Positions 1-64,000 of a DNA stretch of 64,000 bases are shown here, one piece after another. Below the pieces are notes generated by a model. It ran no database searches. It was not told the origin of the DNA and was given only the letters and a program-made list of their open reading frames with translations. The stretch covers positions 1 through 64,000 of the IMG/VR virus record IMGVR_UViG_3300046171_000231; one strand, 5' to 3'. A program made the translations under genes and the position numbers. How positions within the stretch are numbered: position 1 is the first letter of the stretch; each line of letters opens with the position of its first letter.

Positions 1-69
1 GATAGAAAACCTTCGCCACTCCCCGAGCTCTGAAATAATAACTGTAACCTTCTGTAATATTTGGGATGG

Positions 70-129
70 ATCTTATCGCAATCCAGCTGCCCCGTCAACT
101 TAAGTTGTGCCACTTCGGATACTGTCCAC
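70..129 (-). promoter_or_regulatory. sigma70-type early promoter with upstream palindromic operator, firing off the left edge
   Basis: Minus strand TTGACG (93-98), 17 nt, TAAGAT (70-75); palindrome GTGCCACT-N6-ACTGTCCAC at 107-129. Confidence 0.6.
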
Positions 130-357
130 TGGCACCCCGTTCTCTAGCAATTTCGTGTTAGAATGGATGAACTCATCGGGAAAGAGGTTAATGCTCTTCG
201 CCCAATCAATCTTTTCGACCTTCAGGTCATCCCAACATTCTATGTCTAGCGTGACTGTGTACACACGCTTATGCATGATAATGTGTATCTCGAAGTGTAT
301 GTACATATGATAGCACACATCTAGATGACGTGTCAAGTATATGAGTATATGCACACA

Positions 358-538
358 TCTCGACTAGATGATATGATGTGCGGGTGTCTCGACTAGATTC
401 ATATTCACATACAGTATATGAGATAATGAATGATGATGAGAGTCTCGACTAGACTTATTATATGTGTGATATATCTCGACTAGCTTCTATGAGAATTATG
501 AGTATCTCGACTAGAAAATCTTATAAGTTCTCGACTAG
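358..538. repeat. Six exact direct repeats of TCTCGACTAG in a non-coding region
   Basis: Copies start at 358, 387, 443, 474, 505, 529. Confidence 0.95.
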
Positions 539-663
539 TTTTTATGTCAGGATTTCCAGAAATTTATGCCCGTGATGTTGACAAATCGCCCGTTCGATGC
601 TACGCTCGCTAAGTCCACAATACCCTAGCACATTACTTACAGATTCACTACACATTCTATATG

Positions 664-811
664 GATTCTATACAGATTCTCAAACGCAATAAATTACTGT
701 TTTATATTTAAAAAACCTTTTATTAATTAAAATCAAAGGTATTCTGTATCATTCAATACATTATAGAGGTATGCAAGAGTATTTTCTTTCCTGAGAGATT
801 CTATACAGATT
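664..811. repeat. 15-nt direct repeat GATTCTATACAGATT flanking an AT-rich tract
   Basis: Exact copies at 664-678 and 797-811. Confidence 0.8.
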
Positions 812-1135
812 ATAGGGGTAAAAACATTGATTTATTGTATCATTCTTGCTGTATATTGTATGACTTATATCACTTTACTCTACAATCTTATATACGCTCT
901 CATTCTCATCTTGCGACACTTAATTCTCTCTACATTCTACGACTCTTCGTGTGTGTTTATACCTTCGCTCTTACATCCCTTTAAAAATATCTACAGTTCA
1001 TCGAACAACCATAACAGAGTTATGTATAAGTCTTATGATTTAGGGGTAAAAAAAATCCGCTTGAACCCCTCGATAGACCACTCTATAAAATTCAGCGATT
1101 CTCTCTGATATGCGAGAGGGATAAACATAAAGGTC

Positions 1136-1456
1136 TTACTGTATATCTGCGTATCTACCTTCTTGCGAGTGATACATCTGAACATCTATACTATCTCTAC
1201 GATTTGTGATATACTCTAATTGATTCCAGTTATGATGATAGCATAGTAAGAGTACATGACTCTTCTTATGTAATGATGTTTTTGATTGTTCGGGTGGCAT
1301 ATCCCGAACTCCAAGTTCAATGGTTATATAATGGTCTGTCTGTGGGAAACCTTTTTTCTTTGGTGTGTAGTTGCATTTAAAATAAACCCAACCTTCGTGA
1401 ACCATACCGAGTGCTGTAGTCCACTTGACGTAATCATCGACTTGTGGTTCGTACAT
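1136..1456 (-). CDS. hypothetical phage protein (106 aa)
   Basis: ATG start, stop/start overlap with upstream ORF, phage-like composition. Confidence 0.75.
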   Translation of the reverse strand: MYEPQVDDYVKWTTALGMVHEGWVYFKCNYTPKKKGFPQTDHYITIELGVRDMPPEQSKTSLHKKSHVLLLCYHHNWNQLEYITNRRDSIDVQMYHSQEGRYADIQ

Positions 1457-1614
1457 TAATCGGGAATTGCTCTGAGTTCATCTGGGTTGACACCCTCATT
1501 CATTAATTCTTCTAATATTTTCTTTGCTCCATCTTTGGATAGTTTAAATGAAGTTTCGCTTACTAAACCCCATCCTGTAGTAAACTTTTGCTCAACTCTG
1601 TACTTGCGACTCAT
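1456..1614 (-). CDS. small hypothetical protein (52 aa, MSRKYRVEQKF...), missed by ORF track
   Basis: Read manually; TAATG overlap at 1454-1458. Confidence 0.7.
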   Translation of the reverse strand: MSRKYRVEQKFTTGWGLVSETSFKLSKDGAKKILEELMNEGVNPDELRAIPD

Positions 1615-1625
1615 TGTGTAACTCC

Positions 1626-1808
1626 TTAAGTAAATTCTGATAGGTAATAGTCATAAGAGACATTATGCAATTTTGCTTGACTCTTGTAGTATAGTTGTTT
1701 ATACTTGCGTGTAGATTCTCTTCTGAGATAATTCATTTCCTCTACGTCTGCGTGTTGCATAAACGACTTCAAAGTAGTTATAAAGGTTTTGATTTCATCA
1801 TCTGACAT
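1626..1808 (-). CDS. hypothetical early protein (60 aa)
   Basis: Tiles with neighbours on the minus strand. Confidence 0.7.
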   Translation of the reverse strand: MSDDEIKTFITTLKSFMQHADVEEMNYLRRESTRKYKQLYYKSQAKLHNVSYDYYLSEFT

Positions 1809-1839
1809 TGTAACTACTCTGTTTGTGCTGTATTATATA

Positions 1840-1983
1840 TCAGTTGGTTTGACCTCCACATTCACATACATCATCCAAGTTCTTTATCTTTTCAAGGATG
1901 CTGACAACAAGTGGATGAGTGTCTCCCATCAGGTAAAATTCAATCTTCCTTAACTCTTCCTTTGATAGATTAATAAGTGGCAT
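1840..1983 (-). CDS. small hypothetical protein (47 aa, MPLINLSKEE...), missed by ORF track
   Basis: Read manually; overlaps upstream stop at 1983. Confidence 0.65.
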   Translation of the reverse strand: MPLINLSKEELRKIEFYLMGDTHPLVVSILEKIKNLDDVCECGGQTN

Positions 1984-2150
1984 TAGTTCATTCCTGATAA
2001 TAGTTTAAGTGCTTGATTTTCCTGTGCCTGATAGATTTTGTTCTCTATCTGCTCAATCATATACCTTTCGTGGTCATCATTGTATTCAAAGTCTTGGACT
2101 ATGAATTTAAGAAACTCTAACTGTTCATTGTTGAATGTAATCTTTTCCAT
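1983..2150 (-). CDS. hypothetical early protein (MEKITF..., 55 aa)
   Basis: TAATG overlap at 2148-2152 supports start at 2150 rather than 2177. Confidence 0.7.
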   Translation of the reverse strand: MEKITFNNEQLEFLKFIVQDFEYNDDHERYMIEQIENKIYQAQENQALKLLSGMN

Positions 2151-2344
2151 TAGTCCTCTGTCTCCAATAATACCCACTTGTTTGCTTCCTCTAAAACAGA
2201 TTGAACATCAAGTAAGTCCTCATTCTCATTTAGAATGTCCGAGTCCTGATAATCTATTGATGATTCAACAAGTGATTCAACCTTTTCATTGACAAGTTCG
2301 TATAGAGTGTCGAACTGCTCTTCTGTAAAATAAACTTTTCTCAT
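2150..2344 (-). CDS. hypothetical acidic early protein (64 aa)
   Basis: ORF tiling. Confidence 0.75.
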   Translation of the reverse strand: MRKVYFTEEQFDTLYELVNEKVESLVESSIDYQDSDILNENEDLLDVQSVLEEANKWVLLETED

Positions 2345-2350
2345 TTGATT

Positions 2351-2818
2351 TTAGTGGATAATCTGGGGTCTAATTTGTCTGTGATGCCTAAGTCTTTCCA
2401 TTTTGTCCTTCATTCTCTCCTCTCGGAAATCATCAAGGTTATTAATGATAAGACTGATTCTTGCGTTTGCTTCCTTCAGTTCTTCATTACTGATAAAGAG
2501 TGAACTGTTCAGTAACTTCATTGTGATAAGTGCTGTTGGAACTGCGACTGCAACTCCTGTCAAAAATGATGTAATCATTACTCCCTCCAATTCTAATTCA
2601 AAGTCTTCTGCAACTGAAAGGAATGTACCTTCATCCCAAGACTTCATTTCTTCAAATGCACCTTCCTGACCATAAGTATCCTCTCCTTCCTGTATCATTT
2701 CGTGTATATGGTCAGATACAATACTTTTGAGTTCTTCAATGTCCATTATATCAACTGTCTCTTTGACAAATTTTCTTGCAAAGGTAACATAATCTTTGCT
2801 GTTAAGTTCTGATTTCAT
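2351..2818 (-). CDS. hypothetical protein, possibly two genes fused by an indel
   Basis: Acidic N-half then hydrophobic C-half starting at internal Met preceded by GGAG-TAATG. Confidence 0.65.
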   Translation of the reverse strand: MKSELNSKDYVTFARKFVKETVDIMDIEELKSIVSDHIHEMIQEGEDTYGQEGAFEEMKSWDEGTFLSVAEDFELELEGVMITSFLTGVAVAVPTALITMKLLNSSLFISNEELKEANARISLIINNLDDFREERMKDKMERLRHHRQIRPQIIH

Positions 2819-2820
2819 TT

Positions 2821-3021
2821 TTATGCTCCTTGATAGTAGTTAACTGGTTCTTCTTCAGTAACGCTAATCAGTTCGTGTCCTTCTGTGAAGTCAGATACAT
2901 CATAGTACTGATAGTTTCCATTTTGAAACTGTAGTCTTGCATCTTCTTCATTCTCTGCATAGATTTCGACATTTGCATAAGAGATAAATTTCTCTTCAAA
3001 GATAAATTTTGTTTTAGTCAT
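2821..3021 (-). CDS. hypothetical early protein (MTKTKFIFEE..., 66 aa)
   Basis: GGAG RBS upstream of ATG at 3021. Confidence 0.75.
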   Translation of the reverse strand: MTKTKFIFEEKFISYANVEIYAENEEDARLQFQNGNYQYYDVSDFTEGHELISVTEEEPVNYYQGA

Positions 3022-3322
3022 TGTTTGTTCCTCCAAATGCTTTTGAATAATAACCAACTTTTACATAGTCTCTCTTGAGTACACACATTGTGAATACATA
3101 TCCGAATAAGTGAGAATAATCATCAGGTGTCAACTCTGTGAATGATTCCCAATCTGAAACTGCGATTGCATTGTCCATATCACAACCATCGCCAGTAGCG
3201 TATGATGGTGCTGACATAAAAACTGCATCTTCATCAATCCAGAAGTGCATACCTAATGTTTCTGATACTGTGAACAGTATTGCTGTTCCGTCATCAGGTA
3301 GGATTTCCATTTTTGCGGTCAT
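3014..3322 (-). CDS. hypothetical early protein (102 aa)
   Basis: Directly behind promoter/leader cassette. Confidence 0.8.
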   Translation of the reverse strand: MTAKMEILPDDGTAILFTVSETLGMHFWIDEDAVFMSAPSYATGDGCDMDNAIAVSDWESFTELTPDDYSHLFGYVFTMCVLKRDYVKVGYYSKAFGGTNND

Positions 3323-3403
3323 AGGGGTTTTTCCTTTGTATATACCTATTATAATCGAAATAGGTTGGTTTGCAACTATTGTTGTGACAGTAATTCAACT
3401 GTC
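3320..3403 (-). promoter_or_regulatory. early promoter cassette: operator, TTGCAA-16-TATAAT, conserved leader
   Basis: TATAAT 3348-3353; GACAGT-N6-ACTGTC 3386-3403; leader ACAAAGGAAAAACCCCTATG. Confidence 0.8.
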
Positions 3404-3582
3404 TCTTCTCCATAAGCTTCTACACCAAAATGATTTACAATAACATCTTCAAGGTGGTCAATCTGTTCGTCAAACATTATGTCCACCAGTTCCTCTATCA
3501 ATACTGGTGCTGTCTCTGGAAAATCTTTTACAAGTGATGCTAATTCATACACCATATTTGCTTTGCGTGATTCTAAATTCAT
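3376..3582 (-). CDS. hypothetical acidic protein (68 aa)
   Basis: ATGA overlap with upstream ORF. Confidence 0.7.
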   Translation of the reverse strand: MNLESRKANMVYELASLVKDFPETAPVLIEELVDIMFDEQIDHLEDVIVNHFGVEAYGEETVELLSQQ

Positions 3583-3782
3583 AGTGATTTGTCAATTACA
3601 TTGATTACATTTTTCTTAAGAGTCTCATCATAGACTCGAATTGATAGTTCTCCATCTGCATCTTTGAATCCATTGCGGTCAAGTGCATTACCGACTATCT
3701 CCCACACTTGATGTACTTCTTCATCGGTCATCATACTTGCAATACTATAGAAGTGGGGTCTTTTGTACTGTCTCTTTGCCAT
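3579..3782 (-). CDS. hypothetical protein (67 aa)
   Basis: ORF tiling. Confidence 0.7.
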   Translation of the reverse strand: MAKRQYKRPHFYSIASMMTDEEVHQVWEIVGNALDRNGFKDADGELSIRVYDETLKKNVINVIDKSL

Positions 3783-3874
3783 TAGTTCTTCTCCCTTGCA
3801 TCAAGGTATCTGGAAACACATATACCCCAAAAGGTAAATGCACCAAAACACGCTGTTCCGATTAGTAGTTCCAT
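3782..3874 (-). CDS. small membrane peptide (30 aa, MELLIGTACFGAFTFWGICV...)
   Basis: Read manually; TAATG overlaps at both ends; hydrophobic segment. Confidence 0.6.
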   Translation of the reverse strand: MELLIGTACFGAFTFWGICVSRYLDAREKN

Positions 3875-4062
3875 TAGAAAAATCCTGCGTTGACTTCTGC
3901 GTCTTGTAGTTTCTCAAACACTTCGACTTGTGTTTCTGATAACTCAAAGTCCATATCTCTCAATATGTCATAGAGTTTGATAGTTTCATACAGTTCATCG
4001 CCTGTAAAGGAAACTGATACATTAAGTTTCTCAATCATATCAAGTATTCTGTGAGATAACAT
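3874..4062 (-). CDS. hypothetical protein (62 aa)
   Basis: ORF tiling. Confidence 0.65.
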   Translation of the reverse strand: MLSHRILDMIEKLNVSVSFTGDELYETIKLYDILRDMDFELSETQVEVFEKLQDAEVNAGFF

Positions 4063-4225
4063 CCCAAGTAGAGATAAAGTCCTCTAACCAGTAGGATTGA
4101 TTTTGTGTAAGTCTGCCTTTAGTGTCAGCACCATAAAGAATCTCACTTGCACATCTATGTGGTAGTTTGTTCTTGGATAACCAAGCATCGTACACATCAC
4201 ATAAGAATAACATTTCTTTTGACAT
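4040..4225 (-). CDS. hypothetical early protein (61 aa)
   Basis: Behind promoter/leader cassette. Confidence 0.75.
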   Translation of the reverse strand: MSKEMLFLCDVYDAWLSKNKLPHRCASEILYGADTKGRLTQNQSYWLEDFISTWDVISQNT

Positions 4226-4311
4226 AAGGGGGTTCTCCTTTGTTTATACTATTATTATAGCAAGTCCAAGTCCTTGCGTCTGTGTGTAGTGGACACCTCT
4301 TCATCTGTCAC
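4223..4311 (-). promoter_or_regulatory. early promoter cassette (extended -10 TGCTATAAT, operator, leader)
   Basis: TATAAT 4254-4259; GACACC-N6-TCTGTC 4292-4309; leader ACAAAGGAGAACCCCCTTATG. Confidence 0.8.
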
Positions 4312-4683
4312 ACCCATACTATCTACAAGTGCATCAACTTTGCTACCATAGTCATCAAGGTCTTTACCCTCTGATAGACTATCAAGGTAATCTTCTCTCC
4401 TGTCCTTTTTGAAATCACAATCAGCATACTCTTCGATTTCTTCGATTACATCGTCAAATCCATCATCCCAGTAGTTTTTTGCTTCATTGATGAACTGTTC
4501 CTCTGGTAGATTCTCAAAATACTGGTCAAGGTCATCTGTGACATATTGAACTAAGTCCTGAGTTTCCATATTGTCCACCATTCTCTCAACCAAGAATGAT
4601 TTAAGTTCATTGATTAGTGCGGGTGTAAAATCTTTTTTTACTTGACTCATTTTATTATGAGAGTAATATTCAAATTGTGTCAT
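4255..4683 (-). CDS. hypothetical acidic protein
   Basis: ATG at 4683 (or 4650); the upstream extension overlaps the previous gene. Confidence 0.75.
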   Translation of the reverse strand: MTQFEYYSHNKMSQVKKDFTPALINELKSFLVERMVDNMETQDLVQYVTDDLDQYFENLPEEQFINEAKNYWDDGFDDVIEEIEEYADCDFKKDRREDYLDSLSEGKDLDDYGSKVDALVDSMGVTDEEVSTTHRRKDLDLL

Positions 4684-4684
4684 C

Positions 4685-4918
4685 TTAAATCTCCATAAAG
4701 ACTTCATCTTCATCAATACCACCAAGAAGTTGCTGTATTTCGTCATAGACTTCTCTACCACTACAACTCATTCTTTGGTAATCCCAACCTAAGTCATCTA
4801 TGAGACTATGTAATCTGTCTCCATATTCGTTGACTCGAAGTTCTTTTCCTTCAACTTTGATGAAAAACTCTCTTTTGTAGTTCAATCCAAATGTTTTGTC
4901 TTTGTTTTTTGTAGTCAT
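4685..4918 (-). CDS. hypothetical protein (77 aa)
   Basis: TAATG overlap. Confidence 0.75.
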   Translation of the reverse strand: MTTKNKDKTFGLNYKREFFIKVEGKELRVNEYGDRLHSLIDDLGWDYQRMSCSGREVYDEIQQLLGGIDEDEVFMEI

Positions 4919-5169
4919 TAGTTTCCCTCCCAGTTGTGGTAATTAAATTCAGATATGTCAAAGTATAATGGGTCGTGTAGTCTTGCAACTTGTTCTGGTG
5001 TTTCATCGTCAGGGACAAATACGAACTCCTCGCAAAAATACTCTGCACTTCCTATACCCACTTTTTCAATGTGTTCTAGGATTTCATCAATTGCATCTTT
5101 GTTATCGTCAAGTTGTTTCTTGAGATACTTGATGTCTCTCTTAAGTTGTTTGTCAGATGAGATTTTCAT
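4918..5169 (-). CDS. hypothetical early protein (83 aa)
   Basis: Behind promoter/leader cassette. Confidence 0.8.
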   Translation of the reverse strand: MKISSDKQLKRDIKYLKKQLDDNKDAIDEILEHIEKVGIGSAEYFCEEFVFVPDDETPEQVARLHDPLYFDISEFNYHNWEGN

Positions 5170-5252
5170 AGGGGTTCTCCTTTGTTATATTACTATTATA
5201 GTGGTAAAACTGCCATACTACCACTCTTAGTGGACACTTTCTTAGGTGGCAC
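5167..5252 (-). promoter_or_regulatory. early promoter cassette (operator, -10, leader)
   Basis: TATAAT 5195-5200; GACACT-N6-GGTGGC 5233-5250; leader ACAAAGGAGAACCCCTATG. Confidence 0.75.
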
Positions 5253-5771
5253 ATCCAGCTCCTCCATTACAATTTGTTTTGGTAGTATGTTATAGCAATA
5301 GTAACTACTACTAAAAGTTATCTTGTCATTGTCTCTACCATCAGGACTAATAAACTTCATTCTCTTATCAAACATAAGCAACTGCAAGTCCTTATCCTTG
5401 AATAATTGTTTTGGTGCTGAATCATTCAACCAAGTGTTTGTCATTATCAAGGCAAAAGGTTTGCCAAAAGATAATGCTCTCTCAAAGTATTTTCTCTTAT
5501 TTGTGAATGGTGGATTTGATACCATTACATCCCAGTAATCAGGTTCAAAGTCAAAGAAGTCAATACCCATACTAATATGAGTAGCGATAACTTTATTTTG
5601 CTTCGATATTTGTTTAGTGAACTCACTATCAATGGTATCAAAAGGACACCATACAGTAGCACCCTCTGGAATATACTTCAGTATAGGTTTAACACCATAA
5701 TCAGGTGTGTAACACTCATCGTTGTTACCACCTGAGAACATTAACTTACCACTATCTAATTCTTGTACCAT
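5196..5771 (-). CDS. DNA amino-methyltransferase (N6-adenine type)
   Basis: DECYTP, WCPFD (SAM-binding) and SNPPF (catalytic) motifs. Confidence 0.8.
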   Translation of the reverse strand: MVQELDSGKLMFSGGNNDECYTPDYGVKPILKYIPEGATVWCPFDTIDSEFTKQISKQNKVIATHISMGIDFFDFEPDYWDVMVSNPPFTNKRKYFERALSFGKPFALIMTNTWLNDSAPKQLFKDKDLQLLMFDKRMKFISPDGRDNDKITFSSSYYCYNILPKQIVMEELDVPPKKVSTKSGSMAVLPL

Positions 5772-6252
5772 ATTCCTTGATTTGTTTTGTACTGATACTT
5801 ACCCCTATTCTAGGGTCTTTTTTGTGTGATGTTCCTTCATTAAACTGTTTCTTAATCTTCGGTAATAAAATCTTTAGTACGTTGTTAGCATTTAACTTCC
5901 ATACCTCTGCAACTCTACCACCATCAAATCTTGCATAATAATGGTTTTCATACTTACCAATTTTATCCTCTATGATATACCTAGCTTGGTCTTCCCAATC
6001 ATCTTGAACACTTATACCATTATAAGTTCCATTGACACTCTTACCTATGGTGGATTTGTATTCACATCCACCATCTTCATCTATTGCATCTTCCCCAGAA
6101 TAATCATCTGCAACTTTATGACCAAGTAAACCTGCCATATAGATTTCTCTTGACCTTGCATAAGAGAATGGGTCTCCCCAACCCTGTTCGTCACATAGGT
6201 CATACATTTGTTCGTAGAGGTCACGATACTTTTCTTCGGGGGTCATAATCAT
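5752..6252 (-). CDS. putative PD-(D/E)xK restriction endonuclease
   Basis: E...GEDA-x6-EYK pattern; overlaps the downstream MTase. Confidence 0.55.
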   Translation of the reverse strand: MIMTPEEKYRDLYEQMYDLCDEQGWGDPFSYARSREIYMAGLLGHKVADDYSGEDAIDEDGGCEYKSTIGKSVNGTYNGISVQDDWEDQARYIIEDKIGKYENHYYARFDGGRVAEVWKLNANNVLKILLPKIKKQFNEGTSHKKDPRIGVSISTKQIKEYGTRIR

Positions 6253-6267
6253 TTCGTAATTACTATT

Positions 6268-6322
6268 ATTATAGCAAAGATTTTACCATATATCAATGTG
6301 GTGTGACAGTAATTTAACTGTC
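6268..6322 (-). promoter_or_regulatory. sigma70 early promoter TTGATA-17-TATAAT (extended -10) with operator palindrome
   Basis: -35 6291-6296, -10 6268-6273, GACAGT-aattta-ACTGTC 6305-6322. Confidence 0.85.
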
Positions 6323-6490
6323 CTATCCACACTCACTTTCATAATTTGCCTGTGATATTATAATGCTATCCACTTTTTCTCTTACTAAATTACACCACTC
6401 AATATCTTCCTCATCAAGATTTGGATTTTCTTTAAGGTAATACTTTAATGCGTAATCTATAGTTGTTAGTTCATAATTGTCTAAATTCAT
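6323..6490 (-). CDS. hypothetical protein (MNLDNYEL..., 55 aa)
   Basis: ATGA overlap at 6487-6490 supports this start over 6553. Confidence 0.7.
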   Translation of the reverse strand: MNLDNYELTTIDYALKYYLKENPNLDEEDIEWCNLVREKVDSIIISQANYESECG

Positions 6491-6654
6491 AATAATCTCC
6501 ATTGATTTTTTTCTACCATAGCACCACACTCTTGACAACTGAGTGCTGACCAACTAAAGTGATATACTGTGGCAACTTTGTTACAATCAGGGCAAACTAT
6601 CTGTTTACCCCACATCCCTGCTCTGGTATGCTTATTTACTGTTTGTATTACCAT
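6487..6654 (-). CDS. small zinc-ribbon protein (55 aa), missed by ORF track
   Basis: MVIQTVNKHTRAGMWGKQIVCPDC...CQECGAMV...; two CxxC pairs. Confidence 0.7.
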   Translation of the reverse strand: MVIQTVNKHTRAGMWGKQIVCPDCNKVATVYHFSWSALSCQECGAMVEKNQWRLL

Positions 6655-6875
6655 TCTCCCTCTGGTTGTTTTGCTCTTGCCTTTTCAATCTTATTGTAAA
6701 ACTTATCAACAGTTGTTTCCAACTCTTTGAAAATTTCATCAATTTCTTCTACTAACTCTTCATCATCGTTACCTTGCACATAACCCTCTAAACAATAGAG
6801 AATAGTGCTTATCTGTTCTTCTCTCAAGGTCAACTTGAGAGGTGTCTGTGGAAATTCACTTCTAATTTTTGTCAT
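6648..6875 (-). CDS. hypothetical protein (75 aa)
   Basis: ORF tiling. Confidence 0.75.
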   Translation of the reverse strand: MTKIRSEFPQTPLKLTLREEQISTILYCLEGYVQGNDDEELVEEIDEIFKELETTVDKFYNKIEKARAKQPEGEW

Positions 6876-6876
6876 C

Positions 6877-7251
6877 TTACTCTCCTACAAACTTGTAGTT
6901 GTACTCTTCAAGTAGAATGTCTCTGACTCTTTCTCTGTCAAGTGAGTCTCCGTCTCCCCAAGTGCAATTTGTAACTCTCTCATCACTACATTGTGAAAGA
7001 TAGAATTGAGTAGCACTATAGATGTCAACTGTGTTGAGTGGTTGACCTGTCTCTTTACTCATCATAGGATAGAGTGGGTCAACAACACCATAGAATGAAT
7101 CTACATACTTCACGAAATCTGTGAGCATATCATTGAGTGCTGTTGATGGTATTCCTGAGTTCATAGTAAGGGATTTCTTGATTACTTCTCTATTATAGGG
7201 CATTTTATAACCTATGCGTGGTAGGTTGTGACACATATTTAACTGTCCCAA
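6877..7251 (-). CDS. hypothetical protein
   Basis: ORF; true start may be an internal Met. Confidence 0.7.
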   Translation of the reverse strand: MGQLNMCHNLPRIGYKMPYNREVIKKSLTMNSGIPSTALNDMLTDFVKYVDSFYGVVDPLYPMMSKETGQPLNTVDIYSATQFYLSQCSDERVTNCTWGDGDSLDRERVRDILLEEYNYKFVGE

Positions 7252-8156
7252 GCTCCACTTGTAAGGAAGTTTAATCTGCTAAACTCATCCCTATCAACTA
7301 ATTTGTATATACCCCACCTATTCCACATTACATAACCTTCGCCATCTATTTCGCCATCGTCATTAAATGTTGACCACCAAGCATTGTGTTCACATCTTTT
7401 GAGTGCATCCATTTTGATTGACTTGACTAACTTCCAAAGTCTCATCAAGTTAGGGTCAATATTATGTGAGTGTGATATAGTATCAATCACATCATCTGTC
7501 ATTCTTGTTCCAAGACGAATACAATGATTAATAGTTTTCTTTAATTCTTGTGCTTTTTTATTGTCAACAAACTGAACCATAGTTGCCATTTGTTTTGCAA
7601 ACTGACATCTATCATATACAAATTCTTGAAACTTAGCGATTGCATCACATTGAACATACAATACTTTATCAAGGTCAGTTTCAAGTGTATGGTCTAATGG
7701 TACTGCGTGTGTCTCAACTAAGGTGTTACCTGTAGCGATATACTCTGTGTGTGGTGCAATAATAATATTATGGTCTATCTTAAATGGAAATAGATAACCT
7801 ATTGTATTCGGTTGGTAATAGTCATCGCCACCGATACCAAGTAAGTCTCCCTGATATATTGTATCTGTTCTGATTAGATTATCAAAACAAGAGTGTAATT
7901 TATTTGCCAAGTCTGGTTTTTCAGCATATAATATATCAATCTCTTCGTGAGAGTGACATACCATCTTCTTGACTTTATTGAATACTGATTTAGTTCCTAC
8001 GAAAAATTTATCATTTTCGGGATTAGTTCCCCATACAATAGCAGGGCAACCATCTATTTTAAGAGATACCTTTCCCTGTAAAGTAAACCAGTTAATTGCT
8101 GATAAGTCTCCAGTAAGAATAGTATCTTCGGGATGTTCAATGTGTTTGAGTTGCAT
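7239..8156 (-). CDS. conserved cyanophage-type protein with ligase-like nucleotidyltransferase motifs
   Basis: KIDG, YQGD, EGYV, YKLV in ligase motif order. Confidence 0.6.
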   Translation of the reverse strand: MQLKHIEHPEDTILTGDLSAINWFTLQGKVSLKIDGCPAIVWGTNPENDKFFVGTKSVFNKVKKMVCHSHEEIDILYAEKPDLANKLHSCFDNLIRTDTIYQGDLLGIGGDDYYQPNTIGYLFPFKIDHNIIIAPHTEYIATGNTLVETHAVPLDHTLETDLDKVLYVQCDAIAKFQEFVYDRCQFAKQMATMVQFVDNKKAQELKKTINHCIRLGTRMTDDVIDTISHSHNIDPNLMRLWKLVKSIKMDALKRCEHNAWWSTFNDDGEIDGEGYVMWNRWGIYKLVDRDEFSRLNFLTSGAWDS

Positions 8157-8243
8157 TTGTTTGAGTGATAGTAGTTTGCTTAAACTAATATTATTCTCTC
8201 TCTATTGACCTTATATTAACACATACGAGATTATATAGTAAAA

Positions 8244-8384
8244 TTATAACCCAAATGGTAATAATCTGACACCATTTTTTAACAAGAATGTGTCAATAAT
8301 TAGGTTTGCTATATTAGTTCCCCAATGTAGCATCCATAGAAATGAAACAATAAAAATTAGTTTTTCTTTGATTGATAATTTCAT
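8244..8384 (-). CDS. small membrane protein (46 aa, MKLSIKEKLIFIVSFLWMLHW...)
   Basis: Read manually; starts 2 nt after the upstream stop. Confidence 0.6.
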   Translation of the reverse strand: MKLSIKEKLIFIVSFLWMLHWGTNIANLIIDTFLLKNGVRLLPFGL

Positions 8385-8385
8385 T

Positions 8386-8865
8386 TTACCTTAAGTATAA
8401 GTATCCACCCGCCCATCCTACACATCTAGGGTCAGTTAGAAATAACATATCCTTTTTATTACAAAAGCTATATCTAATGTGTTTTGCGGGTGCTTTCCAA
8501 GATGCAGGTTTGAATACATCCCCAGTTTTTTTATCTACAAATGAGTGAACTGTAGTATCTCTCCAATAACCAGTTTTTTCGTTATACTCTTCTCTGGTCA
8601 CTTTTAAATACTTCTTACCTTCACTATATCTAAATCTGTCTAGGTTTGCTTTACCTTGCATAATTTTAACAAGTTGATTTGCTGAATAAGTGCAATCAGG
8701 GTCACGTTGTAAGTTATGCTCAAGACTTCTAATTGTGTCCTGTTTGTAATTCTCATTGAGTGCTTTACAGTAGTCATCAACGTATCTGTTTAGAAATACT
8801 TGATTTGTTCTCTCTACTGATGCTCCGATTACTTTTTCCATAGGGGTGTTTCTTTGTTTATACAT
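8386..8865 (-). CDS. hypothetical phage protein (VHSFVDKKTGDVFKPASWKAP motif); likely start at 8841
   Basis: Leader cassette ACAAAGAAACACCCCTATG precedes MEKVIG. Confidence 0.8.
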   Translation of the reverse strand: MYKQRNTPMEKVIGASVERTNQVFLNRYVDDYCKALNENYKQDTIRSLEHNLQRDPDCTYSANQLVKIMQGKANLDRFRYSEGKKYLKVTREEYNEKTGYWRDTTVHSFVDKKTGDVFKPASWKAPAKHIRYSFCNKKDMLFLTDPRCVGWAGGYLYLR

Positions 8866-8923
8866 TCATTATAGCAATAAAAAAGGGGGTTGACCACCCC
8901 CTTGTGACACTTATTCAACTGTC
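8839..8923 (-). promoter_or_regulatory. early promoter cassette with operator and nested terminator
   Basis: TGCTATAAT (-10 8868-8873); GACACT-N6-ACTGTC 8906-8923. Confidence 0.8.
8879..8901 (-). terminator. intrinsic terminator
   Basis: GGGGGT/ACCCCC stem, 5-nt loop, U6 on minus strand. Confidence 0.8.
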
Positions 8924-9354
8924 TGCTTTTTTGGGATTTCTACCTCCTTGACAATTACTCTGGTAATCTTACTATAATCTTCATTAAACTTTTGTTCGGT
9001 AGAGTATGCTACCCATCTGTCTGTGACAAACACATAAGAAAACTCTTGCCAACAATCTATTCGTGTGAACTCATCAAAGTTCTTACTTAATACTGGTTCT
9101 TCATTATCCCCACCATAATAACTAGGTTTTGGGTCAGCGATAGGTGTGAACTCTCCTGTTTCTACATTAAACTTACTATCAGAATAGCAATTACTCATAT
9201 TGCCACCATCTATAAGTTCAGTAACTTTCTCATAAGTGTTGTAGTGTTCTACAAGTTTAACACCTAATCCCTCTGGGTATCCATCAAAGTGATGATATAC
9301 TGAAAGGATTGAATCATCAGGTAATTGAATACCTATTCTTGCTCTGGTTGACAT
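8911..9354 (-). CDS. conserved phage hypothetical protein (MSTRARIGI...YHHFDGYPEGLG)
   Basis: Recognisable phage-type N-terminal motif. Confidence 0.85.
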   Translation of the reverse strand: MSTRARIGIQLPDDSILSVYHHFDGYPEGLGVKLVEHYNTYEKVTELIDGGNMSNCYSDSKFNVETGEFTPIADPKPSYYGGDNEEPVLSKNFDEFTRIDCWQEFSYVFVTDRWVAYSTEQKFNEDYSKITRVIVKEVEIPKKQTVE

Positions 9355-9376
9355 AAGAGTTGTTTGTTAATAAGGT

Positions 9377-9478
9377 GCGAGAAACAAAAATACGGACTTA
9401 CACTCAATGATTTCCCTTATCCTTTCGGAGATAGTTAGGACTTGCACCTAACCCATTGGATGCCGATTTTGTTTCCCC
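9377..9478 (-). ncRNA. candidate structured RNA / cis-element with T-loop-like hairpin
   Basis: Closing stem GAAACAAAA/TTTTGTTTC; CGG/CCG; CAATG/CATTG; GTTAGG-TGCAAGT-CCTAAC; TCC-GAAA-GGA. Confidence 0.6.
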
Positions 9479-9482
9479 ACTA

Positions 9483-10040
9483 TTAATATAGCACTTCTAC
9501 AAGAGGATTCAACTTCTCTTGTGACACTTCAATTACTGGCATATAAAGGGTTCCATATTTACCGAATATTCGTCTAAACTTACCAAGTCTATCGCCAAGA
9601 TAAACTATTGCTGATTGAAATGGAGCTGCACCTTTTCCATTTCCAAATTTTAATCTTTTATTAATTGCTAGAAATGGATAGGTTGATATTGACTTCCACC
9701 ATCTTGTCGATACATCCATCTTAATCAACAGGACTAACTCTTTTGCGTGTCCTAGTTGATACTGTGATACTGCATAGGGTATCCACTCTTTACTATTACT
9801 ATATGGATGATTCATAAACACACTCTCGGCAACCCAATTTTGTGCTAAACCATTTATTTTCTCGTCAAAAAGTTTTTTAGCGGGTACATTGGGATTCTCG
9901 ATGTCATTACAACAGGGGTCTAAATCTAGTTTGTTATCGAAAAATTCTAGTACATCCCCTACAAACTCTGGTGGGGTGTTCCAACAATCAGTTCGAGTTC
10001 CTGTTGTTGCTGTTAAAGCTTTTAATGCTGTTGATGCCAT
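9483..10040 (-). CDS. phage Dam-like N6-adenine DNA methyltransferase (orphan)
   Basis: DCWNTP, LDLDPC and FMNHPY (NPPY variant) motifs. Confidence 0.8.
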   Translation of the reverse strand: MASTALKALTATTGTRTDCWNTPPEFVGDVLEFFDNKLDLDPCCNDIENPNVPAKKLFDEKINGLAQNWVAESVFMNHPYSNSKEWIPYAVSQYQLGHAKELVLLIKMDVSTRWWKSISTYPFLAINKRLKFGNGKGAAPFQSAIVYLGDRLGKFRRIFGKYGTLYMPVIEVSQEKLNPLVEVLY

Positions 10041-10046
10041 ACAGAT

Positions 10047-10075
10047 ATTATATCACACTTTCGGTATAATGTCCA
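10047..10075 (-). promoter_or_regulatory. sigma70 promoter TGGACA-17-TATAAT, extended -10, probably leaderless
   Basis: -10 10047-10052, -35 10070-10075, ATG at 10040. Confidence 0.7.
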
Positions 10076-10104
10076 CACTAAATATTTACAGTTCGGTTAT
10101 CCGT

Positions 10105-10347
10105 ATGAAATTAATTGATGGTTGCCACTCTTTAAAACTAGAATGTGCATTAAGGGAATTAGGTTTTGTAGATGTTGGTTGGAAATGTGTTGCCAACGCA
10201 GGTATATTTCTAGTTTTGCCTTTCGGTTTACCCGAAAAACCAGAGGGGGATTTGCTCGGATTTCAAGTTGTTAAATCTAGTAGGGTAATAAGATTATCCG
10301 AGAGTGCCAAAAAAGCTTTGGACTTTGCTATTGAAATGTCTGGTTAG
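10105..10347 (+). CDS. hypothetical protein (MKLIDGCHSLKLE..., 80 aa) behind a late-type TAAATA
   Basis: CTAAATA at 10078-10084; ATG at 10105; fills the gap between minus-strand genes. Confidence 0.6.
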   Translation: MKLIDGCHSLKLECALRELGFVDVGWKCVANAGIFLVLPFGLPEKPEGDLLGFQVVKSSRVIRLSESAKKALDFAIEMSG

Positions 10348-10571
10348 TCGTCATACACTAGACACTCTGGTTCATCAGGGTGCAAGTCGCAAAATAATTC
10401 TAGAGCATTTGGGTCGTGATGGTCGCCAGCTTTTATCTCTTCTGTGTGATGTCCGACATACTCTTGTAGTTCTTGAAGTTCCTCTTTGTAGTGTCTTCTA
10501 GCTGCTGAAGATACTGTTGGGTCTTCAATCTTCTTTTTATCGAACTCGATATGGTCTTCTATTGATTTCAT
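10344..10571 (-). CDS. cp12: CP12 Calvin-cycle inhibitor (cyanophage AMG)
   Basis: C-terminal LELFCDLHPDEPECLVYDD CP12 signature. Confidence 0.9.
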   Translation of the reverse strand: MKSIEDHIEFDKKKIEDPTVSSAARRHYKEELQELQEYVGHHTEEIKAGDHHDPNALELFCDLHPDEPECLVYDD

Positions 10572-10619
10572 AATGTGTTTTTCGTTTGTGTTAATACTAT
10601 TTAGGTTTTTAATGTTATT

Positions 10620-10796
10620 TTAATGTTCGGTCAAATCCCAATGCCATCTGATAGATTTGATAAAATCAAAGGTATCATCCATATAACTTCTATCATTATT
10701 GTCATATTTCCATTCACACAAGTAATTTCTCATTTCCTGTAGTGTCTGGAAATCTCCCTTATGGTCATAATTTTCGTCATACAAATGATACTTCAT
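10620..10796 (-). CDS. small hypothetical protein (58 aa, MKYHLYDENY...)
   Basis: Read manually; tiles after the 10799 stop. Confidence 0.65.
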   Translation of the reverse strand: MKYHLYDENYDHKGDFQTLQEMRNYLCEWKYDNNDRSYMDDTFDFIKSIRWHWDLTEH

Positions 10797-10798
10797 AA

Positions 10799-11032
10799 CT
10801 ATGGTAAATCGTGATTGAAAAATGTACCAAACATACCACTATCCCCATCCTTCCTCTGTTCTATTTGGTCTAAGACTTCACTTGCATCAATTACATTTTC
10901 AATCTGTGCTATCATATCAGCAATATTTTTACTGATAAATGGTTTCTCTGTTCTGGCTGCACACGCAAGAGCATTTTTTAAATCTTCTTGTGCATCCCTT
11001 AAAGATGACTTGACAGTTTCAGATAATGCCAT
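10799..11032 (-). CDS. hypothetical cyanophage protein (77 aa)
   Basis: TAATG overlap. Confidence 0.75.
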   Translation of the reverse strand: MALSETVKSSLRDAQEDLKNALACAARTEKPFISKNIADMIAQIENVIDASEVLDQIEQRKDGDSGMFGTFFNHDLP

Positions 11033-11418
11033 TATGCTTTAACCCATCCTGTATCGGTCAGTTGATAACCATTTGCTATCAACTCATCTTCATCTAACAA
11101 CCCTGTATTCTCTGGTTCAGTTTGTACCTTACCACTATCTGGTAATTCAGTATAATCTATCCATTTTTTCGGGTCTGTAAGATAATCATCATCCAACGCA
11201 CCCGCATTGATTTCAACTACATTGTTTTTCTTGTCCACACCATATAATAAATCCAAGACTTCCTTACTGTGCCTTGCACATACACGATGGTATTGTGAAT
11301 TTCTTTTCAATGTCAACATAATACAATCCAGTATATCCTGTGGGGATTCAACTGTGAGTGCATCCTCGATAGAGTCCTTTAAATTATTAAGTGATGGGCT
11401 AGAAAATTCGTCTATCAT
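11032..11418 (-). CDS. hypothetical protein (128 aa)
   Basis: ORF tiling. Confidence 0.75.
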   Translation of the reverse strand: MIDEFSSPSLNNLKDSIEDALTVESPQDILDCIMLTLKRNSQYHRVCARHSKEVLDLLYGVDKKNNVVEINAGALDDDYLTDPKKWIDYTELPDSGKVQTEPENTGLLDEDELIANGYQLTDTGWVKA

Positions 11419-11729
11419 TTGTTCTTATCCAAGTGAATTGCTTTCTCCATGATACCTTGAATTTCTTTGGATGTCAAGTTGTTCATCCAACTCCATTCGG
11501 GGTCTTGTTTATCCCATTCGACAGTAAAACTACCGTCTTTATTTTGATTGATTTTCAGAGATTGGTTGCTCATTACTGGAAAGTTTTAAAGTTCGTTTAA
11601 TTAGTCTTGCGTATTTCACTTCCGTATCGGTATATAATTCTGGGTTTGCTTTTGCTCTCTTAATCAATATCTTTGCTGCCTTCTTATCCTTCATCAAGTT
11701 TTAAGTTATATTAAGAATTATTTAGTATA

Positions 11730-12050
11730 TCAGGAATTAAAGATATTCTTGATGTCTCCTGATACCGATGAACTATCCTTTTTAATCTTAACTCTTGTCT
11801 TAAATCTATCATCGTGTTCTGATAATCTCATCTGAACATTTATCATTTCATCCTGTAATCTTTCTATCCTTTCATTCTGAGATTGTATAATTTCTTCCAT
11901 CATATATTGTTCCCCACTCATAGGGTCTTTCACTCTAACTTCAAACTGTTCTTCTGGTGTTAGTCTATTTCTGTATGGATATAACCAATCAGCAATTTCG
12001 TCTGCGACCATCCACGCAAACTCTCTAATTTTAAATAATACTTTCATCAT
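11730..12050 (-). CDS. hypothetical coiled-coil protein (106 aa)
   Basis: ORF tiling. Confidence 0.7.
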   Translation of the reverse strand: MMKVLFKIREFAWMVADEIADWLYPYRNRLTPEEQFEVRVKDPMSGEQYMMEEIIQSQNERIERLQDEMINVQMRLSEHDDRFKTRVKIKKDSSSVSGDIKNIFNS

Positions 12051-12207
12051 CTATCCCCATAATTGACATAATTGATAGTAGTGTATCATAAGGTATCCAA
12101 GCAGGCTCCTCATCGCCAAATCTAACTTCGACTTCCTTAATATTTTTCTGGTAAAATCTGCTATAAACAGTTCTTACGTTTTGAACGTATCTCAAAGGAC
12201 TAAACAT
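12031..12207 (-). CDS. hypothetical protein (MFSPLRY...)
   Basis: The TTG at 12225 lies in the -10 box, so the downstream ATG is preferred. Confidence 0.6.
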   Translation of the reverse strand: MFSPLRYVQNVRTVYSRFYQKNIKEVEVRFGDEEPAWIPYDTLLSIMSIMGIDDESII

Positions 12208-12224
12208 AATATATTGTTTCTCCA

Positions 12225-12259
12225 ATTATAAACCCCCTGACTTAAAAAGTCAAGGGGTT
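12225..12259 (-). promoter_or_regulatory. sigma70 promoter TTGACT-17-TATAAT with -35 inside an inverted repeat
   Basis: -10 12225-12230; -35 12248-12253; AACCCCCTGACTT/AAGTCAAGGGGTT arms. Confidence 0.75.
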
Positions 12260-12327
12260 GTTTTTTATTCTATTTTACTTAAGGTGGATGGTAGAATTGA
12301 TACATTTGCTAACTCGGTAAACTACAA

Positions 12328-12471
12328 TTAACGAATTAAAACCTCCTTACATATTCTCTTACATTCTGATTGTCTATCATCACATTCGATTAAGCACTCG
12401 TAATATTCTGTGATTAAATCGTTATCATCATTATAACCGTTGAGTTGATTTAGTGGAATTAAGTTGTGCAT
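12328..12471 (-). CDS. small Cys-rich protein (47 aa, ...YYECLIECDDRQSECKRICKEVL), cyanobacterial-type
   Basis: Read manually; CxxxC-x6-CxxxC pattern. Confidence 0.7.
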   Translation of the reverse strand: MHNLIPLNQLNGYNDDNDLITEYYECLIECDDRQSECKRICKEVLIR

Positions 12472-12624
12472 TTTATCGAATAATAGTTGAATATTTGAAC
12501 CATAATACAGGAGTTTTAGTGCATCTTGTTTTCTCCAACTCTATACTATTATGTATGCAAATCCACACCGTATTTTCCGATACAATTTAACAAAAATTTA
12601 TGCCTACGCACATATACCTAGTGT

Positions 12625-12924
12625 CTAATCTCTTTGTCTCCAATCGTCTGACCTGTCAGGTTTGAACCAATCAACAATCTCATCTGGACTATTAAAACCC
12701 CTTTTGTGATTACTTGAATCGGGGTCTCCAATATTCAAGTTATTCAAAAAAGAATCATTCGGATTCCTTGATATTTTCCTTGCTTTGTTTAACATTCCTC
12801 TAGCACTTGTATTCGCCTTTCCCAATTTGTTTGCCCATATCATATCTTCTAATGAAACTTCTGTTCCCGAAGCAATGTCCTTGCAAATAGCTTCTAATCT
12901 TAGTCGGTATTGGGTAGATAACAT
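12625..12924 (-). CDS. conserved cyanophage hypothetical protein (99 aa)
   Basis: MLSTQYRLRLEAICKDI...DWRQRD. Confidence 0.8.
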   Translation of the reverse strand: MLSTQYRLRLEAICKDIASGTEVSLEDMIWANKLGKANTSARGMLNKARKISRNPNDSFLNNLNIGDPDSSNHKRGFNSPDEIVDWFKPDRSDDWRQRD

Positions 12925-13043
12925 AAGGTAATTTTATAGTTCACATTATTTATTTTAATAGATTTACCCTAGTATTAATGTATTAGTATGAACACATTAC
13001 CGCCATTTTGTAAATGGTTTTGTATCAACAGCAATCCTATCTT

Positions 13044-13316
13044 TCACTTCATCCTATCTTTCACTTCAATTAACTTTGCTGTCTCTAATTCATCACTCTC
13101 ATCTGCATAGGTATGATGTGTGACTTCCTTCAATGTTTTAAGGTATTCTAAAACGTGTTCTCTTATTTCCATCAGGTCATCATAACAACCTTGATTATAT
13201 GCACAACCACGCAAATCAGCATCAGGTTTCATTACTGACTCCGTAAATAAATCCAACGCTCGCTGATATTTTTCAGCAGAAGTTTCATTCTTATCAGATG
13301 AGTTTTGATCGTGCAT
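13044..13316 (-). CDS. hypothetical protein (90 aa)
   Basis: ORF tiling. Confidence 0.75.
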   Translation of the reverse strand: MHDQNSSDKNETSAEKYQRALDLFTESVMKPDADLRGCAYNQGCYDDLMEIREHVLEYLKTLKEVTHHTYADESDELETAKLIEVKDRMK

Positions 13317-13548
13317 TTTTCTTCTCCTTTTTAATTCCTTTTTGTATGTATATCATAGCACATTCAAAATTCTTTGAGAAGTGTTCAATGATACCATTAT
13401 GAACAATGGCAAATTTTCTTCCATCAGACGGAACTGCAGCCCACGAACCATCCTTTGTTACATAACCAGTTGGTTGACCAACTTTGGCATCTAACAAAGA
13501 GGGGAGTGTGGTAGGGTAAAAAGTTTGATAATTAACTTTTCTTGCCAT
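13294..13548 (-). CDS. hypothetical protein (84 aa)
   Basis: ORF tiling. Confidence 0.7.
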   Translation of the reverse strand: MARKVNYQTFYPTTLPSLLDAKVGQPTGYVTKDGSWAAVPSDGRKFAIVHNGIIEHFSKNFECAMIYIQKGIKKEKKNARSKLI

Positions 13549-13812
13549 TAATATACTGCTGTTACACTTATAATCCTAGCGTTAGGATTTCTTGCAAGTG
13601 CTACTTGTCTTGCTTCCTGATAGTCAACTGCTCTAACTTCTTCGTTGAACACTTGACCTGCAACATACAGTTGTACTTTAACTCTCATTAGAATAATCTC
13701 CCTTTAGTTACGAAATTTACGATTGCCATTGATGAACCAATACAAAATGTCATCAATGCAAATGTGAGTACGAATCCTTCAATCATTTGTCTTTCTTTTG
13801 TTTACTCTTCTA

Positions 13813-14775
13813 TTATATAATATCTAAGATGTTAATGCAAGTCTCTTGTGCCACTTCTTGAACTGGTTTATATTCTTGCACTCTCTTCTGAATTAAGTTA
13901 CCATAATCTTCGTGTAGTTCGCACCCAATATAATCTCTGCCAAGTGCCTTTGCGACTGCAGCTGTAGTTCCAGAACCCATAAAAGGGTCAAGTATTATAT
14001 CTCCTATCTCACTCCCTGCAAGTATGCAAGGTTCAATCAAGTCAGGTGGATATGTAGCAAAATGAGCTTCACGATATGGTTTATTTGTTACTGTCCAGAC
14101 AGAGCGTTTATTCTTTGTTGGATATGATTTTGTAAGTCCGCTATGTGGTTGGAGTCCTGTTCCTTCGTTGTGATATTTTCCATTTGTTCTGTCTCTTGTT
14201 CCCCAATCTTTTGCGGGTTCTTTGATTGCTTCATTATTGTAGTAATACTTTTTGTTTTTACTGAATAAAAATATATATTCGTGTGCCTTCGTACACCTGT
14301 CTCTCACACTTTCTGGCATTGGATTTGGTTTATGCCATATTATATCTTGACGTAAATGCCATCCATCATTTCTCATTGCAAATGCGAACATCCACGGAAT
14401 ACCTATCAAATCCTTTTCTTTAAGTCCTTCTAATTTATTTGCTCTCTTCGCACATTTATCTGGTAGGTCTTGTTTCGTTTTAGATACTGATTGTTTGACA
14501 AGTGCTTGACCTTTACCAGGTCGATAGTTATAGTAACTATCCCCAAGATTAACCCAACAAGTTCCATCATCAGTAAGAACATTTTTTACCTCTCGGAATA
14601 CTGATACTAATTGTTCAATAAATTCCTCTGGAGTTTGTTCCTGACCGATTTGTTTATCCTCTCCACCATAATCTCTAAGTCCATAATAAGGTGGGGATGT
14701 GATGCAAGTCCTTGCCTGTTCATCAAACTCTTTGAGTGTCTCACGACAATCTCCAAATAAAATTGTGTCTCTCAT
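13813..14775 (-). CDS. beta-class N4-cytosine/N6-adenine DNA methyltransferase
   Basis: TSPPY catalytic motif near N-terminus, DPFMGSGTT SAM motif near C-terminus. Confidence 0.92.
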   Translation of the reverse strand: MRDTILFGDCRETLKEFDEQARTCITSPPYYGLRDYGGEDKQIGQEQTPEEFIEQLVSVFREVKNVLTDDGTCWVNLGDSYYNYRPGKGQALVKQSVSKTKQDLPDKCAKRANKLEGLKEKDLIGIPWMFAFAMRNDGWHLRQDIIWHKPNPMPESVRDRCTKAHEYIFLFSKNKKYYYNNEAIKEPAKDWGTRDRTNGKYHNEGTGLQPHSGLTKSYPTKNKRSVWTVTNKPYREAHFATYPPDLIEPCILAGSEIGDIILDPFMGSGTTAAVAKALGRDYIGCELHEDYGNLIQKRVQEYKPVQEVAQETCINILDII

Positions 14776-15458
14776 TTAATAATCTCCTTAACAAATAATT
14801 TGTCCAAATGACTACCTTTCATACGAAATGCTGTTCCTCTGTCTCTAATACTCAAACCTTTATTATACTGTGTATAGAACCTAAAGTCAATGGATATAAT
14901 ATCATCTATAATTAACTGTTTGAACAGTTCTTTACTGGTTCCTGTAAGAATATATGCTTCGTTGAACCAGAAGTATATTTTATCTCCTTCTCTTTTTTCT
15001 TCTCCATATACTTTAATAGCTCTAGGAAATTTCTTGACAAACTGTGATGTTAGTGATTTCCAAGACCATTGACATAATATAGTATCATTCAATCTAACAT
15101 ACAATTTATCTGTTGTGTCTAACCATAGTTGTCTTTTATTTGGTGTTCTAGTTATTGTGGATTGTATTGTCTTTTCTCCTTTGTGTGTTGCGTGTTCCCA
15201 TCCATAATCATTTACTACCCTCTTTTGTGGTATTATCCACTCAGGAGATTTGTTGAACAAGGTCATTTTTGATTTTGTTCGCTTACTCTGAACTTTTATC
15301 TCATGCCCATCTATATCAGGAGCATCTATATTGTTCTCAGTTAAACCAAGTAAATCTTCAAAGGTATTACCAAATTTACCATCGCCTTTTCTTGTAATTT
15401 CAATAAAACCCTCTGATTTAATTTGTTTGTATCTTGGTATAAATTCTTGTATGTTCAT
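14772..15458 (-). CDS. MvaI/BcnI-family restriction endonuclease
   Basis: GxxFExLLGxxENNxxxPD-x4-EIK...TLF signature; ATGA overlap with MTase. Confidence 0.8.
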   Translation of the reverse strand: MNIQEFIPRYKQIKSEGFIEITRKGDGKFGNTFEDLLGLTENNIDAPDIDGHEIKVQSKRTKSKMTLFNKSPEWIIPQKRVVNDYGWEHATHKGEKTIQSTITRTPNKRQLWLDTTDKLYVRLNDTILCQWSWKSLTSQFVKKFPRAIKVYGEEKREGDKIYFWFNEAYILTGTSKELFKQLIIDDIISIDFRFYTQYNKGLSIRDRGTAFRMKGSHLDKLFVKEIIK

Positions 15459-15459
15459 A

Positions 15460-15897
15460 TTACCTCTTCAAAAACTCATTTAAAATCCAACTACTACTAT
15501 TCATCTTATTATCGCCACCGACACCCCACTCAAAGACAACTCTTTCATTATCTTTAAATTTAAGATATTCTGGAACATTGGTGTCAACTCTATCTCCTCC
15601 ATTACAGAATATCACTCTATCATACATTTGTAAACACTTATGGATTGCCATACAAGATGTATTATCTGTATCATCATAAGTAATCGTCAAGTCAACTGGT
15701 TTAAGTTCTTTGACTATTAATCTTCTTTCTGCCATTGGTAAGAAATACTTTCCTTTCTTACGAATTAACCACTCATCAGAATTTAAACCGACACACAATG
15801 GTACGCTAGGGTTAAACTCTTTAGCATCCCTAAAATATGCGATGTGACCACTATGTATGGGGTCAAATCCACCTGTAACTAAAATAATTGCACTCAT
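15460..15897 (-). CDS. cytidylyltransferase-like (HIGH superfamily) protein
   Basis: TGGFDPIHSGH, GLNSD, NGGDR, SSS motifs. Confidence 0.88.
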   Translation of the reverse strand: MSAIILVTGGFDPIHSGHIAYFRDAKEFNPSVPLCVGLNSDEWLIRKKGKYFLPMAERRLIVKELKPVDLTITYDDTDNTSCMAIHKCLQMYDRVIFCNGGDRVDTNVPEYLKFKDNERVVFEWGVGGDNKMNSSSWILNEFLKR

Positions 15898-17073
15898 CTT
15901 GTAATAACTGTTGTAGCTGCTTGACCTTTGTTGAAGATAGTATCGACTACTGCTTCAACCTTTCTTGCGGTAGTAATACCAACATTAGAGTAAACTGGTA
16001 CGCATACAAGACCGAATACTTTGTCTGCATTACCCTTACGAATAACCCTACCAATAGTCTGACTAATACCTATGTAATCCATAGAACGCATAAACAATAC
16101 TGCTTCAAGTCCATTGACATTGATACCCTCTGAGAGTATGCTGTGATGAAGTACAACAAACTTCTTTCCGTTTCTACCCCACTCATTAAGAGTGTTAAAG
16201 AAAGTCTCTCTATCGACCTTCTCCCCATCAATCATAGCACCTGTCTTTGCTGTGATAAACATATAAGAGTAACCACGAATTGCTAACTGTTGTACGAAAT
16301 CAGTTTGAGAAATAAGTGAAACAATTTGTCTTGTTGACTTGGCACAAATTAATACTTTGTCCTTGTCAAGATTATCTATAGCACCAATCATTTGCTCATT
16401 ATCTCTGTCTGCAACTAACTCATCTTTCTTGAGTATTCTTGAACGATACACCTTAACTTTAGGTGGTAAAATATAACCTTGCTTGACTAACTTTGGTGCA
16501 GGTACTTGACATATCACACCACCATAAACCTCTGTCCAGTTCATACCTGGTCTTTACAGAGTCCTAGAGTGCTTTGGTGTTGCTGTAAAGAAGTAGCATC
16601 TATCAGCATACTGATGAGAAGTAATCAGTAGCAGGGTAAAAGTTTTTCTGTACTGAGTTGTGTGCTTCATCAAAGTAGATAGTATCAACATTGATACCAC
16701 TCTCTTCAATCCTGTGTAGTGAATGATAAGTTGTAAATATAATTCTTCTGCCACCCAAGTTCTGCTCAACAAACTGCTGTATTTGAAATGGATTAGTGCT
16801 ACTGAACACACCTTTGATTTTACCACTATGAACGTGCATTACATCTACATCATTGTACTTCTCATCAATGATTTCCATAAATTCGTGTGATAGTTGCTCT
16901 GCAAGTAGTATGCGTGGTGCAACTACAACAATCGTGCCATAATCTTCCAACTGCTTGACAGCATCCATAATCATACAGATGGTCTTACCACCACCAGTAG
17001 GAACAATGACTTGTCCTTTGTCATTGTCTAACATTGATTGGATTGCTTGCTCTTGATGGGGTCTTAGTTGCAT
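15894..17073 (-). CDS. SF2 (DEAD/H-like) helicase, broken by a frameshift (~16625) and an in-frame stop (16554)
   Basis: LRPHQ, PTGGGKT, DEAH, FTATP, LSEGIN, QTIGRVIR motifs spread over three ORF pieces. Confidence 0.85.
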
Positions 17074-17094
17074 TAGTGTTCTTTAGATGTCTTT

Positions 17095-17149
17095 ATTATA
17101 GCATTAAAAAACCCCTTGTGCAGGGGCTTGTGACAGTTTTAGGACTGTT
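17095..17149 (-). promoter_or_regulatory. early promoter with operator and nested terminator
   Basis: TGCTATAAT (-10 17095-17100); GACAGT-N6-ACTGTT 17132-17149. Confidence 0.75.
17106..17126 (-). terminator. intrinsic terminator
   Basis: CCCCT/AGGGG stem, 5-nt loop, U6 on minus strand. Confidence 0.7.
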
Positions 17150-17762
17150 TCTCCTTACATCCAAAGAAATGTGTTATGGCATATCTACCATATCCATCAT
17201 AATAATCTGAATCTTTTATAGAAACCTCACTTACTCCATGTTCTACCCAAGCTGGCATCATAATTAATGAATTATGGTCACAACTAAACTTATAATCATA
17301 CTTTGGGAAAATTAAATTACCTCCATCAAACTTCTTTGGTTCTTTATGAAAGTATGAAAATGCTAAAAATTCATAAAATGTATCAGTATGTGGTTTGTAG
17401 TAATCTCCATTATGATAATATCTAACTTTTGTAACATCATAGTTCGCTGATTTTGCAAAAGTGCAAGAATCATTCAACTTTGAAAATGGTTCTAACACTT
17501 GTTTATCAAAGACTTTTCTTGATACATTTAAGATGTTAGATATTTTTCTATTTTTTCCTGTGTAAACTGAGTCTAAATGTAATGCTTTTGCTTTAGTATA
17601 TCCAACTACTCCCTGATAATCCTCTACATCAAATAACTTATCTGGTTTTGTATAAAAATTTAATTCCTCCCATATAAGAGTCAACTCTTCTTCATCATAA
17701 AAATTATGAAAAATAAAGTGTGGGAATGGTTCTAGATAGGCATCAGCAGAGATGTTTTGCAT
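17139..17762 (-). CDS. 2OG-Fe(II) oxygenase (prolyl-hydroxylase-like)
   Basis: PHTD, GGNL, EHGV, GRY motifs. Confidence 0.85.
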   Translation of the reverse strand: MQNISADAYLEPFPHFIFHNFYDEEELTLIWEELNFYTKPDKLFDVEDYQGVVGYTKAKALHLDSVYTGKNRKISNILNVSRKVFDKQVLEPFSKLNDSCTFAKSANYDVTKVRYYHNGDYYKPHTDTFYEFLAFSYFHKEPKKFDGGNLIFPKYDYKFSCDHNSLIMMPAWVEHGVSEVSIKDSDYYDGYGRYAITHFFGCKEKQS

Positions 17763-17790
17763 TACTAGATAGTTGTGTTATAATAGAATT

Positions 17791-18072
17791 ATGAGAAATA
17801 TTTTTAAGGAATCCAAATATCACTTAGAAGTAGAAACTGGATGGACTTATTGGTTTCATCTGAAACATTCTCTTATAAACTCATATAAATTGATAAAAAT
17901 ATCATTTAAGAGTCTAGTTCATGGGTTACTACCATTTATGTGGAAATCAGATGCACCCAAAGGTGTAATCATATTATACCACGAAATTATGAAAATACAA
18001 CATATACAAAAACTTGATAAACTCCGAAAATATCCAAAAAATGAACGATACATATCTAACGATACTGAATAG
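17791..18072 (+). CDS. small hydrophobic hypothetical protein, probably leaderless
   Basis: TGTTATAAT ends 17784, ATG at 17791. Confidence 0.7.
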   Translation: MRNIFKESKYHLEVETGWTYWFHLKHSLINSYKLIKISFKSLVHGLLPFMWKSDAPKGVIILYHEIMKIQHIQKLDKLRKYPKNERYISNDTE

Positions 18073-18610
18073 TTACGGAGATATAGTTGAACTTAACTAT
18101 CAATTTGATGTACCATCTATCATAGATGAATTAAAGTCTGTTGATAAGTGGATAGATGGTTCTAATAATAAAAAAGGATTAACTCTTACTGGTAGTGTTG
18201 ATGACTTAGAATTGACACAAAGAAATGATAGTAGTATAAATGATAATCTTAAAAAATGTCCATCACTCCTTGATTTTTTTAAATTATGGAACAGCCTTGC
18301 TAAATGTCACGCAGTCAATATGAATAGTGGTAGTTTTTTTCGATTACATCGTGACGCATATAAAACAACCCAACAAATGAGAATATTCATACCACTTAAT
18401 AAAACAGAATTACACGAATTTGCATTTATATACGATAAGAATATAGTCGAACTCAAAGCTGGTAGAGCATACTTATTAAATACTAAAAAACAACACGGTT
18501 CATTTGCTATGGTTGATGACATTTATCATATTTTAATAGGAGTTTATATCAATCCTCACAACTTCAAAGTTGTTACAAATTTATTACCAAATTGCATAGA
18601 CCACGAATGA
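18041..18610 (+). CDS. Asp/Asn beta-hydroxylase-like cupin oxygenase
   Basis: LHRD...RIFIPL...GRAYLLNTKKQH pattern. Confidence 0.75.
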   Translation: MNDTYLTILNSYGDIVELNYQFDVPSIIDELKSVDKWIDGSNNKKGLTLTGSVDDLELTQRNDSSINDNLKKCPSLLDFFKLWNSLAKCHAVNMNSGSFFRLHRDAYKTTQQMRIFIPLNKTELHEFAFIYDKNIVELKAGRAYLLNTKKQHGSFAMVDDIYHILIGVYINPHNFKVVTNLLPNCIDHE

Positions 18611-19776
18611 AAATCTGTATTATTGGTGGTGGTACAACTGGTTGGTGGTGTGCATCATATATGCAGAAATTTCTTGATGCAGATATTACACTCATAGAAA
18701 GTGATGAGATTCCAATAAGTGGTGTTGGAGAATCAACTTTACCACAAATCAAAACATTTTTTGACGAGTTAGAAATACCTGAGAGTGAGTGGATGAAAGA
18801 ATGTAATGCGATTCATAAGTATGGAAATATAAAATATGATTGGAATCACATAGGTTCTAAACCCTTCTATACAACTTTTTGGCAGAATAATCCTAAAGGA
18901 TTATTTGATGAGTGGTATCAAGCATATCAAGATGGAACTTTACTGAAAGAAGACCACGTTGAATTATATAATAACGAATACATTGGTTATCACTTAGATG
19001 CAACCTTGATAAACAATTTTATGAGAAATTATTGTAAAGATGTTAAACATATTGTAGATACAATCACAGAATTACCACAAGGTTATGATTTATATGTTGA
19101 CGCTACTGGATTTGAAAGAAGATTTACAAAAGATAATGAAGAGATAGAATTAAATCATCATCTTGTGAATAGTGCGTGGGTATATTCTCTTGAATATGAT
19201 GGTATAAACCCATTTACAAAATCTATAGCAAGAACAAACGGGTGGCAATTTGAAATTGATTTACAAAATCGAACTGGAACGGGTTACGTTTTTAGTGATA
19301 AATTTACTAATGACGATGATGCACTTAAAGAATTAAAATCTTGGACTACTCGTAAAATTATTACTGAACCAAAATTAATTAAATGGAAACCTAGTGTATT
19401 AAAAAATGCTTGGAGTGATAATGTTGTTACAGTTGGTCTTGGTCAAGGATTTATTGACCCATTGGAATCAAACGGGTTATATATGGTTGTCTATAGTATA
19501 ACTCTCTTGGTGAAATGTATTTTAAAAGGTTCGTCACCTCAAGCATATAATCGAACTATGTCAAAAGTTCATCGAGATAATTCTAATTACATATTACACC
19601 ATTATATGCTCTCACAAAGAGATGATACTGATTTTTGGAAATACTATAAAAAGTTTGACGCAACAAAAACAGTATGGGATGAGTATTTAAAGAAAACAAA
19701 TGAATACACAAATCTATATCCCGATGCAATATGGGCTCAATTAGGATTATATTTCGATGCTCCTAAACCTTCGTAA
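18607..19776 (+). CDS. flavin-dependent tryptophan halogenase-like protein
   Basis: GGGTTG, GVGEST, conserved Lys in AIHKYG, YVDATG, GFIDPLES. Confidence 0.88.
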   Translation: MKICIIGGGTTGWWCASYMQKFLDADITLIESDEIPISGVGESTLPQIKTFFDELEIPESEWMKECNAIHKYGNIKYDWNHIGSKPFYTTFWQNNPKGLFDEWYQAYQDGTLLKEDHVELYNNEYIGYHLDATLINNFMRNYCKDVKHIVDTITELPQGYDLYVDATGFERRFTKDNEEIELNHHLVNSAWVYSLEYDGINPFTKSIARTNGWQFEIDLQNRTGTGYVFSDKFTNDDDALKELKSWTTRKIITEPKLIKWKPSVLKNAWSDNVVTVGLGQGFIDPLESNGLYMVVYSITLLVKCILKGSSPQAYNRTMSKVHRDNSNYILHHYMLSQRDDTDFWKYYKKFDATKTVWDEYLKKTNEYTNLYPDAIWAQLGLYFDAPKPS

Positions 19777-20236
19777 ATAAGGCAACAACACCTTCATTTA
19801 ATTCTACATCATATACTTTATCAGTTGATAGGTCTGCATAATCAAACTGAACTAATCTCCTGTTATTGATAAATGGATTTCCATCTAAACATATAATTAC
19901 TGACTCATTTTCAACTTTGAGCTCTTCATCTTTTAATAACCTACCATTCCAATCTTCATCTTTATTTTGAATATTGAATCCGAACATATAAAAATCATCT
20001 AATGCTTCATACATTCTAGGTGAATAAAGATAATCTTTCATCGAAAAGAAATCACCTGTTTTAACTTCAATAAATTCTGACTCGAAAGGTCTTGCAATTT
20101 TTGCTGAACCATTAAAAACATATTGATATATTGCACAACTCTCAGAATCTGGTTCGACCTCTATCAATCCCTTATCTGCCTTCAATGCACAAACTGAAAA
20201 GTTATCTAATTTTTTAAAATAATGTTGGCAACTCAT
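19763..20236 (-). CDS. hypothetical protein (157 aa)
   Basis: ATGA overlap with upstream gene. Confidence 0.75.
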   Translation of the reverse strand: MSCQHYFKKLDNFSVCALKADKGLIEVEPDSESCAIYQYVFNGSAKIARPFESEFIEVKTGDFFSMKDYLYSPRMYEALDDFYMFGFNIQNKDEDWNGRLLKDEELKVENESVIICLDGNPFINNRRLVQFDYADLSTDKVYDVELNEGVVALFTKV

Positions 20237-20580
20237 AATTCAATCTTCCTCATACTTATTGGTTTTTTTCTCCAATCATCTACTTTTCCTATAACGACTT
20301 TGCCAACCATACTTTTTAAGTCTAATTCACCAGACATCTTGATTGGTTTATTTTCATCTAATATATCTTGTTTTTCATCTTGCCTTTCTATGAATCTAGA
20401 TGCACTTCTTTTCATTAAACTATCAACAAAACAGTCTGTGTCTCTCAAATCTAGAAGGTTACAATCTACAATTTTTGCAGAAGTTTCATCTATTGGTATG
20501 TGAGAATGTAATCTACAAATTTTGACTACAATACTATTTCTATCTTGTAGATATTCTTCTATTTTAAAAATTGCTTTCAT
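20233..20580 (-). CDS. hypothetical protein (115 aa)
   Basis: ATGA overlaps. Confidence 0.75.
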   Translation of the reverse strand: MKAIFKIEEYLQDRNSIVVKICRLHSHIPIDETSAKIVDCNLLDLRDTDCFVDSLMKRSASRFIERQDEKQDILDENKPIKMSGELDLKSMVGKVVIGKVDDWRKKPISMRKIEL

Positions 20581-21119
20581 TCTTTTTCAAAATTAATTGA
20601 TAATGATATTCTCTTTTCATCTGACATATTTCTAGTTACGAAATGGTCAAGATAACCAGGAAAAATATAATATACACCTCTCTCTGGTTTAAACTTTGAA
20701 GTGTATGCAGAGTTATCATATTGATTTATTCGAGGTCTGAATACAATACTACCAGAACCATTTGGTATTTGTACATATACTACAGCAGAAACATATGAAT
20801 CATTATGATTATGTAGGGTAGCACTCATATTTTTTTCATGAATATGTCCCCAGTAAGTTTTAGGAATTATCTTTTCTTGTGTGACTGCAAAAAAATCAGT
20901 CTTAATCTCCTCAATAATTTCATTGACATAATCATTTGGTGGGCAAATAGAGTCTTCATAAAATGTACTATCAATATCACAATCAAATTTATTTTCATAA
21001 TTATCAAGTAATATTTTTGACAAAGAATCTAAATTTGTTTTTGTAAATCCTTTTATTAAATCAATCCTTGCCAAATTGATAAGTTCAACATTTCTATTCA
21101 TTCCTGCATATGTCCCCAA
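20577..21119 (-). CDS. putative 2OG-Fe(II) oxygenase
   Basis: HNH...SAVVYV...IFPGYLDH...RISLSIN pattern. Confidence 0.8.
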   Translation of the reverse strand: MGTYAGMNRNVELINLARIDLIKGFTKTNLDSLSKILLDNYENKFDCDIDSTFYEDSICPPNDYVNEIIEEIKTDFFAVTQEKIIPKTYWGHIHEKNMSATLHNHNDSYVSAVVYVQIPNGSGSIVFRPRINQYDNSAYTSKFKPERGVYYIFPGYLDHFVTRNMSDEKRISLSINFEKE

Positions 21120-21670
21120 GATGTTATGAGATACTTATGACCTCCTATTGGTGGATTACCACGATGTGTATGTGTGAATCCTGCAGGAAAAATTAAAACA
21201 TCACCTGCAATAGCTTCTTCTCTTCTATTTTGATATAAAAATTCTGTTTCCCCTCCTTCAAAGTCATCATTAACATATAATTGTACTACAAAAACTCGAT
21301 GGCAATTTTCTATTCCACCAGTTTCAAAATGCCAAGAATGAAATCCACCACCCATTGGTATTTTTTTTACTTTGATGTCATACATTAAAAACTTATAATC
21401 ATTCAATATACTAAATGCTTCTAAGTACTCATCAACACAAGGTTTGAAATGTGGTAGCACTAAGTTTGACATCTTAGAACTAGCAGTTTCATCCATATCC
21501 CAATCATGTGCTACATTAACCGTTATATGGTCTGTGTTGTGTAGAGATTTTTTATCATAAAACATCAAACTATGTTCTTCAAAATAGTTGATGTGAGATA
21601 TTATATTCTTACATTGTTCCTTTGTAAATGCTCCACGATATCTTCTTATTAAATCTGAATCAGTTGCCAT
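21098..21670 (-). CDS. 2OG-Fe(II) oxygenase
   Basis: GFHSWHFE, LYVND, GGETEF, THTHRGNPP..KY. Confidence 0.88.
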   Translation of the reverse strand: MATDSDLIRRYRGAFTKEQCKNIISHINYFEEHSLMFYDKKSLHNTDHITVNVAHDWDMDETASSKMSNLVLPHFKPCVDEYLEAFSILNDYKFLMYDIKVKKIPMGGGFHSWHFETGGIENCHRVFVVQLYVNDDFEGGETEFLYQNRREEAIAGDVLIFPAGFTHTHRGNPPIGGHKYLITSWGHMQE

Positions 21671-21692
21671 ATACTCACAAACAATATTATCT

Positions 21693-21721
21693 ATTATACC
21701 ACTAAAAATCTAGTTTGTAAA
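21693..21721 (-). promoter_or_regulatory. sigma70 promoter TTTACA-17-TATAAT (extended -10)
   Basis: -10 21693-21698, -35 21716-21721. Confidence 0.7.
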
Positions 21722-21722
21722 G

Positions 21723-22703
21723 TTAGGATACTCCCGTTGCATTTTGATCACCTTGAATTGTTCCACTATTGTTTATCGTAACACTAAATCCAGAGTTTCG
21801 TCTAATTGCTGCACCATCTCCTCCACCAGATCCACCCCCAGCTTGAGAACTACCTCCTCCATTTGCTGCTTCTCCGAATTGTCCACCTTCTCCACCACTC
21901 GCACCATATGCTTGGTTTCCATTATTACCACCGCCACCACCGTCTCCAGCAGTAGTTTCATTACCACTTGACCCAGAACTTCCATTCGCACAACCATTAC
22001 CAGGTTGACCTCCATTTCCTGCAGGGAATCCAGCACCACCACCGCCTCCTCCACCAGAAGCTCTTCTGTCTGAACCCTTGTCAGTTTGGCGACCACCGCC
22101 ACCGCCACCGCCTCCTCCGAAGCCAGCACGAATGATTCCACCACTTAAAACATTTACTGTGACACCATTATGATCTATACCTAATCCACTTGTACCTGAA
22201 CCACCTGGTTGACCACCACCTAGACAAACACCTCCTTGTCCACCGTCTCCTCCAGCACCTAAAATTTGTCCTTCACCTCCAACATCTACTTGTATTGATG
22301 ATGATGAGTTCCAAGATCCTGTCCTTACAGCACAATTATTAACACTACTTTTATCTGAACCAAACTTTTTATTAACGTGTACTATGATTTTACTACCATC
22401 TTCTTTTTTACTTCTAAAACCACCAATCACTGTTAAATTATTATTATTCCACTTATCATTCTTCGCACTCTGACGAAATTCATCTCCACCAGAGTGCATA
22501 TCAACAATTATATTAAGTCTTTTACTATAAAAATCACTAAATTTTATCTGACCTGAAGTGGGAATACCAGAGTCTAAAGGTAAATTTGATAATTCACCAA
22601 CACTCTGTGATGTACGATAATCTCCAAGTGACCTCTCGCCATTTTGTCCAAACTCGTTCTCTATCTGAGAAAAAGATATTTGTCCAGAACCTTGTAATGC
22701 CAT
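21723..22703 (-). CDS. glycine-rich tail fibre tip / gp38-like adhesin
   Basis: Repeated polyglycine motifs, C-terminal GGDGAAI...INNSGTI. Confidence 0.65.
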   Translation of the reverse strand: MALQGSGQISFSQIENEFGQNGERSLGDYRTSQSVGELSNLPLDSGIPTSGQIKFSDFYSKRLNIIVDMHSGGDEFRQSAKNDKWNNNNLTVIGGFRSKKEDGSKIIVHVNKKFGSDKSSVNNCAVRTGSWNSSSSIQVDVGGEGQILGAGGDGGQGGVCLGGGQPGGSGTSGLGIDHNGVTVNVLSGGIIRAGFGGGGGGGGGRQTDKGSDRRASGGGGGGGAGFPAGNGGQPGNGCANGSSGSSGNETTAGDGGGGGNNGNQAYGASGGEGGQFGEAANGGGSSQAGGGSGGGDGAAIRRNSGFSVTINNSGTIQGDQNATGVS

Positions 22704-22707
22704 AAAT

Positions 22708-24867
22708 TTAGGTGAAACAATCCTTCCAAGTTGACCCGTTGAATACTTGTAGTCTATTTACTGATGTATTATATACCATTGCACCTGCAATAACTCCAGA
22801 TAAGTTACCTCTTTGAGTCGTAGTGACTTTAGGTGGAATCATAAATCTTCGTGTTGCATCAGGACCTGCATTTTTAAAGTCAGCAGCACCAACAATAACA
22901 GTCGAACCAACTCCAATACCATCAACAACTATGCTTGATGAACTCGCATTGATTGTAACATTTTCTAATTCAGTTGAAGTTTTGATACCAATGCTACCTG
23001 ACCCAGTTACAAAAAATTGTTCAGCACCACTATTGACATAGAATGGTGTATCAAGTTCTTCGTCAGTACCAATACCAACGATATCTGTGAAAATCCTTCC
23101 ACCTACAGTAGCGACTCCTGAAACTGTTAGGTTATTTAATGTTGATATACCAACTGTTGTATTAGAGTTTCCATCAAGTGTTCCAGCTACGTTTCCAGTT
23201 AATGTTCCTTGTACATTACCAAGTAATGCTCCACCAACAGTTAGATTATTACCGACACTTACATTTCCACTAAATGAACCTCCACCTTCAACTTGTAAGT
23301 TTGTTGATGGTTGAGTAACACCAATACCAAGTGAACCTCCAATACCAGTTAATGTCATCAACCTTGCAGAGTTTGCACCACGATGCCAATGGAAGTCTCC
23401 TTTTATTCCACTTGAATTGCTTGCACTTATGTAATAGTTAAAGTTACCAGTTCCATAATTTAATACATCGAGAGATGTATCAGAACTATAAGGATAACCT
23501 AATCCACCACCATATCTGATTGCTCCATTATTTGTGTTTGTATTTCCTGTATCTCTACCAACTGATACCGCTGCAATACCAGTTTCACTTGTTACACGAA
23601 TCTCAGCATTACCAGACTTTCTAACTTGAATTTCATTTACAGGTGCTTCAGTTGTTCCAACTCCCATCTTTGCACCAAATGAAGTTGAAGATGCACCAAC
23701 AAAACCAACATTAATATTGTTATTGAATGTTGAGATACCTGTCACGATTAAGTTAGATATTGTTGCAACACCTACGTTATATCTTTCAGTTCCTGTACCT
23801 ACAACTCCGAATAAATCTTTATTAACTAATTCATACCAGTTATTTGCATGAGCATAGTATCCTCTTCCTGTACTATGAACGTGTGCGAACATTCCGTGAT
23901 AATCAGAAGCACTAGGTAAGTTGCTTTGATTCATATACAATGATGGAATCTTGTTCATTCCAGCAGGTGCTTCAATTACACCACTAAAGGTGGTTACTCC
24001 TGATACTGCAAATTGGTCATCAATCGTGACTGTTCCACCAGCAGAGTCAATTGTTAGATTTCCAGTAGATGTATCAATCTCGTTATCATTTGTTATACCA
24101 ATCTGAATATTATCAATCGTTGCTCCACCATCTACATCTAGTTCACCAGTTAAGTCTAGATTACCCTGTGCAACAATATTACTTGCAAATGTAGAAACAC
24201 CTGACACACTCATATTATCAATGTGAGTATGTCCATCAAAATCTACATCACCATTTACATCTAAAGTTATAAATGTCGATACACCTGCTGAATTGATATT
24301 TCCTACAACGTCACCTGTAATTCTTCCTGCTACATCACCTGTAACAGCACCTATGAAACTTGATGCTGTAACAATACCAGTCATATTGATATTGCCGACT
24401 GAACTGATACCTACACCTTTTTCTCCAGCATCAGCGTTATTACCAACTTGGAAGGTCGAACGGGGATCTTCGGTCCCCACACCCACGTTTCCTCCTGTGT
24501 TGTATATACTTGTGAATCCTAAACCAACATCCTTATCTTCCCATTGTGAAGTTGGCATACCTTGTAGATTTCTAGCATCACCAAAGTACGTTAATATACC
24601 AGCACCTTGTGCTGTAACAATTCCACTTAAAACACTAAGACCAGCACCAACAATTTGATTTGGAACAAATGTTGTTACTGTTAATACTCCTATTTGTGCA
24701 GTGCTTGAGCTAGTAAAACCAGTTACAACAATATTTCCTCTGACATCAAGAGCCTCATTTGGAATGGTGGTCCCGATACCCACCAGACCAGTATCAGTTA
24801 CTAACAGGTTGTCGTCATCAACCTGAACACCGTTACGAAAATTAAAATTCTTCTTGATATTTGCCAT
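22708..24867 (-). CDS. virion structural / tail fibre-like protein (719 aa)
   Basis: GIGT, GIVTA, GVSTF beta-repeat motifs. Confidence 0.8.
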   Translation of the reverse strand: MANIKKNFNFRNGVQVDDDNLLVTDTGLVGIGTTIPNEALDVRGNIVVTGFTSSSTAQIGVLTVTTFVPNQIVGAGLSVLSGIVTAQGAGILTYFGDARNLQGMPTSQWEDKDVGLGFTSIYNTGGNVGVGTEDPRSTFQVGNNADAGEKGVGISSVGNINMTGIVTASSFIGAVTGDVAGRITGDVVGNINSAGVSTFITLDVNGDVDFDGHTHIDNMSVSGVSTFASNIVAQGNLDLTGELDVDGGATIDNIQIGITNDNEIDTSTGNLTIDSAGGTVTIDDQFAVSGVTTFSGVIEAPAGMNKIPSLYMNQSNLPSASDYHGMFAHVHSTGRGYYAHANNWYELVNKDLFGVVGTGTERYNVGVATISNLIVTGISTFNNNINVGFVGASSTSFGAKMGVGTTEAPVNEIQVRKSGNAEIRVTSETGIAAVSVGRDTGNTNTNNGAIRYGGGLGYPYSSDTSLDVLNYGTGNFNYYISASNSSGIKGDFHWHRGANSARLMTLTGIGGSLGIGVTQPSTNLQVEGGGSFSGNVSVGNNLTVGGALLGNVQGTLTGNVAGTLDGNSNTTVGISTLNNLTVSGVATVGGRIFTDIVGIGTDEELDTPFYVNSGAEQFFVTGSGSIGIKTSTELENVTINASSSSIVVDGIGVGSTVIVGAADFKNAGPDATRRFMIPPKVTTTQRGNLSGVIAGAMVYNTSVNRLQVFNGSTWKDCFT

Positions 24868-24882
24868 CAGTTATATTTTTAG

Positions 24883-27800
24883 TTATTTATTTGATTCAAG
24901 AGAGTTAACTTTAGCAGAAAGTTCTTTGACTGCTTCAATTAAAACTGGAATTAATCTATCATAACGAACACCGAGTGTACCATCGCCTCTTCTCTTGGAA
25001 ATACCTGGTAAATTAAGTGCTTCAACTTCTTGAGCGATAATACCAGTATCCATACCAGAGTTACCAAAGATACCTGCTTCTGGTTTCCAAGCAAATGTGT
25101 TTCCACTCAATGAGTTAATCAACCCAAGTGCATCTTCAATAGGTGATATGTCTTCTTTAAGTGTCATATCAGATGAACTGAATGCAACCACATCTCCACC
25201 TGCATTAATATTGCCACTTGCAACAATATTACCACCATTGTAGATGTTACCTTCAACCCCAAGTCCACCTGCGGTTAGAATCAACGCACCTGTGTCCTTA
25301 CTTGATGAATTTGTACTTGAATCAACATTCAATGTTCCATCTACTTCTGCATTTGCAGTGATGTGAACTTTGTTGTTTGATGAATCTAAAATTAAATCAC
25401 CAGTTGCGGTGTTGATTGTTGTACCAGCAGTCAATCCAAGTGTTATATTGTTTGCCCTAATATTATTAGTACAATTAAGTTGAGTTCCATTAAATGTTAA
25501 ACCAGCAGATGTCTCACCATTATTAGAACCATTCTTAAATACAACTTGATTGGCAGATCCAAAACTTAAATTAGCAGATGTTGATGAAGAAGTTGCATTT
25601 CCACTTAATGCACCAGAAAATGTCGTACAAGATAAAGTGTTAGTAGCAAAATTAAATGTTAAATCACTATCTGTTTTAGCAGTAATCATTGTGCCACTAC
25701 TTAAATCAGTGAGGACAACTCTTTCACTACCAGACGTAGCAGATGATAATGCAGCACCAGTATTAGTTAGTTGAGCACCGTTACCAATAAAGTTTGTTGC
25801 GGTGACATTATTAAATCCAGATAGATTTGATGCAGTATCACCAACTATATTTCCACCTATTTGAAGATCTTTAGCAAGACCCAGACCACCATCCATCACA
25901 ACTGAACCATTTGTGGGTGCAGTTGAGTTAGTTGTATTTCTAAACTTCGCATCTTGTGCACGAAGTGATGCTTCAGTAATAAGTTGCTTAGTGCTATCTG
26001 ATAATCTTAAATCACTGTTGAATGTAACAGGACCATCAAACTGTGATAGAATCTGTTTCGATGCTCCACCTTCAACTAAGAGTCTTTCTTTAACAACAAC
26101 TTCATCAAATACAGCACTCAAGCGATTTGGATCTTCACCTGTAACTGTTGCAACTGGAATATCAAATGTAGTTTGTTGTCCACTCGCAGATGCAATCTTG
26201 GTGTTTCCAATATAGAAATCACCTTTATCATTCATACCAGTGTAAACTACGTTACCACAAGATGTTTCTTGTGCTTGATTTAGGAACTCCTCTCTTTCTG
26301 TAAGTGATCTATTCTGTAACTGTGGTAAAGCAGTTGAATAGTTACCTGGACCAAAACCAACATATTCAAATGTATGTCCTGATGATCTAAGTATAGATGG
26401 TCTACGAAGTTCAACTGGTAATGGTTTGACCTTTTTAATTCTAGAATTAATAAGATGAGTTGATGTATTTGTTCCAAGTGAACCACGAATAACAGTTATC
26501 TCATCTCCACCTCCACCAGAAAGTGAGCTTGATGCGATACGCATAATCTCACCACCAATCTGAATGTATGAACCAAGTGGGAAACGATTAACGATTGATG
26601 TTGCAGTTGTTGTTCCATCAGGAAGTTTTACTTTAAATGATGCATCACCAGTTCCTACTGCTTCATTTAAAATTAGTGTTTCGTGGTCAAATATATTAAA
26701 TCCTCTTACATCTATATTTTCTCCAGCAACTCCTGAAATTGATTCATTGTCTGATAAACCATGTTTCAGAATGTATTTTGGATCTGCGATATTACCTGTT
26801 GTTTTAACAGAAAATTGTGTAATTCCAACAACTGATGTAACAACAAAATCACCGAGATTTGTATCACTGGTGTTTAATAATCTAAGTTGATTACCAACTG
26901 CGAGTCCGTGGTCTACAGATGTAGTAAATGTTGTGACTCCTGCAGTATTATCGGTTGTTGCAGATCCAACCGCAACCCAAGGACCCATATCATGAATCTG
27001 TTGTCCATCAAGTAAAGTATCAGCAGCAGATTTAGCAACAGTAATTTGTTTTGTACTATTAATACTTGAAATACGATGATAAGAGTCAGTTCCAGTTGTA
27101 ATACCAGTTACTTGAATATAATTTCCAGTTGCTGATGAAATACCAGCAGTTGCAATCGTAAGACTTGCATTTGGTGAACCACCAATACCACCCAAGGCTA
27201 CTGATTGACTATCAAAGAATAATGTCTCACCATTTGTATATGCAGAACCACCGTCAGTAATCTCAACTGAAGTTACAGCATTACTTGATACAACAACTTT
27301 TGCAGTCGCACCATCCCAAGGAGCAGTCGCTGGAGTTGCGTTAGTATTCAATAATCTTACATTATAATATGTTCCATCAGTATGACCTGAACCACCATTT
27401 AAAGTATTATGATACTTAAGTGAATCAAAACTATGTTCTTCATCAAGATTGATAACAGCGTTAGTACTATTATTTGTAACTGAAGTAATACCAATTGAAC
27501 CATCAAAATTCTTTAAGAATTGGTTTGTTGTTTCTCTAGTAATACTTTTCTTTAAATCATTGGTTATAACATCACCAATTGGGAATCTTTTTGCATAAGA
27601 TACCGCTGCTGGAGGGTTAGCATTTACATTATCACGATCATACTCAGGGAATAAGTTAACAATATTTTGATTATACTTTAATTCAGAAAATTCATTTGAT
27701 GGTTCATCCATCGCATTATTACTATTCAATACAAATAGATGGAAAACACCATCTTGAACATCCTGAATGTAAGGTGTAATAGTTTCAGTTCTGTATATAA

Positions 27801-30663
27801 AGAAGTTACCGCTATTATTATTACGATCAAATCGTGGTAATAATGTTGAACGGGTTTGTGTATTATTCGTAAATGTACCAGTGGTGTGTGTTACACCAGA
27901 TGTATCAGTTGGTGAATATCTAAATTCTTTATCATTAGTAATCTCAGAAACCAAGAATGTTCCATTATATCCTTTATCGTCAAGTGCTGTTGAGTTTGTT
28001 GAACTCTGAACATTCCTAACAACAATTTGATCGCCAACACCTAAGTTATGTGGTTTATCAGAACGTATTTTGGCTAATTGCTCAGTGGAATCAAAACTTG
28101 CCTGTGAAATAAATCTAGTATTACGGTCAAAACCATAATCATTTGATCCTATGGTAGTCTTACTAAAATCAGTATTTGCTAGAACATTAGTTGAACTTGA
28201 ATCTTGTAAAACAAATCCATCTGTTGGATCTCTACCATTTACTAATTCTTTTGGTACAACATATCTCAATTTGTATATTTTCTCATCTAAACTTCTATCA
28301 TCATCCTTTCTAAGAACGTATGTTATATCATCATCAGTTGCATTTGCATATATTGAAGAACCATTATGTATAGTATTACCAGCAGCTAAAGTATGAACAA
28401 ACCATTGACCAGCACTTGTGTCATATTGTATTGGATGTCCAGCATCGTTTGGTTTCTTATCAGATACTCTACTTACAATTCTAAACTTATCTGTTACATT
28501 ACTTGCTACAGTTTTAACAAAAACTGGGACTGCTAAATCAGCGTTTGTTTTTGATGATGCAATACGAATTTGATTTGCAGCTAAAGCAGAATCTTGTGCA
28601 CTTGTAATTGCGAAGTAAACTGTATGAGGGTCAATATTTTCTGGTAAATCACCATTATTCGCAATAATTCGTATTGATTCACCATTTGCAAGTTCGTGAC
28701 CTGCATTGATTGTGAATACTGATTTAGTTGATGCACTTGCATCTGAATGTATAGCTTCGTAATTCTTCTCACCAACATTTGTAGTTCCAGATGCACCATT
28801 TGGCATTACAATTGATGCAGAAAAAGTGCTTCCACCGTTATCAATATATAATTTTTCATCAAACCTTGCACCGATTCTAAAACCTTGGGAAATGTGTGCT
28901 GGAGGTAAACTTAATGTTGGTTGTGCAAATAAGAACAACTTTGTTGCTGTTGTTTCTGAGACATCAATCTGTAAATATTCAATTTGTTGCTCTGCAGATA
29001 CAACTGAACGAGGAGTAATAACAGATGTAATGAATCCTTTATTATCTTTTGCAAATGCTTCTTTTTTAAATCCTTCTGCGAGTAATGAGAATGTACCAAA
29101 GTTAGAGTTTGAGTTTGTAATTGATGCGTCAGCACCGTTTATCATCTCAAAGTGTGCGTGGAATCCAATCGCAAACACTGACACAATCTGTACAACAGCA
29201 TCATTACTTACTTTAATATGTGTAGTTCTAAATCCTTTTCTATAATTTGCTTCTTGGTCTAAGTGGAATACCGTCTCTGGATTTGTTGATGATGATTCAG
29301 ATGATAATAAAGCTCCTGTTTGTTTTGAAAAAGAAATACCACTATATCTTCTATTTGTTTTATCATATTTTACAAATGCTCTATCATCTTTTTGAAGTGA
29401 AACTGCAGTAAACTGTGCAGTAACCATTGATTTAAAACCAGTTGCTTTTGCACCATCTGCGTGTAAACCCTGCATACCAAATACAGAACGCATTGAGCAG
29501 TTAAAGACATATGGTGAAGCACCCGATACTGTATCAGTCTCAACTTGCACCTGCCCGTTTGCTGAACTTAAACCTCCAGCAGATCCTGCTGGTAAGTTAG
29601 GTCTAACAAATTCTAGAGAATATTGAAATCTTGTTGCATCAATAACATTTGATACTTTAGTTGATATATTATAGTCTGCTACGTTTACACCACGAATCTT
29701 AATAGGAGTTCCACCTGTGAGATTATGATCTACTGAAGTGGTAACTGTAACAACCTGACCTGGTGTTGCTCCATCACCTGATTCAATATTTGAAATATTG
29801 AGTGGGTCAGTTGCAAATGCACCAACAATTTCAAATTCTGGTCTTTGTGGAGAAAAACCTTTCGGTGCTGATGGATATTTTTGGTCTATCTCACGATTAG
29901 ATGCTCTATTAAATGCGTTAGTAAGTTTACTATAATAAATGTCTAAATCAGTTAAATTACTAAAATTATCAAGTGTATTGACACCATCTGCATATTCAAA
30001 TGCAGTTATTTTATGGTGAGAGAATGTTGGTTTTGACTGATTATTTGCACTAAAGTCTGATGGATCTGTATATACTAAACCTGATTCATCTCCATCAAAG
30101 AATGTGAACTGCCAGAAATAACAAGCACCAGTGATTCTGAATATAGCACTGCTTGGTGCATTATCATCTGTTGGGTTTGGAACATATAATGGTCTTATTC
30201 TTGTCTTCCTTAAATCAAGTCCAACTATTGATGTACCTCTTGGAACTACGATACCACCATTGACACTATTAAATTTGTAGAGAATATTATCTTCTTGTGT
30301 TAAATCAAAGTTAGAATTTAAGGTAAGTGTTAAAGTATTTTGTGCACCTGTTGCTGAACCACTTGGACTTATTGCTTTTGCGATACCTGATTCATTACGA
30401 ATACCAAAACCAGGTCTATTATCAATTATATGATCGCCTGGAAAAAGTAATATTGTTGTTCTTTCTACTAAGTCGTTATCATTTCCACGAAGATATGAGA
30501 ATCTAGCAGCCTCTATCAGTGCTCTCTGAATCGTTTTGAAGGGTTTGGTTAATGAATTACCTTGATTTTCAATACCATCAGTGGAATCAAGATCATTTGG
30601 ATTTACATAAAGAACACGACCCTCTGTATTCTTTATAAAATTCTCTAACTTATTAAGAGGCAT
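24883..30663 (-). CDS. large virion structural protein (1926 aa) with C-terminal peptidase S74-type intramolecular chaperone
   Basis: C-terminal SDxxLKEDI...W...AQEV...YDRLIPVLIEAVKEL; N-terminal beta-helix-like region. Confidence 0.85.
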   Translation of the reverse strand: MPLNKLENFIKNTEGRVLYVNPNDLDSTDGIENQGNSLTKPFKTIQRALIEAARFSYLRGNDNDLVERTTILLFPGDHIIDNRPGFGIRNESGIAKAISPSGSATGAQNTLTLTLNSNFDLTQEDNILYKFNSVNGGIVVPRGTSIVGLDLRKTRIRPLYVPNPTDDNAPSSAIFRITGACYFWQFTFFDGDESGLVYTDPSDFSANNQSKPTFSHHKITAFEYADGVNTLDNFSNLTDLDIYYSKLTNAFNRASNREIDQKYPSAPKGFSPQRPEFEIVGAFATDPLNISNIESGDGATPGQVVTVTTSVDHNLTGGTPIKIRGVNVADYNISTKVSNVIDATRFQYSLEFVRPNLPAGSAGGLSSANGQVQVETDTVSGASPYVFNCSMRSVFGMQGLHADGAKATGFKSMVTAQFTAVSLQKDDRAFVKYDKTNRRYSGISFSKQTGALLSSESSSTNPETVFHLDQEANYRKGFRTTHIKVSNDAVVQIVSVFAIGFHAHFEMINGADASITNSNSNFGTFSLLAEGFKKEAFAKDNKGFITSVITPRSVVSAEQQIEYLQIDVSETTATKLFLFAQPTLSLPPAHISQGFRIGARFDEKLYIDNGGSTFSASIVMPNGASGTTNVGEKNYEAIHSDASASTKSVFTINAGHELANGESIRIIANNGDLPENIDPHTVYFAITSAQDSALAANQIRIASSKTNADLAVPVFVKTVASNVTDKFRIVSRVSDKKPNDAGHPIQYDTSAGQWFVHTLAAGNTIHNGSSIYANATDDDITYVLRKDDDRSLDEKIYKLRYVVPKELVNGRDPTDGFVLQDSSSTNVLANTDFSKTTIGSNDYGFDRNTRFISQASFDSTEQLAKIRSDKPHNLGVGDQIVVRNVQSSTNSTALDDKGYNGTFLVSEITNDKEFRYSPTDTSGVTHTTGTFTNNTQTRSTLLPRFDRNNNSGNFFIYRTETITPYIQDVQDGVFHLFVLNSNNAMDEPSNEFSELKYNQNIVNLFPEYDRDNVNANPPAAVSYAKRFPIGDVITNDLKKSITRETTNQFLKNFDGSIGITSVTNNSTNAVINLDEEHSFDSLKYHNTLNGGSGHTDGTYYNVRLLNTNATPATAPWDGATAKVVVSSNAVTSVEITDGGSAYTNGETLFFDSQSVALGGIGGSPNASLTIATAGISSATGNYIQVTGITTGTDSYHRISSINSTKQITVAKSAADTLLDGQQIHDMGPWVAVGSATTDNTAGVTTFTTSVDHGLAVGNQLRLLNTSDTNLGDFVVTSVVGITQFSVKTTGNIADPKYILKHGLSDNESISGVAGENIDVRGFNIFDHETLILNEAVGTGDASFKVKLPDGTTTATSIVNRFPLGSYIQIGGEIMRIASSSLSGGGGDEITVIRGSLGTNTSTHLINSRIKKVKPLPVELRRPSILRSSGHTFEYVGFGPGNYSTALPQLQNRSLTEREEFLNQAQETSCGNVVYTGMNDKGDFYIGNTKIASASGQQTTFDIPVATVTGEDPNRLSAVFDEVVVKERLLVEGGASKQILSQFDGPVTFNSDLRLSDSTKQLITEASLRAQDAKFRNTTNSTAPTNGSVVMDGGLGLAKDLQIGGNIVGDTASNLSGFNNVTATNFIGNGAQLTNTGAALSSATSGSERVVLTDLSSGTMITAKTDSDLTFNFATNTLSCTTFSGALSGNATSSSTSANLSFGSANQVVFKNGSNNGETSAGLTFNGTQLNCTNNIRANNITLGLTAGTTINTATGDLILDSSNNKVHITANAEVDGTLNVDSSTNSSSKDTGALILTAGGLGVEGNIYNGGNIVASGNINAGGDVVAFSSSDMTLKEDISPIEDALGLINSLSGNTFAWKPEAGIFGNSGMDTGIIAQEVEALNLPGISKRRGDGTLGVRYDRLIPVLIEAVKELSAKVNSLESNK

Positions 30664-30724
30664 CTTTTTTAACTACTATAAAATGTGATCGAATAGACCG
30701 TGCATACTAGGTTTATTTAGCTGG

Positions 30725-31021
30725 TTACTCCTCCGTGTCTATATGAATTGAGATATCATCTGGCAATTCTTCTGGGTTCTCTAAATCAATTGGGAACAAA
30801 CACGGGTGTAATTCTTCTTCTACAAGATATCCATAATATTGGTACATCTCATCATCATTAAATGTAGGATGCTTATCTGCTTCTTTGATTAACTCTTGAT
30901 CTTCTAAATGACTATCAGGTAATTCGTCAAAGGTAAAAGGCATTCCGTTGATGAAATACATTTTGACAATTATACTTCTACCACGAAACCAACAGAAATG
31001 AGTGGTTATCTTGTATTTCAT
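30725..31021 (-). CDS. conserved cyanophage hypothetical protein (98 aa)
   Basis: MYFINGMPFTFDE motif; late TAAATA upstream. Confidence 0.75.
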   Translation of the reverse strand: MKYKITTHFCWFRGRSIIVKMYFINGMPFTFDELPDSHLEDQELIKEADKHPTFNDDEMYQYYGYLVEEELHPCLFPIDLENPEELPDDISIHIDTEE

Positions 31022-31231
31022 TTATTTATCTGAGGTTATTGCCAAATCTGCATAAACAACCATTTCTGGTTCAAGCATTTTGTCACAAACTTCCAAAACT
31101 CTCATAAACTCATCACTATCTTCACAGGCAATTATCTTATTATCTCCGTTGTCGCTTTTTAATTTAAAGGTTCTAGAACAGATGTCTACTACAACCTCGA
31201 ATACGAAATCATCCATACCTTGATAATACAT
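31022..31231 (-). CDS. hypothetical protein (69 aa) behind a sigma70 promoter
   Basis: TTGACT(31261-66)-16-TATAAT(31239-44). Confidence 0.75.
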   Translation of the reverse strand: MYYQGMDDFVFEVVVDICSRTFKLKSDNGDNKIIACEDSDEFMRVLEVCDKMLEPEMVVYADLAITSDK

Positions 31232-31266
31232 TATTCTTATTATAGCATATGTATAAAATCAGTCAA

Positions 31267-31479
31267 CTATGATAGTGTCAAACTTGTACTCCCAATACCA
31301 GCGACAGTGAATGTGAGTGTTGAACCAACCACACTTATCTCAACACCATTATAAGACTGAGCATAGGTATTACCATATATGAAAACGTCTTCTGTAAATT
31401 CAGTTGTATCGTTTATATAATTTACATTTCCACTATCATAATCTGGTGTAGGAACTCCACCATTCTTAAAATCACTCAC
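31267..31479 (-). CDS. small structural-region hypothetical protein (70 aa)
   Basis: Overlap with upstream stop. Confidence 0.7.
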   Translation of the reverse strand: MSDFKNGGVPTPDYDSGNVNYINDTTEFTEDVFIYGNTYAQSYNGVEISVVGSTLTFTVAGIGSTSLTLS

Positions 31480-32117
31480 TAGAATAATCCTCCAAGTTGA
31501 TTTTGTAAATCACCTGCTACATCCTGTAATTGACCTGCAGCTTGTTTAGCAGCATCTTGTATTTGACTTTTATCAAGATTATCAGCAATATTTTTTATTT
31601 GTCCACTGAATTGACTTGGATCAATAGTAGTTCCTTTGAAGACTGTTCCACTCCAACTTACATCACGAACAGTTATTTTTCCTCTTGGTGCACTTATGTA
31701 ACACTCATTTGATTTCATCGTGATTTTATTTGCTTTAACTGAGAAATTTGAACCTGCATTTACTGTTAAATCTTTTGCTGCATCTAACATAATGTTAGTT
31801 CCAGTCACTCTGACATCGCCATTACTCAATGCAGTTATCCAAACATCACCACTTGAACCTACAATATTTAAACATACACCACCACCTCCAACTTTTTTAC
31901 CACCAACTATCTCTATACATTGATCATTGTAAATATGAAATAATCCACCCTCTGTCATTCCATATGAACTTTGATTTCCATCTTTGGAACTAGCCAACAT
32001 ATTATAAACAATAGGTCCACTAAACCCCTCTTGAGGATTATTGCAGTCTAATTTAACGTTAGGAGTAAATGCCTCATAACTTCTCTCTTGCCAATTTTCG
32101 TTTGGTTTTGTTCCCAT
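31479..32117 (-). CDS. baseplate-region protein, possibly gp5 C-terminal-like beta-repeat
   Basis: Follows gp5; beta-strand repeats. Confidence 0.6.
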   Translation of the reverse strand: MGTKPNENWQERSYEAFTPNVKLDCNNPQEGFSGPIVYNMLASSKDGNQSSYGMTEGGLFHIYNDQCIEIVGGKKVGGGGVCLNIVGSSGDVWITALSNGDVRVTGTNIMLDAAKDLTVNAGSNFSVKANKITMKSNECYISAPRGKITVRDVSWSGTVFKGTTIDPSQFSGQIKNIADNLDKSQIQDAAKQAAGQLQDVAGDLQNQLGGLF

Positions 32118-32133
32118 ATTTTTTTACCTTTAT

Positions 32134-34689
32134 TTAGTATCCTCCTCCATATCCACCGCCACCTGACGATCCACCCCCACCTGATCCCGAAGACCCGCTA
32201 CTACCAGTATTGTTATTATTAGGAGGAGTGTAACTCGGTTGAGTCGTTTGTTGACTTGGTGTATCAGCCATTGTAGTTGAAGTATCGCTGCTTGGGATAG
32301 CTTGTATTGTGGTGTCGGAAACATTTTCTTGAATTTCTAGTGATGAAACTGTGGTTACAGATGACATTGATGCCATCATACCCCTTGATGTTCGACTTTC
32401 TTGGGGTGTATCATATATTATAAGATCACTATCTGAGTGTTTAGCACCTGTCATTTTTATACCATTAGACATAACGTGAAATACTCCATAATATGGTTCT
32501 CCATTCACAAAACCAACAATGCCATCACGAGGTGTAATACAATCTATGACCTGTTTTATCTCTCCCTGATACTCAGGTCTTGGAGTTAGTTGTGCTGATA
32601 ATATTGCACCAAATCCTGTAGTTGATTCACCATTAGGTCCTGTTATACTCAAGACTGGAAATTCTGTAACTTCCTTAACATTGTTTGTCGCAGGATTTGG
32701 AGGAATTACATTCAAGAGTTTACCATTTGAATCAATAAACTTCGTATAAACATTTCCCTGTTGGTCAGTGATAATATCTTCTTCTTTATAACCCTCACCA
32801 GGATTTACTACAACTACGTGATCGACTGTATAAGTATCATCATTTGTTTCAATGATTGGATAATTCTCTCCACCATTTACAACATATATGTCCGTGACTT
32901 GTCCATAAGTTGGTGATGTCTTATCATAATCTATAACTGCTCTTGCTAACCCACCATAACCTTGATTACAATTATCTACTATTTCAACAAATGGTGGTGT
33001 AGTATATCCTGAACCCATACTAGTCATTTTAACACCAATCAAACTCCCTGTCAATTCTGCTGCGGAATCTCCAACTAAACCACCTAAGATCGCTTGACCT
33101 GCTGCACCCTCACCATCTCCTCCAAAAACATTTACTTTTATACCAGAGCAATTAGTAGGTGTTCCAGTAAAACAATCACCTAAACCACTTCGATAACCAG
33201 GTGTATTTACCAGAGGAGACATGAAATCAAAAGCACCAAGACTCCCTGCTAAACTACCAATCGCACCAGCGATAGGAGGTATTTGAATATTTGGTAAATT
33301 TAAATTTACACCACTAAGTAAGTTATTTAAGACTCCAGTTCCACCCGCTGCTTCCTTCAATGATTCAGCTGCATTTGCCACACTCATAAGAGAACCTGAT
33401 AAATCTTCAAGTGATTTGACTGTAATACTTTTCGGTCCTTTACCAAGTGTCCATTGATTTGTTTTTTGTCCAATTATTGATGATGCGGTTGGTAAATCAC
33501 AACCACCTAACGCATCTGACAAACCAAGTAAACCATCTGCCTTATCTCTTAACATACCTCCAATGTCACCAGGAAAAATGTCAGAAACATCACCCATCAA
33601 AGGTCCTAATGCTCCATCTATACTTCCAATAATACTATTCATTATACCTGCATTAAATTGATCTCCTATACAGTCATTAAAGTTTTGAACATTATCTAAT
33701 AATGGAGCTAATAAATTTGAAATATTACCCTCTAACTTATCTGTTACATTTTTCATCATACAAGGTATGGCATTTTCGATGTTTAAGATTGAAGGCACTT
33801 TTGCTTTTTGTGCTAAACTAGCAGCTTTCTTTGCTAGTGCTATATTACCTGTTTTCTTTAAAACTTCACCATACTTATCTTTATAAAGTTTATGTAATCC
33901 CTGATTCATCTTAGGTGCCATCTCTGAGAAAGTTGAAGATATCATACCTGCTGACATACCAGTAGATAAACTTGCAATTGATTTTGAAGCATCACTCAAT
34001 ATCTTATTTTTCATCATCGGTGTGGCTGATTTAAAATTTTTCACTGCATTTGAAACTTCACCATTTATCTTATTTACTGCTGCTCTTGCTCCATTTGCAT
34101 CACCTGCAGTAATTGTCATTCCAACAATTGAACTCGCTGATTTTGTAACTTGTCCTGTTGCTTCCTCAATCTTTTTCGCAGTTTCGGCATCAACTTGTCT
34201 ATTAGTTGGACTTGAAAGTTTGTTTTGATCACCTGCTTCACTTTGAGCAATATTATCATTTGGTTTGACTTTACTTGTATATCCTGTAAATGGAGTAAAT
34301 GGTTGAGAGTATGATTTATCTTTTGACTTTGCAGCAGCAGGGGATGAACTTGAAAAAACCCCAAGTATAACTGGTTGTTGTGCATTATCACCATCTAAGA
34401 AAAATCCAAGAACTGTATCACCTGGTGATATCTTTGGTGGTTTACCTCTTCCAGCTCTACCTGAACCAGCCTCTGGAGATTTTAATACGTGTGCCCAAGG
34501 TAGTTCTTCATTTTTAAGTTCAACATCATCTTCTGGATGATATCCTAAAATTCTTACTTTAACTCTATCTCCCCATCCACCACCATTAATCTGCGAACCT
34601 TGTGCATCTTCTGGTGCGACTTGTCCTACCCACCAGCGAAAACCATCTCTACCAATGAAATTACTTTGTATTAAAGAATTTTCAATCAT
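32134..34689 (-). CDS. gp5: T4 gp5-like baseplate hub subunit (N-terminal OB fold; no lysozyme domain evident)
   Basis: FIGRDGFRWWVGQV...RVKVRILGYH...LPWAHV...VLGFFLDG..QQPVILG. Confidence 0.88.
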   Translation of the reverse strand: MIENSLIQSNFIGRDGFRWWVGQVAPEDAQGSQINGGGWGDRVKVRILGYHPEDDVELKNEELPWAHVLKSPEAGSGRAGRGKPPKISPGDTVLGFFLDGDNAQQPVILGVFSSSSPAAAKSKDKSYSQPFTPFTGYTSKVKPNDNIAQSEAGDQNKLSSPTNRQVDAETAKKIEEATGQVTKSASSIVGMTITAGDANGARAAVNKINGEVSNAVKNFKSATPMMKNKILSDASKSIASLSTGMSAGMISSTFSEMAPKMNQGLHKLYKDKYGEVLKKTGNIALAKKAASLAQKAKVPSILNIENAIPCMMKNVTDKLEGNISNLLAPLLDNVQNFNDCIGDQFNAGIMNSIIGSIDGALGPLMGDVSDIFPGDIGGMLRDKADGLLGLSDALGGCDLPTASSIIGQKTNQWTLGKGPKSITVKSLEDLSGSLMSVANAAESLKEAAGGTGVLNNLLSGVNLNLPNIQIPPIAGAIGSLAGSLGAFDFMSPLVNTPGYRSGLGDCFTGTPTNCSGIKVNVFGGDGEGAAGQAILGGLVGDSAAELTGSLIGVKMTSMGSGYTTPPFVEIVDNCNQGYGGLARAVIDYDKTSPTYGQVTDIYVVNGGENYPIIETNDDTYTVDHVVVVNPGEGYKEEDIITDQQGNVYTKFIDSNGKLLNVIPPNPATNNVKEVTEFPVLSITGPNGESTTGFGAILSAQLTPRPEYQGEIKQVIDCITPRDGIVGFVNGEPYYGVFHVMSNGIKMTGAKHSDSDLIIYDTPQESRTSRGMMASMSSVTTVSSLEIQENVSDTTIQAIPSSDTSTTMADTPSQQTTQPSYTPPNNNNTGSSGSSGSGGGGSSGGGGYGGGY

Positions 34690-35999
34690 TTTGCTTTCCT
34701 CCCATCAGTATCTCTACAAAGTTGAAGTTTGGTGTAAGAACCTGTAGAATTAAAAAAATGAGTTAATTTTTTAATCAAGTACAAACCACTTTGTTCTTGG
34801 TCAGGTTCTTTTCTCTTTTCAACGTCAATTCTTGGAAATTCACATTCAAGTATATCACCTGCCATCAAATTTGTATTTAAAGGAATAGTCATAGTTAATA
34901 TTTGAGTGAACAGTGTATTATACCTCATCATTGCTTGTGAGTGTATTCTAGCAGGATCAGCATTACCTAATTCAGATACTTTTGAATCAGTTGTACCTAT
35001 ATCTAGTATGCCACAAACATAACGACTCGGTACTGACGCTAATGTTCTATTATCTTTTTGACTTAGTTGTGGCAAGACTATATCTATATCTGCACCTAAA
35101 TTTTCTATCTTACCTGAATAATCTTCTAATTTAAAAACTCTCTGTGATGCTGTTGTATATTCAAATGTAAGAGGGTTCATATAAATTCGATGACTGCAAT
35201 ATGCACCTCTTTCTAGATTTTCTAGTAAATTTTGATTTTTTGATGTTGAAAATTCTAAAATTTTAAAATCTTTTGTTGTATCATTACCATCTATAATACC
35301 TGGTGCGTAAGTATATTTTTGTTCATAAGGATCATTTCTTATGAGGGAATCTATAGACTTAAATCTAAATCCCTGTTGTGTTTCAAAGAAGAAATATCCT
35401 GCTGTTGCATCTCTACCAGAAACATTACCAGGCACTGATTTAGATGCTAACATTGTCATAACTGTGAATGGTTTTCTCATATTACCGTAAAATCCATACG
35501 GATTTTCAGTTTCATCAACATCATATAATTTATCTGTACTTAAATAATTTTTACATATATCATCAACACTATCTGAAATTTTAGTAGTTGGTAAAAATCT
35601 CTTCCCAACTCTTACAGTTTCATTTGTAATCGCTTCTCTGGATACAAGTTTAAGTGTAAACATCTCTCTTTCAGCATCTATCATTACATTTTCAATTGAT
35701 GCAACAAACATATTCTCTAATTCTAATCCTTTATTATCTGCAGAATTACCAGCAATTTTGATTGTCATTCTCTCACCACCCCTTAACGGAAATCCATTAT
35801 ATAATGATTGCATTTTACCGTCATCACCTTCAATAACGTTACCAGTATTAACAACAACTACCATTGCAGTTATCATAGGAGAATATACATCTTCATAGTA
35901 GTTAAAACTAACTACACCAGCAGATATATTGGCAGATTTAGAACCATCTACAGCCTCTAATTCAAATTTTTCGTACAGTGATTTATCTATTGCAGCCAT
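34686..35999 (-). CDS. putative baseplate hub subunit (gp27-like)
   Basis: Position before gp5; YYEDVYSP, YFFFET..GF.FKSID, GxYLI motifs. Confidence 0.6.
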   Translation of the reverse strand: MAAIDKSLYEKFELEAVDGSKSANISAGVVSFNYYEDVYSPMITAMVVVVNTGNVIEGDDGKMQSLYNGFPLRGGERMTIKIAGNSADNKGLELENMFVASIENVMIDAEREMFTLKLVSREAITNETVRVGKRFLPTTKISDSVDDICKNYLSTDKLYDVDETENPYGFYGNMRKPFTVMTMLASKSVPGNVSGRDATAGYFFFETQQGFRFKSIDSLIRNDPYEQKYTYAPGIIDGNDTTKDFKILEFSTSKNQNLLENLERGAYCSHRIYMNPLTFEYTTASQRVFKLEDYSGKIENLGADIDIVLPQLSQKDNRTLASVPSRYVCGILDIGTTDSKVSELGNADPARIHSQAMMRYNTLFTQILTMTIPLNTNLMAGDILECEFPRIDVEKRKEPDQEQSGLYLIKKLTHFFNSTGSYTKLQLCRDTDGRKAK

Positions 36000-37381
36000 T
36001 ACGTATACTTAAGAGTTGATGAACTTTGCAGTTTCATTAATGTTTTTTCATCTTCAACTGCTGAAGATGTAAGTTTAGTTCCACCGCCACCACCTGATGC
36101 CATAGCGACAGACGGTGAAGACATATCAACTGGTTTTTCCATTATCATTACAGTTCTAGTTGGTTTTCTACTTGTTTTAACATCAACATCTTTTTTAGTT
36201 GGTGTAACAAGTGATGATAAATTAACCTTTCTACTTCCTCCTTGACCACTTTCAAAGTCAGCATTATACTCGTCAACAGAAGCAAGCATTGTACTCTCTG
36301 TAGGAGTGACACTTTCATTTATGTTTGCAACACTATTTGGTGTTCCTAAAAATGATGATTTTCTTCTGTCATTTCTATTTTTTGTTTTTTGATTTCTTTT
36401 AATTGATTCATCTTGTTTCTTTTTCAATACCTCTCTCGGATCTTCTATAGATGATGAAGCAGTTGCAGGTGCTGATTTTGCTCCTCCACCTCTCTGAGGT
36501 GTTACACCACCTGTATCTGTTTCAACTCCCTCTATACTATCAGATTCACCCTCAATTGAGACGGGATCTTCACCCTTACTTTCTACTGATTTACCAATGT
36601 CATTAACAACACCCTCTATTTCTCTTTTCTCTCCTTCATTACCATCAACAGAAGTAGGTTCTGCACCTGCGTCAGATACATTAGAAGTTTCTTTACTTTT
36701 CTGTTCTTGAGGGGTGTCAACTTCAAAACCAGGTGGATTTTCTAATCCAAAATTTTCAGGATCTGAAAATAAATTTGCAGACTCAGCTAACTCTCTCTGT
36801 GTTTTTTGTACATTTCCCTGAGTGCCTTCTAATTCTTTATCAATTTTACTTTTATTTGAAATAAAATCAAAATTTAATAATTTACCAAGTGTAGCACCAA
36901 TTATCGAACCGATTCCAAGCACAACATCTTTCACACCATTTACAAAGAATCCTAATATTCCTCCAACTCTTTTAATATTATTAATTAAAGTATTAATACC
37001 CATCAAAATTTTTGGAAGGTTTGTTGCTGCCCATCCTAATAACAATATACCTAAAAAGTCCAGTATTCTTCCTAAAAATCCTCTGGTACTCTTAGCAAGC
37101 AGAGAACCTTGTCTTTTGGATGTTCCAGTGACTGATGATGCTTCAAGTTCATCTTCTCTATCTTTTCTCCTTATATTTTCTTGTCTTCTTCTAAAAAATA
37201 TATTATCTTTACGAATCAAATTTCTTTTAAATTGATTTGTCTCTCTTAATTGTTTTTGTATATCTTGTGAACTACTTCGAGCACTTGATAATGATTTTGA
37301 AAATTTTGCAGCAGTGTTTGATATCGATTTAATGCTTATCGATGATTTAAGTGCAGAATTCCTTCTTGAAGAAATGGACAT
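35999..37381 (-). CDS. baseplate/tail-region structural protein (460 aa)
   Basis: Coiled-coil plus hydrophobic N-half, low-complexity C-half; TAATG overlaps. Confidence 0.75.
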   Translation of the reverse strand: MSISSRRNSALKSSISIKSISNTAAKFSKSLSSARSSSQDIQKQLRETNQFKRNLIRKDNIFFRRRQENIRRKDREDELEASSVTGTSKRQGSLLAKSTRGFLGRILDFLGILLLGWAATNLPKILMGINTLINNIKRVGGILGFFVNGVKDVVLGIGSIIGATLGKLLNFDFISNKSKIDKELEGTQGNVQKTQRELAESANLFSDPENFGLENPPGFEVDTPQEQKSKETSNVSDAGAEPTSVDGNEGEKREIEGVVNDIGKSVESKGEDPVSIEGESDSIEGVETDTGGVTPQRGGGAKSAPATASSSIEDPREVLKKKQDESIKRNQKTKNRNDRRKSSFLGTPNSVANINESVTPTESTMLASVDEYNADFESGQGGSRKVNLSSLVTPTKKDVDVKTSRKPTRTVMIMEKPVDMSSPSVAMASGGGGGTKLTSSAVEDEKTLMKLQSSSTLKYT

Positions 37382-39070
37382 TATGCACTAGCTCCATAAG
37401 TTGATGTAGCATACATCGTATGAATATTATTATTATCAAATCCTATCTGTGGTAATCTATTTGTATCATCGTCTGGGGGTGCAACTCCACCACCTCCACC
37501 AGCATCTCCACCACCTCCACCTTGATTGGGAAAGTAATAACTTGTGGTGCTCCTTCTTCCATTGTTGATATAGTTTGTGCGATTTCTGAATTATTCTTAC
37601 TTCTTGGTGTAATTGATGAAATTAAAAGATTTGAACTTTGTGCTGCTATCAATTCCCTATTTTTCTTACCTATCTCAGAGAGAGGTCCGTATACAGTATT
37701 ATTTGATCCTCCATCAATTGAAATAGGATTAGCACCTACACTTTCTACCACCTTATCATCACTGAGAACCGCCTCCCCTGTTAAATCAATAGAATTGTCT
37801 GTTGGTCCTTCATCTTCTTGTTCATTACCAACTTTAAATCCAAACAGTGCTTTTATACCTTTAAATATACCCTTAAATGCTTCTTCACCAAGGAAACCAC
37901 CGATAATTCCACCAATAAGAGCACCTGGTGCAGCACCTATACCACCAACCTAATGCACCTAAAGTTGCTCCTAATGCTGCACCTGCTTTTGCTCCAGCAA
38001 AGAATCCTGCTGCTGCAGCGGCTTGCTGCACCCTACTCCCTCACCTCTAATAAAGTAAAGACAAATGAGAATAATGGTCCACCAACTTTACTTATAAACC
38101 TACTACCTTTTTTTATAAATCCTTTTATACCTGTATCTATAATTGGTTTGTAATCTTTTGCAGTATTTTTTGCAGTTTCCTTTGCTACTTTATCTGCAAT
38201 TGCTTTCTTTGGAAACTTTGTGTCTAAGAAATTTAAAATTTTACTAAATTGAGTTTTAACGAAACTAGTTCCAGCTATGGCAGCTGGTACAACCACTGCT
38301 CCAACCACTGCGTCTCCCACTGGTCCGCCTGTAGGAGATATTGCTTTCGCACCTTTTAATAATAATGTTCCAGCAGCGATACCAGCAGCTATTTTTGCAA
38401 ATGGAGTTCTAAGAAGTCCTCCTCTTGCAATTCTTAATGCACTTGTACTAAGAAAACCTAATCCAGTTAATATACCCTTAAAACCAACAGTCAACGCTGC
38501 GATTGTCGCACCTGCAATTATTAACTGTCTTTGAAATGTTGATTTTAATTGAGTGAATAAATCAGTGTTTTTATCTGCACCTGCATTGATTACATTGATT
38601 AGACTATTAGTTAACCACCCTAGTGTTAAAAAAGTAAAGAAAGAACCTAGATTTGCTAATCCACCTTGTACTTTCTGTGCCACTCTTCTAACTGGCATTG
38701 TAAGTGCTTGTTGTATGCGTGACTCTACTTGACTTTCTTTTCCTTCTCTTAATCCTTGCTCTGCTAAAATTCTTTCACGATTTTGTTTTGCTGCTTCTCT
38801 TTGCCTAGCTAAAGAATCACTTACTGCTAAATTTTCTTTGATTGATGCTAATGATCCACTTAAACCTGCAACTTGTGCATTTATATTTGTTAACTGTGCT
38901 GAAACGTTATTGAGTGCTAATGAATTTTGTTGTAGTAAATTAGTTGTTTGAGGATCTGGTTGAGCCTGAACAGGTGCACGACCACCACCAAGGACACTAG
39001 AAGATAAAGTTCTTCTAATACCTCTTAAACCTCCTGCAAGTGGCGATGCTAATCCTTGTTCCTCATCCAT
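37381..39070 (-). CDS. baseplate/tail-region structural protein, frameshifted near 38040, 37950 and 37520
   Basis: Pieces 38033-39070 and 37443-37751 join via other frames to end ...TMYATSTYGASA* at 37381. Confidence 0.65.
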
Positions 39071-39242
39071 TATTTTCTTGTTGTGCTTTTAGATTTTCTT
39101 CTTCAACATACTGTTGTAATAATGAAACATAGATTTCTCTCTCCCAAGGCATCATATTTTCTAACTCAGTTAAGCTATATTTATGATGCTGCATCAAGGC
39201 AAAATTTAATTTGTAGTATGACGCAAGATCTTCATGAGCCAT
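39063..39242 (-). CDS. gp51: T4 gp51-like baseplate hub assembly protein (59 aa), missed by ORF track
   Basis: YYKLNFALMQHHKYSLTELENMMPWEREIY signature. Confidence 0.88.
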   Translation of the reverse strand: MAHEDLASYYKLNFALMQHHKYSLTELENMMPWEREIYVSLLQQYVEEENLKAQQENNG

Positions 39243-39244
39243 AC

Positions 39245-39967
39245 TTACCCGAAAAAATTCTGTAGCCCCTCTAGCACAATCTTGTTTTCCTTTTTAGTAT
39301 TTGGATTGATTACAGTCACAGTATGTGATAACTTTGGCATAGTCTCAAAGAACTTTTCAATCATTTTAAATTGTTTTGAATCTAATTGTTCTAAAAAGTC
39401 TTTTAATTCTTTTTTAGTACAATCAGCAGAACTCCAAGATTCTTCTTCAGAATATACTTGTTCAATACAAGATGCAATTAAATCGAATGTATCATCTACA
39501 TTCATATCATCAACAGCTCCAGCAAAGTTACTTTTGATAAATTCATTCAGTGATGGATACTTCATTCTTAATGTATAAGTATCGTCAAGTTTGATATCAC
39601 TTTCGTGATCTTCACTTTTTTGAACTTTAATGGAATCAATATTAATTAAAGCGGGAACTTGTGTTTTTCCATCATCTGGACAAGTAACCATAACTTCAAT
39701 ATCCTCTCCAACAGACTTTCCACGAATATTTAAAAACAAATACTCAATATCAAATGTTGATAATTTGTCAACTTTTATACCTCTGGTTAGTATACAGTGA
39801 GTGATAACATTTTTGACTGCATTAGCAATCTGCTTTGTATCTTGGGATTCCATTGCAAGAATGAGAATCTTCTCTTCTTTAACTAAAAAAGGTCTAAATT
39901 TTATTTTTCTGTTTGACGAAGGTAACACCAACTCATAAGTCGGTGTTGCAATTTTTGGTAAAGGCAT
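39245..39967 (-). CDS. gp26: T4 gp26-like baseplate hub subunit
   Basis: MPLPKI..P.YEL.LPS....IKFRPFLVKEEKIL; LNIRGKSVGE. Confidence 0.92.
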   Translation of the reverse strand: MPLPKIATPTYELVLPSSNRKIKFRPFLVKEEKILILAMESQDTKQIANAVKNVITHCILTRGIKVDKLSTFDIEYLFLNIRGKSVGEDIEVMVTCPDDGKTQVPALINIDSIKVQKSEDHESDIKLDDTYTLRMKYPSLNEFIKSNFAGAVDDMNVDDTFDLIASCIEQVYSEEESWSSADCTKKELKDFLEQLDSKQFKMIEKFFETMPKLSHTVTVINPNTKKENKIVLEGLQNFFG

Positions 39968-40028
39968 AATAACTATTACACTTCAGTAAAATTATTTATA
40001 GTGGTTTTGTAAACTTATTATAGCACAA

Positions 40029-40865
40029 TTATGGAGATATGCCAGGTGCTGTAGATGGATAATTAGCTTGAACAGTAACTGGAGAGAAACCACCCTTAGT
40101 CAATTGTCCATATTCACCTCTTGGATTATCCTGATTTAAATATCTACCCATTGATTGATAAGCAAGTGCATTTAATTGGTCATCTTTAAGAGATAGTCCA
40201 TCTCTATTTGGATTTCCACGACCAAATCCAAGATCATTGAATGCTCTTCTTAAATCTCTTGCTAATGAAGATGACTCACCAGAAATATATCTATCATAGC
40301 TAAATGATGCAGTTGCTTTAAGCACCTGTGAGTTACCATATTGAACTCTTGTTGAATTTAATGATAGTGGAAATAATCCTATAAATCTATATTCTAAGAA
40401 TTTTTTGTGATCTCTTTCAAACTTTACAATTGTTGTATCATTTGATTTATAATTCTTTGGATAATTAAGTTGGAAAAAATACGTATCACTACTAGGATCA
40501 ACTTGATTTCCTCCTGTGATATATTCCATCCAATGTTCTAAAAATTTAAGAGATTTATATTCATTATCTACATAAAATTCAAAATTTATTTGAGTAAAAT
40601 TACGAGTATGTGCAAATCTTTCAACAACTCCTTGATAATCTCCAGTAATATTTTGTGATGCCATTGCACTGCCTGGTAATACAGCATCATAACATAATAA
40701 TCCTACATTATCTGCAATGAATCTTGAATCAATACCTTTTCTTCTAAGATGATTTCTTAATCCACTAGGTGGTAAGGCAAATCTGACAAAATAATTTGAT
40801 GTCTGAGCTACATTCTGTAACTTAGGCAGTATATCTGATATCCCTCTTGGTCTTGGTGCTGGCAC
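40029..40865 (-). CDS. tail tube-like protein (gp54/gp19 family)
   Basis: LLC..A.LPG, ERFAH.R, FYVD..Y...KF.E.W.EYI, LFP motifs; divergent from gp4. Confidence 0.65.
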   Translation of the reverse strand: MPAPRPRGISDILPKLQNVAQTSNYFVRFALPPSGLRNHLRRKGIDSRFIADNVGLLCYDAVLPGSAMASQNITGDYQGVVERFAHTRNFTQINFEFYVDNEYKSLKFLEHWMEYITGGNQVDPSSDTYFFQLNYPKNYKSNDTTIVKFERDHKKFLEYRFIGLFPLSLNSTRVQYGNSQVLKATASFSYDRYISGESSSLARDLRRAFNDLGFGRGNPNRDGLSLKDDQLNALAYQSMGRYLNQDNPRGEYGQLTKGGFSPVTVQANYPSTAPGISP

Positions 40866-40895
40866 TCTAAATACTTCTATAGTATAGTTATTTAG

Positions 40896-41330
40896 ATGGC
40901 TTATAGGGGAAAATACTATCCGTCATATCCTAAAAAGTACAAGGGTGATCCGACCAATATAATTTACAGGTCACTTTGGGAAAGAAAGTTTATGGTGTAC
41001 TGTGACAAGAATACTAAAATTCTTGAGTGGGGAAGTGAAGAGATTGCTCTCCCATATATCTCACCTCACGATAGTCGAGTACACAGATACTTCCCAGACT
41101 TTTATATTAAGGTTCAAGAGAACACAGGTAAAATAAAAAGATACCTGATTGAAGTGAAGCCACTTAAACAAACAACAAAACCAAAAAGACCAAAAAGACA
41201 AACCAAAGGTTACATTCGTGAAGCATTTGAATATGCAAGGAATCAAGCAAAGTGGAAAGCAGCAAGAGAGTATTGTGCTGACCGAATGTGGGAGTTTAAA
41301 GTAATTACAGAAAAAGAGTTAGACATATGA
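40896..41330 (+). CDS. gp4: T4 gp4-like head completion nuclease
   Basis: KYKGDPTNIIYRSLWERKFM..CD...W.SEE...YFPDF...EVKP...NQAKW. Confidence 0.93.
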   Translation: MAYRGKYYPSYPKKYKGDPTNIIYRSLWERKFMVYCDKNTKILEWGSEEIALPYISPHDSRVHRYFPDFYIKVQENTGKIKRYLIEVKPLKQTTKPKRPKRQTKGYIREAFEYARNQAKWKAAREYCADRMWEFKVITEKELDI

Positions 41331-41674
41331 GTCGTATAGATCCTATAATGAAAAGATTCATCGGTAATGAAAGTGCTGATGATTTAGCAACAGATATACT
41401 CGAAGTGTTGACTGAGGGAAGTAATGTTCCTCAAGCAGGTAATTTTTATGTCTTTGTATACAACGCAAAAACACCTGGTATTGCGTATGACTCACACCCA
41501 CTTGTTGCTGTGACTGATGTTTTTCAATGGGGATTCAAGGGATTGAACTATCATTGGGGTGAAATGAGACAATATACCTTCCCAGAAGTGGTTGGTGGGT
41601 TGTATCAAGTAGATGAAATGGAACTAAGAGACTTAAGAACTTTACCTTTTGTCAAAATCCTACTAAATAGTTAA
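41327..41674 (+). CDS. gp2: T4 gp2-like DNA end protector (short cyanophage form)
   Basis: G.FY.FVY.AKT....YD.HPLV...F.GLNYH. Confidence 0.8.
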   Translation: MSRIDPIMKRFIGNESADDLATDILEVLTEGSNVPQAGNFYVFVYNAKTPGIAYDSHPLVAVTDVFQWGFKGLNYHWGEMRQYTFPEVVGGLYQVDEMELRDLRTLPFVKILLNS

Positions 41675-41688
41675 AAAATTAGGTCGAT

Positions 41689-42948
41689 ATGTCGAGTAAT
41701 CGTAGAGCAAATGCTTCTAGAAGAAGAAAAGGAATCTACACAAGGCAAGAATTAATAAAAAAACACGGGTTAGCAACTTTTCATCCTGACCCTGAAGAAA
41801 ACCGCAAGCTTCAAGAAACTAAAGGAAAGAGTATAGATTTTACAGGTAACTATACAAACTCAGATGGAACTCAAGTAAAAAAGTCGAAATTTGCTAATGA
41901 TACTAAGACCACTGGATCAACTGCAAAAAAGAACTTACAAGTTAGAAAGTCAAATATAAAAACAAGATTAGGATATCCTCTTGCAAGAGGTCCAGGTGAA
42001 TTTACTGGAGATACGCTTATGATTAAGTGTATGGAATATGTTGCACCAAAAAATGGAACAGGACTTGGAATAAATTTTGATAGAACAACTCAAAAAGTTG
42101 CACAAGGTGGAGTATTAAATGGTAGGACATATAAAGCTGGTGATACTTATACAAAGTATTCTAATATTAGAATGAATGCAAATGATGCGAACAGTCGAAT
42201 GAGTCGGAATCAAAAAATAAAATATTATGTTGAGTTACCAATTCCTCAAGAAGTAAATGATTCCAATATTGTTACTTGGGGTGACGATACAATGAATATA
42301 TTTCAATTAGCAGGAGTTGCTGCTGCAACAGCAATACAGAATAATCCAAATAAAAGTTTTCAAAATGTACTAGATGTACTGCAAGGAGATATTCAATTAG
42401 ATAAATTATCACCCGATTTACAAAGAGCAATTCGTGCAGGATTTAGTGGTGCTGCGATTAATGCTTTAGGTGGTAATGTCAATCGTGCAGGATTAATTTC
42501 AAGAGCAACAGGTCAGGTTCTTAACTCTAACTTAGAATTACTATTTGGTGGAGTAAATCTAAGAACATTCCCATTCAGTATCACATTCACACCTAGATAT
42601 TATGAAGAAATGCTTGAGGTGAAGAGAATAATAAGACAATTTAAAATGGCGATGGCAGCAAAAGCAGGTCAAATGAATGGTGGTTCTGCATCAGGTATTT
42701 TTCTTCAAGCACCAGATGTATTTTCACTTCGTTATTTACATAATGGTCAAGACCATCCATTCTTAAACAGTTTTAAAATGTGTGCTCTTACTGGTATGAA
42801 TGTAAACTATACAAATGCTGGTGCATATGCAAGTTATGAAGATGGTTCTCCAGTTAGTATCAGAATGAATTTAACATTTAAAGAACTTAATCCAATTTAC
42901 TCTGAGGATTATGATGGTATGAGTGATGAACAGGGAGTCGGATTCTAA
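41689..42948 (+). CDS. gp48: T4 gp48-like baseplate tail tube cap
   Basis: ELPIP, LELLF.G..LR.F.F...F.PR, CAL....VNYT, L.F.EL.PI. Confidence 0.88.
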   Translation: MSSNRRANASRRRKGIYTRQELIKKHGLATFHPDPEENRKLQETKGKSIDFTGNYTNSDGTQVKKSKFANDTKTTGSTAKKNLQVRKSNIKTRLGYPLARGPGEFTGDTLMIKCMEYVAPKNGTGLGINFDRTTQKVAQGGVLNGRTYKAGDTYTKYSNIRMNANDANSRMSRNQKIKYYVELPIPQEVNDSNIVTWGDDTMNIFQLAGVAAATAIQNNPNKSFQNVLDVLQGDIQLDKLSPDLQRAIRAGFSGAAINALGGNVNRAGLISRATGQVLNSNLELLFGGVNLRTFPFSITFTPRYYEEMLEVKRIIRQFKMAMAAKAGQMNGGSASGIFLQAPDVFSLRYLHNGQDHPFLNSFKMCALTGMNVNYTNAGAYASYEDGSPVSIRMNLTFKELNPIYSEDYDGMSDEQGVGF

Positions 42949-43673
42949 TGGGATATTTTAGAGAATTACCTAATATTGCTTATCAGTCTCCGTTGACTCA
43001 TAAAAACTCATCGAGAGATTATATATTAATCAAGAATTTATTTCGTAGAACAAAACTCTTTGATTTTCTAAAAGATAATGTTTCATTATTAAATAAATTT
43101 ACAATTGGTGACGGTGATCGTCCTGATATGATTGCAGAAGAATTATATGGAGATCCAACACTTGACTACATTGTTGTATTAGTTGCTGGAATTATTAATA
43201 TAAATCACGAATGGCCACTACAAGATTATAAAGTATATGATTTTGCTTTAGAAAAATATGGTTCAGAAACAGAGATGAATGCAAATCATCATTATGAAAC
43301 TTTTGAAATAAGAGATGATCAGAATCGTCTTATACTTCCACCTAATTTAATTGTTGATGTTGATTTTAAAATTGATGGTACTGCTCATAAATTTCCAGAA
43401 ACAACATACACATTGAGATCTCAATCAGGATATACAATGTTAGATGATAAAGATGAATTTGGAGTTCTCACTGATAATATTGCCCGTGCGGTGACAAATT
43501 TAGAATACGAATATAATGAAAACGAAAAGAAAAGAGAAATTGATATTTTGATACCTGGTTATATACAAACCTTTATAAATGATTTAAGAGATGTAGTAAG
43601 ATATGATAAGAGCTCAAGTTATATTGCCAAGAATCTAGCATCTACAGAAAATACTGAAGTAGTTAATCCATAA
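42948..43673 (+). CDS. gp53: T4 gp53-like baseplate wedge subunit
   Basis: GYF.ELPN..Y, GDRPD.IA..LYGD, WPL, HHYET, NE.KREI. Confidence 0.9.
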   Translation: MGYFRELPNIAYQSPLTHKNSSRDYILIKNLFRRTKLFDFLKDNVSLLNKFTIGDGDRPDMIAEELYGDPTLDYIVVLVAGIININHEWPLQDYKVYDFALEKYGSETEMNANHHYETFEIRDDQNRLILPPNLIVDVDFKIDGTAHKFPETTYTLRSQSGYTMLDDKDEFGVLTDNIARAVTNLEYEYNENEKKREIDILIPGYIQTFINDLRDVVRYDKSSSYIAKNLASTENTEVVNP

Positions 43674-43696
43674 AAAAAGGGGGTCGTTTGACCCCC
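43672..43696 (-). terminator. intrinsic terminator between convergent gp53 and gp32
   Basis: GGGGGTC/GACCCCC stem, 4-nt loop, U7 on minus strand. Confidence 0.85.
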
Positions 43697-43714
43697 TACA
43701 CAATTACTTTGTAA

Positions 43715-44602
43715 TTATTCTTCTGCGAGTTTCGCAAAGTATGATAGTGCATCATCCTCTTCTTCTGCAACAGCAGGAGTTGGTTTTGATACAGCAGCAG
43801 TTACTAACTCTTCTGCTTGACCACGATCATTATCTTCCTCTTCAAACTGTGGTGCAGCGGACTTCTTATTTCCAAGAACATAATCTAGACGAGTCTTTAA
43901 CTCATCATATGTCTTGAACTGGTCTGGTGCAACAATCTCAGATAGTGAGAACTGTTTTTTCCAGAGTGTTTCCATTGCATCATCGTCATCAAGTAGAGGA
44001 CTTTGTGCTGCAAATTCAGAACTATCATAGTTTCTGTATCCTGCAACATTCTTTGCTTTTAACTTGAAGTTTGCACCTTGCCAGAAATCGAATGGATCGA
44101 TTGCTTCCTCGTCCTCAAACTCAGGTTGCATCGCTGCAGTAAGTTTGTCAAAGATTTTCTTTCCATACTTGTATAGAAATACTTTACCTTCGTTCTCAGG
44201 ATTCGCAGGGTCTTTTACAACATAAATGTTGCTAACATAAGTTAACTTACGCTTCTGCTTTCTTGCTGTTTCTTTTCCAGCGTCAGTTCCGTTGTTCCAG
44301 AGTAATGAGTTATACTCAGAAACAGGGTCTTTCTGTCCAAGAGTAGTGAGTGAGTTCTCAATGAACCATCCACCAGGTCCTTGGAATGCGTGTGAATATA
44401 GTTTTACAAATGGTAAATCTTCACCTTCGGGTGCAGGTAGGAATCTGATAACAGCATAACCGTTACCTCCTTTGTCTACATCTAGCTTCCAGATACGGTC
44501 ATCAGCGTTACCGCCCGTGTTGTTCATCTTCTCAACTTCTTTAACTAGTTTTGCTGTTAAAGAGCCAAGTTTAGACTGCTTTTTAAGGTCTTTAAAAGAC
44601 AT
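43715..44602 (-). CDS. gp32: T4 gp32-like single-stranded DNA-binding protein
   Basis: D.R.WK..VDK.GNG.AVIRFLPA, YGKKIFDK, NFKLK, NYD.SEF, acidic tail. Confidence 0.96.
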   Translation of the reverse strand: MSFKDLKKQSKLGSLTAKLVKEVEKMNNTGGNADDRIWKLDVDKGGNGYAVIRFLPAPEGEDLPFVKLYSHAFQGPGGWFIENSLTTLGQKDPVSEYNSLLWNNGTDAGKETARKQKRKLTYVSNIYVVKDPANPENEGKVFLYKYGKKIFDKLTAAMQPEFEDEEAIDPFDFWQGANFKLKAKNVAGYRNYDSSEFAAQSPLLDDDDAMETLWKKQFSLSEIVAPDQFKTYDELKTRLDYVLGNKKSAAPQFEEEDNDRGQAEELVTAAVSKPTPAVAEEEDDALSYFAKLAEE

Positions 44603-44659
44603 TTAGATACCTCGGATAAATTGGATATTTTGGATAATTAGATTATAACAGATTAATAA

Positions 44660-44992
44660 TTAATTGTCAATAGAGTTCTTAAGATTCTCGATAGTATTTG
44701 ACATACCACTGAATAATAGCAACATATCAGTTCCTTCTGGGAAACCCATAAGTTCAACTGATTTTTGCAAATGATTCTTAAGATCGATTGCTTCTTTATC
44801 ATCAGAAAGACTGATGCGAGTATACATTACTCGTTGCCTCTCTAATAATTCAGTAAGTTTTTCAATGTGGTCAACTTTGTCTTCACGACTAAAAGTTCCA
44901 AACTTCATTGCATTCTTGTAAATAGACAACTGCAATTCGTTTATCTCTTGTAGTTCTTCACGAACTATGTCTGAATCAAAAAATTCACTCAT
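44660..44992 (-). CDS. conserved cyanophage helical protein (DUF1825-like)
   Basis: FFDS.IV..EL.EI..LQ motif; usual position between gp59 and gp32. Confidence 0.7.
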   Translation of the reverse strand: MSEFFDSDIVREELQEINELQLSIYKNAMKFGTFSREDKVDHIEKLTELLERQRVMYTRISLSDDKEAIDLKNHLQKSVELMGFPEGTDMLLLFSGMSNTIENLKNSIDN

Positions 44993-45675
44993 AAATTTAA
45001 GTTGAATACATTATTATTTAGGTCTGTTGTGCCTACAACATCACCTTTTGATGTGAAATGACGACGTTTTGATATCTGAACTAATTGACTCCAAGACCTT
45101 TCAACATCATCACCAATATAAGCTTTATGTGGTACACAAGAGTTGTAGATAGTTATTGTATTTTTCACTGCAGGTGCTGTTCCCATATACTCAAATCCAT
45201 AAGATTCTACTTTAGATATTTCCCATTGTTGCCAAGAAGTTTCCCATTGATCCAATAGTTCTTCTGGTCTGGGAAAGTCAAATCTATCATGTTTCCAATT
45301 ATCTTTATAATTATAAAACTGAGTTCCTCTTGAACCTTCGGGATGTTCACTCAACCATAAATTACCAACCCAACCTGGAAAGTCAACGTGAGGTACATGA
45401 TGATATTTGTGATAATAATAATTTGACCTATCAAAGTAATTTCCCCAAGGGAGAACTCTTGATATATCTGTGCCATCGGGTACAACTAATTCTTTCACAG
45501 TATTTTCTATAAATTTCTCAACTTTATCATCAATCTTCCATCCAATGAACGGATTGTACTGACCTACAATATGATCTATCTTGATAGGTAAATATTCACC
45601 AATATCCTCTACGTTGACAGTCCAGTAACCAAAATCATTTTTTAGGTTTGTATACTTAACTTCACCAATTCTCAT
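44989..45675 (-). CDS. hypothetical protein, possible Fe-oxygenase-like (PHxD...H)
   Basis: VPHVD, W..NLWL, GTQFY, PH motifs. Confidence 0.6.
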   Translation of the reverse strand: MRIGEVKYTNLKNDFGYWTVNVEDIGEYLPIKIDHIVGQYNPFIGWKIDDKVEKFIENTVKELVVPDGTDISRVLPWGNYFDRSNYYYHKYHHVPHVDFPGWVGNLWLSEHPEGSRGTQFYNYKDNWKHDRFDFPRPEELLDQWETSWQQWEISKVESYGFEYMGTAPAVKNTITIYNSCVPHKAYIGDDVERSWSQLVQISKRRHFTSKGDVVGTTDLNNNVFNLNL

Positions 45676-46283
45676 ACTTCAACTATTTCTCGTAATATTT
45701 TTTTGAATTGAAATACGTTTATACTAAGGAATGGTTTATATTTTCTTATTTTTAAACTTACGGTTTCCCATACAGGGTCAAGTAGCTTTTCATCAAACTT
45801 ATCTGAAAACGAGAATATGATATCAAAGATGACAAATGTTTCAAGTGATATGTCACCACCTAAGAATCTTTTCAATATAATAGGATGTCCTTTCCCACAT
45901 TCAAACAATTCTTCTAACTTATTTTCTTCTAACAATTTACTTGATTCTTCTTTGAATAAGTAAGAAATACTCTGTTGTCTTCTTGTCCAGTCTGCATAAG
46001 TTCTTTCACCAGAATTAATAATCTCACCTATCCACAAGTTCTTTGGATTATCTGTAGTCACAAAGTTTGCTAATAGAAAATCAACAATCTGATCATCAGA
46101 ATATTTTCTCGATGTTTTCTCGAACCAATACTTATCTTTCCTTTTATTAAAGGATGTCATAGTTGCACGAGATTTACCACCATACCTAAAAAAGTCATAC
46201 TTACGGTTCGTAAAATGACTTTTCATTGATAGATATGACTGGTAGGTTTCAAATGGAGTCACTTTCATCTTCTTCCTCTTCAC
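45672..46283 (-). CDS. gp59: T4 gp59-like helicase loader
   Basis: YLSMK.HF....YDFF.Y.GK, ISLETF, KI.KY.PFL. Confidence 0.92.
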   Translation of the reverse strand: MKRKKMKVTPFETYQSYLSMKSHFTNRKYDFFRYGGKSRATMTSFNKRKDKYWFEKTSRKYSDDQIVDFLLANFVTTDNPKNLWIGEIINSGERTYADWTRRQQSISYLFKEESSKLLEENKLEELFECGKGHPIILKRFLGGDISLETFVIFDIIFSFSDKFDEKLLDPVWETVSLKIRKYKPFLSINVFQFKKILREIVEV

Positions 46284-46452
46284 TATCTAATTCTGTAATT
46301 GAGTCAACAGGTACTTCTGCTTCTCCTATTTTATACCAGTGTTGGTCAACACCAATACTATCAGGTCTGACACCCAAGTATTTTAAGTCAGGGAAAGAAT
46401 GCTCACGAAGCATCGCTTGCAATCTCCAATGAATCAATTCTGATTTTTTCAT
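46249..46452 (-). CDS. conserved cyanophage hypothetical protein (67 aa)
   Basis: ORF between gp33 and gp59. Confidence 0.75.
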   Translation of the reverse strand: MKKSELIHWRLQAMLREHSFPDLKYLGVRPDSIGVDQHWYKIGEAEVPVDSITELDSEEEEDESDSI

Positions 46453-46715
46453 TATAAAGGCAATTTTGCTCTTGATGTAGGTTTCATAAAGTTAAGACGG
46501 GTTGCATCCCATTTTAATCTTTCTTTTAAAGGTTTGGATATTAACTTCGATACTGATTCTACCTCAATATTGTTAGTTTCGCAATAGTAGCAGATTGCAT
46601 CAATATAATTGAAGTCTTCTTCTGCTGCGACAATCTTTTCGATTTCGATTGCAAATTTAGATGGTGTCAAGAATTTATTCTCGATTGCCTGTTCTAGTTC
46701 TTTATTCGGTTCCAT
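46452..46715 (-). CDS. gp33: T4 gp33-like late transcription coactivator (87 aa)
   Basis: F..EIE.IV......YIDAI..YC....IE.E.V.KLI...LK.K/R; start at MEPNKEL. Confidence 0.85.
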   Translation of the reverse strand: MEPNKELEQAIENKFLTPSKFAIEIEKIVAAEEDFNYIDAICYYCETNNIEVESVSKLISKPLKERLKWDATRLNFMKPTSRAKLPL

Positions 46716-47385
46716 AGATTTCCAGTTTATCTTGAACAAATTTGTTAATGTATTCTCCGAGGAGTTTGATGTACTTTGCTTTGTTGTATTCTTCATAGAC
46801 GATGCATTCTCCATTTTCACAGGACATAATAATTACTAATTTTTTAACAGATATACCCGTTAATTCATACAACATACAACCGTATGCCATACACTGGACG
46901 AAGTAATGTTCTATCCAGTCTCTTGGTTTTGGTTTCTTAGAAGTCTTAAAGTCTATTATCGCTAACTCGTCCTCGTATTCTGCAATACAATCAACAGTTC
47001 CAGCAATTCCTAGTTGCCTACTGTAGAGCGAACCCTCTAAAGCGTAAATATTATTTATATTACCAATTTTTTGTTTCGCCACACTGAACAGAAAATTAGA
47101 AATCGGAGGAACTTTTGGAAGTTTCTCATCATTCAATAAATGATGTTCAGTTAGAGTGTGAAAATCAGTACCACGGGTGGTAGCTGCCTTAGTAACACGG
47201 TTTGCTTCTTCATCACCTACTCTTTTTCGCCATTTAACAAATATTTCTTTATTAAAATGACTTGTAACAGATGTGATTGAAACTAATTTTATTAATTCAT
47301 CTTCGTCAGGAACAGAATAGTAGCGTACACCATCTATCGTTTCCCTTGTTAGTTTTGGAAGATCAATATCAACATGATTAAACAT
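46702..47385 (-). CDS. PD-(D/E)xK exonuclease
   Basis: SITSV, RGT.FH, AGTVDCIAEY...IIDFKTS, QCMAY. Confidence 0.9.
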   Translation of the reverse strand: MFNHVDIDLPKLTRETIDGVRYYSVPDEDELIKLVSITSVTSHFNKEIFVKWRKRVGDEEANRVTKAATTRGTDFHTLTEHHLLNDEKLPKVPPISNFLFSVAKQKIGNINNIYALEGSLYSRQLGIAGTVDCIAEYEDELAIIDFKTSKKPKPRDWIEHYFVQCMAYGCMLYELTGISVKKLVIIMSCENGECIVYEEYNKAKYIKLLGEYINKFVQDKLEIYGTE

Positions 47386-48142
47386 TAAAGACCAATATCA
47401 AGTTTTGCAATAATATATTCTTTGACAAGTCCAGAACGAACTATATCATTGATACCAAACTCTATTATATCAAAGGATGGCATTTTACGCAAGATGTTAA
47501 GAAAGTCGTGTATGCCATTCCTGTCATTAGTTTTAACTAAATCAGTTTGACTAGCATCACCACAAAAAATAATCCTACTATTTTCACCAATACGAGTGAT
47601 GATTGAATCTAATTCGTGAAATTAAGATTCTGAAACTCATCAACAATTACAATCGCATTATCTAATGTAGTTCCTCTTATAAAAGAAGTACTCCAAAATT
47701 TTATACTTTCTTGTGCTTTCAAATTACCATATAACATTTCAAAGTCAGCATCAGTTGGCATTTGAAACATATATTTTACCATATTTTTATATGGTATCTG
47801 GTAAATATCAGCTTTATCTTCGTGGTCACCAGGTAAAAAACCAATCTCACGAGTTGAAACTAAAGAACGAACAAGATATATTCTTTCGTATGGTGTTGTT
47901 TCATCAAGAATATCTGCAAGAGCATTATATAATGAAATAAATGTTTTACCTGTACCTGCAGTGCCATATGCAACTAGATGTTTATCTTGAGCATATGCAT
48001 CAAAAAGTTTCTTTTGATTATCTGTGATAGGTTCAATATCAAGAAGGTAAGTATTTCCAATCGGTTTCTTACGTTTCATTTGTTTCGTAGTTAATCCGAT
48101 ACCTATGGGTTGATCCCCATTAGTCTTCTTTTTTCTTGGCAT
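47385..48142 (-). CDS. phoH: PhoH-family ATPase, frameshift near 47620
   Basis: GTAGTGKT, IGFLPG, FIRGTTLD, DEFQNLN then (other frame) FHELDSIITR.G...GD..Q.DL. Confidence 0.93.
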
Positions 48143-48146
48143 TTGA

Positions 48147-48395
48147 TTAAAGTGGTTTTACTCTAGAACCTGGTGATTTTTGTGCTTTTTTAAGCACATC
48201 GTTCCAACCTGGTTTACTCTTTCTTAACTTATCTTTCCATTCTCCGACTTCACCAACACCTGGCATTGTTGAAGGATCAGAATAATCTCTCAACCAATCA
48301 GGATTATCTTTACACCACTGATCCCATTTTGTGATACTCATCATCACTTCTTTCTGTTCACCAGTTTTTGTATTTACTACAGGGTATGTTGCCAT
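48147..48395 (-). CDS. conserved cyanophage hypothetical protein (82 aa)
   Basis: MATYPVVN..TGE.KE; usual phoH-thyX linker gene. Confidence 0.8.
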   Translation of the reverse strand: MATYPVVNTKTGEQKEVMMSITKWDQWCKDNPDWLRDYSDPSTMPGVGEVGEWKDKLRKSKPGWNDVLKKAQKSPGSRVKPL

Positions 48396-48419
48396 AATAT
48401 TATAAAGTAGTATAGTTAT

Positions 48420-49055
48420 TTAGACCCATTCCAGAGCCGCAGATACAGTCGGAAACTGTTCGGTAAATAAAGACTTACAAGCATTTGCAATATCCATATG
48501 TTCTTTTTGTGTTCCGTGACCAGAACGTAAATCGATATAATGCACCCAAGAACGAACACTCCCAGACATATAAAGTCGAGTTGGTGTTGCTAATGGAAGA
48601 ACAAATCTCGCACATTCTTTTGCGATGCCTTCTCTCAATAGTTCATTATATAAGTCCATTCCTTCATTAAAATATAATTGAATTCTATCTTGTAAGAATT
48701 TAATTTGTTTTTCTGGTATATCATCAATACTATTCTGACGATTCTTTGTATCTTGCCTTCTCAATTCTGGTAGTGGTATACTTGCATCTAATAAATTTGT
48801 ATCAGCATATCTCTGACTAAACTCTTGGAATGTAAAAGAACGATGTCTTAAAATCTGTGCAGCAAGTCCTCTTGTAGTATTAATTTCAAGAGTCATAAAT
48901 GCTTGCTCAAAAATTGACCAATGCTGATGTTTGATGCAGTATTTTAAAAGACCTGCATAATTATCATTTTCCTGATTATTAGGATTGCTCACACGAGCAC
49001 AGTATGCCATGTGTTTTTCAGAATCTGGTGATACGCTAATTAATTTAACTTCCAT
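48420..49055 (-). CDS. thyX: FAD-dependent thymidylate synthase ThyX
   Basis: H.S.FE, QILRHRSFTFQEFSQRY, ARFVLP motifs. Confidence 0.97.
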   Translation of the reverse strand: MEVKLISVSPDSEKHMAYCARVSNPNNQENDNYAGLLKYCIKHQHWSIFEQAFMTLEINTTRGLAAQILRHRSFTFQEFSQRYADTNLLDASIPLPELRRQDTKNRQNSIDDIPEKQIKFLQDRIQLYFNEGMDLYNELLREGIAKECARFVLPLATPTRLYMSGSVRSWVHYIDLRSGHGTQKEHMDIANACKSLFTEQFPTVSAALEWV

Positions 49056-49580
49056 TTAATTACTAAAACGTGATAAGTAAACAATGTCTCCTGATAGTAA
49101 TGTTCTACCATTTTTGATTGCAGGAGGAACCCAATGTGTGAAAAGACTTGGAAAAATTACCAATTGACCTTCTTTTATCCAATGTTTTTGATCATTAATA
49201 ATCAAAGGTGCACTTTCTTGTGGTGCATTTACATAATATGCAAAAGATAAAGCATGTGGAAAATGATTATGGGGTTCTATCCAAGAATTTATTGGATATG
49301 TTAAACCCCAATATGCGTCAATCTTAAAATTTTTTGTATTTCCTCTAGGGTTACTATTATACAGTGAATTACTGAAACGTGCAAGTTCAATTGCTGCGTC
49401 AGTTGTAATACTTTCAATCCAGTCAAATAATTTTTTTATCTCTGGAATATGTATATCAATATAATCATTTGTTTTATATGCTTTACCACCTTGAACAGCG
49501 AAGAATTCTTGAGTATTCAACCAAGAAAGGATATTTTCTTTTATATCAAGTGAGAATGGACAATCTAAAATTTCAATCAT
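49056..49580 (-). CDS. putative 2OG-Fe(II) oxygenase
   Basis: PHNH...SFAYYV...IFPS...HWV...R motifs. Confidence 0.8.
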   Translation of the reverse strand: MIEILDCPFSLDIKENILSWLNTQEFFAVQGGKAYKTNDYIDIHIPEIKKLFDWIESITTDAAIELARFSNSLYNSNPRGNTKNFKIDAYWGLTYPINSWIEPHNHFPHALSFAYYVNAPQESAPLIINDQKHWIKEGQLVIFPSLFTHWVPPAIKNGRTLLSGDIVYLSRFSN

Positions 49581-49924
49581 TTAAATCCTTTTGATGTTTG
49601 TTCTTGAATTCTTGCTAATTCATTTTTAGCAACTTCTAGTTGTTCACGAATTAATTTATTTTGTTCCTCATCGTACAAATAAGGTTGTTTGACTAATCTT
49701 TCTAAGCATTTTAACTAATCTTTTTACTCTGCTAATCGGGGTAGCCATCGTCGTCCTCTAATATTTCATCATAATCTTGAGATATAGAAGGAGGTGGAGC
49801 AACATAAGATTCCACATCAGAAAAGACCTCTGCTTTATGTCATCTACCAATAATTCTAAGTTACGAACCATTAGTTTGAGTTTGTCTCTGTCCATAGTTA
49901 TTATTGTTTCAACTATTATAGCAC

Positions 49925-49950
49925 AAAAAAAGGAGGGTAACAACCCCTCC
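49925..49950 (-). terminator. intrinsic terminator adjoining an extended -10 promoter
   Basis: GGAGGG/CCCTCC stem, U7; TGCTATAAT with -10 at 49915-49920. Confidence 0.8.
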
Positions 49951-49958
49951 TTATAATT

Positions 49959-50050
49959 TAGAACTTGTATCCATACAAGAATCTAGCTTCAGCGTAAATG
50001 ATAGTTAGAAATATAGCAGATGCTGCTAAAATTTCTGTTGTTACTAACAT
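49959..50050 (-). CDS. small membrane peptide (MLVTTEILAASAIFLTIIYAEARFLYGYKF)
   Basis: Read manually; TAATG overlap with upstream ORF; 3' end approximate. Confidence 0.55.
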
Positions 50051-50157
50051 TACTTAGCGTGAGCGATGCCACGATATGTGAGTTCGACCTCTTTTGTTTG
50101 CTGAGCTTTTTTGTTGTTGGTGTCGTAAACAACACCACGATAAGTGACTTTTGCCAT
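50050..50157 (-). CDS. DUF4278-like peptide (35 aa, MAKVTYRGVVY...LTYRG)
   Basis: Two TYRG motifs; AGGAG RBS; directly downstream of riboswitch. Confidence 0.8.
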   Translation of the reverse strand: MAKVTYRGVVYDTNNKKAQQTKEVELTYRGIAHAK

Positions 50158-50194
50158 TGGTTTTCTCCTAAAGTAATTGGATGTTTTTAATATC

Positions 50195-50237
50195 CGTTCC
50201 TTCAGTCAACTTGTGCGTCTCCCGTGAGAGATGAACG
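50195..50237 (-). ncRNA. glutamine riboswitch (Downstream-peptide/glnA-type) aptamer, compact copy
   Basis: CGUUCA-UCUC[ucacgg]GAGA-CGCACAAGUUGACUGAAG-GAACG. Confidence 0.8.
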
Positions 50238-50241
50238 AACC

Positions 50242-50471
50242 CGTTCCGAGTCGGCTTACTTGCGTCTTATGTCTCTGATGAATTACAAGCTTCTTCTACT
50301 TTATACTTGAAGTGGTTGATTAAACCCAACTTACTTGCATCATCAAGATATGGATCTTGTTTGATTTCATAAGCGAGTTCCATCCACCTATCACACTTAA
50401 TAGTCCAATGGACTGGTTCGTGACTAGCAATAAGAGTTAAAGCTGATAATAGGATGCCCATAAGATGAACG
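50242..50471 (-). ncRNA. glutamine riboswitch-type aptamer with a whole ORF in its P2 loop
   Basis: CGUUCA-UCUUAUG[187 nt]CAUAAGA-CGCAAGUAAGCCGACUCG-GAACG. Confidence 0.7.
50267..50461 (-). CDS. small protein (64 aa), hydrophobic N-terminus, nested in riboswitch loop
   Basis: ATG in 5' strand and TAA in 3' strand of the P2 helix. Confidence 0.7.
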   Translation of the reverse strand: MGILLSALTLIASHEPVHWTIKCDRWMELAYEIKQDPYLDDASKLGLINHFKYKVEEACNSSET

Positions 50472-50515
50472 TTGTGTTAATAGTAACACATTCACTCTAT
50501 ATATGCAAGTAGTTT

Positions 50516-50531
50516 TGTAATTTACGATACA
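50516..50531. promoter_or_regulatory. NtcA-type site TGTA-N8-TACA upstream of the riboswitches
   Basis: TGTAatttacgaTACA. Confidence 0.5.
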
Positions 50532-50617
50532 TTTTTATATATTCTTTACATTTAACTGATTTTTAACCTGTTTTTAATCTAAATAATTGGTTTTGTTTCG
50601 TGAAAACCCTACAGGAC

Positions 50618-50647
50618 AAAAAAAATGGCGGGATTTTTTCCCGCCAT
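50618..50647 (-). terminator. intrinsic terminator
   Basis: ATGGCGGGA/TCCCGCCAT 9-bp stem followed by a U-run on the minus strand. Confidence 0.85.
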
Positions 50648-50656
50648 ATTTGAAAA

Positions 50657-51025
50657 CTACTTCCGTTTTTTCTTTTTGGGTGCTGCTTCACCACTGTATC
50701 CCCATAAGGATGGTTTAATCATTCCTTGTCCGTAGTCAATACGTTTGAGATTCGTAAACTTATCATAATACATATCAAACAACTTGACTCTAGGACCTCT
50801 AGTTAAATCTTGATGCTCTTTACCATCAACAGTATAGGTTACGATAGACGCATCAGTTGGTGCATCTTTTGTCCGTACATCAGCAGGAGAACCATTTTCA
50901 ACTAATATTTCTGTACCATATGATTCTTTAAGAGATTCTTTTTCAGTTGAAGTCCAATATGTTTCTCTCTTTTCTGGTTTCTCTGATTTTTCAGATTGTG
51001 ATAATTCACCTAGTGGTTTAGTCAT
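50657..51025 (-). CDS. conserved cyanophage hypothetical protein (MTKPLGE...)
   Basis: ATGA overlap at 51022-51025. Confidence 0.75.
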   Translation of the reverse strand: MTKPLGELSQSEKSEKPEKRETYWTSTEKESLKESYGTEILVENGSPADVRTKDAPTDASIVTYTVDGKEHQDLTRGPRVKLFDMYYDKFTNLKRIDYGQGMIKPSLWGYSGEAAPKKKKRK

Positions 51026-51602
51026 GAACGTCCTCCCCAAGTAATTTGTGGATATGCAGCAGATACAATATCCTTTGTAATTTTATATCTATCAGTTAAT
51101 TTTTTATCTTTAACCAAAACAAGTATCTCTGCTTCAAGAGGATGTAATCCTTCAAGAATATTGATGAACATTGTCTCTCTACGGAGTCCAGAAAGTCCAC
51201 TGTTACCCTCCTTTTAAGAAGTTATAGAACTTTGTATACTCTCCACGAATTGATGCCTTCCCTTGGTCTTGAGACCCCAATGATGCTGAACCTGATTCTC
51301 TCATCATACCGACTGCATCATTAATTTTATCAGATAAAGAACCAGTCACACTATTATCTTCTCTTGTATTACCATAAGGAACTTCACCCTCTGGAAGTAA
51401 TGATACTATTGATTCATCAAAATTCCAAATCAATACTGCCATTATAGAATCGTGTGCATATGTTTTTAGAACTTCAATTTTCTTTGCTTTAGTTCTTTGT
51501 TTTGATGCAGCTTCCAATACCTCATAACAAAATGGAATGTTAGGTAACTTTTGGAATTGCTGTTGTTTTTGCTTTTACCACTTTTGGTTTAGTCGTCGTC
51601 AT
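51022..51602 (-). CDS. conserved T4-like hypothetical protein, frameshifted near 51540 and 51210
   Basis: Pieces join ...EVL...FYNFLKGG / RRETMFINILEGLHP.EAEILV..KDK.L. Confidence 0.7.
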
Positions 51603-51810
51603 CTTCGTCGTTGTTGTCATGATTTTCAAATCGGAATGCTACTATTTCGTCAGGAACTATATTACCATTTCTATCATACATCTCTGGATGAATTTTTTCA
51701 ACCTCTTGATAATTCATCATGTAATCCCTTGCAACCCATCCACCTATTACTCCTACGATTAGAAACAATATAAACAGAAATGCTGCGAACACAATGCTTA
51801 CTGCTAACAT
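51589..51810 (-). CDS. small membrane protein (73 aa)
   Basis: N-terminal TM helix, HPEMYD..GN motif. Confidence 0.75.
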   Translation of the reverse strand: MLAVSIVFAAFLFILFLIVGVIGGWVARDYMMNYQEVEKIHPEMYDRNGNIVPDEIVAFRFENHDNNDEDDDD

Positions 51811-51998
51811 AATTCTCCTGAGATTATTTTTTGGTTTTTACATTCACATAAAAGTCTAAGTGAATGTTTATGTCCTTGTTAAAAAAAGAGATCATCTTAT
51901 CTAACAATAGACGAAATGTTTTAGGTCTCTTTGTTTTACCTCCTGAGAGAATCAACTCAAAACCACGATCAATGTGGTCAGTTGATTTATTTATGTCG

Positions 51999-52238
51999 TT
52001 ATTTTGCGATTTCGTTTTCTCGCAAGAATTGGATTGTGTCAGAACAACCTCCTAGTTTTTTACCATCAACCACCACTTGTGGGAAAGTTGATCCTTGACC
52101 AAATTCATCCTCAAATGAATTACGATCAAAGTGTTCATTTAAATTATACACTACATAACTGGTTTTTGTCAAGTCTAAGACTTGTTTTATCTTTTCACAA
52201 TATGGGCAACTCTCTTTTGAATAAACTGCGAAGTTCAT
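51999..52238 (-). CDS. nrdC: glutaredoxin (NrdC-like)
   Basis: CPYC, TFPQV, LGGC motifs. Confidence 0.93.
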   Translation of the reverse strand: MNFAVYSKESCPYCEKIKQVLDLTKTSYVVYNLNEHFDRNSFEDEFGQGSTFPQVVVDGKKLGGCSDTIQFLRENEIAK

Positions 52239-52305
52239 ATGTCTTGTTAAATAATGATTTATAAATTTAATGTTTTCTTATTATATCACACTATTAAATT
52301 TTTAG

Positions 52306-55300
52306 TTATGAACCTTCTAGAGCTTCTATTCTTGTAACTGCCTCTTGTAAAGCTGCGACAAGTAAAGGTACAAGTCTACTTTGATCTATTCCTTGATATT
52401 TTGGATCGCCAGATTTGATGTTCTTATTAGGTTCATCTTCTGAATATACTTCATCTTTTGTTCCTGTAATTGCTTCTGGTACTGCTGTTACTTCATGTGC
52501 TATAAATCCATCACGAGTGCTACTTATATCTCCTATCCAATTAAATCTTGAAGGTTTTAAAGTTTTTAATCTTGCAATACCATCAGATATTGGTACTATA
52601 TTTTCTTTTAATCTATAGTCAGATGATGTGTTATAAGTAACACTGTTAGTTGCAATATCAATGGTTCCACCAGCACCCCAACCTTTTCTAAATTCAACTA
52701 TATCTCCATCAGTACCATTTCTGTTGAGTAGGATTGGATTACCACTAATTCTTGAAACTATAACTTGTGGACCTCCACTTAAAGATGAACCATAGATTGT
52801 TGCACCTGAATTACCAAATAAAGTTCCATAATTACCAATACGTATATCACCACTATCCTCGATTCTCATCGCCTCAGTAAATGAAGTTCCTGAGTTAGGT
52901 TTCACATAAAATCTTGTATTACCAGATCTTCCATCTAACATTATTGAAGAACTATGAAGTGATGATATAGGAGTTGCATCGTTACCATTTGCATCAAATT
53001 TATGATTAACACCTAGAATTGTATATAATCCATTAGAATCATCCCAAGTAGATTGTGTATAAGATGAATCAGAATAATGTCCATCAATACCAAATCTTGG
53101 AACCGCAGACCTCTCTGCTTTAATTGATAGCATTGTCGCTGGTTGACTTTTGTTAATGCCAACTCGACCATTATGATCAATTCTGACTCTTTCTACAGTT
53201 ACGGCTGGATTTGTATCATCAGGACTAGTTAAGAGTCTTATAGATGATCCATGAGGATTTGCACCAACACTTGCAATGTCAAGCATTCTACGATATCTGT
53301 CACCACCTGCTGTTGTTCTTGCAGTATAGTGAGTTAAAAACGCACCTTCACTTTGATATGAAAGAGTAGTATTTGTTTGTTGCGTTCCATTATCTCTTAC
53401 AAATAGATAACCCTCTGATGTGATGCGAAGTCTTTCTGCACCAGAAGTTCCAGAGGTAATATAAACTTCCGTTCCTTCTGCACCTATAGTTGCACGACCA
53501 TATCCACCAGTAGTATTATCTAAAAAGGAAATTGCTGCTTTAGCATCTGATGAACGAGCAACAATAACAGTATTTTGTGTTCCACCATCAACTTCTAAAG
53601 CATATGTTGGAGAGGTGCTATTAATACCAATTTTACCTGCTGATGTGATGCGAAGTCTTTCTGTACCCTGTGTTGCAAATGATACTGGAGTACCAGTTCT
53701 GTAACACCAAAAATCAAATCTTTCATTAGTTGCACCTCCATTAACAAGACCAACTCTTCCTTCAAGACCTGTATTGCTACCATCATTTGCTTCATTACCA
53801 TTCCAAAATGTCATGTATGGCGTTGCAGTAGCATTTGTATTGGTATCCTTGATCATGAACATTCCACGCCAAGGATCGTTGGTTCCTGCTACAGCTAGTC
53901 TCGTACCAGACACTGTATTAATGTTCAACCTAGTAGAGACAGTTGATACACCAGCGACATTTACATTGTCTAAGTTTGTATGACCATCTACATCTAAATC
54001 ATTATTAATACTTACATTACCACTTGAGTTGATGCGAAGTCTTTCACTACCAGCAGTTTCAAATGAAATTGTATCATTACTGGGGAATCTTATTTTTGTA
54101 TTTGCATCATCCCTATGAATTATTGAATCATTGAGTGTTACATCACCATAAACATTGAGTCCTGAATCATATGTGCCTATTTGAAGAACATTATTATGAT
54201 AAAGATTTGCTCCTCCACCATTAGTTCCTCTAAAATATAATTTTGAAAGATCAGCATTACCAATATCAACTCTTGTTGCACCACCAATTTTTAAATCGCC
54301 TGTTCCAGTATCTGTAATATAAGAGTGGCTGCCATTGTGATATATTTTTAGATCTTCTGAATCTCCAACTGATATCCTGTTACTACTACCACCACCATCA
54401 GGAACTCTAATACCTTGTCTTGCAGTTATAATTCCAACAGCAGAAACACCAGCACCAACGTGAATATCTTTTTGTGCTGTTATAATGCCAACTGAATCTA
54501 CGTTAGTTACATCTTCATATGTCAATACACCACCGACTGATAGATTCCCAGTAAATGTTGCAGATGTTCCTACTATATTACCTGAAAAACCACCACTAAA
54601 AGTAGATGCTGTAACAATTCCAGATGCGTTTATATTTCTAGGTGTAATATCTCCAGTGGTAATGTGGTCTGATGCACCTAATACAACGTTACCTGTACGT
54701 CCATAGAAACCACTTACATCCCCTGTTGCTGCTCCAGAGAATCCAAGATGTCTAACTTGTATTCAATCACTAAGGACTTGGAGGTGGTGAACTAAATTCA
54801 ATTACTGTATCTGCAAGGATTCGATATGCTCTGGTTGTATCTTTATCACTTGGGTGTTGTACCACACCATCAAGTGTAACCATAACACTTTGATTATTTG
54901 GTACTTCTCTTGATAATGTAAACTGAGTCGTAGTACCATCACCAGTAAATTGGTCAATTTTTAAATCAGATATATCAAAAGTCTCAATCGTATTTGCAAT
55001 TATGTTTCCCCAGAAAATATCATCTGCAGTTGGTGCGGTTTTGAATTGAATTTTACGACTGTCAACAACTAAAAAACCCTCAGTATATGAGGAGTCTAGA
55101 TTTGCTTTTTGTATTACATTATTGATTGCTATTTGGAGTTGAGCTGAATTAACTATGTCAGCAGAAGATCCTCCACCATGAGTTATCTTGAAAGGTTGTA
55201 TTAACACCGTCAAATGCAGCAGTTAATGTATGTGATGAACCAGAACCTACAGATGATAAATTTATATTTGTATTATTATTTGCGTTTGCTAAACTTGTTG

Positions 55301-55568
55301 CTAACTTAAATGTATTAGCAGTATCAAAAGTTACAAAATATGCTGTTCCACTTGTTAATCCACCAATATTTCCACCACCACCATTTGAATATGTTACTCT
55401 CTGTCCTTGAATAAAACGATGCTCTGGTATTCTGATTGTCTCGTCAGCAGTTGATACAATAGTCGCTGATGATCCATTAAAGGTCGCAGTATAAGATGAG
55501 ATGTCATCTAACACTTTGAAATTGCTGGTATGATCACCTGCTATATGATTTCGACCAATATAAGGCAT
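52306..55568 (-). CDS. long tail fibre with C-terminal peptidase S74 chaperone; frameshifts near 55193 and 54780-54750
   Basis: Pieces 55158-55568, 54770-55213 and 52306-54525+; SDYRLKEN...W...IAHEV...QSRLVPLLVAALQE; ERLRI repeats. Confidence 0.85.
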
Positions 55569-55572
55569 TTAT

Positions 55573-55929
55573 TTACGATGGTTTAGTTGGCCAAGATGGA
55601 TTTCTTGGATCAGTTGTATTTGCTGGTAAATCTCTTAAGGCTTGACGATATGTTTGCCACTCTGTTTTCTTTGAAGTTGATAAAGGACTATCATTTCCTA
55701 GTGTCCAATCACATCTACCTAACCTAACATCTCTTGAAGTTCGTAACTTATCCCAATCAGCACTCGTAATGCTATCATCAGGTTTAGTTAAAACACCATC
55801 AACAAGTGTCCAGTCTCTAGAAACTGAATCATCATCACAATCCATCCAAGTGAAACTTGAATGAACCTCAAAAGAAGCATCATGTATGTCAACTACTTCA
55901 TTATTAAAAATAAGAACTTTTTTTGCCAT
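55573..55929 (-). CDS. tail fibre assembly chaperone
   Basis: LR..RD..L...DWT...DSP.....W..YRQALRDLP....WP..P. Confidence 0.85.
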   Translation of the reverse strand: MAKKVLIFNNEVVDIHDASFEVHSSFTWMDCDDDSVSRDWTLVDGVLTKPDDSITSADWDKLRTSRDVRLGRCDWTLGNDSPLSTSKKTEWQTYRQALRDLPANTTDPRNPSWPTKPS

Positions 55930-58900
55930 TATGCGTATTCCTCCACTACGACTATGCCATTTTTACCACTTGAACCTTGGTTATTAGTGCTGGCATGAGT
56001 TCCAGCACCTCCAGCACCTGGTGCTCCATCGGTGCCTCTGTTTCCCCAAACTGAACCACCATATGGTCCTCCACCCCAGTAACTTGAACCTCCTGTTCCA
56101 CCAGATTCTTCATTAGCTTGTCCATCAATGTTACCAGAGACTCCACCACCACCTCTAAAATTTAAATTACCACCAGATCCTACACCACCATTTCCACCGA
56201 CTGCCCAAGTGCTAGGTCCACTACCACCACTTGCAGAACAATATGAACCAAATGATGAAGTTCCTCCTCCACCCGCACCAGCAGAGTTGTTTCCAGAAGC
56301 ACCTACACCACCAGCTCCAACAGCGACTGTTACAGATGATACACTTGAAACATCAATCAATTCAATTGCAGTACCACCAGCACCACCTCCACCTTGAGCA
56401 TCATCACCGTTGTGAGCACCACCACCAGCACCTCCTCCTGTTACAATAACTCTAACTTTTGTGATTCCAGATGGTTTAGTCCAAGTAAAGTTTCCACTTG
56501 AAGTGAAATATTGAACTGATTGAAGACCGCCTCCAACACCAGTTAGTGCAGAACCATCAATAGCTGGTAATGCACCTGTAAGTCTTCCTGCTATAATTTG
56601 ACCAGAACTATTTACGATTGTATTGCCATCTGTATCAAAACCTCCATCAGCCCTCATTAATAGAGGGGTATAAACTCCACTAGTAAATTCAGAATTATTA
56701 TTTAATCTTAACCATCCGTCATTGTTAGCTGTTGAAAGTGCTGTTCTACTATTAAAAGCTATCCCTCTATTATTATTCGTTGAGTTATGTGAAAAGTTTA
56801 TAATATCTTGTGAACTTGAACTAAAAGTATAATCTCCAGACATTGTATCACTTGCATCAGACCTTACAAAAGAAGTTGAGTCAACACCATCTAAAGTGTC
56901 CGCATCTAGTCCACTGCCAGAACCGTCATTTCCAGCATGCCAAACAGTTCTTTCATTACCACCTTCAGTAAATGTTAATCCATTTGCTCCACTTGCAATT
57001 CTTAAATATTCACCACTTTCTTCATTTACCAATTGTAAATATCCAGAATCCTCCCATTGAATATATGCTTTATCTGTAGTCCCTTCTCTAAATCTTATAT
57101 AAGGATCATTTGAACCTTGTAGAACTATTTTTGCATCAGCACTACCATTAATTGTTAAAGGATAGTTACTTGAAGAAGTAAGAGTTATAACTCCACTTGC
57201 AGTGTCATTAGCATCTGATCTTAAGAAAGAACCAGAATCAAGGGAATCTAATGTTGTTGCATTAACATTAGTAATATTTGCACCATTACCAGAAAATGAT
57301 GTTGCAGTTACAACTCCTGCATTACCAAGATGAATATTACTACCTACACTTATAAAGTCATCAATATCAGCATAAGGTGAAATTACACCACTTCTCGCTG
57401 TTACAACTCCAACTGAATCTATATTAGTTACGTCTTCATATGTTAATGTTCCACCGATTGATACGTTACCAGGAACTGTTAAAGAACCACCGATACTCAC
57501 ACCAGTCGAAGTTGTGGTTAAACGAAGAACATCATCTTGATATAATTCAACCGCACCATCGACAGTCGCTTTGATCATCTCTTCACCATCACTCTTCTGG
57601 ATGATGATACTTCCTGCACTTGCTTGTATTTTTAAATCACCAGCACCATTTTCTGCGATGTATGAATGGTTTGAGTCATGATATATTTGTAAATCTTCCG
57701 AACTTCCGAAACGTGCTCTGTCACCATCTAATAAATTAACGTTACCGTGGAATGTTGAAACACCTGCAACATTTAATTGTTTTGTAAAATGTGTGGTTCC
57801 AGTAACAGTAGAAATACCTGCAACTGTGAAATTACCAGATACAGAACTTAATGCTAGTTATTTCAGTATCAACATAAGTCTTAACTGCTTTCTGTGTTGG
57901 AACTTTTGTATCACTATTCTGAGAAAGAGTTCCATCTGTTGAGAACTCACCAACAGCAGCACCAATCAAACCACCAACAGAACCAAGTCTTAATGATTCA
58001 AGACCTGATAAGTTAAATGCTGATGCATCCAATGTAACGTTACCTGTTGCTTGGTCTACTTTAAATTGGTCTCCAACATAAAAGTTACCTAGTTCATCGG
58101 TAGCAGTATAGTAAACTCGTCCTGGGTCAGTGGAGTTTGTAACAACTTGGTCTGCCTGACTTGGATTTTGTGATGGATTGTTTGGCCAGTTTGTAGTATC
58201 AGTTCCACCTGTTCCAACTTGTAGGAAGTCATGACCTGTCAATCTGACAAGACTAAATTCTTTTCTGACAATAACACCAACGTTAGCAGCAACTGGAGTT
58301 GCTCTTGATGTTGAAAATACTAATACATGATATGCAACACTGTTTGCAGTAACTGAACTGACTGATTGGATTTGAAATGCATTACCATCAGTCGTTGCAA
58401 ATTGAAGAGAGTCACCAGCATCAGGTGATGTGGAGAATGTTGTTACAAGTATTCTTCCAGATTGATTAGTTTCAAATGAACCACCAGCAGCAAGAGTCGC
58501 AGTTGCACCTGATGAACCACCAGTTACAGTTTCAGTTGCTTGGAATGTACCAGACTTTTGAACAATATATAATACCTTTGGTTCTGACTGAACGTTTATA
58601 ACATAAGCAGTCGCACCAGATGTTCCACCTGTAATCTGTTCACCATTCGTAAATGAGGTTGTAAGAACATTAGTATAGGTAAGCATTGTACCTTTAATAG
58701 TTCCTGTATTTGCAGTTTCACCTGCATCAAATCCTGCAGAGTACACAGCATATTCACCATATGCGTTACTTGAGTTTAGTGAACGTATCTTGGAACCACC
58801 TATACATGCAAAACCAACTGTACAATAATAAGTAAACGATGAAATCATTTCAGCGTTAGCATTACCTTTTAGAAATACTCCTAATCCATCACTGTGAACA

Positions 58901-59745
58901 GCAGTGTATGTATGGAATAACATACTACGATTACCAGATGCGTGAAGTGCACCATCAAGGAGTGCACCTGTTGCTCCATTTCCAAATGATGTACAGTTGT
59001 AAATGTATGGTGATTTTCCAAGTATTGGGCTAACAGCACTAAAACCAAGATATACTCCACCAATTGTTGCACTCTCAGGTTTATAAGCAGGACTTCCTGG
59101 TGTATAACCACCCATTCCATCCATCACAAGATCCTGCAATACACTTGCATTACTCATTTTGAATAGAGTTGAACGATTATTTTGTATCGAACCACCTGAA
59201 TCTAATCCAGATGCTGGTTTAACTATTGTTGCTCTTAAACTATCACCTGCAACAGTTGTATGTGCAGGAACTACAATCGGCAATTGTGCTTCTTCATATA
59301 CACCTGCTTTTACAAATATAATCGCAGGTGCTGTTGCTGATGGTGTGCCAATATTAGCAACTGCATATTTGATGGATCTAAATGGTCTGTCTATTGCAGA
59401 ACCAAAACCACTTGCATCAGTTCCACTTGTAGAAACATAATATACATTTGCTATTGAACCAGTATCACCATATACTAAATCAGAACCATTTGATTTTAAT
59501 ACCTTTCCAGACGCACCTAAACTTAATTTTTGTATTGTTCCACTTGCATTATAAAATAATATATCTCCTCTTGTACCTGTATTTAAATTCGTACCACCTT
59601 GTAAATTTAATTGTGCTCCAGTTGATAATGTAGTAATACCTGTCAAGTTTAAACCACTTCCAGTCAAATCTAGAGTATCAGTTGCTGCTAACTCTTGGAT
59701 TTGATTGGAATTGCTATTCAGTATTAACGGAAATCTATTCGCCAT
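55929..59745 (-). CDS. long tail fibre with glycine-rich tip; frameshift near 57850
   Basis: 57832-59745 continues in the frame leading to 55929-57578; MANRFPLI N-terminus; polyglycine C-terminus. Confidence 0.8.
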
Positions 59746-59770
59746 TATATCGTTAAAGCTTTCTTTTTAT

Positions 59771-60169
59771 TTATGTGAGGTTGAAACCGATAGTATGTTT
59801 AGTACCACTACGATCTTGTACAGACATAGTTCTTCCATGTAAATCAAGAGTTTGTGCTCCTGATCTTGCACCCACCGTTAGAGTTTTTAATGGTGTTGTA
59901 TTTGTCGTGGCGAGAACTACACAAAAAAAGTTAGCACCAGACTGTGGTGCTGATGCAAAAGTTATTTGGTCATCATTAATCGTAAATGAAGTGAGTGGTT
60001 CTTGAATAACACCACCTAATGATACAAGCAAAGTATATGGATTACCAGGAAAAAATGCCTGACCACCAATCGTCAAGTTAAAGATAGTTTTACTATTATT
60101 AAATTGTAAACTTACATCATCAAGTTTCGCAAACGCACCTGACGATTGTTGACGACCAATATATGCCAT
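59771..60169 (-). CDS. virion structural protein (MAYIGR... fibre/baseplate anchor type, 132 aa)
   Basis: Shares YIGR...LDDIS..F and LGGVIQ.P motifs with the 55568 fibre N-terminus. Confidence 0.75.
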   Translation of the reverse strand: MAYIGRQQSSGAFAKLDDVSLQFNNSKTIFNLTIGGQAFFPGNPYTLLVSLGGVIQEPLTSFTINDDQITFASAPQSGANFFCVVLATTNTTPLKTLTVGARSGAQTLDLHGRTMSVQDRSGTKHTIGFNLT

Positions 60170-60199
60170 CTAAATTTTAATCTTTTTTTCTATTTATAA

Positions 60200-60412
60200 T
60201 CAAGATTCAACTGGTTCTGCAGGAGCAACCTCTGGTGCTTCCTCTGTAGGCAATTCTACACCAGTTTGTTGTAGATATTCAATGATACCTTGAAGTTTCA
60301 AAAGCATATCTCTTTTTGATTTTGCTTGTCCTTCAAGTTGATTTATTTCATTCACAAGACCTTGTGCTTGCTCTGTTACAGACTTTAAATGATTTTGTTG
60401 ATCAGTTGCCAT
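60200..60412 (-). CDS. small coiled-coil protein (70 aa)
   Basis: Directly behind a consensus sigma70 promoter. Confidence 0.75.
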   Translation of the reverse strand: MATDQQNHLKSVTEQAQGLVNEINQLEGQAKSKRDMLLKLQGIIEYLQQTGVELPTEEAPEVAPAEPVES

Positions 60413-60434
60413 TACTAAAAATATATTTGACTTT

Positions 60435-60463
60435 ATTATATATCAGAGTTTTCAAAGTGTCAA
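60435..60463 (-). promoter_or_regulatory. perfect sigma70 promoter TTGACA-17-TATAAT
   Basis: -35 60458-60463, -10 60435-60440. Confidence 0.85.
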
Positions 60464-60470
60464 GTGACGG

Positions 60471-60992
60471 TTAACCTGATACTTCCATAACAGTTAATGT
60501 TGAAATTGTATTCCAAGTAGAATCACCAGGTAATCTATTAATCCAAAGAGTTCCAGAATTAGTAAATCCAGTAACTTTATATGTGATTGCACTAGTGGTT
60601 GCAGGACTGTCTAAAACATTCATTGATGCTGGAATACCCATAGAAGTGTTATTAGAATTATAAAAAACAGTTCCACCCATTCTACTATCAGAGTTAGCAG
60701 CAGTTAGTGTTATATCAGTTGAATCTCTGTAAATACGGAAAGTATTGGCAGCATTACCAGTAGTACCATGACATCCGATATGCATTTGAACTAAAAATTT
60801 ACTATCAGATCTTGTAGGTGTGATTGAAACACTAAGTCCCGTAATGTCAACAACCCAAGTATATGGTGAACCTTGAGAAGCAATTGATTGAGTATCATTT
60901 TTTATAGCATATTTTATTTGAATGATACCACCAGAACTACCAGAAGGCAATCCATCTCTTGGAACGATTCGATTAGTTCTTAATTCTGACAT
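60471..60992 (-). CDS. small fibre-like beta protein (paralog array)
   Basis: MSELRTNRIVP...GGIIQ...LDSPATTSAITY...MEV; TAATG overlap supports start at 60992. Confidence 0.8.
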   Translation of the reverse strand: MSELRTNRIVPRDGLPSGSSGGIIQIKYAIKNDTQSIASQGSPYTWVVDITGLSVSITPTRSDSKFLVQMHIGCHGTTGNAANTFRIYRDSTDITLTAANSDSRMGGTVFYNSNNTSMGIPASMNVLDSPATTSAITYKVTGFTNSGTLWINRLPGDSTWNTISTLTVMEVSG

Positions 60993-61459
60993 TATGCTGA
61001 TACCTCCATTACAGTTAAAAAAGAAGTACAAGGCCCAGAACCATAGTAATTATTAATCACATAATTACCAGTATTACAGGCAGTTTGTACACCATAAGTA
61101 ACTGCACTAGTCGTTGCAGGTGAGTCTAGATATGAAAAAGTACAATAACCACCGTGAGCAGAGTCTCCTCTAAATCCACCTTTATTATTAAACATCGCTG
61201 TTCCATTCCTTGTCAATTCAATACCAATTATATTTGAAGATCTACATTCAACAGATATATTCACAGTAACCAACATTTTACTTGTATTAAATTTTGGTGT
61301 CATAACAACAGTCCATCCACTAATTGCAGCCATTGTTGTATTACTCAAAGATGGATGAGTGTTGTATGATGATTGCTTTATCTGTATAATGCCTCCACCA
61401 CCACCAGTGGGAACACCATCGGTTGGAACTATTTTATCTACTCTTAATTCTGATGCCAT
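60992..61459 (-). CDS. small fibre-like beta protein (paralog array)
   Basis: MASELRVDKIVP...GGIIQ...LDSPATTSAVTY...MEV. Confidence 0.8.
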   Translation of the reverse strand: MASELRVDKIVPTDGVPTGGGGGIIQIKQSSYNTHPSLSNTTMAAISGWTVVMTPKFNTSKMLVTVNISVECRSSNIIGIELTRNGTAMFNNKGGFRGDSAHGGYCTFSYLDSPATTSAVTYGVQTACNTGNYVINNYYGSGPCTSFLTVMEVSA

Positions 61460-61481
61460 AATATTTTTCTTTTATTTATAG

Positions 61482-61997
61482 TTACTGTTTAATTTCTGTA
61501 ATCTCAAAAATACTAGTAGTAGCATTGCCATAAGTATGCCACCATACCACTGCACTACCTCCATCATTCTTATATCCTTGAAGTTTATATGTATATGTGC
61601 TGGTATTACCTTGAACCCACTGATGTGACCAAGCAAATCGACTTGGTAATGCATCTGCAGTATCAGGTTGTACTTGTTTACCAGTCCTTTCAATTTCAGT
61701 ATCACTACCACCACTTGGTTGATAAGCATATCTGAAATAAAAATGAGCACCAGATTGTGCACCAACCGAGTAATTCATGTACATATTGATTATCGAGTTT
61801 GAATATAATGGTGTGAAAGATACTGTATTCACATCATCCCAACCACCATTTGAATTTCGGGATATATCAGTTGTACCTGCGTTACCACCTCTTTCAACCT
61901 TAACTCTTTGAATTACAGCACCTTTACAACCACTACCTTCGGGTAGTGTTAATTTTGAACCAGTTATTGTTCCATCTGCGTGAAATGTGATTGACAT
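61482..61997 (-). CDS. small fibre-like beta protein (paralog array)
   Basis: GAVIQ...SFTP..S.I...TY.LQ...I.EI. Confidence 0.75.
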   Translation of the reverse strand: MSITFHADGTITGSKLTLPEGSGCKGAVIQRVKVERGGNAGTTDISRNSNGGWDDVNTVSFTPLYSNSIINMYMNYSVGAQSGAHFYFRYAYQPSGGSDTEIERTGKQVQPDTADALPSRFAWSHQWVQGNTSTYTYKLQGYKNDGGSAVVWWHTYGNATTSIFEITEIKQ

Positions 61998-62004
61998 AAT
62001 TCTC

Positions 62005-62301
62005 CTATACGATTACCCAAGTACCGTCAAGGGTCATCACTGTGTTAAGTGATACAGGTCCTGCATTCAATGCATTTACACCAGTAGTTATATAATAACC
62101 ACCCGAACGACTTAAATTATTACTGAATAATAATGAACCATCACCAATATACAAACCGACTAATGAACTTGCAGCACCGACTAAAGTGGTGTTCAATTCT
62201 AAATCGTTGGTTGCAATACCGACTGTTCCTTTATTATCTACAACAAGTCCATCTCCTGTGGAGTTAAGGTGTTGTACTTTGTTTACTTTTAATGTGCTCA
62301 T
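62005..62301 (-). CDS. small structural protein ending NA..AGP.....W.IV
   Basis: Same C-terminal motif as the ORF at 63613. Confidence 0.75.
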   Translation of the reverse strand: MSTLKVNKVQHLNSTGDGLVVDNKGTVGIATNDLELNTTLVGAASSLVGLYIGDGSLLFSNNLSRSGGYYITTGVNALNAGPVSLNTVMTLDGTWVIV

Positions 62302-62982
62302 GATTAACTTGTGCTGTATGCAGTAAAACTGTAACGACCAGTTGCAAAATTAACTCCTGCCCATCCATAAAATCTAATGGTAGTTAGATTATTTCCAGAT
62401 AAGTCCAAAGCACACATTGCTTTTAAGTAACCTGTTTGAGTGCGTCTATGTGAATCTATCTGAACTATCCAGTAGTTAGTAGCAGAAGAAGACTCAAAAG
62501 AAGCAAATACTTCTCCTGTGTCACTGGAGGCATTTAAATTATAATATCCAAATCGTATTTCATTCTGAGCAGTTTGATATCTTCCTGCAGTACTACCCCC
62601 ATATGAAACTTCAGTAAAATTATATTTACCACCAGAGGTAATCATTCCAGCAGTTGTTCCTACCTGAAAAGAAGGAGTTCCACTGGCACTCATTGATATA
62701 TTATGTCCAACAAAATCAACTTTATAACAATTAGCTGGTAATGTAAAGTCATAAGAACTACCACCACTAATATCAGCATTAACGGATCTTGTTACTATTA
62801 AATTACCTTGCGTATTTGAAACTGAGGCAAAACTAAGTGCACCACTGCCATCCGTGACCATAGCTTGCCCAGAAGCTCCCGTCGGCACCAGGTAACTTGA
62901 AAGTTTTACTTGCAGCTAAAGTATCAGGTGTTGTTAACTTGACCTTATTACCATTTGAATGTGTAAGATTTAGTTCGCTCAT
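62298..62982 (-). CDS. small fibre-like protein, frameshift near 62880
   Basis: MSELNLTHSNG...LP continues into the 62304-62888 frame. Confidence 0.65.
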
Positions 62983-63590
62983 CCTTTAACCTCCATGGCT
63001 GTAATGTAACTTATATGACTGTTATCATTATCCCCATTTTCATTACCGTTTTGTTGACGATTTAAAGCTATAGAAGTGTTAGTAGCCATCGCAGTAATTT
63101 TATAAGTATGCGAACTTGTATCACCAGCCGTTTCCATATAAAAAACTGGAGTAGTTTGAGTATCCCAAGCACTTCTACCACAAGAAAGTCCAGATGTAGA
63201 CCTTGTAGCACTACCTACGGATTGACCAATAGCACCTGAAAGAACACTACCATCTTTATAAAGAAATACATGAACGTCACCTCCACTACCTTCTCCAATA
63301 CTAATAGTACCCATTATAAGTATTTTATTACTAGCACTAGATGCTTGTATAGCTACTTCTGGTCCACTAGTAAATTGATCGGCAAGTTTTTGTTCTTGAC
63401 TGTTTTCTATACCGCCTTGTACTTGAATTATTGAACCAGAGGGCAATGCAGAAGACGTTATCGCACCACTTGATAACTTTGCACTTGTTACTGCATTTGA
63501 TGCTAATGTATCTGCATCCACAGATCCATCTGGCAGTCCACCGACTGCTAATCCTGTTATACTTCCGTCTCCGTTAATAGTTACTGGCAT
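62979..63590 (-). CDS. small fibre-like beta protein (paralog array, 203 aa)
   Basis: MPVTINGDGSITG...GSIIQV...SNKIL...TYK...MEV. Confidence 0.8.
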   Translation of the reverse strand: MPVTINGDGSITGLAVGGLPDGSVDADTLASNAVTSAKLSSGAITSSALPSGSIIQVQGGIENSQEQKLADQFTSGPEVAIQASSASNKILIMGTISIGEGSGGDVHVFLYKDGSVLSGAIGQSVGSATRSTSGLSCGRSAWDTQTTPVFYMETAGDTSSHTYKITAMATNTSIALNRQQNGNENGDNDNSHISYITAMEVKG

Positions 63591-63612
63591 AAGATTATTT
63601 CCTCATCAATAT

Positions 63613-64000
63613 TTATACGATAGTCCAAGAACATCCTGATGGAACAGTGACTGCAATTCCAGCATTAATTGCAATTGGTCCTGCACTCATCGCATTCTTT
63701 GTTGAAGTAACTTGATAGTTGACTGCCACTGCCTTATCATTTTCAAAGAAGACCGTGTTTGTTGATGCACCACCAACAGGAGCACCAGCAGGTAGATTTG
63801 ATAAACTTGAACCATCACCACTGAAAGATGTTGCAGTTAATATTCCAGTTACGACAGCTCCCGTTTGTGTGGTTTCAAATTTCTTGGCATTATCCCAGTA
63901 CAATTCTACACCACTGTCAGGTAATACTTTTAATCCAACATCGGTATCTTTGGGCTTTATAATTATAGGTACTGCACCATTACTCTGTAAAATATTCTCA
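63613..64000 (-). CDS. tail fibre-type protein, 3' part (5' end outside window)
   Basis: KKFET...G..VTGILTATSFSGDGS.L; VFFEND...NAMSAGP...W.IV. Confidence 0.75.
   Translation of the reverse strand, partial: ENILQSNGAVPIIIKPKDTDVGLKVLPDSGVELYWDNAKKFETTQTGAVVTGILTATSFSGDGSSLSNLPAGAPVGGASTNTVFFENDKAVAVNYQVTSTKNAMSAGPIAINAGIAVTVPSGCSWTIV

What the first reader, a model, noticed from the sequence alone, without database searches (positions are those of the whole stretch)
107..17149. Palindromic operator GACAGT-N6-ACTGTC at fixed distance from seven early promoters
Seen (plus-strand cores): 109 GCCACT-tcggat-ACTGTC; 3386 GACAGT-aattca-ACTGTC; 4292 GACACC-tcttca-TCTGTC; 5233 GACACT-ttctta-GGTGGC; 6305 GACAGT-aattta-ACTGTC; 8906 GACACT-tattca-ACTGTC; 17132 GACAGT-tttagg-ACTGTT. 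Each has an N6 spacer, and its 8-nt near half-site starts 29-31 nt from a minus-strand -10 box (centre about -53). Most copies lie inside the last codons of the upstream gene, so DNA constraint overrides coding. Several of these promoters have poor -35 boxes. Inference: binding site for a dimeric phage or host activator defining an early regulon that includes both REase-MTase operons. Similar motifs may already be noted for T4-like cyanophages.
Basis: partly seen in the sequence, partly recalled or inferred. Interest (0 to 1): 0.8.

Follow-up and report, generated by a model that had tools for sequence, protein, structure and literature searches.

The report
Cyanophage early-promoter upstream dyad element
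The palindrome is real and is the upstream half of the early-gene promoter type shared by T4-like cyanophages, apparently already described for Syn9: a 24-bp dyad centred about 53 bp upstream of the start site that stands in for a -35 box, and whose binding protein is still unidentified.

Summary
All seven listed sites are real. Three more exist, with dyads at 7227-7250, 9520-9543 and 13847-13870, giving ten minus-strand promoters between 72 and 17152.

It is a perfect 24-bp dyad, TGTGMCASTT-N4-AASTGKCACA. It lies 27-28 bp upstream of TATAAT, so its centre is near -53.5. The -35 region is not conserved and often holds the upstream gene's terminator hairpin.

The same composite occurs in at least 120 IMG/VR contigs, 119 of which share proteins with T4-like cyanophages. 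It also occurs in Syn9 and P-SSM2. In 596 Gb of bacterial genomes it occurs only at chance level.

The two half-sites vary independently. That argues for a dimeric DNA-binding protein and against an RNA hairpin. Fixed phasing and the absence of -35 or extended -10 in about half the sites favour an upstream activator. The factor, the transcription start sites and the activation itself are not shown.

From memory, this matches the "novel regulatory element" of early genes reported by Doron et al. (2016), a paper I could not read here. So it is a good rediscovery, not a new kind of system.

The claim that the regulon covers two REase-MTase operons is only half supported.

The parts
72..129 (-). 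Promoter 1: dyad 106-129, 27-nt gap, degenerate -10 GATAAG at 72-77. This is the weakest member. Its downstream gene runs off the window.
   Evidence: family PWM 22.8 bits
3348..3406 (-). Promoter 2: dyad 3383-3406, 28-nt gap, TATAAT at 3348-3353. Predicted start about 3341. Drives ORF 3014-3322.
   Evidence: 28.9 bits
4254..4312 (-). Promoter 3: dyad 4289-4312 (GTCCAC variant), 28-nt gap, TGn-TATAAT at 4254-4259. The upstream ORF's stop is the TAA inside the -10.
   Evidence: 16.1 bits
5195..5253 (-). Promoter 4: dyad 5230-5253 (GCCA / GTCCAC variant), 28-nt gap, TATAAT at 5195-5200. It lies wholly inside the 3' end of the methylase-like ORF 5196-5771.
   Evidence: 19.0 bits
6268..6325 (-). 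Promoter 5: dyad 6302-6325, 27-nt gap, TGn-TATAAT at 6268-6273. Drives the unknown ORF 5752-6252 and the methylase-like ORF 5196-5771.
   Evidence: 29.4 bits
7192..7250 (-). The upstream stop lies in the dyad spacer.
   Evidence: 28.9 bits
8868..8926 (-). Promoter 7: dyad 8903-8926, TGn-TATAAT at 8868-8873. The upstream gene's intrinsic terminator hairpin plus T-run (8883-8903) fills the gap where a -35 would be.
   Evidence: 28.6 bits
9485..9543 (-). Drives a roughly 100-nt structured leader and then ORF 8911-9354.
   Evidence: 27.0 bits
13812..13870 (-). It lies wholly inside the 3' end of the N6_N4 methylase ORF, whose stop is the TAA of the -10.
   Evidence: 26.0 bits
17095..17152 (-). Promoter 10: dyad 17129-17152, 27-nt gap containing a GC hairpin plus T-run, TGn-TATAAT at 17095-17100. 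Drives helicase (two ORFs), a cytidylyltransferase-like protein, an MvaI/BcnI endonuclease and an N6_N4 methylase.
   Evidence: 22.9 bits
38676..38699 (-). Orphan dyad with no -10 at the proper distance, inside the 345-aa ORF 38033-39070 in the structural-gene part of the window.
   Evidence: 23.3 bits; about 0.015 such hits expected in 128 kb, my estimate

Best explanation
The palindrome is the upstream element of the early-gene promoter class of T4-like cyanophages (Kyanoviridae).

Each promoter has three parts:
1. A 24-bp perfect dyad, TGTGMCASTT-N4-AASTGKCACA, centred near -53.5.
2. A 27-29 bp gap of free sequence. It often carries the previous gene's terminator hairpin and has no conserved -35.
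3. A TATAAT -10, with an extended TGn in about a quarter of cases, followed by a conserved purine start and an A-rich leader.

Inferred mechanism: a homodimeric DNA-binding protein present at the start of infection binds the dyad on one face of the helix. It recruits host sigma-70-type RNA polymerase from upstream, probably through the alpha C-terminal domain, and so replaces -35 recognition. The protein could be a conserved host factor or a protein delivered with or made immediately from the phage genome.

The short conserved blocks (dyad, -10, leader) also act as junctions at which gene modules are exchanged between related phages, as PeSL cassettes do in other T4-like phages.

Shown: the anatomy, the statistics, the family-wide conservation and the phage specificity. 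Inferred: protein binding, activation and the start sites.
For: Enrichment and fixed geometry in the window:
- establish both.

Family-wide conservation:
- At least 120 IMG/VR contigs match a pattern of 20 specified bases.
- 119 of the 120 share proteins with Syn9, P-SSM2 or P-TIM68.

Logo from 279 non-redundant sites that were not selected by the exact pattern:
- All ten half-site positions are symmetric, including the degenerate ones (M opposite K, S opposite S).
- The gap is 28 nt in 255 sites, 29 in 65, 27 in 46 and 30 in 16.
- A -10 with at most 1 mismatch sits at this offset in 505 of 887 PWM hits. At control offsets the figure is 23-108.

Half-sites vary independently:
- Complementary pairs number 138 observed against 127.5 expected (p=0.16), and 110 against 124.5 (p=0.11).

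Core promoter weakness:
- 49% of 400 sites have neither a -35 within 2 mismatches nor an extended -10.

Gap contents:
- 40% of gaps hold a perfect hairpin of at least 5 bp, against 10% in shuffles.
- 14% hold a terminator-like hairpin, against 0.1% in shuffles.

Related phages:
- Syn9 and P-SSM2 carry the element in their small-ORF regions.

Phage specificity:
- The composite is at chance level in 596 Gb of bacterial genomes: 4 hits, none cyanobacterial.

Other promoter classes in the window:
- Canonical TTGACA-N17-TATAAT promoters, for example at 44647, 60440 and 12230, carry no dyad.

Module exchange:
- The same upstream gene end, dyad, terminator and -10 precede different downstream genes in L014/L080 and in L002/L027.
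- Contig joints in metatranscriptomes fall at cassette edges.

Literature:
- Cyanomyoviruses lack alt, modA, modB, motA and asiA (PMC2984593).
- From memory only: the abstract of Doron et al. 2016 (ISME J 10:1437) reports a novel regulatory element for early genes and host-like promoters for middle genes in Syn9 and P-TIM40, conserved among T4-like cyanophages.
Against: - No start-site data. The only RNA evidence available was assembled metatranscriptome contigs, which show presence but no 5' ends.
- No binding protein was identified. The early ORFs scanned, about 45 of them, gave no DNA-binding family. The only zinc-ribbon ORF is sporadic and absent from Syn9.
- A quarter of the promoters have an extended -10 and 15% a near-consensus -35. 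Some could therefore fire without any factor.
- There is no trade-off between dyad strength and core-promoter strength (rho = -0.16).
- A centre at -53.5 is not a classical CRP class I or class II position (own knowledge).
- The homologous P-TIM68 region has only one such site and instead carries 10 copies of an unrelated 20-mer. The element is therefore not universal in the family.
- The identity with the published Syn9 element rests on memory of an abstract plus my finding the motif in Syn9. The paper itself was not available.
Confidence: 0.65

Rival explanations
1. The dyad is an operator for a phage-encoded repressor that shuts off early transcription at the early-to-middle switch. It would act by holding or blocking RNA polymerase from upstream, as phi29 p4 does at A2c.
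For: - Dyad symmetry fits a repressor as well as an activator.
- 25% of promoters have an extended -10 and 15% a good -35, so they may not need activation.
- The phage encodes small proteins of phrog_385, labelled "transcriptional regulator", in the td-phoH cluster: window 48147-48395 and two copies in P-SSM2.
- Early classes must be turned off, and cyanomyoviruses lack the T4 proteins that do this (PMC2984593).
Against: - The site does not overlap the -35, the -10 or the start, where most repressors act.
- About half the promoters have no recognisable -35 or TGn and so look factor-dependent for firing.
- The strict +/-1 bp phasing to the -10 is typical of a productive protein-polymerase contact.
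- phrog_385 proteins gave no Pfam DNA-binding domain. RefSeq also annotates a "transcriptional regulator" in the td-phoH cluster of P-TIM68, whose early region largely lacks the dyad.
Confidence: 0.15
2. The palindrome works as RNA. It would form a hairpin at the 3' end of the upstream transcript, next to the terminator, that stabilises or directs processing of early mRNAs.
For: - 9 of 10 copies lie in the 3' end of the upstream ORF and are therefore transcribed.
- Many sit just 5' of a terminator hairpin.
- The sequence can form a 6-10 bp stem.
Against: - The two degenerate symmetric position pairs show no excess of complementary combinations, so pairing is not selected.
- The conserved feature is distance to the downstream -10, while the intervening sequence is free.
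- The promoter-proximal outer flank is much more conserved than the distal one, which a stem would not explain.
- Window copies match in only 4-7 of 10 symmetric positions.
Confidence: 0.04
3. The repeats are only recombination cassettes. They would be PeSL-like homology patches, or copies spread by duplication, with no specific binding protein. The promoters would be ordinary extended -10 promoters.
For: - Module swaps and contig joints fall at the cassettes.
- Promoter-terminator cassettes in other T4-like phages mediate shuffling (PMC4122927).
- The element sits in the hyperplastic small-ORF region.
Against: - Only about 20 bp is conserved, split by a free 4-bp spacer and followed by a free 28-bp gap. 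Recent duplication would conserve everything.
- Perfect dyad symmetry with symmetric degeneracy has no role in homologous recombination.
- Only 25% of sites have an extended -10.
- The element is maintained across genera: Syn9, P-SSM2 and the window.
Confidence: 0.06
4. The dyad is a site for a known host regulator that the phage borrows: NtcA, another CRP-family protein, LexA or RpaB.
For: - The outer half-sites read TGTGA...TCACA, the CRP half-site words.
- NtcA sites have been predicted in cyanophage genomes (PMC3037559).
- A host factor would be present at time zero.
Against: - The spacing is TGTGA-N14-TCACA, not N6.
- The NtcA consensus GTA-N8-TAC is absent.
- The element is an inverted repeat, whereas RpaB and PhoB boxes are direct repeats (own knowledge).
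- The composite promoter type is not found in bacterial genomes above chance. That scan would miss degenerate host sites or sites arranged differently.
Confidence: 0.1

Closest known systems
Early-gene regulatory element of T4-like cyanophages (Doron et al. 2016, ISME J 10:1437; Syn9 and P-TIM40). Cited from memory of the abstract; the paper is not held here.
   Same: - It is an element upstream of early, small-ORF genes, distinct from host-like sigma-70 promoters, and is said to be abundant and conserved in T4-like cyanophage genomes and metagenomes.
- I find the window's dyad in Syn9's small-ORF region (44.7-53 kb), in P-SSM2 and in at least 120 cyanophage contigs.
- The window's canonical -35/-10 promoters sit before gp32-type and other non-early genes.
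   Different: No difference is established. I could not compare my logo with theirs.

Three details may or may not be in that paper: the full 24-bp dyad with symmetric degeneracy, terminators nested in the gap, and stop codons embedded in the -10 or the spacer.
PeSL cassettes (promoter-early stem-loop) of T4-like phages RB49/phi1, T4/PST and KVP40/nt-1 (Arbiol 2010; Comeau 2014, PMC4122927)
   Same: - Both are short composite promoter-plus-terminator modules with a Shine-Dalgarno leader.
- Both are concentrated in hyperplastic regions of small ORFs.
- Both sit at the junctions of gene-module exchanges.
   Different: - PeSLs have a sigma-70 -35/-10 pair with the stem-loop just upstream of the promoter.
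- Here the stem-loop, when present (40%), lies inside the promoter where the -35 should be. A GC-containing dyad at -53 is the conserved upstream part.
- Cyanophages are not treated in those papers.
Ogr/Delta-dependent late promoters of P2, P4 and 186
   Same: - Both have a dyad-symmetric element upstream of a -10 with no usable -35.
- In P2 it is bound by a small phage activator. The P2 consensus TGT-N12-ACA and the Ogr zinc finger are given in PMC3931495.
- Its centre near -55 and its contact with the alpha subunit are my own knowledge.
   Different: - The outer triplets here are TGT-N18-ACA with ten conserved positions per half-site.
- These are early promoters, not late ones.
- No Ogr-like CX2CX22CX4C protein is encoded in the window.
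- This is an analogy of mechanism only, not membership.
T4 middle promoters (MotA box at -30 plus -10, sigma appropriation with AsiA) and PmSL cassettes of nt-1
   Same: A phage-specific upstream box replaces the -35 while the -10 is kept. In nt-1 such promoters also occur as cassettes with stem-loops.
   Different: - The Mot box is an asymmetric 9-mer at -30.
- Cyanomyoviruses have no motA or asiA.
- Here the element is a dyad at -53 and serves early genes.

Membership tests
T4-like cyanophage early-promoter element (Doron et al. 2016) | Conserved element upstream of early (host-takeover, small-ORF) genes in Syn9 | tested here: met
   The family PWM finds the dyad on the coding strand before Syn9 gp61, gp68, gp73, gp78, gp79 and gp90, plus three others. 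That these genes are "early" rests on memory of the paper.
T4-like cyanophage early-promoter element (Doron et al. 2016) | Abundant and conserved across T4-like cyanophage genomes and metagenomes | tested here: met
119 of 120 carry cyanomyovirus protein homologues. P-SSM2 has 13 or more sites. Exception: the P-TIM68 region has 1 site.
T4-like cyanophage early-promoter element (Doron et al. 2016) | Differs from host-like sigma-70 promoters, which drive middle genes | tested here: met
   The -35 is not conserved (information 0.3 bit or less per position). Canonical TTGACA-N17-TATAAT promoters elsewhere in the window carry no dyad.
T4-like cyanophage early-promoter element (Doron et al. 2016) | Primary transcription start sites mapped just downstream, with early expression kinetics | not testable with these tools
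   Only assembled metatranscriptome contigs were available. No 5'-end pile-ups were reported.
T4-like cyanophage early-promoter element (Doron et al. 2016) | Sequence identity with the published motif logo | not tested
   The paper is not held, and no held paper prints the motif.
PeSL cassette | Sigma-70-like -35 and -10 pair | tested here: not met
   The -10 is present. Only 15% of sites have a -35 within 1 mismatch of TTGACA.
PeSL cassette | Stem-loop terminator as part of the cassette, just upstream of the promoter | tested here: inconclusive
   A hairpin is present in 40% of sites and is terminator-like in 14%. It lies between the dyad and the -10, not upstream of the promoter.
PeSL cassette | Located in hyperplastic regions and at module-exchange junctions | tested here: met
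   The sites form an array in the 17-kb small-ORF region. The same cassette precedes different downstream genes in different contigs. Contig joints fall at cassette edges.
Ogr-type activator site (P2 late promoters) | TGT-N12-ACA dyad | tested here: not met
   The outer triplets are TGT-N18-ACA, and the inner positions are conserved as well. The P2 consensus is from PMC3931495.
Ogr-type activator site (P2 late promoters) | Cognate C4 zinc-finger activator encoded by the phage | tested here: not met
   The window has no CX2CX22CX4C ORF. The one C4 zinc-ribbon ORF (6487-6654) is absent from Syn9.
CRP/FNR-family site, including NtcA | TGTGA-N6-TCACA, or GTA-N8-TAC, centred at -41.5 or -61.5 | tested here: not met
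   The half-site words are present but spaced N14. The centre is at -53.5, and there is no GTA-N8-TAC.
UP element (alpha C-terminal domain site) | A/T-rich tract from -40 to -60 with no specific G/C positions | tested here: not met
   The most informative positions are C and G, at up to 2.4 bits. Only the 4-6 bp centre is A/T-rich.

The most novel reading that the evidence does not exclude
The dyad is the operator of an unidentified phage-specified dimeric activator. The protein would be either carried in the virion or made as an immediate-early product. It would substitute for -35 recognition by host polymerase and would co-evolve with its site.

Three observations hint at this:
- The composite is confined to phages.
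- P-SSM2 has a lineage-specific half-site bias, GCCA/TGGC.
- P-TIM68 has replaced the element wholesale with a different 20-mer.

Finding that protein would explain how T4-like cyanophages start infection without Alt, Mod, MotA or AsiA.
Probability: 0.3. Interest if true: 0.6.

Novelty: already known. Interest (0 to 1): 0.3.

Why it matters
T4-like cyanophages kill a large share of the ocean's Prochlorococcus and Synechococcus. They lack every T4 protein known to redirect host RNA polymerase early in infection (PMC2984593). This element is the cis-acting handle on that first step.

Two practical uses follow:
- It predicts early genes and early-region boundaries in any cyanomyovirus genome or metagenomic contig.
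- It gives a precise 24-bp bait for isolating the unknown factor.

For this window, the value is a corrected and complete promoter map of the early region and a clean statistical definition of the element. It is not a new class of system.

Tried and rejected
1. Reading Doron et al. 2016 by DOI, PMC id and PubMed id: not held.

2. Start-site evidence from public RNA runs. Four marine metatranscriptomes hold the region, but only as assembled contigs, and no 5'-end pile-ups were reported.

3. Test for host promoters of the same type. The single genome-collection scan gave 4 hits, about the chance level. It cannot exclude degenerate host sites, and no further scan was allowed.

4. Candidate binding proteins.
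   - Pfam and PHROGs on about 45 early ORFs gave no DNA-binding family.
   - The phrog_385 "transcriptional regulator" ORF (48147-48395) has no Pfam domain. A "transcriptional regulator" is also annotated at the same place in P-TIM68, which mostly lacks the dyad.
   - The zinc-ribbon ORF 6487-6654 is sporadic and absent from Syn9, so it was rejected.

5. Sigma-54 reading of TGGCAC...TTGC. The spacing is wrong, and cyanobacteria lack sigma-54 (own knowledge), so it was rejected.

6. Trade-off between dyad score and core-promoter quality: none found.

7. Rfam on the whole window, and separately on the leader at 9330-9500: no hit.

8. The hit at 11520 (1 mismatch to the 6-N6-6 pattern) has no -10 at the right distance and scores low with the family PWM. 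It was treated as chance.

Full report
**What the window is**

The window is part of a T4-like cyanomyovirus. Its conserved parts are 73-81% identical to P-SSM2, P-SSM5, P-TIM68 and P-SSM7, and no record in the phage collection is identical over the query. From 1 to about 17.8 kb the genes are small, closely packed and on the minus strand. This is the typical "hyperplastic" early region of such phages.

Yes.
- GACAGT-N6-ACTGTC with at most one mismatch occurs 5 times against 0.14 expected. With at most two mismatches it occurs 9 times against 2.4.
- With three mismatches the count equals chance.
- Position is decisive. Read on the minus strand, every copy ends in ...TGTCACAA or a close variant and is followed 27-28 nt later by TATAAT.
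- A degenerate dyad followed by TATAAT at that distance occurs 8 times against 0.00 in 100 shuffles.

All seven listed sites are confirmed. Three were missed: dyads 7227-7250, 9520-9543 and 13847-13870. A family-wide weight matrix finds exactly these ten sites with a -10, all between 72 and 17152 on the minus strand. It also finds one strong orphan dyad without a -10 at 38676-38699.

**How widespread is it?**

I searched IMG/VR for ACAGT-N7-STGTCACAA-N27-29-TATAAT.
About one hit is expected by chance; that is my estimate.
- 119 of the 120 contigs encode homologues of Syn9, P-SSM2 or P-TIM68 proteins.
- Scanning those 0.93 Mb with a matrix built only from the window's ten sites gave 887 hits. 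Of these, 505 have a -10 with at most 1 mismatch at the correct offset. At control offsets the number is 23-108. Many contigs carry arrays of up to 14 sites.
- The same pattern in 596 Gb of bacterial and archaeal genomes gave four hits, none cyanobacterial. That is about the chance level.

Among isolates:
- Syn9 has the element before gp61, gp68, gp73, gp78, gp79 and gp90, and before three further genes.
- P-SSM2 has at least 13 sites in the homologous small-ORF region, mostly in a GCCA/TGGC half-site variant.
- The homologous P-TIM68 region has only one. It carries instead ten exact copies of an unrelated 20-mer.

**Anatomy**

I built a logo from 279 non-redundant sites that did not match the exact search pattern.
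- It shows a perfect dyad of ten positions per half, TGTGMCASTT-N4-AASTGKCACA.
- The degeneracy is itself symmetric: A/C opposite T/G, and G/C opposite C/G.
- The promoter-proximal outer flank (CACA) is much better conserved than the distal one (TGT).
- The gap to TATAAT is 28 nt in 255 sites, 29 in 65, 27 in 46 and 30 in 16.
- No position in the gap exceeds about 0.3 bit, so there is no conserved -35.
- After TATAAT there is a conserved T-purine-T at +11 to +13, followed by an A-rich leader. Taking that purine as the start puts the dyad centre at -53.5.

Across 400 unique sites:
- 15% have a -35 within one mismatch of TTGACA.
- 25% have an extended -10.
- 49% have neither an extended -10 nor a -35 within two mismatches.
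- 40% of gaps hold a perfect hairpin of at least 5 bp, against 10% in shuffles.
- 14% hold a GC-rich hairpin followed by a T-run, against 0.1% in shuffles.

So the upstream gene's terminator is often nested inside the next gene's promoter. In the window this is seen at 8883-8903 and in the gap of the promoter at 17100.

Nine of the ten window dyads overlap the 3' end of the upstream ORF. The upstream stop codon is the TAA within TATAAT at four sites, lies in the dyad's AT spacer at three, lies just after the dyad at two, and occupies the dyad's outermost three positions at one. The motif falls in different reading frames, so it is a DNA signal and not a peptide.

**DNA site or RNA hairpin?**

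If pairing mattered, the two degenerate symmetric position pairs should co-vary. They do not.
- For one pair, complementary combinations number 138 observed against 127.5 expected (p=0.16).
- For the other, 110 against 124.5 (p=0.11).

The constraint is on distance to the downstream -10, and the outer-flank conservation is asymmetric. Together these point to two protein-recognised half-sites, meaning a homodimer bound to DNA.

**Most likely mechanism**

A dimeric factor binds at -53.5 on a fixed face of the helix and recruits host sigma-70-type polymerase to a -10-only core promoter. Three things favour activation over repression:
- The position is outside the core promoter.
- The phasing is fixed to +/-1 bp.
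- Half the promoters have no other upstream recognition element.

The nearest mechanistic analogue is the Ogr/Delta-dependent late promoters of P2 and P4. They have the dyad TGT-N12-ACA and a small phage activator (PMC3931495). That their centre is near -55 and that the activator contacts the alpha subunit is my own knowledge. This is analogy only. The sequence and spacing differ, and no Ogr-like protein is encoded here.

Because these are early genes, the factor must be present at or very near time zero. It could be a conserved host protein, a virion-delivered protein or an immediate-early product. Confinement of the composite to phages and its replacement in P-TIM68 lean slightly towards a phage-specified factor. 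I could not identify one.

**Second role: module exchange**

The conserved blocks mark junctions between gene modules.
- In IMG/VR contigs the same upstream gene end, dyad, terminator and -10 precede different downstream genes, for example in L014/L080 against L002/L027. The same downstream gene also follows different gaps.
- In marine metatranscriptome contigs laid on 3200-9199, joints to other parts of the stretch fall at cassette edges. Examples are 7247 to 6327, 7137/7167 to 4252, and 4354/4390 to 6870/6877. At 3375 to 3610 a different dyad is inserted.
- These joints could include assembly chimeras at repeats.

This behaviour parallels the PeSL cassettes of other T4-like phages (PMC4122927). 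In PeSLs, however, the stem-loop lies upstream of a complete -35/-10 promoter.

**What the regulon contains**

- Downstream of the promoter at 17100: a helicase in two ORFs (ResIII/DEAD, then Helicase_C), a cytidylyltransferase-like protein, an MvaI/BcnI-family restriction endonuclease and an N6_N4 methylase.
- Downstream of the promoter at 6273: a protein of unknown family (phrog_35715) and a methylase-like ORF that scores below the Pfam threshold. RefSeq calls the latter a DNA methyltransferase in P-SSM2 and P-TIM68.
- The other members are small proteins of unknown function.
- A third methylase (9483-10040) is driven by a canonical promoter at 10047-10075, not by a dyad promoter.

The "two REase-MTase operons" claim is therefore half right.

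**Comparison with what is known**

Reviews state that cyanomyoviruses lack alt, modA, modB, motA and asiA, and that early genes in S-PM2 and Syn9 were first thought to have sigma-70-like motifs (PMC2984593).

From memory of its abstract, Doron et al. 2016 (ISME J 10:1437) then reported three things for Syn9 and P-TIM40:
- Early genes are controlled by a novel regulatory element.
- Middle genes are driven by host-like promoters.
- These elements are abundant and conserved among T4-like cyanophages.

The window shows this three-class layout:
- Dyad promoters in the small-ORF region.
- Canonical TTGACA-N17-TATAAT promoters at 44647, 52148, 60440 and 31244, each near a gene start.
- T4-type TATAAATA late motifs before structural genes.

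I could not open the paper to compare logos. Identity with the published element is therefore very likely but not verified.

**Verdict**

The finding is real, well observed and correctly interpreted in outline, but it rediscovers a known promoter class. What remains open, here and to my knowledge in the field, is the identity of the protein that reads the dyad.

Noticed in passing
window 38676-38699 (minus strand), inside ORF 38033-39070: A strong orphan copy of the dyad (23.3 bits, about 0.015 expected by chance) with no -10 at the proper distance. It lies in the structural-gene part of the window. It may be a binding site without a promoter, or a relic.
   Followed up: partly
window 9375-9478 (minus strand); also L013:3529-3621, L015:5655-5760, L022:3430-3555, L023:6061-6164, L057:6062-6148, L058:5112-5182, L098:3767-3846: The dyad promoter at 9490 drives a leader or non-coding RNA of about 100 nt. 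Its ends are invariant (5' GGGAAACAAAA..., 3' ...TTTTTGTTTCTCGCACC) and form an 11-bp closing helix around an interior of variable length (71-126 nt). There is no Rfam match, and the fold z-score is only -1.4.
   Followed up: partly
L131 (P-TIM68 35389-60229), 10 sites, e.g. 4162-4181, 8820-8839, 13063-13082: P-TIM68's homologous small-ORF region largely lacks the dyad. It has ten exact copies of a different 20-mer, GTTAGTTACCTYTAAATTGA, on the gene strand just upstream of start codons. The 20-mer is absent from the window and from all 130 other loci. It looks like a lineage-specific replacement of the early cassette.
   Followed up: partly
window 355-1135: About 780 bp with no plausible minus-strand ORF in an otherwise tightly packed region. 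It holds seven copies of CTAGTCGAGA (minus strand) at 357-547 and three to four copies of a GATTCTATACAGATT-like repeat at 642-811. These look like iterons, so this may be an origin or another regulatory region.
   Followed up: partly
window 15894-17073 (minus strand): The helicase is in two ORFs: 16603-17073 (ResIII/DEAD N-terminal half) and 15894-16544 (Helicase_C). An overlapping ORF lies at 16554-16826. This could be a split gene, a frameshift or a sequencing break. In P-TIM68 the counterpart is annotated as a single putative helicase.
   Followed up: no
window 4254-4259, 5195-5200, 9483-9490, 13812-13817; also 7239-7241, 8911-8913, 17139-17141: Stop codons of upstream genes are built into promoter elements. 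The stop is the TAA of TATAAT/TATATTAA at four promoters and lies in the AT-rich dyad spacer at three.
   Followed up: yes
window 12225-12253 (minus strand): A near-perfect canonical promoter, TTGACT-N17-TATAAT, is embedded in a terminator-like hairpin (CCCCTTGACTTTTTAAGTCAGGGGG). It is a second way of nesting a terminator and a promoter, this time without the dyad.
   Followed up: no
window 48147-48395 (minus strand); L129:2253-2579 and 3150-3431: Small proteins of phrog_385, labelled "transcriptional regulator", are conserved between td and phoH: one copy in the window and two in P-SSM2. They have no Pfam domain and their function is untested.
   Followed up: partly

What the first reader, a model, noticed from the sequence alone, without database searches (positions are those of the whole stretch)
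288..900. Iteron-like TCTCGACTAG array next to an AT-rich tract: candidate origin or protein-binding array
Seen: six exact 10-mers with start-to-start spacing 29, 56, 31, 31, 24 (three near 3 helical turns). There are degenerate copies (TCTCGAAGTG at 288; GCACACATCTAGATG at ~313, which lacks CGACT), then an AT-rich stretch (~690-790) bracketed by a 15-nt direct repeat. No convincing gene over ~1.1 kb, unusual in this dense genome. The repeat contains TCGA and CTAG, possible methylation targets. Inference: replication origin, packaging or terminal region, or methylation-sensitive control element.
Basis: partly seen in the sequence, partly recalled or inferred. Interest (0 to 1): 0.6.

Follow-up and report, generated by a model that had tools for sequence, protein, structure and literature searches.

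The report
Cyanophage protein-binding array beside origin-like module
The repeated TCTCGACTAG words are six binding sites for an unidentified DNA-binding protein, set between two back-to-back early promoters of a large T4-like cyanophage, beside a conserved, unannotated module (promoter, 11-bp tandem repeats, very AT-rich tract) that looks like a replication origin.

Summary
Six exact TCTCGACTAG copies (358-538) are cores of a 13-bp dyad, ATCTCG-A-CTAGAT. The window is the start of a 235-kb T4-like cyanophage contig whose ends overlap by 610 bp, so nearness to the "end" is an assembly accident.

The array is conserved at the same place in over 80 related phage contigs and in P-SSM2, P-SSM5 and S-SRM01. 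Site number, spacing and orientation change between lineages, but the site persists. Sites are far better conserved than spacers. Tandem pairs are virtually absent from 185,579 prokaryote genomes. No CDS explains the array here.

The array fills the 245 bp between two divergent sigma-70-type promoters. The rightward promoter has no gene. It reads into 11-bp tandem repeats and then one of the least stable AT-rich tracts of the genome. In 9 of 67 related loci those repeats are perfect cyanobacterial DnaA boxes.

Best reading: an operator-type array for an unidentified dimeric regulator that controls the two promoters, one of which feeds an origin-like module. Classical iteron, pac-site and coding explanations fit worse. 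The binder, the transcripts and origin activity are all unproven. I rate it a new variant of a known kind, of moderately high interest.

The parts
100..276 (-). Small early gene (58 aa, P0003; family M..TVTLDIEC(W/Y)DDL..DW) read leftward away from the array.
   Evidence: Conserved at the same position in 15 loci. It matches phrog_12516, of unknown function. The protein is acidic and the AlphaFold model shows no DNA-binding fold.
284..300 (.). Invariant TGTATCTCGAAGTGTAT, a half-site (ATCTCG) in the first transcribed bases of the leftward promoter.
   Evidence: All 17 columns are invariant in the 8 loci of this lineage. ATCTCGAAG variants recur next to the rightward promoter in other lineages.
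307..336 (-). Leftward promoter P_L: TTGACA (336-331), 18-nt spacer, TG, TATCAT (312-307).
   Evidence: It matches 11 of 12 consensus positions with an extended -10, and lies 31 nt upstream of the ATG at 276.
313..325 (.). Decayed site (ATCT-AGAT, 5 bp deleted) inside the spacer of P_L.
   Evidence: It is a full site in L022, L027, L029 and L035. Intact-site variants appear as loose ends at position 322 in runs X15 and X1.
357..369 (+). Dyad site 1, ATCTCGACTAGAT.
386..398 (+). Dyad site 2, GTCTCGACTAGAT.
442..454 (+). Dyad site 3, GTCTCGACTAGAC.
473..485 (+). Dyad site 4, ATCTCGACTAGCT. This site is absent in L018 and L020.
504..516 (+). Dyad site 5, ATCTCGACTAGAA.
528..540 (+). Dyad site 6, TTCTCGACTAGTT. 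This proximal site lies at a fixed distance (-70 to -72 nt) from the -10 element of P_R in nearly all relatives.
541..577 (+). Conserved block upstream of P_R, containing TTTTTATGTC and the palindrome-containing stretch GATTTCCAGAAATTT (551-565).
   Evidence: It aligns at 79% identity with AG-345-F15 and is conserved across loci.
578..606 (+). Rightward promoter P_R: TTGACA (578-583), 17-nt spacer, TGc, TACGCT (601-606). The expected start is about 611-613. No gene lies downstream on this strand.
   Evidence: The hexamers and their spacing are invariant while the spacer sequence varies in 27 loci. The same architecture is present in anchor-less lineages and in S-SRM01. No conserved + strand ORF follows it.
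601..620 (+). The 20-mer TACGCTCGCTAAGTCCACAA (-10 element plus first transcribed bases). TAGTCCACA/TAAGTCCACA resembles a DnaA box (7 of 9 positions).
   Evidence: An exact match is present in 26 IMG/VR contigs. The DnaA-box likeness is by inspection only.
638..683 (+). Tandem 11-nt direct repeats, consensus TACAGATTCTA, about 3.9 copies. They occupy the position where some relatives carry DnaA boxes.
   Evidence: TRF gives period 11. TACAGATT-like units start at 638, 649 and 671. Repeats at this position are enriched over controls: 29 of 36 loci against 26% of control segments.
664..678 (+). Left copy of the 15-nt direct repeat GATTCTATACAGATT.
   Evidence: family D10.
688..790 (.). AT-rich block, a candidate DNA-unwinding element, containing the conserved TTTTATATTTA..AAAACCTT core.
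   Evidence: Minimum GC is 0.16. Its 40-100-nt windows rank in the least stable 0.04-0.17% of the genome. The block is conserved across lineages.
745..760 (.). TGTA-N8-TACA, which matches the consensus of the cyanobacterial NtcA box.
   Evidence: GTA-N8-TAC is kept in nearly all relatives. The NtcA consensus is from my own knowledge, and binding was not tested.
797..811 (+). Right copy of the 15-nt direct repeat GATTCTATACAGATT.
   Evidence: family D10.
1136..1456 (-). Right-hand flanking gene (106 aa, P0002, phrog_522), the last gene of the leftward operon that ends at the module.
   Evidence: Conserved in 17 loci and equivalent to PSSM2_096. The model is an SH3-like barrel (pLDDT 80) with no significant PDB match, best E 0.13.

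Best explanation
The six TCTCGACTAG words are cores of a 13-bp dyad (ATCTCG-A-CTAGAT; half-site ATCT[C/A]G). I take this dyad to be the specific binding site of a dimeric DNA-binding protein that has not been identified. It is probably phage-encoded.

The array fills the 245 bp between two divergent early sigma-70-type promoters. P_L drives small early genes leftward. P_R drives an untranslated transcript rightward into 11-bp tandem repeats and then an extremely AT-rich tract.

Proposed mechanism, all of it inferred: once the protein accumulates, it occupies the mostly helically phased sites cooperatively. It thereby sets the activity of both promoters, and of a second early promoter 1.75 kb away that carries an inverted pair of the same site. 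The P_R arm is most likely the transcriptional trigger of a replication origin of the T4 kind (promoter plus downstream unwinding element), so the array would time both early transcription and origin firing.

What is shown: the sites, their conservation, their positions relative to the promoter elements, and the architecture of the module. What is inferred: protein binding, promoter activity and any origin function.
For: Sites as the selected unit:
- In the 8 closest relatives, site columns are 89% identical against 62% for spacers, and whole site-plus-spacer units are gained or lost.
- Between the two overlapping contig ends, copies 1-5 are identical and 6 of the 16 differences fall in a single spacer.
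- In 26 contigs sharing the 20-mer anchor, and in P-SSM2, P-SSM5, AG-345-F15 and S-SRM01, 4-8 sites always lie 60-370 nt from the same promoter and almost none lie in 5-12 kb of flanks.
- Orientation is all forward, all reverse or mixed, depending on lineage. Other lineages use the near-perfect palindrome ATCTCG-W-CGAGAT. The matrix from 354 sites is A-T-C-T-C-G-W-C-K-A-G-A-T.
- Spacings cluster at 24, 31-32, 40-42, 51 and 62-64.
- Tandem pairs occur in 64 viral contigs but in only 2 of about 32 million prokaryotic contigs, neither cyanobacterial.

Operator-like placement:
- A full site lies in the P_L spacer in relatives.
- The own-genome inverted pair at 233732/233762 abuts a TGcTATAAT extended -10 at roughly the -35 position.
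- Relatives have 2-3 clusters per early region, each just upstream of an early gene.

Origin-like arm:
- The P_R hexamers and their spacing are invariant while the spacer varies, and most loci have no downstream gene on that strand.
- Tandem repeats follow P_R in 29 of 36 loci against 26% of control segments. Periods are 10-11, 20-22 and 31-33 nt.
- In 9 of 67 non-redundant loci these repeats are exact TTTTCCACA: 20 copies near the array against 2 in the remaining flanks, directly abutting the AT block. TTTTCCACA is the cyanobacterial DnaA box (PMC4674748).
- The AT block is among the 20-30 least stable stretches of the genome.
- T4 oriF/oriG consist of a promoter plus an AT-rich unwinding element, and oriE has short direct repeats plus an early promoter (PMC3016281).
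Against: - No binding protein was found. The flanking small proteins are acidic or uninformative, and the genome has no RHH_1, HTH_3 or Rep_3 match.
- No transcription start site or strand-resolved RNA evidence exists. The RNA-library contigs covering 65-685 but not 700-1600 are only suggestive and could include DNA.
- The -10 element of P_R (TACGCT) is weak apart from its TG extension.
- This phage has no DnaA box at the locus. The DnaA evidence comes from 13% of related loci and is carried over to this phage by position only.
- GC skew is uninformative because nearly all genes lie on one strand.
- In P-SSM2 the site occurs only at the array, so a regulon is not universal.
- T4 origins are redundant and need no dedicated site-specific protein.
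- In some relatives a homing-endonuclease gene follows the AT block, so P_R may simply be its promoter there.
Confidence: 0.5

Rival explanations
1. Classical iteron origin. The TCTCGACTAG copies are iterons bound by a phage initiator that directly melts the nearby AT-rich tract, as in pSC101, R6K, P1 oriR or lambda ori.
For: The array is a single dominant locus per genome. An AT-rich tract of extreme instability lies within 150 nt. DnaA boxes lie at the same locus in 9 of 67 relatives. A site overlaps the promoter of the adjacent gene, as Rep operators do. T4 oriE also has repeats of unknown role.
Against: The sites are 13-bp dyads, not 17-22-bp asymmetric repeats. Spacings of 24-64 are irregular, and orientation flips between lineages. 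A promoter and a conserved block separate the array from the AT tract, whereas a different set of 11-bp tandem repeats sits right at the tract. There is no Rep_3 match, and the neighbouring genes encode tiny acidic proteins. Relatives carry extra clusters of the site on other early promoters.
Confidence: 0.17
2. Purely transcriptional control region. The array is an operator or enhancer set for early promoters and the locus has no role in replication. The AT block and tandem repeats would then be promoter-associated or terminator elements, host-factor (NtcA, DnaA as a transcription factor) sites, or a homing-endonuclease landing pad.
For: Sites lie on or next to promoter elements at several loci. 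An NtcA-like box is conserved. GIY-YIG or HNH genes follow the AT block in some relatives. A T4-type late-promoter word (TATAAATA on the minus strand) lies in the AT block of many lineages, seen by inspection.
Against: P_R has no gene in most loci, yet its hexamers are invariant. Helically phased direct repeats, and perfect DnaA boxes abutting an AT-rich tract, are the hallmark layout of origins.
Confidence: 0.2
3. By-product or relic of coding sequence. The repeats reflect a repeated peptide (D-L-D-E) of the small acidic protein encoded over the array in relatives, and have no function at the DNA level here.
For: In palindromic-site lineages 2-4 sites lie in frame inside a conserved acidic ORF (MYDDY..LDExY..LAYxHYA; equivalent to PSSM2_098), spaced 24 and 36 nt apart.
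Against: In this lineage that ORF is degenerate and frame-shifted among close relatives. The six sites are spaced 29, 56, 31, 31 and 24, which puts them in different frames. In L016 all sites lie upstream of the ORF. Sites occur in both orientations and at other promoters. Sites remain under stronger constraint than spacers.
Confidence: 0.04
4. Packaging (pac) or terminal-repeat signal, possibly gated by methylation as in P1 pac.
For: The array lies 350 bp from the contig start. Contigs of relatives often end nearby: 7 of 17 whole contigs end 100-280 nt beyond the anchor. The motif contains TCGA and CTAG, and the phage has two DNA methyltransferases.
Against: The contig ends overlap by 610 bp at 97.4% identity, so the 'end' is an assembly wrap-round. 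T4-like phages package by headful without a fixed end (own knowledge). The terminase gene is about 45 kb away. There is no GATC in the array. The contig breaks fall in the hypervariable repeat and endonuclease-insertion zone, not in the array.
Confidence: 0.03
5. RNA-level element. The dyads act as short hairpins or protein-binding sites in leader RNAs rather than in DNA.
For: Secondary clusters lie 25-45 nt upstream of start codons in short intergenic spaces with no obvious promoter. RNA-library contigs cover the array. A conserved rightward promoter just before the window start could transcribe across it.
Against: The stems would be only 4-5 bp. Orientation relative to transcription varies. 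Rfam finds nothing. In this phage the array lies upstream of both mapped promoter-like elements.
Confidence: 0.05

Closest known systems
Bacteriophage T4 origins oriF/oriG and oriE (PMC3016281)
   Same: The phage lineage is T4-like. A promoter reads into an A+T-rich unwinding element within about 100 bp, as at oriF/oriG. Short direct repeats occur together with an early-mode promoter, and the repeats recur at syntenic places in relatives, as at oriE. The locus sits at a local reversal of transcription direction.
   Different: The promoter is a sigma-70 early type with a -35 element, not MotA-dependent. An upstream array of 13-bp dyads has no T4 counterpart. Host DnaA boxes occur in some relatives, whereas T4 is DnaA-independent (own knowledge). 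There is no sequence similarity or synteny with T4 origins, and no functional data.
Iteron plasmid and phage origins with an autoregulated neighbour (pSC101, R6K gamma, P1 oriR)
   Same: The order is repeated protein sites, then DnaA boxes (in relatives), then an AT-rich tract. One site overlaps the promoter of the adjacent gene.
   Different: The sites are dyads of 13 bp with irregular spacing and variable orientation. There is no Rep gene. A promoter lies between the array and the AT tract. The repeats nearest the AT tract are a different, lineage-specific family.
Multi-site operator arrays of small dimeric repressors (omega repressor heptad arrays of pSM19035; ParR-parC; lambda OR/OL). Comparison from own knowledge.
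   Same: Several short sites in direct or inverted orientation lie between or upstream of promoters. Cooperative, face-of-helix spacing is expected, and the same site is reused at a few promoters.
   Different: No cognate regulator gene has been identified. The sites are spaced 24-64 bp apart rather than contiguous. The genome is a lytic T4-like phage with no partition or lysogeny module.
Cyanobacterial oriC (DnaA boxes TTTTCCACA next to an AT-rich region; PMC4674748)
   Same: Relatives carry 2-4 perfect boxes spaced 11 or 21 bp apart, abutting the AT block. The two-box arrangement 11 nt apart matches the Cyanothece oriC oligo shown in that paper.
   Different: It lies in a phage. This window has no perfect box, only TAGTCCACA-like and TACAGATT repeats. 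The boxes are preceded by a strong outward promoter and the dyad array.

Membership tests
Iteron-type (Rep-iteron) replication origin | Several asymmetric direct repeats of about 17-22 bp, in one orientation, at regular spacing of about two helical turns. | tested here: not met
   The sites are 13-bp dyads. Spacings are 29, 56, 31, 31 and 24 here and 17-80 in relatives. Orientation is forward, reverse or mixed depending on lineage.
Iteron-type (Rep-iteron) replication origin | An adjacent gene for the initiator that binds the repeats. | tested here: not met
   There is no Rep_3 match in the genome. The neighbours are 58-aa and 106-aa proteins with no DNA-binding fold or annotation. A novel initiator cannot be excluded.
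Iteron-type (Rep-iteron) replication origin | AT-rich unwinding region and DnaA boxes beside the repeats. | tested here: inconclusive
   The AT block at 688-790 is in the least stable 0.04-0.17% of the genome, but it lies 150 nt from the array beyond a promoter. Perfect DnaA boxes occur in 9 of 67 related loci and not in this phage.
T4 oriF/oriG-type origin (promoter plus downstream unwinding element) | A promoter whose transcript enters an A+T-rich unwinding element within about 100 bp. | tested here: met
   P_R (578-606) has hexamers and spacing conserved in all lineages. The AT block begins about 80 nt after the -10 element. This is a sequence-level test only.
T4 oriF/oriG-type origin (promoter plus downstream unwinding element) | The promoter is MotA-dependent middle-mode, with a MotA box at -30. 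| tested here: not met
   P_R has a canonical TTGACA -35 element and an extended -10 element, not a MotA box.
T4 oriF/oriG-type origin (promoter plus downstream unwinding element) | A persistent R-loop that primes leading-strand synthesis, and autonomous replication of a plasmid carrying the element in infected cells. | not testable with these tools
   This needs R-loop mapping or plasmid replication assays.
T4 oriE-type origin | A cluster of evenly spaced short direct repeats with an early-mode promoter, recurring at syntenic sites in relatives. | tested here: inconclusive
   The 11-nt tandem repeats at 638-683 and the early-type P_R fit, and repeats recur in 29 of 36 loci. The TCTCGACTAG array itself is not evenly spaced. 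The role of the T4 iterons is itself undefined.
T4 oriE-type origin | Homology or synteny with T4 oriE and the repEA/repEB genes. | not tested
   No profile for RepEA/RepEB was at hand. The flanking genes are early-region ORFans, not baseplate genes.
Operator array of a dimeric transcription regulator | Dyad-symmetric sites of conserved sequence. | tested here: met
   The matrix from 354 sites is ATCTCG-W-CKAGAT, and most lineages carry a near-perfect palindrome.
Operator array of a dimeric transcription regulator | Sites overlap or abut core promoter elements at one or more promoters. | tested here: met
   A full site lies in the P_L spacer in L022, L027, L029 and L035. The own-genome pair abuts TGcTATAAT. 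Secondary clusters lie upstream of early genes in relatives. Promoters are predicted, not mapped.
Operator array of a dimeric transcription regulator | A cognate regulator is identified. | tested here: not met
   No candidate emerged from the Pfam or PHROG scans, the two structure predictions, or the RHH_1 and HTH_3 genome searches.
pac site or terminal repeat signal | It lies in or next to the terminase genes and marks a physical DNA end. | tested here: not met
   The terminase gene lies at about 189.5-190.1 kb. The contig ends overlap, indicating a circular map. Read ends could not be examined because only contigs were available.
Repeat generated by a coding sequence | A conserved ORF spans the copies in one frame. 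| tested here: not met
   The spacings are not multiples of 3. No conserved ORF crosses 358-540 in this lineage. The criterion is partly met in other lineages, where an acidic ORF covers 2-4 sites.

The most novel reading that the evidence does not exclude
The module is the main early replication origin of the large T4-like cyanophages (the P-SSM2 / S-SRM01 group). It would be a hybrid of a T4-style transcript-primed origin and a plasmid-style origin. An early promoter fires into lineage-specific initiator boxes, which in some lineages are the host's own DnaA boxes, so that host DnaA is recruited by a T4-like phage. Beyond the boxes lies an unwinding element. A novel phage protein bound to the 13-bp dyad array would switch that promoter and its divergent early neighbour, coupling the early-gene programme to origin firing in phages that lack MotA and AsiA.
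Probability: 0.3. Interest if true: 0.8.

Novelty: new variant of a known kind. Interest (0 to 1): 0.62.

Why it matters
T4-like cyanophages are among the most abundant viruses of the ocean's main primary producers. Their replication origins, and the way they time early transcription without the T4 MotA/AsiA system, are not known.

This work defines a conserved module of about 0.5-0.9 kb. It is unannotated in the model phage P-SSM2 and in S-SRM01, and it is widespread in seawater, occurring in runs from 14 studies. It has a precise site (ATCTCG-W-CKAGAT), two promoters, phased tandem repeats and an unwinding-type tract.

Perfect host DnaA boxes in some lineages would, if functional, mean that a T4-like phage uses the host initiator. 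That would be unexpected.

Both questions become directly testable in culturable phage-host pairs. The locus is also a hot spot for homing endonucleases and for assembly breaks, which matters when interpreting metagenomic cyanophage contigs.

Tried and rejected
- Megablast of window 1-3000 against phage records gave no hit. The 'distant' mode gave only one short hit, which opened the comparative route.
- GC skew falls monotonically across the genome because nearly all genes lie on the minus strand, so it is uninformative for an origin.
- No tRNAs were found, and Rfam at E<=1 over 1-3000 found nothing.
- A conserved RNA fold for the second conserved block was tested with alifold and not found (-3.3 kcal/mol).
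- The coding explanation was examined in detail and rejected for this lineage.
- The search for the binder was negative. Pfam and PHROG scans of eight small neighbours found nothing informative. P0001 has a transmembrane helix. AlphaFold models of P0002 and P0003 showed no DNA-binding fold, and the Foldseek PDB search had a best E of 0.13. The genome has no RHH_1, HTH_3 or Rep_3 match.
- The host-regulon idea is not supported. Tandem palindromic pairs are essentially absent from 185,579 prokaryote genomes. Single sites in host genomes were not searched.
- Public reads gave only Logan contigs, with no strand, ends or depth profile, so that evidence is inconclusive.
- GANTC enrichment in the tandem repeats is only in the top 1% of windows, so it was dropped.
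- Literature searches for a cyanophage origin, iterons or non-coding RNA at this locus found nothing relevant.
It was redone from stored ids and nothing was lost (before).
- Complex prediction was not used, because no protein-protein claim is made.
Full report
**1. The observation**

The six exact TCTCGACTAG copies start at 358, 387, 443, 474, 505 and 529 on the + strand, spaced 29, 56, 31, 31 and 24. About 0.1 exact copies of a 10-mer are expected in 64 kb on both strands. No other exact copy exists in the window, and looser matches elsewhere are at chance level (31 found, 30.2 expected). The 15-nt direct repeat (664-678 and 797-811), an inverted repeat (687-703 and 821-837) and the AT-rich tract (GC 0.255 over 701-900) are also present. 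The gene-free stretch is 277-1135, because the ORF at 276..100(-) is a conserved small gene.

**2. Context**

The window is the first 64 kb of a 235,761-bp virus record. Bases 1-610 repeat at 235152-235761 with 97.4% identity. The contig therefore runs once round a circular or circularly permuted map and continues into a population variant. The array is single-copy, and its position near the "end" carries no meaning.

Tail, baseplate and fibre proteins identify a T4-like myovirus. The nearest named relatives are cyanophages P-SSM2, S-SRM01, P-SSM5 and S-SKS1, at about 48-52% protein identity. Nearly all genes lie on the minus strand, so cumulative GC skew falls monotonically and gives no information about an origin. 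The flanks are typical early regions: many small ORFs, each behind a strong sigma-70-like promoter, and an ArdA-like anti-restriction gene.

**3. What the repeat is**

With its flanks, the repeat is a 13-bp dyad, ATCTCG-A-CTAGAT. One distant DNA hit (Marine virus AG-345-F15, genus Salacisavirus) showed the same site in both orientations, followed by an ~85-nt conserved block. A 20-mer from that block (TACGCTCGCTWAGTCCACAA) retrieved 26 viral contigs.

In every one of those contigs, 4-8 sites cluster 60-370 nt to one side of the 20-mer, and almost none occur in 5-12 kb of flanking DNA. P-SSM2, P-SSM5 and S-SRM01 have the same arrangement, unannotated. Most lineages use the near-perfect palindrome ATCTCG-W-CGAGAT. 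The window's lineage uses one CGAG-type and one CTAG-type half.

A matrix from 354 non-redundant sites reads A-T-C-T-C-G-W-C-K-A-G-A-T. Centre-to-centre spacings peak at 24, 31-32, 40-42, 51 and 62-64. Apart from the 24-bp minimum these lie near multiples of 10.5 bp.

Within the window's own lineage, site columns are 89% identical against 62% for spacers, and whole site-plus-spacer units come and go. Two palindromic sites within 8-38 nt occur in 64 viral contigs but in only 2 of about 32 million contigs from 185,579 prokaryotic species, neither of them cyanobacterial. The site is thus a phage element under selection as DNA, and its symmetry points to a dimeric protein.

**4. Is it explained by a CDS?**

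In lineages with palindromic sites, a small acidic ORF (42-64 aa; MYDDY..LDExY..LAYxHYA; equivalent to PSSM2_098) overlaps the left part of the array. There 2-4 sites lie in frame as D-L-D-E. That ORF looks real in those lineages.

In the window's lineage it is degenerate and frame-shifted among close relatives. The six sites fall in different frames (the spacings modulo 3 are 2, 2, 1, 1, 0). In L016 all sites lie upstream of the ORF. Sites occur in both orientations and at other loci. The coding explanation therefore fails here.

**5. Anatomy in the window**

The array fills the 245 bp between two divergent promoters.
- P_L is TTGACA(336-331)-N18-TG-TATCAT(312-307), matching 11 of 12 consensus positions. 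It drives the 58-aa gene at 276..100.
- P_R is TTGACA(578-583)-N17-TGc-TACGCT(601-606). Its hexamers and spacing are invariant in all lineages while the spacer sequence varies, which is the signature of a promoter.

The "degenerate" copy at 313-325 lies in the P_L spacer. It is a full site in four relatives and in variants of this phage in public runs, and here it has lost 5 bp. The copy at 288 belongs to an invariant 17-mer at the start of the P_L transcript. The site nearest P_R keeps a fixed distance from it (-70 to -72 from the -10 element) in nearly all loci.

Genome-wide, the site occurs only at the array and as an inverted pair at 233732/233762. There it abuts the TGcTATAAT element of another early promoter, and the pair is conserved in relatives. 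Other lineages have two or three clusters per early region, each just upstream of an early gene. P-SSM2 has only the array. These placements are what one expects of operators.

**6. The neighbouring module**

P_R has no gene downstream on its strand in 25 of 36 loci, including this window. It reads into direct tandem repeats and then into a conserved AT-rich block.

Repeats are found within 200 nt of P_R in 29 of 36 non-redundant loci, and 17 of those have at least 2.5 copies. The corresponding rates in 721 control segments are 26% and 6%. Periods are 10-11 (16 loci), 20-22 and 31-33 nt, whereas control periods peak at 7-9 and 12 nt. Unit sequences differ by lineage. The window has TACAGATTCTA, period 11, 3.9 copies, at 638-683.

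In 9 of 67 loci the units are exact TTTTCCACA, in sets of 2-4 spaced 11 or 21 bp apart and directly abutting the AT block. There are 20 copies within 500 nt of arrays against 2 in all remaining flanks; the reversed control word gives 1 against 5. TTTTCCACA is the cyanobacterial DnaA box (PMC4674748).

The window's AT block (688-790) falls to 16% GC. Its windows rank in the least stable 0.04-0.17% of the genome. A TGTA-N8-TACA word (745-760), which matches the NtcA-box consensus from my own knowledge, follows and is conserved.

This layout matches published T4 origins. oriF and oriG consist of a promoter plus an A+T-rich unwinding element. oriE has short direct repeats plus an early promoter, and the role of those repeats is unknown (PMC3016281). 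The DnaA boxes in some relatives are an addition to that scheme.

**7. What could not be shown**

No binding protein was identified. The neighbours are acidic or uninformative, and the two structure models and several family searches were negative.

Public runs show the phage in seawater samples from 14 studies, including RNA libraries, but only as contigs. One metatranscriptome has contigs over 65-685 and none over 700-1600, while a DNA run covers everything. That is suggestive, but it is not strand-resolved and DNA carry-over cannot be excluded.

The methylation idea is untested. The phage encodes a D12-class and an N6/N4-class methyltransferase. GATC is depleted genome-wide and absent from the array. 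CTAG and TCGA are enriched in the array only because they are part of the site.

**8. Verdict**

The array is a set of specific protein-binding sites (about 0.9 probability). Its best-supported role is an operator-type array that controls the two divergent early promoters, together with one further promoter in this genome. One of those promoters is the transcriptional arm of a conserved origin-like module.

I give about 0.5 to this combined reading and about 0.4-0.5 to the module being an origin at all. A classical Rep-iteron reading of the array gets about 0.17, a purely transcriptional reading about 0.2, and the coding-relic, pac-site and RNA-level readings a few percent each.

I found no description of this element in the literature searched. 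I rate it a new variant of a known kind.

Noticed in passing
window 1-610 and G000 235152-235761: The contig's two ends overlap by 610 bp at 97.4% identity (14 mismatches and 2 indels). The record labelled 'linear' is therefore a wrapped circular or circularly permuted map joined through a strain variant.
   Followed up: yes
L014:6343-6483(-), L011:12810-12956(-) and others (alignment A3); P-SSM2 PSSM2_098; S-SRM01 L100 ~1647-1780(-): A family of small, very acidic Tyr/Asp-rich proteins (42-64 aa, MYDDY..LDExY..LAYxHYA) is encoded over the left part of the array in most lineages. It is unannotated in S-SRM01 and degenerate in the window's lineage. Its function is unknown; a DNA mimic is one possibility.
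   Followed up: partly
window 1-60 and L009 10090-10200 (just before the window start on the circular map): A second conserved non-coding block occurs in 18 of 29 loci. It is a + strand TTGnnn-N17-TATAAT promoter followed by ATAACAA..GG..ACTG..CCTTCGyCACTCCCC. Its transcript would run rightward, antisense to the 58-aa gene and into the array. No conserved RNA fold was found.
   Followed up: partly
L040:7080-8096(+), L065:11372-11908(+), L067:10675-11196(+), L089:4950-5672(+); S-SRM01 gp171: GIY-YIG (or, in S-SRM01, HNH) homing-endonuclease genes sit immediately after the AT block in some relatives. In addition, 7 of 17 whole contigs end 100-280 nt beyond the 20-mer anchor. The locus is hypervariable and a hot spot for assembly breaks.
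   Followed up: partly
window 745-760: TGTA-N8-TACA, which matches the consensus of the cyanobacterial nitrogen regulator NtcA's binding site (own knowledge). GTA-N8-TAC is conserved at this position in nearly all relatives.
   Followed up: no
window 800-1135: A further ~330 nt of non-coding, pyrimidine-rich (+ strand) sequence is conserved only in the closest relatives (L018, L027). It contains TAGGGGTAAAAA twice (813 and 1041) and has no conserved ORF.
   Followed up: no
L009 9120-9180 and 9660-9720 (G000 ~234120-234720): Repeated early-promoter cassettes (AAACTGTCyAC..TTGCAT-N16-TATAAT) lie in front of successive small genes. They are reminiscent of the mobile promoter cassettes described in T4-type phages (own knowledge).
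   Followed up: no
G000 189474-190080(-): The large-terminase N-terminal domain match is split over two adjacent open frames (187 aa and 375 aa). This could be a frameshift, an intervening element or an assembly error.
   Followed up: no
whole genome; window 13813-14775(-); G000 155861-156586(-): CTCGAG is absent from the genome (0 observed, about 8 expected) and GATC is at 0.45 of expectation. The phage encodes an N6/N4-class and a D12 (Dam-class) DNA methyltransferase but no C5 enzyme.
   Followed up: partly
window 18592-19776(+): A tryptophan-halogenase-like gene (phrog_2928, E 1.6e-83) is one of the few genes on the + strand.
   Followed up: no
L014, L016, L043, L089, S-SRM01 (L100 2030-2075): Several lineages without DnaA boxes carry inverted copies of TTATTGAGAAT / ATTCTCAATAA between the tandem repeats and the AT block. 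This may be another lineage-specific protein site.
   Followed up: no

What the first reader, a model, noticed from the sequence alone, without database searches (positions are those of the whole stretch)
9377..9478. Multibranch RNA with a tRNA-like T-loop hairpin in a 5' leader
Seen (plus-strand coordinates): outer stem GAAACAAAA 9381-89 / TTTTGTTTC 9467-75, then CGG/CCG, then CAATG 9405-09 / CATTG 9454-58. These enclose GTTAGG-TGCAAGT-CCTAAC (9434-9452; minus-strand loop UGCAAGU resembles a T-loop) and a TCC-GAAA-GGA GNRA hairpin. The element fills the gap between the orphan MTase stop (9483) and the next ATG (9354). It has no D-arm or anticodon arm, so it is not a tRNA. Inference: a structured ncRNA, riboswitch-like leader or RNase P/Z-type processing signal.
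Basis: partly seen in the sequence, partly recalled or inferred. Interest (0 to 1): 0.68.

Follow-up and report, generated by a model that had tools for sequence, protein, structure and literature searches.

The report
Plug-in RNA domain in cyanophage leader
The flagged stretch is a real, conserved, folded RNA at the very start of an early phage message: a standard starting hairpin of P-SSM2-like marine cyanophages that here carries one of many interchangeable folded inserts, none catalogued in Rfam and none with a known function.

Summary
The fold is conserved with compensatory changes in more than 60 distinct marine cyanophage sequences. It is not a tRNA and matches no Rfam 15 family.

The element has three nested layers:
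- A base hairpin (GGGAAACAAA / UUUGUUUCUC, then CUCGCACC) that starts at the predicted +1 of a sigma70-type early promoter. This hairpin recurs in many P-SSM2-like phages.
- A short "frame" helix with a UAAGU bulge.
- An apical three-way junction ("M1") with a T-loop-like heptaloop and a GNRA hairpin.

M1 behaves as an exchangeable module. It sits in at least four different host structures and upstream of at least 25 unrelated small ORF families. Leaders at least 97% identical to the window's precede four unrelated genes, and orthologous sites carry other inserts or none.

Best reading: a cis-acting 5'-terminal leader structure of a one-gene early cassette, carrying an optional plug-in RNA domain of unknown partner. 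A classical riboswitch, an RNase P/Z signal and a DNA-level repeat are all poorly supported. The family appears undescribed. Function is inferred, not shown.

The parts
9485..9512 (-). Sigma70-type early promoter: TTGAAT (9512-9507), 16-nt spacer, TG-extended TATATT (9490-9485). The -10 box overlaps the Dam stop codon.
   Evidence: Promoter scan. In relatives, 34 of 37 distinct contexts of the same hairpin have a -10 box ending 5-8 nt upstream, against 24% at random positions.
9467..9478 (-). 5' arm of the base hairpin (GGGGAAACAAAA). The predicted transcription start is about 9478.
9379..9389 (-). 3' arm of the base hairpin (UUUUGUUUCUC). It forms 11 pairs with 9467-9477, including one G.U.
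   Evidence: The same arms recur in at least 84 distinct leaders.
9374..9381 (-). Conserved trailing motif CUCGCACC (CUCUCACC in other phages). It overlaps the end of the hairpin and runs just past it.
9459..9465 (-). Frame helix, 5' strand (CGG-C-AUC).
   Evidence: helix 1 and the C-G pair covary.
9393..9404 (-). Frame helix, 3' strand (AGU-G-[UAAGU]-CCG). It carries the conserved 5-nt bulge UAAGU at 9400-9396 and a conserved C.A mismatch (9459/9404).
9405..9458 (-). M1 three-way junction. Stem A is 9458-9454/9409-9405. Hairpin 1 is 9452-9434 with the T-loop-like loop UGCAAGU at 9446-9440. Hairpin 2 is 9429-9420 with GAAA at 9426-9423. The purine-rich junction strand UAAGGGAAAU is 9419-9410.
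   Evidence: The same 55 nt are 89-100% identical in other contexts.
8911..9354 (-). Downstream ORF of 147 aa. It is a homologue of P-SSM2 PSSM2_070 and belongs to phrog_1987 (function unknown).
8883..8903 (-). Intrinsic-terminator-like hairpin that closes the one-gene cassette. It overlaps the next promoter (8896-8868).

Best explanation
The element is the 5'-terminal structured leader of a one-gene early transcript of an uncultured cyanomyovirus related to P-SSM2.

Shown:
- A sigma70-type promoter lies directly upstream. The base hairpin begins at the predicted +1.
- The hairpin's arm sequences and a trailing CUC(G/U)CACC motif recur behind early-type promoters in many related phages.
- The space between the arms ranges from 15 nt or less to about 200 nt of folded RNA.
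- In the window the insert is a frame helix with a UAAGU bulge, capped by a three-way junction (M1). M1 has a T-loop-like heptaloop, a GNRA hairpin and a conserved purine-rich junction strand. It is maintained by compensatory changes.
- M1 recurs in several different host structures and in front of many unrelated genes.

Inferred:
- The base helix holds the 5' end in a duplex and thereby protects the early message from 5'-end-dependent decay. Cyanobacteria have RNase E and RNase J.
- M1 is an optional, independently folding add-on. It either rigidifies this cap or binds a trans factor that is still unknown.
- The conserved helix arms act as short homology handles, so recombination swaps the apical domains and the leaders among cassettes.
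For: - Promoter and geometry.
- Cassette closed by a terminator.
- Structure and covariation: 95.6% paired against 26-47% for slid controls; 16 of 22 pairs change on both sides; independent RNAalifold.
- RNA on the gene strand: the elements are co-oriented with flanking genes in 94 of 101 M1 sites, 36 of 36 leaders and 144 of 144 scaffolds. The 7 M1 exceptions are 6 non-phage chance hits plus one short contig, L224, with ambiguous flanks. G.U cells outnumber A.C cells 22:3 once the one conserved C.A position is excluded, and 12:2 in the scaffold.
- Platform nature: at least 84 distinct base hairpins with very different insert lengths and types.
- Optional at an orthologous site: L117 has a simple loop, L151 has frame+M1 and L113 has another module.
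- At the methyltransferase-to-PSSM2_070 site, P-SSM2, L032 and L197 carry a different module.
- Cassette mobility: leaders at least 97% identical to the window's lie between unrelated upstream and downstream sequences in L255, L151 and L206.
- Not gene-specific.
- Cyanobacterial RNase E and RNase J: abstract of PMC8682795.
Against: - No transcript ends, half-lives or binding data exist. The start site is predicted only.
- The high sequence conservation of the arms and of the unpaired M1 nucleotides is more than a simple stabiliser needs. It points to a specific partner that I could not identify.
- Simple-loop versions exist, so the insert is not required for the hairpin.
- The U-rich 3' arm that follows a closed structure could instead act as an attenuator, which would make the element a separate small RNA.
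- Covariation in M1 rests on few independent lineages. Many copies are near-identical.
Confidence: 0.5

Rival explanations
1. Stand-alone small RNA. The promoter, a closed structured RNA and the U-rich 3' arm (UUUUUGUUU) together form a gene for an RNA of about 100 nt that acts in trans, for example as a decoy or sponge for a host or phage factor. Some read-through would still serve the ORF.
For: - Each insert closes with G-C pairs directly before the U tract.
- The unpaired M1 nucleotides are strongly conserved.
- The same unit sits in front of unrelated genes.
- The module repertoire is diverse, as expected for binding modules.
Against: - The terminator scan does not flag it.
- The U tract is paired with the A-rich 5' arm and the base helix is A-U rich.
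- The conserved CUC(G/U)CACC motif lies beyond the putative end.
- M1 also occurs in contexts with no U tract after it.
Confidence: 0.2
2. Selfish or neutral mobile structured module. It spreads by recombination into hairpin loops, where it is tolerated, and has no function for the phage.
For: - It is nested in at least four host structures and is optional at orthologous sites.
- Copies are near-identical in unrelated contexts.
Against: - It is always co-oriented with transcription.
- There is one copy in 64 kb of the window and none in 50 kb of P-SSM2.
- No target duplications are evident.
- Compensatory changes and conserved junction nucleotides show selection on the RNA fold.
Confidence: 0.15
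3. Riboswitch-like sensor. M1 would be an aptamer for a global metabolite or ion and would tune early gene expression.
For: - It is a compact three-way junction with about 20 conserved unpaired nucleotides and covarying stems.
- It lies in a 5' leader.
Against: - It precedes at least 25 unrelated ORF families at 15-430 nt from the start codon.
- There is no alternative terminator or RBS-sequestering helix.
- The one candidate alternative pairing (9449-9441 with 9381-9373, 8 of 9) is not general.
- Hairpin 2 is dispensable in many copies.
- There is no Rfam match.
Confidence: 0.1
4. tRNA-like processing signal. Hairpin 1 stacked on stem A would mimic a T-arm/acceptor minihelix that recruits RNase P or RNase Z to cut the leader.
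For: - The 7-nt loop closed by G-C has U1, R4 and A5.
- Hairpin 1 (6 bp) plus stem A (5 bp) comes close to the 12-bp tRNA stack. This is my inference.
Against: - ARAGORN finds no tRNA or tmRNA.
- There is no single-stranded 3' end or CCA, and no D-loop partner.
- Loop positions 2-3 are G-N, not U-C.
- The window holds no tRNA genes.
Confidence: 0.03
5. DNA-level element, such as a protein-binding palindrome, an origin or a recombination site, with no RNA role.
For: - It has nested inverted repeats.
- It lies at cassette boundaries.
Against: - Orientation is strictly strand-specific.
- There is a G.U over A.C excess on the gene strand.
- The GNRA and T-loop-type loops make sense only on one strand.
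- It lies downstream of a promoter.
Confidence: 0.02

Closest known systems
PeSL cassettes (promoter-early stem-loops) of T4-type phages (PMC2839356, PMC4122927)
   Same: Both are short conserved non-coding units that combine a strong sigma70-like early promoter with a stem-loop. Both flank small non-essential genes in hyperplastic regions, and both are proposed to serve as recombination handles for modular shuffling. The window also has a terminator-promoter composite at 8903-8868.
   Different: In a PeSL the stem-loop is a terminator upstream of the promoter. Here the hairpin lies downstream, at the transcript's 5' end, and it carries large folded inserts. The two PeSL papers do not mention cyanophages.
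5'-terminal stabiliser stem-loops of bacterial and phage mRNAs (for example the ompA leader; from my own knowledge)
   Same: The helix begins at or next to +1, sits upstream of an unstructured A/U-rich translation start region, and has no Shine-Dalgarno involvement.
   Different: Here the arm sequence is conserved across many genes and phages, a further conserved motif follows the hairpin, and the tip carries exchangeable tertiary-motif domains.
Early-leader RNAs that act on RNA polymerase: lambda nut/boxB and HK022 put (from my own knowledge)
   Same: These are structured RNAs encoded just downstream of early promoters in operons punctuated by terminators. boxB has a GNRA-like loop.
   Different: There is no sequence or structural similarity, no boxA-like element was identified, and the insert is optional at orthologous sites. 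Nothing was tested.
T-loop-containing RNA domains: tRNA T-arm, T-box stem I, RNase P S-domain (PMC4810234)
   Same: The 7-nt loop is closed by G-C, with U at position 1, A at position 5, a purine at position 4 and a variable position 3. A conserved purine strand is available to fill the gap between positions 4 and 5.
   Different: There is no cloverleaf. Position 2 is G. The frame bulge does not keep a T-loop register, so an interdigitated double T-loop is not supported.
Modular or nested small structured repeats of bacteria (pneumococcal BOX elements, cyanobacterial small dispersed repeats; from my own knowledge)
   Same: These are short folded modules found in varying combinations and nested inside each other's loops.
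   Different: Those repeats are multi-copy per genome and occur in both orientations. These modules are essentially single-copy per region, always lie on the sense strand, and carry classical RNA tertiary motifs.

Membership tests
tRNA / tmRNA | Cloverleaf with acceptor, D, anticodon and T arms, detectable by ARAGORN | tested here: not met
   0 genes in the whole window and in L001/L002.
T-loop motif (generalized) | Pentaloop with U at position 1 and A at position 5 (reverse Hoogsteen pair), position 3 free, and a gap after position 4 | tested here: inconclusive
   The sequence pattern fits: U1, G2, N3, R4 (66 of 67 sequences) and A5, in a 7-nt loop closed by G-C (PMC4810234). U1, G2 and A5 were fixed by my search pattern. 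The 3D geometry cannot be tested here.
Any Rfam 15 family | Score at or above the family's gathering threshold | tested here: not met
   There are no hits at gathering threshold in the window. The only hits at E<=10 around the element are chance matches to snoRNA or leader models. There are none in L001/L002, in six scaffold loci, in the scaffold alone, or in 126 kb of module-rich loci.
Riboswitch | Conserved aptamer with covarying stems and conserved junction nucleotides | tested here: met
Riboswitch | Association with genes of one pathway or function | tested here: not met
   At least 25 unrelated small hypothetical ORF families lie downstream.
Riboswitch | Expression platform: an alternative terminator or RBS-sequestering helix at a constrained distance | tested here: not met
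   The distance to the ATG is 15-430 nt. No terminator was flagged. The candidate alternative pairing is not conserved.
Riboswitch | Specific ligand binding | not testable with these tools
   This needs in-line probing or ITC.
PeSL-type regulatory cassette | Strong sigma70-like early promoter within the conserved unit | tested here: met
PeSL-type regulatory cassette | The stem-loop is a terminator placed upstream of the promoter | tested here: not met
   The hairpin lies downstream of the promoter, at +1, and is not terminator-like by the scan. A separate terminator-promoter composite lies at 8903-8868.
PeSL-type regulatory cassette | Found at the boundaries of shuffled gene modules | tested here: met
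   The same leader flanks four unrelated genes, and orthologous sites carry different inserts.
MITE-like mobile DNA repeat | Many copies per genome, both orientations, target-site duplications | tested here: not met
   There is one copy in the window. Sites are co-oriented with genes in 94 of 101 cases, and the exceptions are 6 chance hits plus one ambiguous short contig. No duplications were seen at filled versus simple sites.
RNase P/Z substrate | Acceptor-like helix with a free 3' end, and cleavage by the enzyme | not testable with these tools
   No free 3' end or CCA is visible in the sequence. Cleavage needs an assay.

The most novel reading that the evidence does not exclude
P-SSM2-like cyanophages may carry an undescribed combinatorial system of RNA domains. 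The system would comprise a conserved 5'-terminal docking hairpin on early transcripts, a larger scaffold RNA of about 115-130 nt, and a repertoire of independently folding domains plugged into them. That repertoire includes M1, the UAAGU-bulge frames and at least half a dozen others, none of them in Rfam. The domains are shuffled between genes and phages. Each domain would bind a distinct host or phage factor, acting for example as a decoy, sensor or anti-defence RNA. M1 would then be a new T-loop-based recognition domain.
Probability: 0.25. Interest if true: 0.85.

Novelty: new variant of a known kind. Interest (0 to 1): 0.62.

Why it matters
P-SSM2-like myoviruses are abundant viruses of Prochlorococcus and Synechococcus, and how they control their early genes is poorly known. 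This locus shows that their early cassettes share a conserved 5'-terminal hairpin. That hairpin serves as a socket for a set of well-folded, covarying RNA domains that are swapped between genes and phages. None of these RNAs is in Rfam 15, and I found no description in the searchable literature.

If the domains bind factors or stabilise messages, they are a new layer of phage-host RNA biology in the ocean. They would also supply compact, naturally modular RNA parts. If they are merely tolerated passengers, they are still a rare example of nested, strand-specific RNA-module shuffling in a virus.

The system is testable, because P-SSM2 is cultured and carries both the base hairpin and the scaffold around gene PSSM2_070.

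Tried and rejected
- **Known RNA families.** Six Rfam 15 searches, at gathering and permissive thresholds, covered the window, the element, the scaffold and 126 kb of related loci. They gave nothing meaningful.
- **tRNA or tmRNA.** None was found.
- **Resemblances recalled from memory.** I considered cobalamin, FMN, M-box, ykkC, hammerhead, HDV-like, RNase P and group I motifs. Rfam supported none of them, so I dropped them.
- **Interdigitated double T-loop (tRNA-elbow binder).** The frame bulge keeps UAAGU, but the preceding bases vary (GUG, AUG, ACG, UC). No second T-loop register is conserved.
- **Switch or pseudoknot between the T-loop arm and the trailing CUC(G/U)CACC motif.** The pairing is 8 of 9 in the window and perfect in L140 and L216. 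Across 80 contexts, however, most have 6 nt or less, which is at chance level. It is not a general feature.
- **Extra copies in the window.** There is no second M1, frame, base hairpin or scaffold in 64 kb.
- **Cellular homologues.** The genome-contig scan gave only 6 chance-like hits, in unrelated MAGs.
- **A false-positive source.** Many hits to the loose hairpin pattern fall in an unrelated protein-coding gene of other viral contigs. I discarded them.
- **Literature.** Searches for cyanophage structured RNAs, PeSLs, P-SSM2 intergenic RNA and early leaders found no description. The 2023 catalogue of about 10,000 viral candidate RNAs (PMC10690425) may contain these RNAs unnamed. I could not check its tables.
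- **Downstream ORF.** It belongs to phrog_1987 (function unknown) and has no PDB relative, so it gives no functional clue.

Full report
**Setting**

The window is a T4-like cyanomyovirus. It encodes CP12, a Dam-type methyltransferase and baseplate genes. Its nearest cultured relatives are Prochlorococcus phages P-SSM2 and P-SSM5, at about 68% nucleotide identity. Genes around the finding run on the minus strand. The Dam-type ORF is 10040-9483 and a 147-aa ORF is 9354-8911. They leave a 128-nt gap at 9482-9355.

**Checking the observation**

The minus-strand minimum-free-energy fold reproduces the whole architecture: -32.5 kcal/mol, z = -2.34, and 5 of 200 shuffles fold as well. The plus strand folds less well. 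By itself this is only mildly unusual. ARAGORN finds no tRNA or tmRNA in the window. Rfam 15 gives nothing at gathering threshold and only chance-level matches at E<=10.

**Homologues**

BLAST against phage records showed that only the inner 55 nt (9458-9404) are conserved, at 89%, in two single-cell "Marine virus AG-345" contigs. These copies carry two compensatory pairs in hairpin 1. Pattern scans of IMG/VR and of metagenomes then gave many more copies. A scan of 185,579 cellular genomes gave only six chance-like hits, in unrelated MAGs. The element therefore appears restricted to phages.

**Structure and covariation**

I built a covariance model (R1) on eight copies of the inner 81 nt, with the structure written by hand.
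- It found 80 matches in 88 sources, 67 of them distinct.
- On that alignment 95.6% of cells form standard pairs, against 26-47% when the 3' partners are slid by 1-3 columns.
- 16 of 22 pairs change on both sides.
- The covariation score is 0.32, against 0.046 or less in the controls.
- RNAalifold on nine full-length elements, not fitted to my structure, independently predicts the outer stem, stem A and both hairpins.

Two caveats apply. Several invariant positions of hairpin 1 were fixed by my search patterns. Many copies are close relatives, so the number of independent compensatory events is smaller than the cell counts suggest.

**Anatomy: three nested layers (minus strand)**

1. **Base hairpin.** It is 9478-9467 paired with 9389-9379, followed by the conserved motif CUCGCACC, which overlaps the end of the 3' arm and runs to 9374.
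2. **Frame helix.** It is CGG-C-AUC / AGU-G-[UAAGU]-CCG. It has a conserved 5-nt bulge and a conserved C.A mismatch. The outer pairs covary.
3. **M1, a three-way junction.**
   - Stem A.
   - Hairpin 1, whose 7-nt loop is U-G-N-R-A-G-U closed by G-C.
   - Hairpin 2, with a GNRA loop (GAAA here; GCAA and GUAA elsewhere). In some copies it is extended by a further nested hairpin, and in others it is absent.
   - A conserved purine-rich strand (x-A-W-G-G-G-A-N-R-U).

The loop fits the generalized T-loop pattern (PMC4810234). Position 4 is a purine in 66 of 67 sequences and position 3 is free. It differs from tRNA at positions 2 and 3.

**The base hairpin is a promoter-proximal platform**

- In the window, a TG-extended sigma70-type promoter (9512-9485) ends 7 nt before the first G of the hairpin.
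- Among relatives, 34 of 37 distinct upstream contexts of the same hairpin have a -10 box ending 5-8 nt upstream, and 25 also have a -35 box. At random positions the -10 figure is 24%.
- Among 84 distinct hairpins, the sequence between the arms ranges from 15 nt or less to about 200 nt. Nine carry frame+M1. The rest carry other modules or unclassified inserts.
- After the 147-aa ORF comes a terminator-like hairpin (8903-8883) that overlaps the next promoter. The unit is therefore a one-gene early cassette.

**M1 is an exchangeable module**

M1 occurs in four settings:
- inside the UAAGU frame;
- inside a second kind of frame (AUCCCUGAG...CAGACAUCU);
- inside another module that ends in ...AAGAAGCAGACACAUGAC;
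- in the P3 loop of a larger "scaffold" RNA.

It precedes at least 25 unrelated families of small hypothetical ORFs, at 15-430 nt from the start codon.

Leaders of about 100 nt, at least 97% identical to the window's, lie between unrelated upstream sequences and unrelated genes in L255, L151 and L206. L234 is the window's own locus in another contig, giving four different downstream genes in all. Homology starts at GGGAAAC and ends at CUCGCACC.

At one orthologous site, upstream of an "MDRLG..." gene, L117 has a simple loop, L151 has frame+M1 and L113 has a different module. At the window's own site, between the methyltransferase and the PSSM2_070 homologue, P-SSM2, L032 and L197 carry a different module.

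**RNA rather than DNA**

- The elements are co-oriented with the flanking genes in 94 of 101 M1 sites. The seven exceptions are six chance hits in non-phage contigs plus one short contig, L224, with ambiguous flanks. The figures are 36 of 36 for base hairpins and 144 of 144 for scaffolds.
- Leaving out the one conserved C.A position, G.U cells outnumber A.C cells 22:3 in M1 plus frame, and 12:2 in the scaffold.
- The GNRA and T-loop-type loops exist only on the gene strand.

**Interpretation**

The descriptive part is well supported. This is a conserved, folded 5' leader of an early message, built from a platform hairpin plus a plug-in domain.

The functional part is inference. A helix that begins at +1 is the classical arrangement for protecting a bacterial message from 5'-end-dependent decay, and cyanobacteria have both RNase E and RNase J (PMC8682795 abstract). 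The conserved arms also offer short homology for recombination. That would explain the cassette-like exchange, much as proposed for the PeSL promoter/stem-loop cassettes of T4-type coliphages (PMC2839356).

What M1 itself does is unknown. Its conserved unpaired nucleotides suggest a defined tertiary fold and possibly a partner.

- A classical riboswitch is unlikely. There is no gene specificity, no fixed distance to the start codon and no expression platform. The only candidate alternative pairing (9449-9441 with 9381-9373) is not conserved.
- An RNase P/Z signal has no positive support.
- The main rival I cannot separate is a stand-alone small RNA ending in the U-rich 3' arm.

**Novelty**

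Neither the element, nor the scaffold, nor any module in 126 kb of related loci matches Rfam 15. Literature searches found no description. In P-SSM2 the corresponding regions are unannotated. I therefore rate it a new variant of a known kind: a promoter-proximal leader structure, or regulatory cassette. There is a realistic chance that the wider modular system is something new.

Noticed in passing
L098:2193-2322 (+); P-SSM2 NC_006883.2 56697-56826 (= L282:26697-26826); more than 120 IMG/VR contigs; absent from the window: A conserved 'scaffold' RNA of about 115-130 nt. It has helices P1, P1b, P2, P3, P4 and P4b, an invariant 20-nt strand containing GGUGUAAGCGAUUCC, and a variable P3 loop that hosts modules, including M1. 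On a MAFFT alignment of 20 copies, 97.3% of cells are paired (35-55% in slid controls) and 19 of 32 pairs change on both sides. It is not in Rfam 15 and is unannotated in P-SSM2.
   Followed up: partly
L137:2126-2390 (P-SSM2), L098, L010, L036, L028, L006 and others: At least half a dozen further recurring folded modules sit in the same leaders. Examples include one containing UCUAUGGUUGUCU, one ending in AAGAAGCAGACACAUGAC, one containing GGCGAUAGGAAAC and one containing GACUUAGUACC. They are often nested in each other's loops or strung in tandem, filling 5' UTRs of 300 nt or more. None is in Rfam.
   Followed up: partly
window 9441-9449 and 9373-9381: The 5' half of the T-loop hairpin (AGGUGCAAG) is 8/9 complementary to the trailing motif (CUCGCACCU). 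Copies with the loop UGAGAGU followed by CUCUCACC are perfectly complementary. The pairing is not conserved across contexts, so it is probably local or coincidental.
   Followed up: yes
window 8868-8903 (-): A terminator-like hairpin (8903-8883) overlaps a TG-extended sigma70-type promoter (8896-8868). This is a PeSL-like terminator-promoter composite in front of the DUF7717 ORF at 8386-8865.
   Followed up: no
window 9483-9490 (-): The -10 box of the leader's promoter (TATATT) runs directly into the Dam-type methyltransferase stop codon (TAA, 9485-9483). The upstream gene's end and the next cassette's promoter therefore share sequence. The same TATATTAATAG junction recurs in L005, L013 and L206.
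   Followed up: partly
window 7239-8156 (-): A 305-aa ORF of family DUF6267 has a weak, sub-threshold match to the DncV-like nucleotidyltransferase domain (E = 0.0055, below the Pfam cut-off).
   Followed up: no
window 10344-10571 (-): A CP12 homologue, a known cyanophage auxiliary metabolic gene, lies two genes upstream of the element.
   Followed up: no
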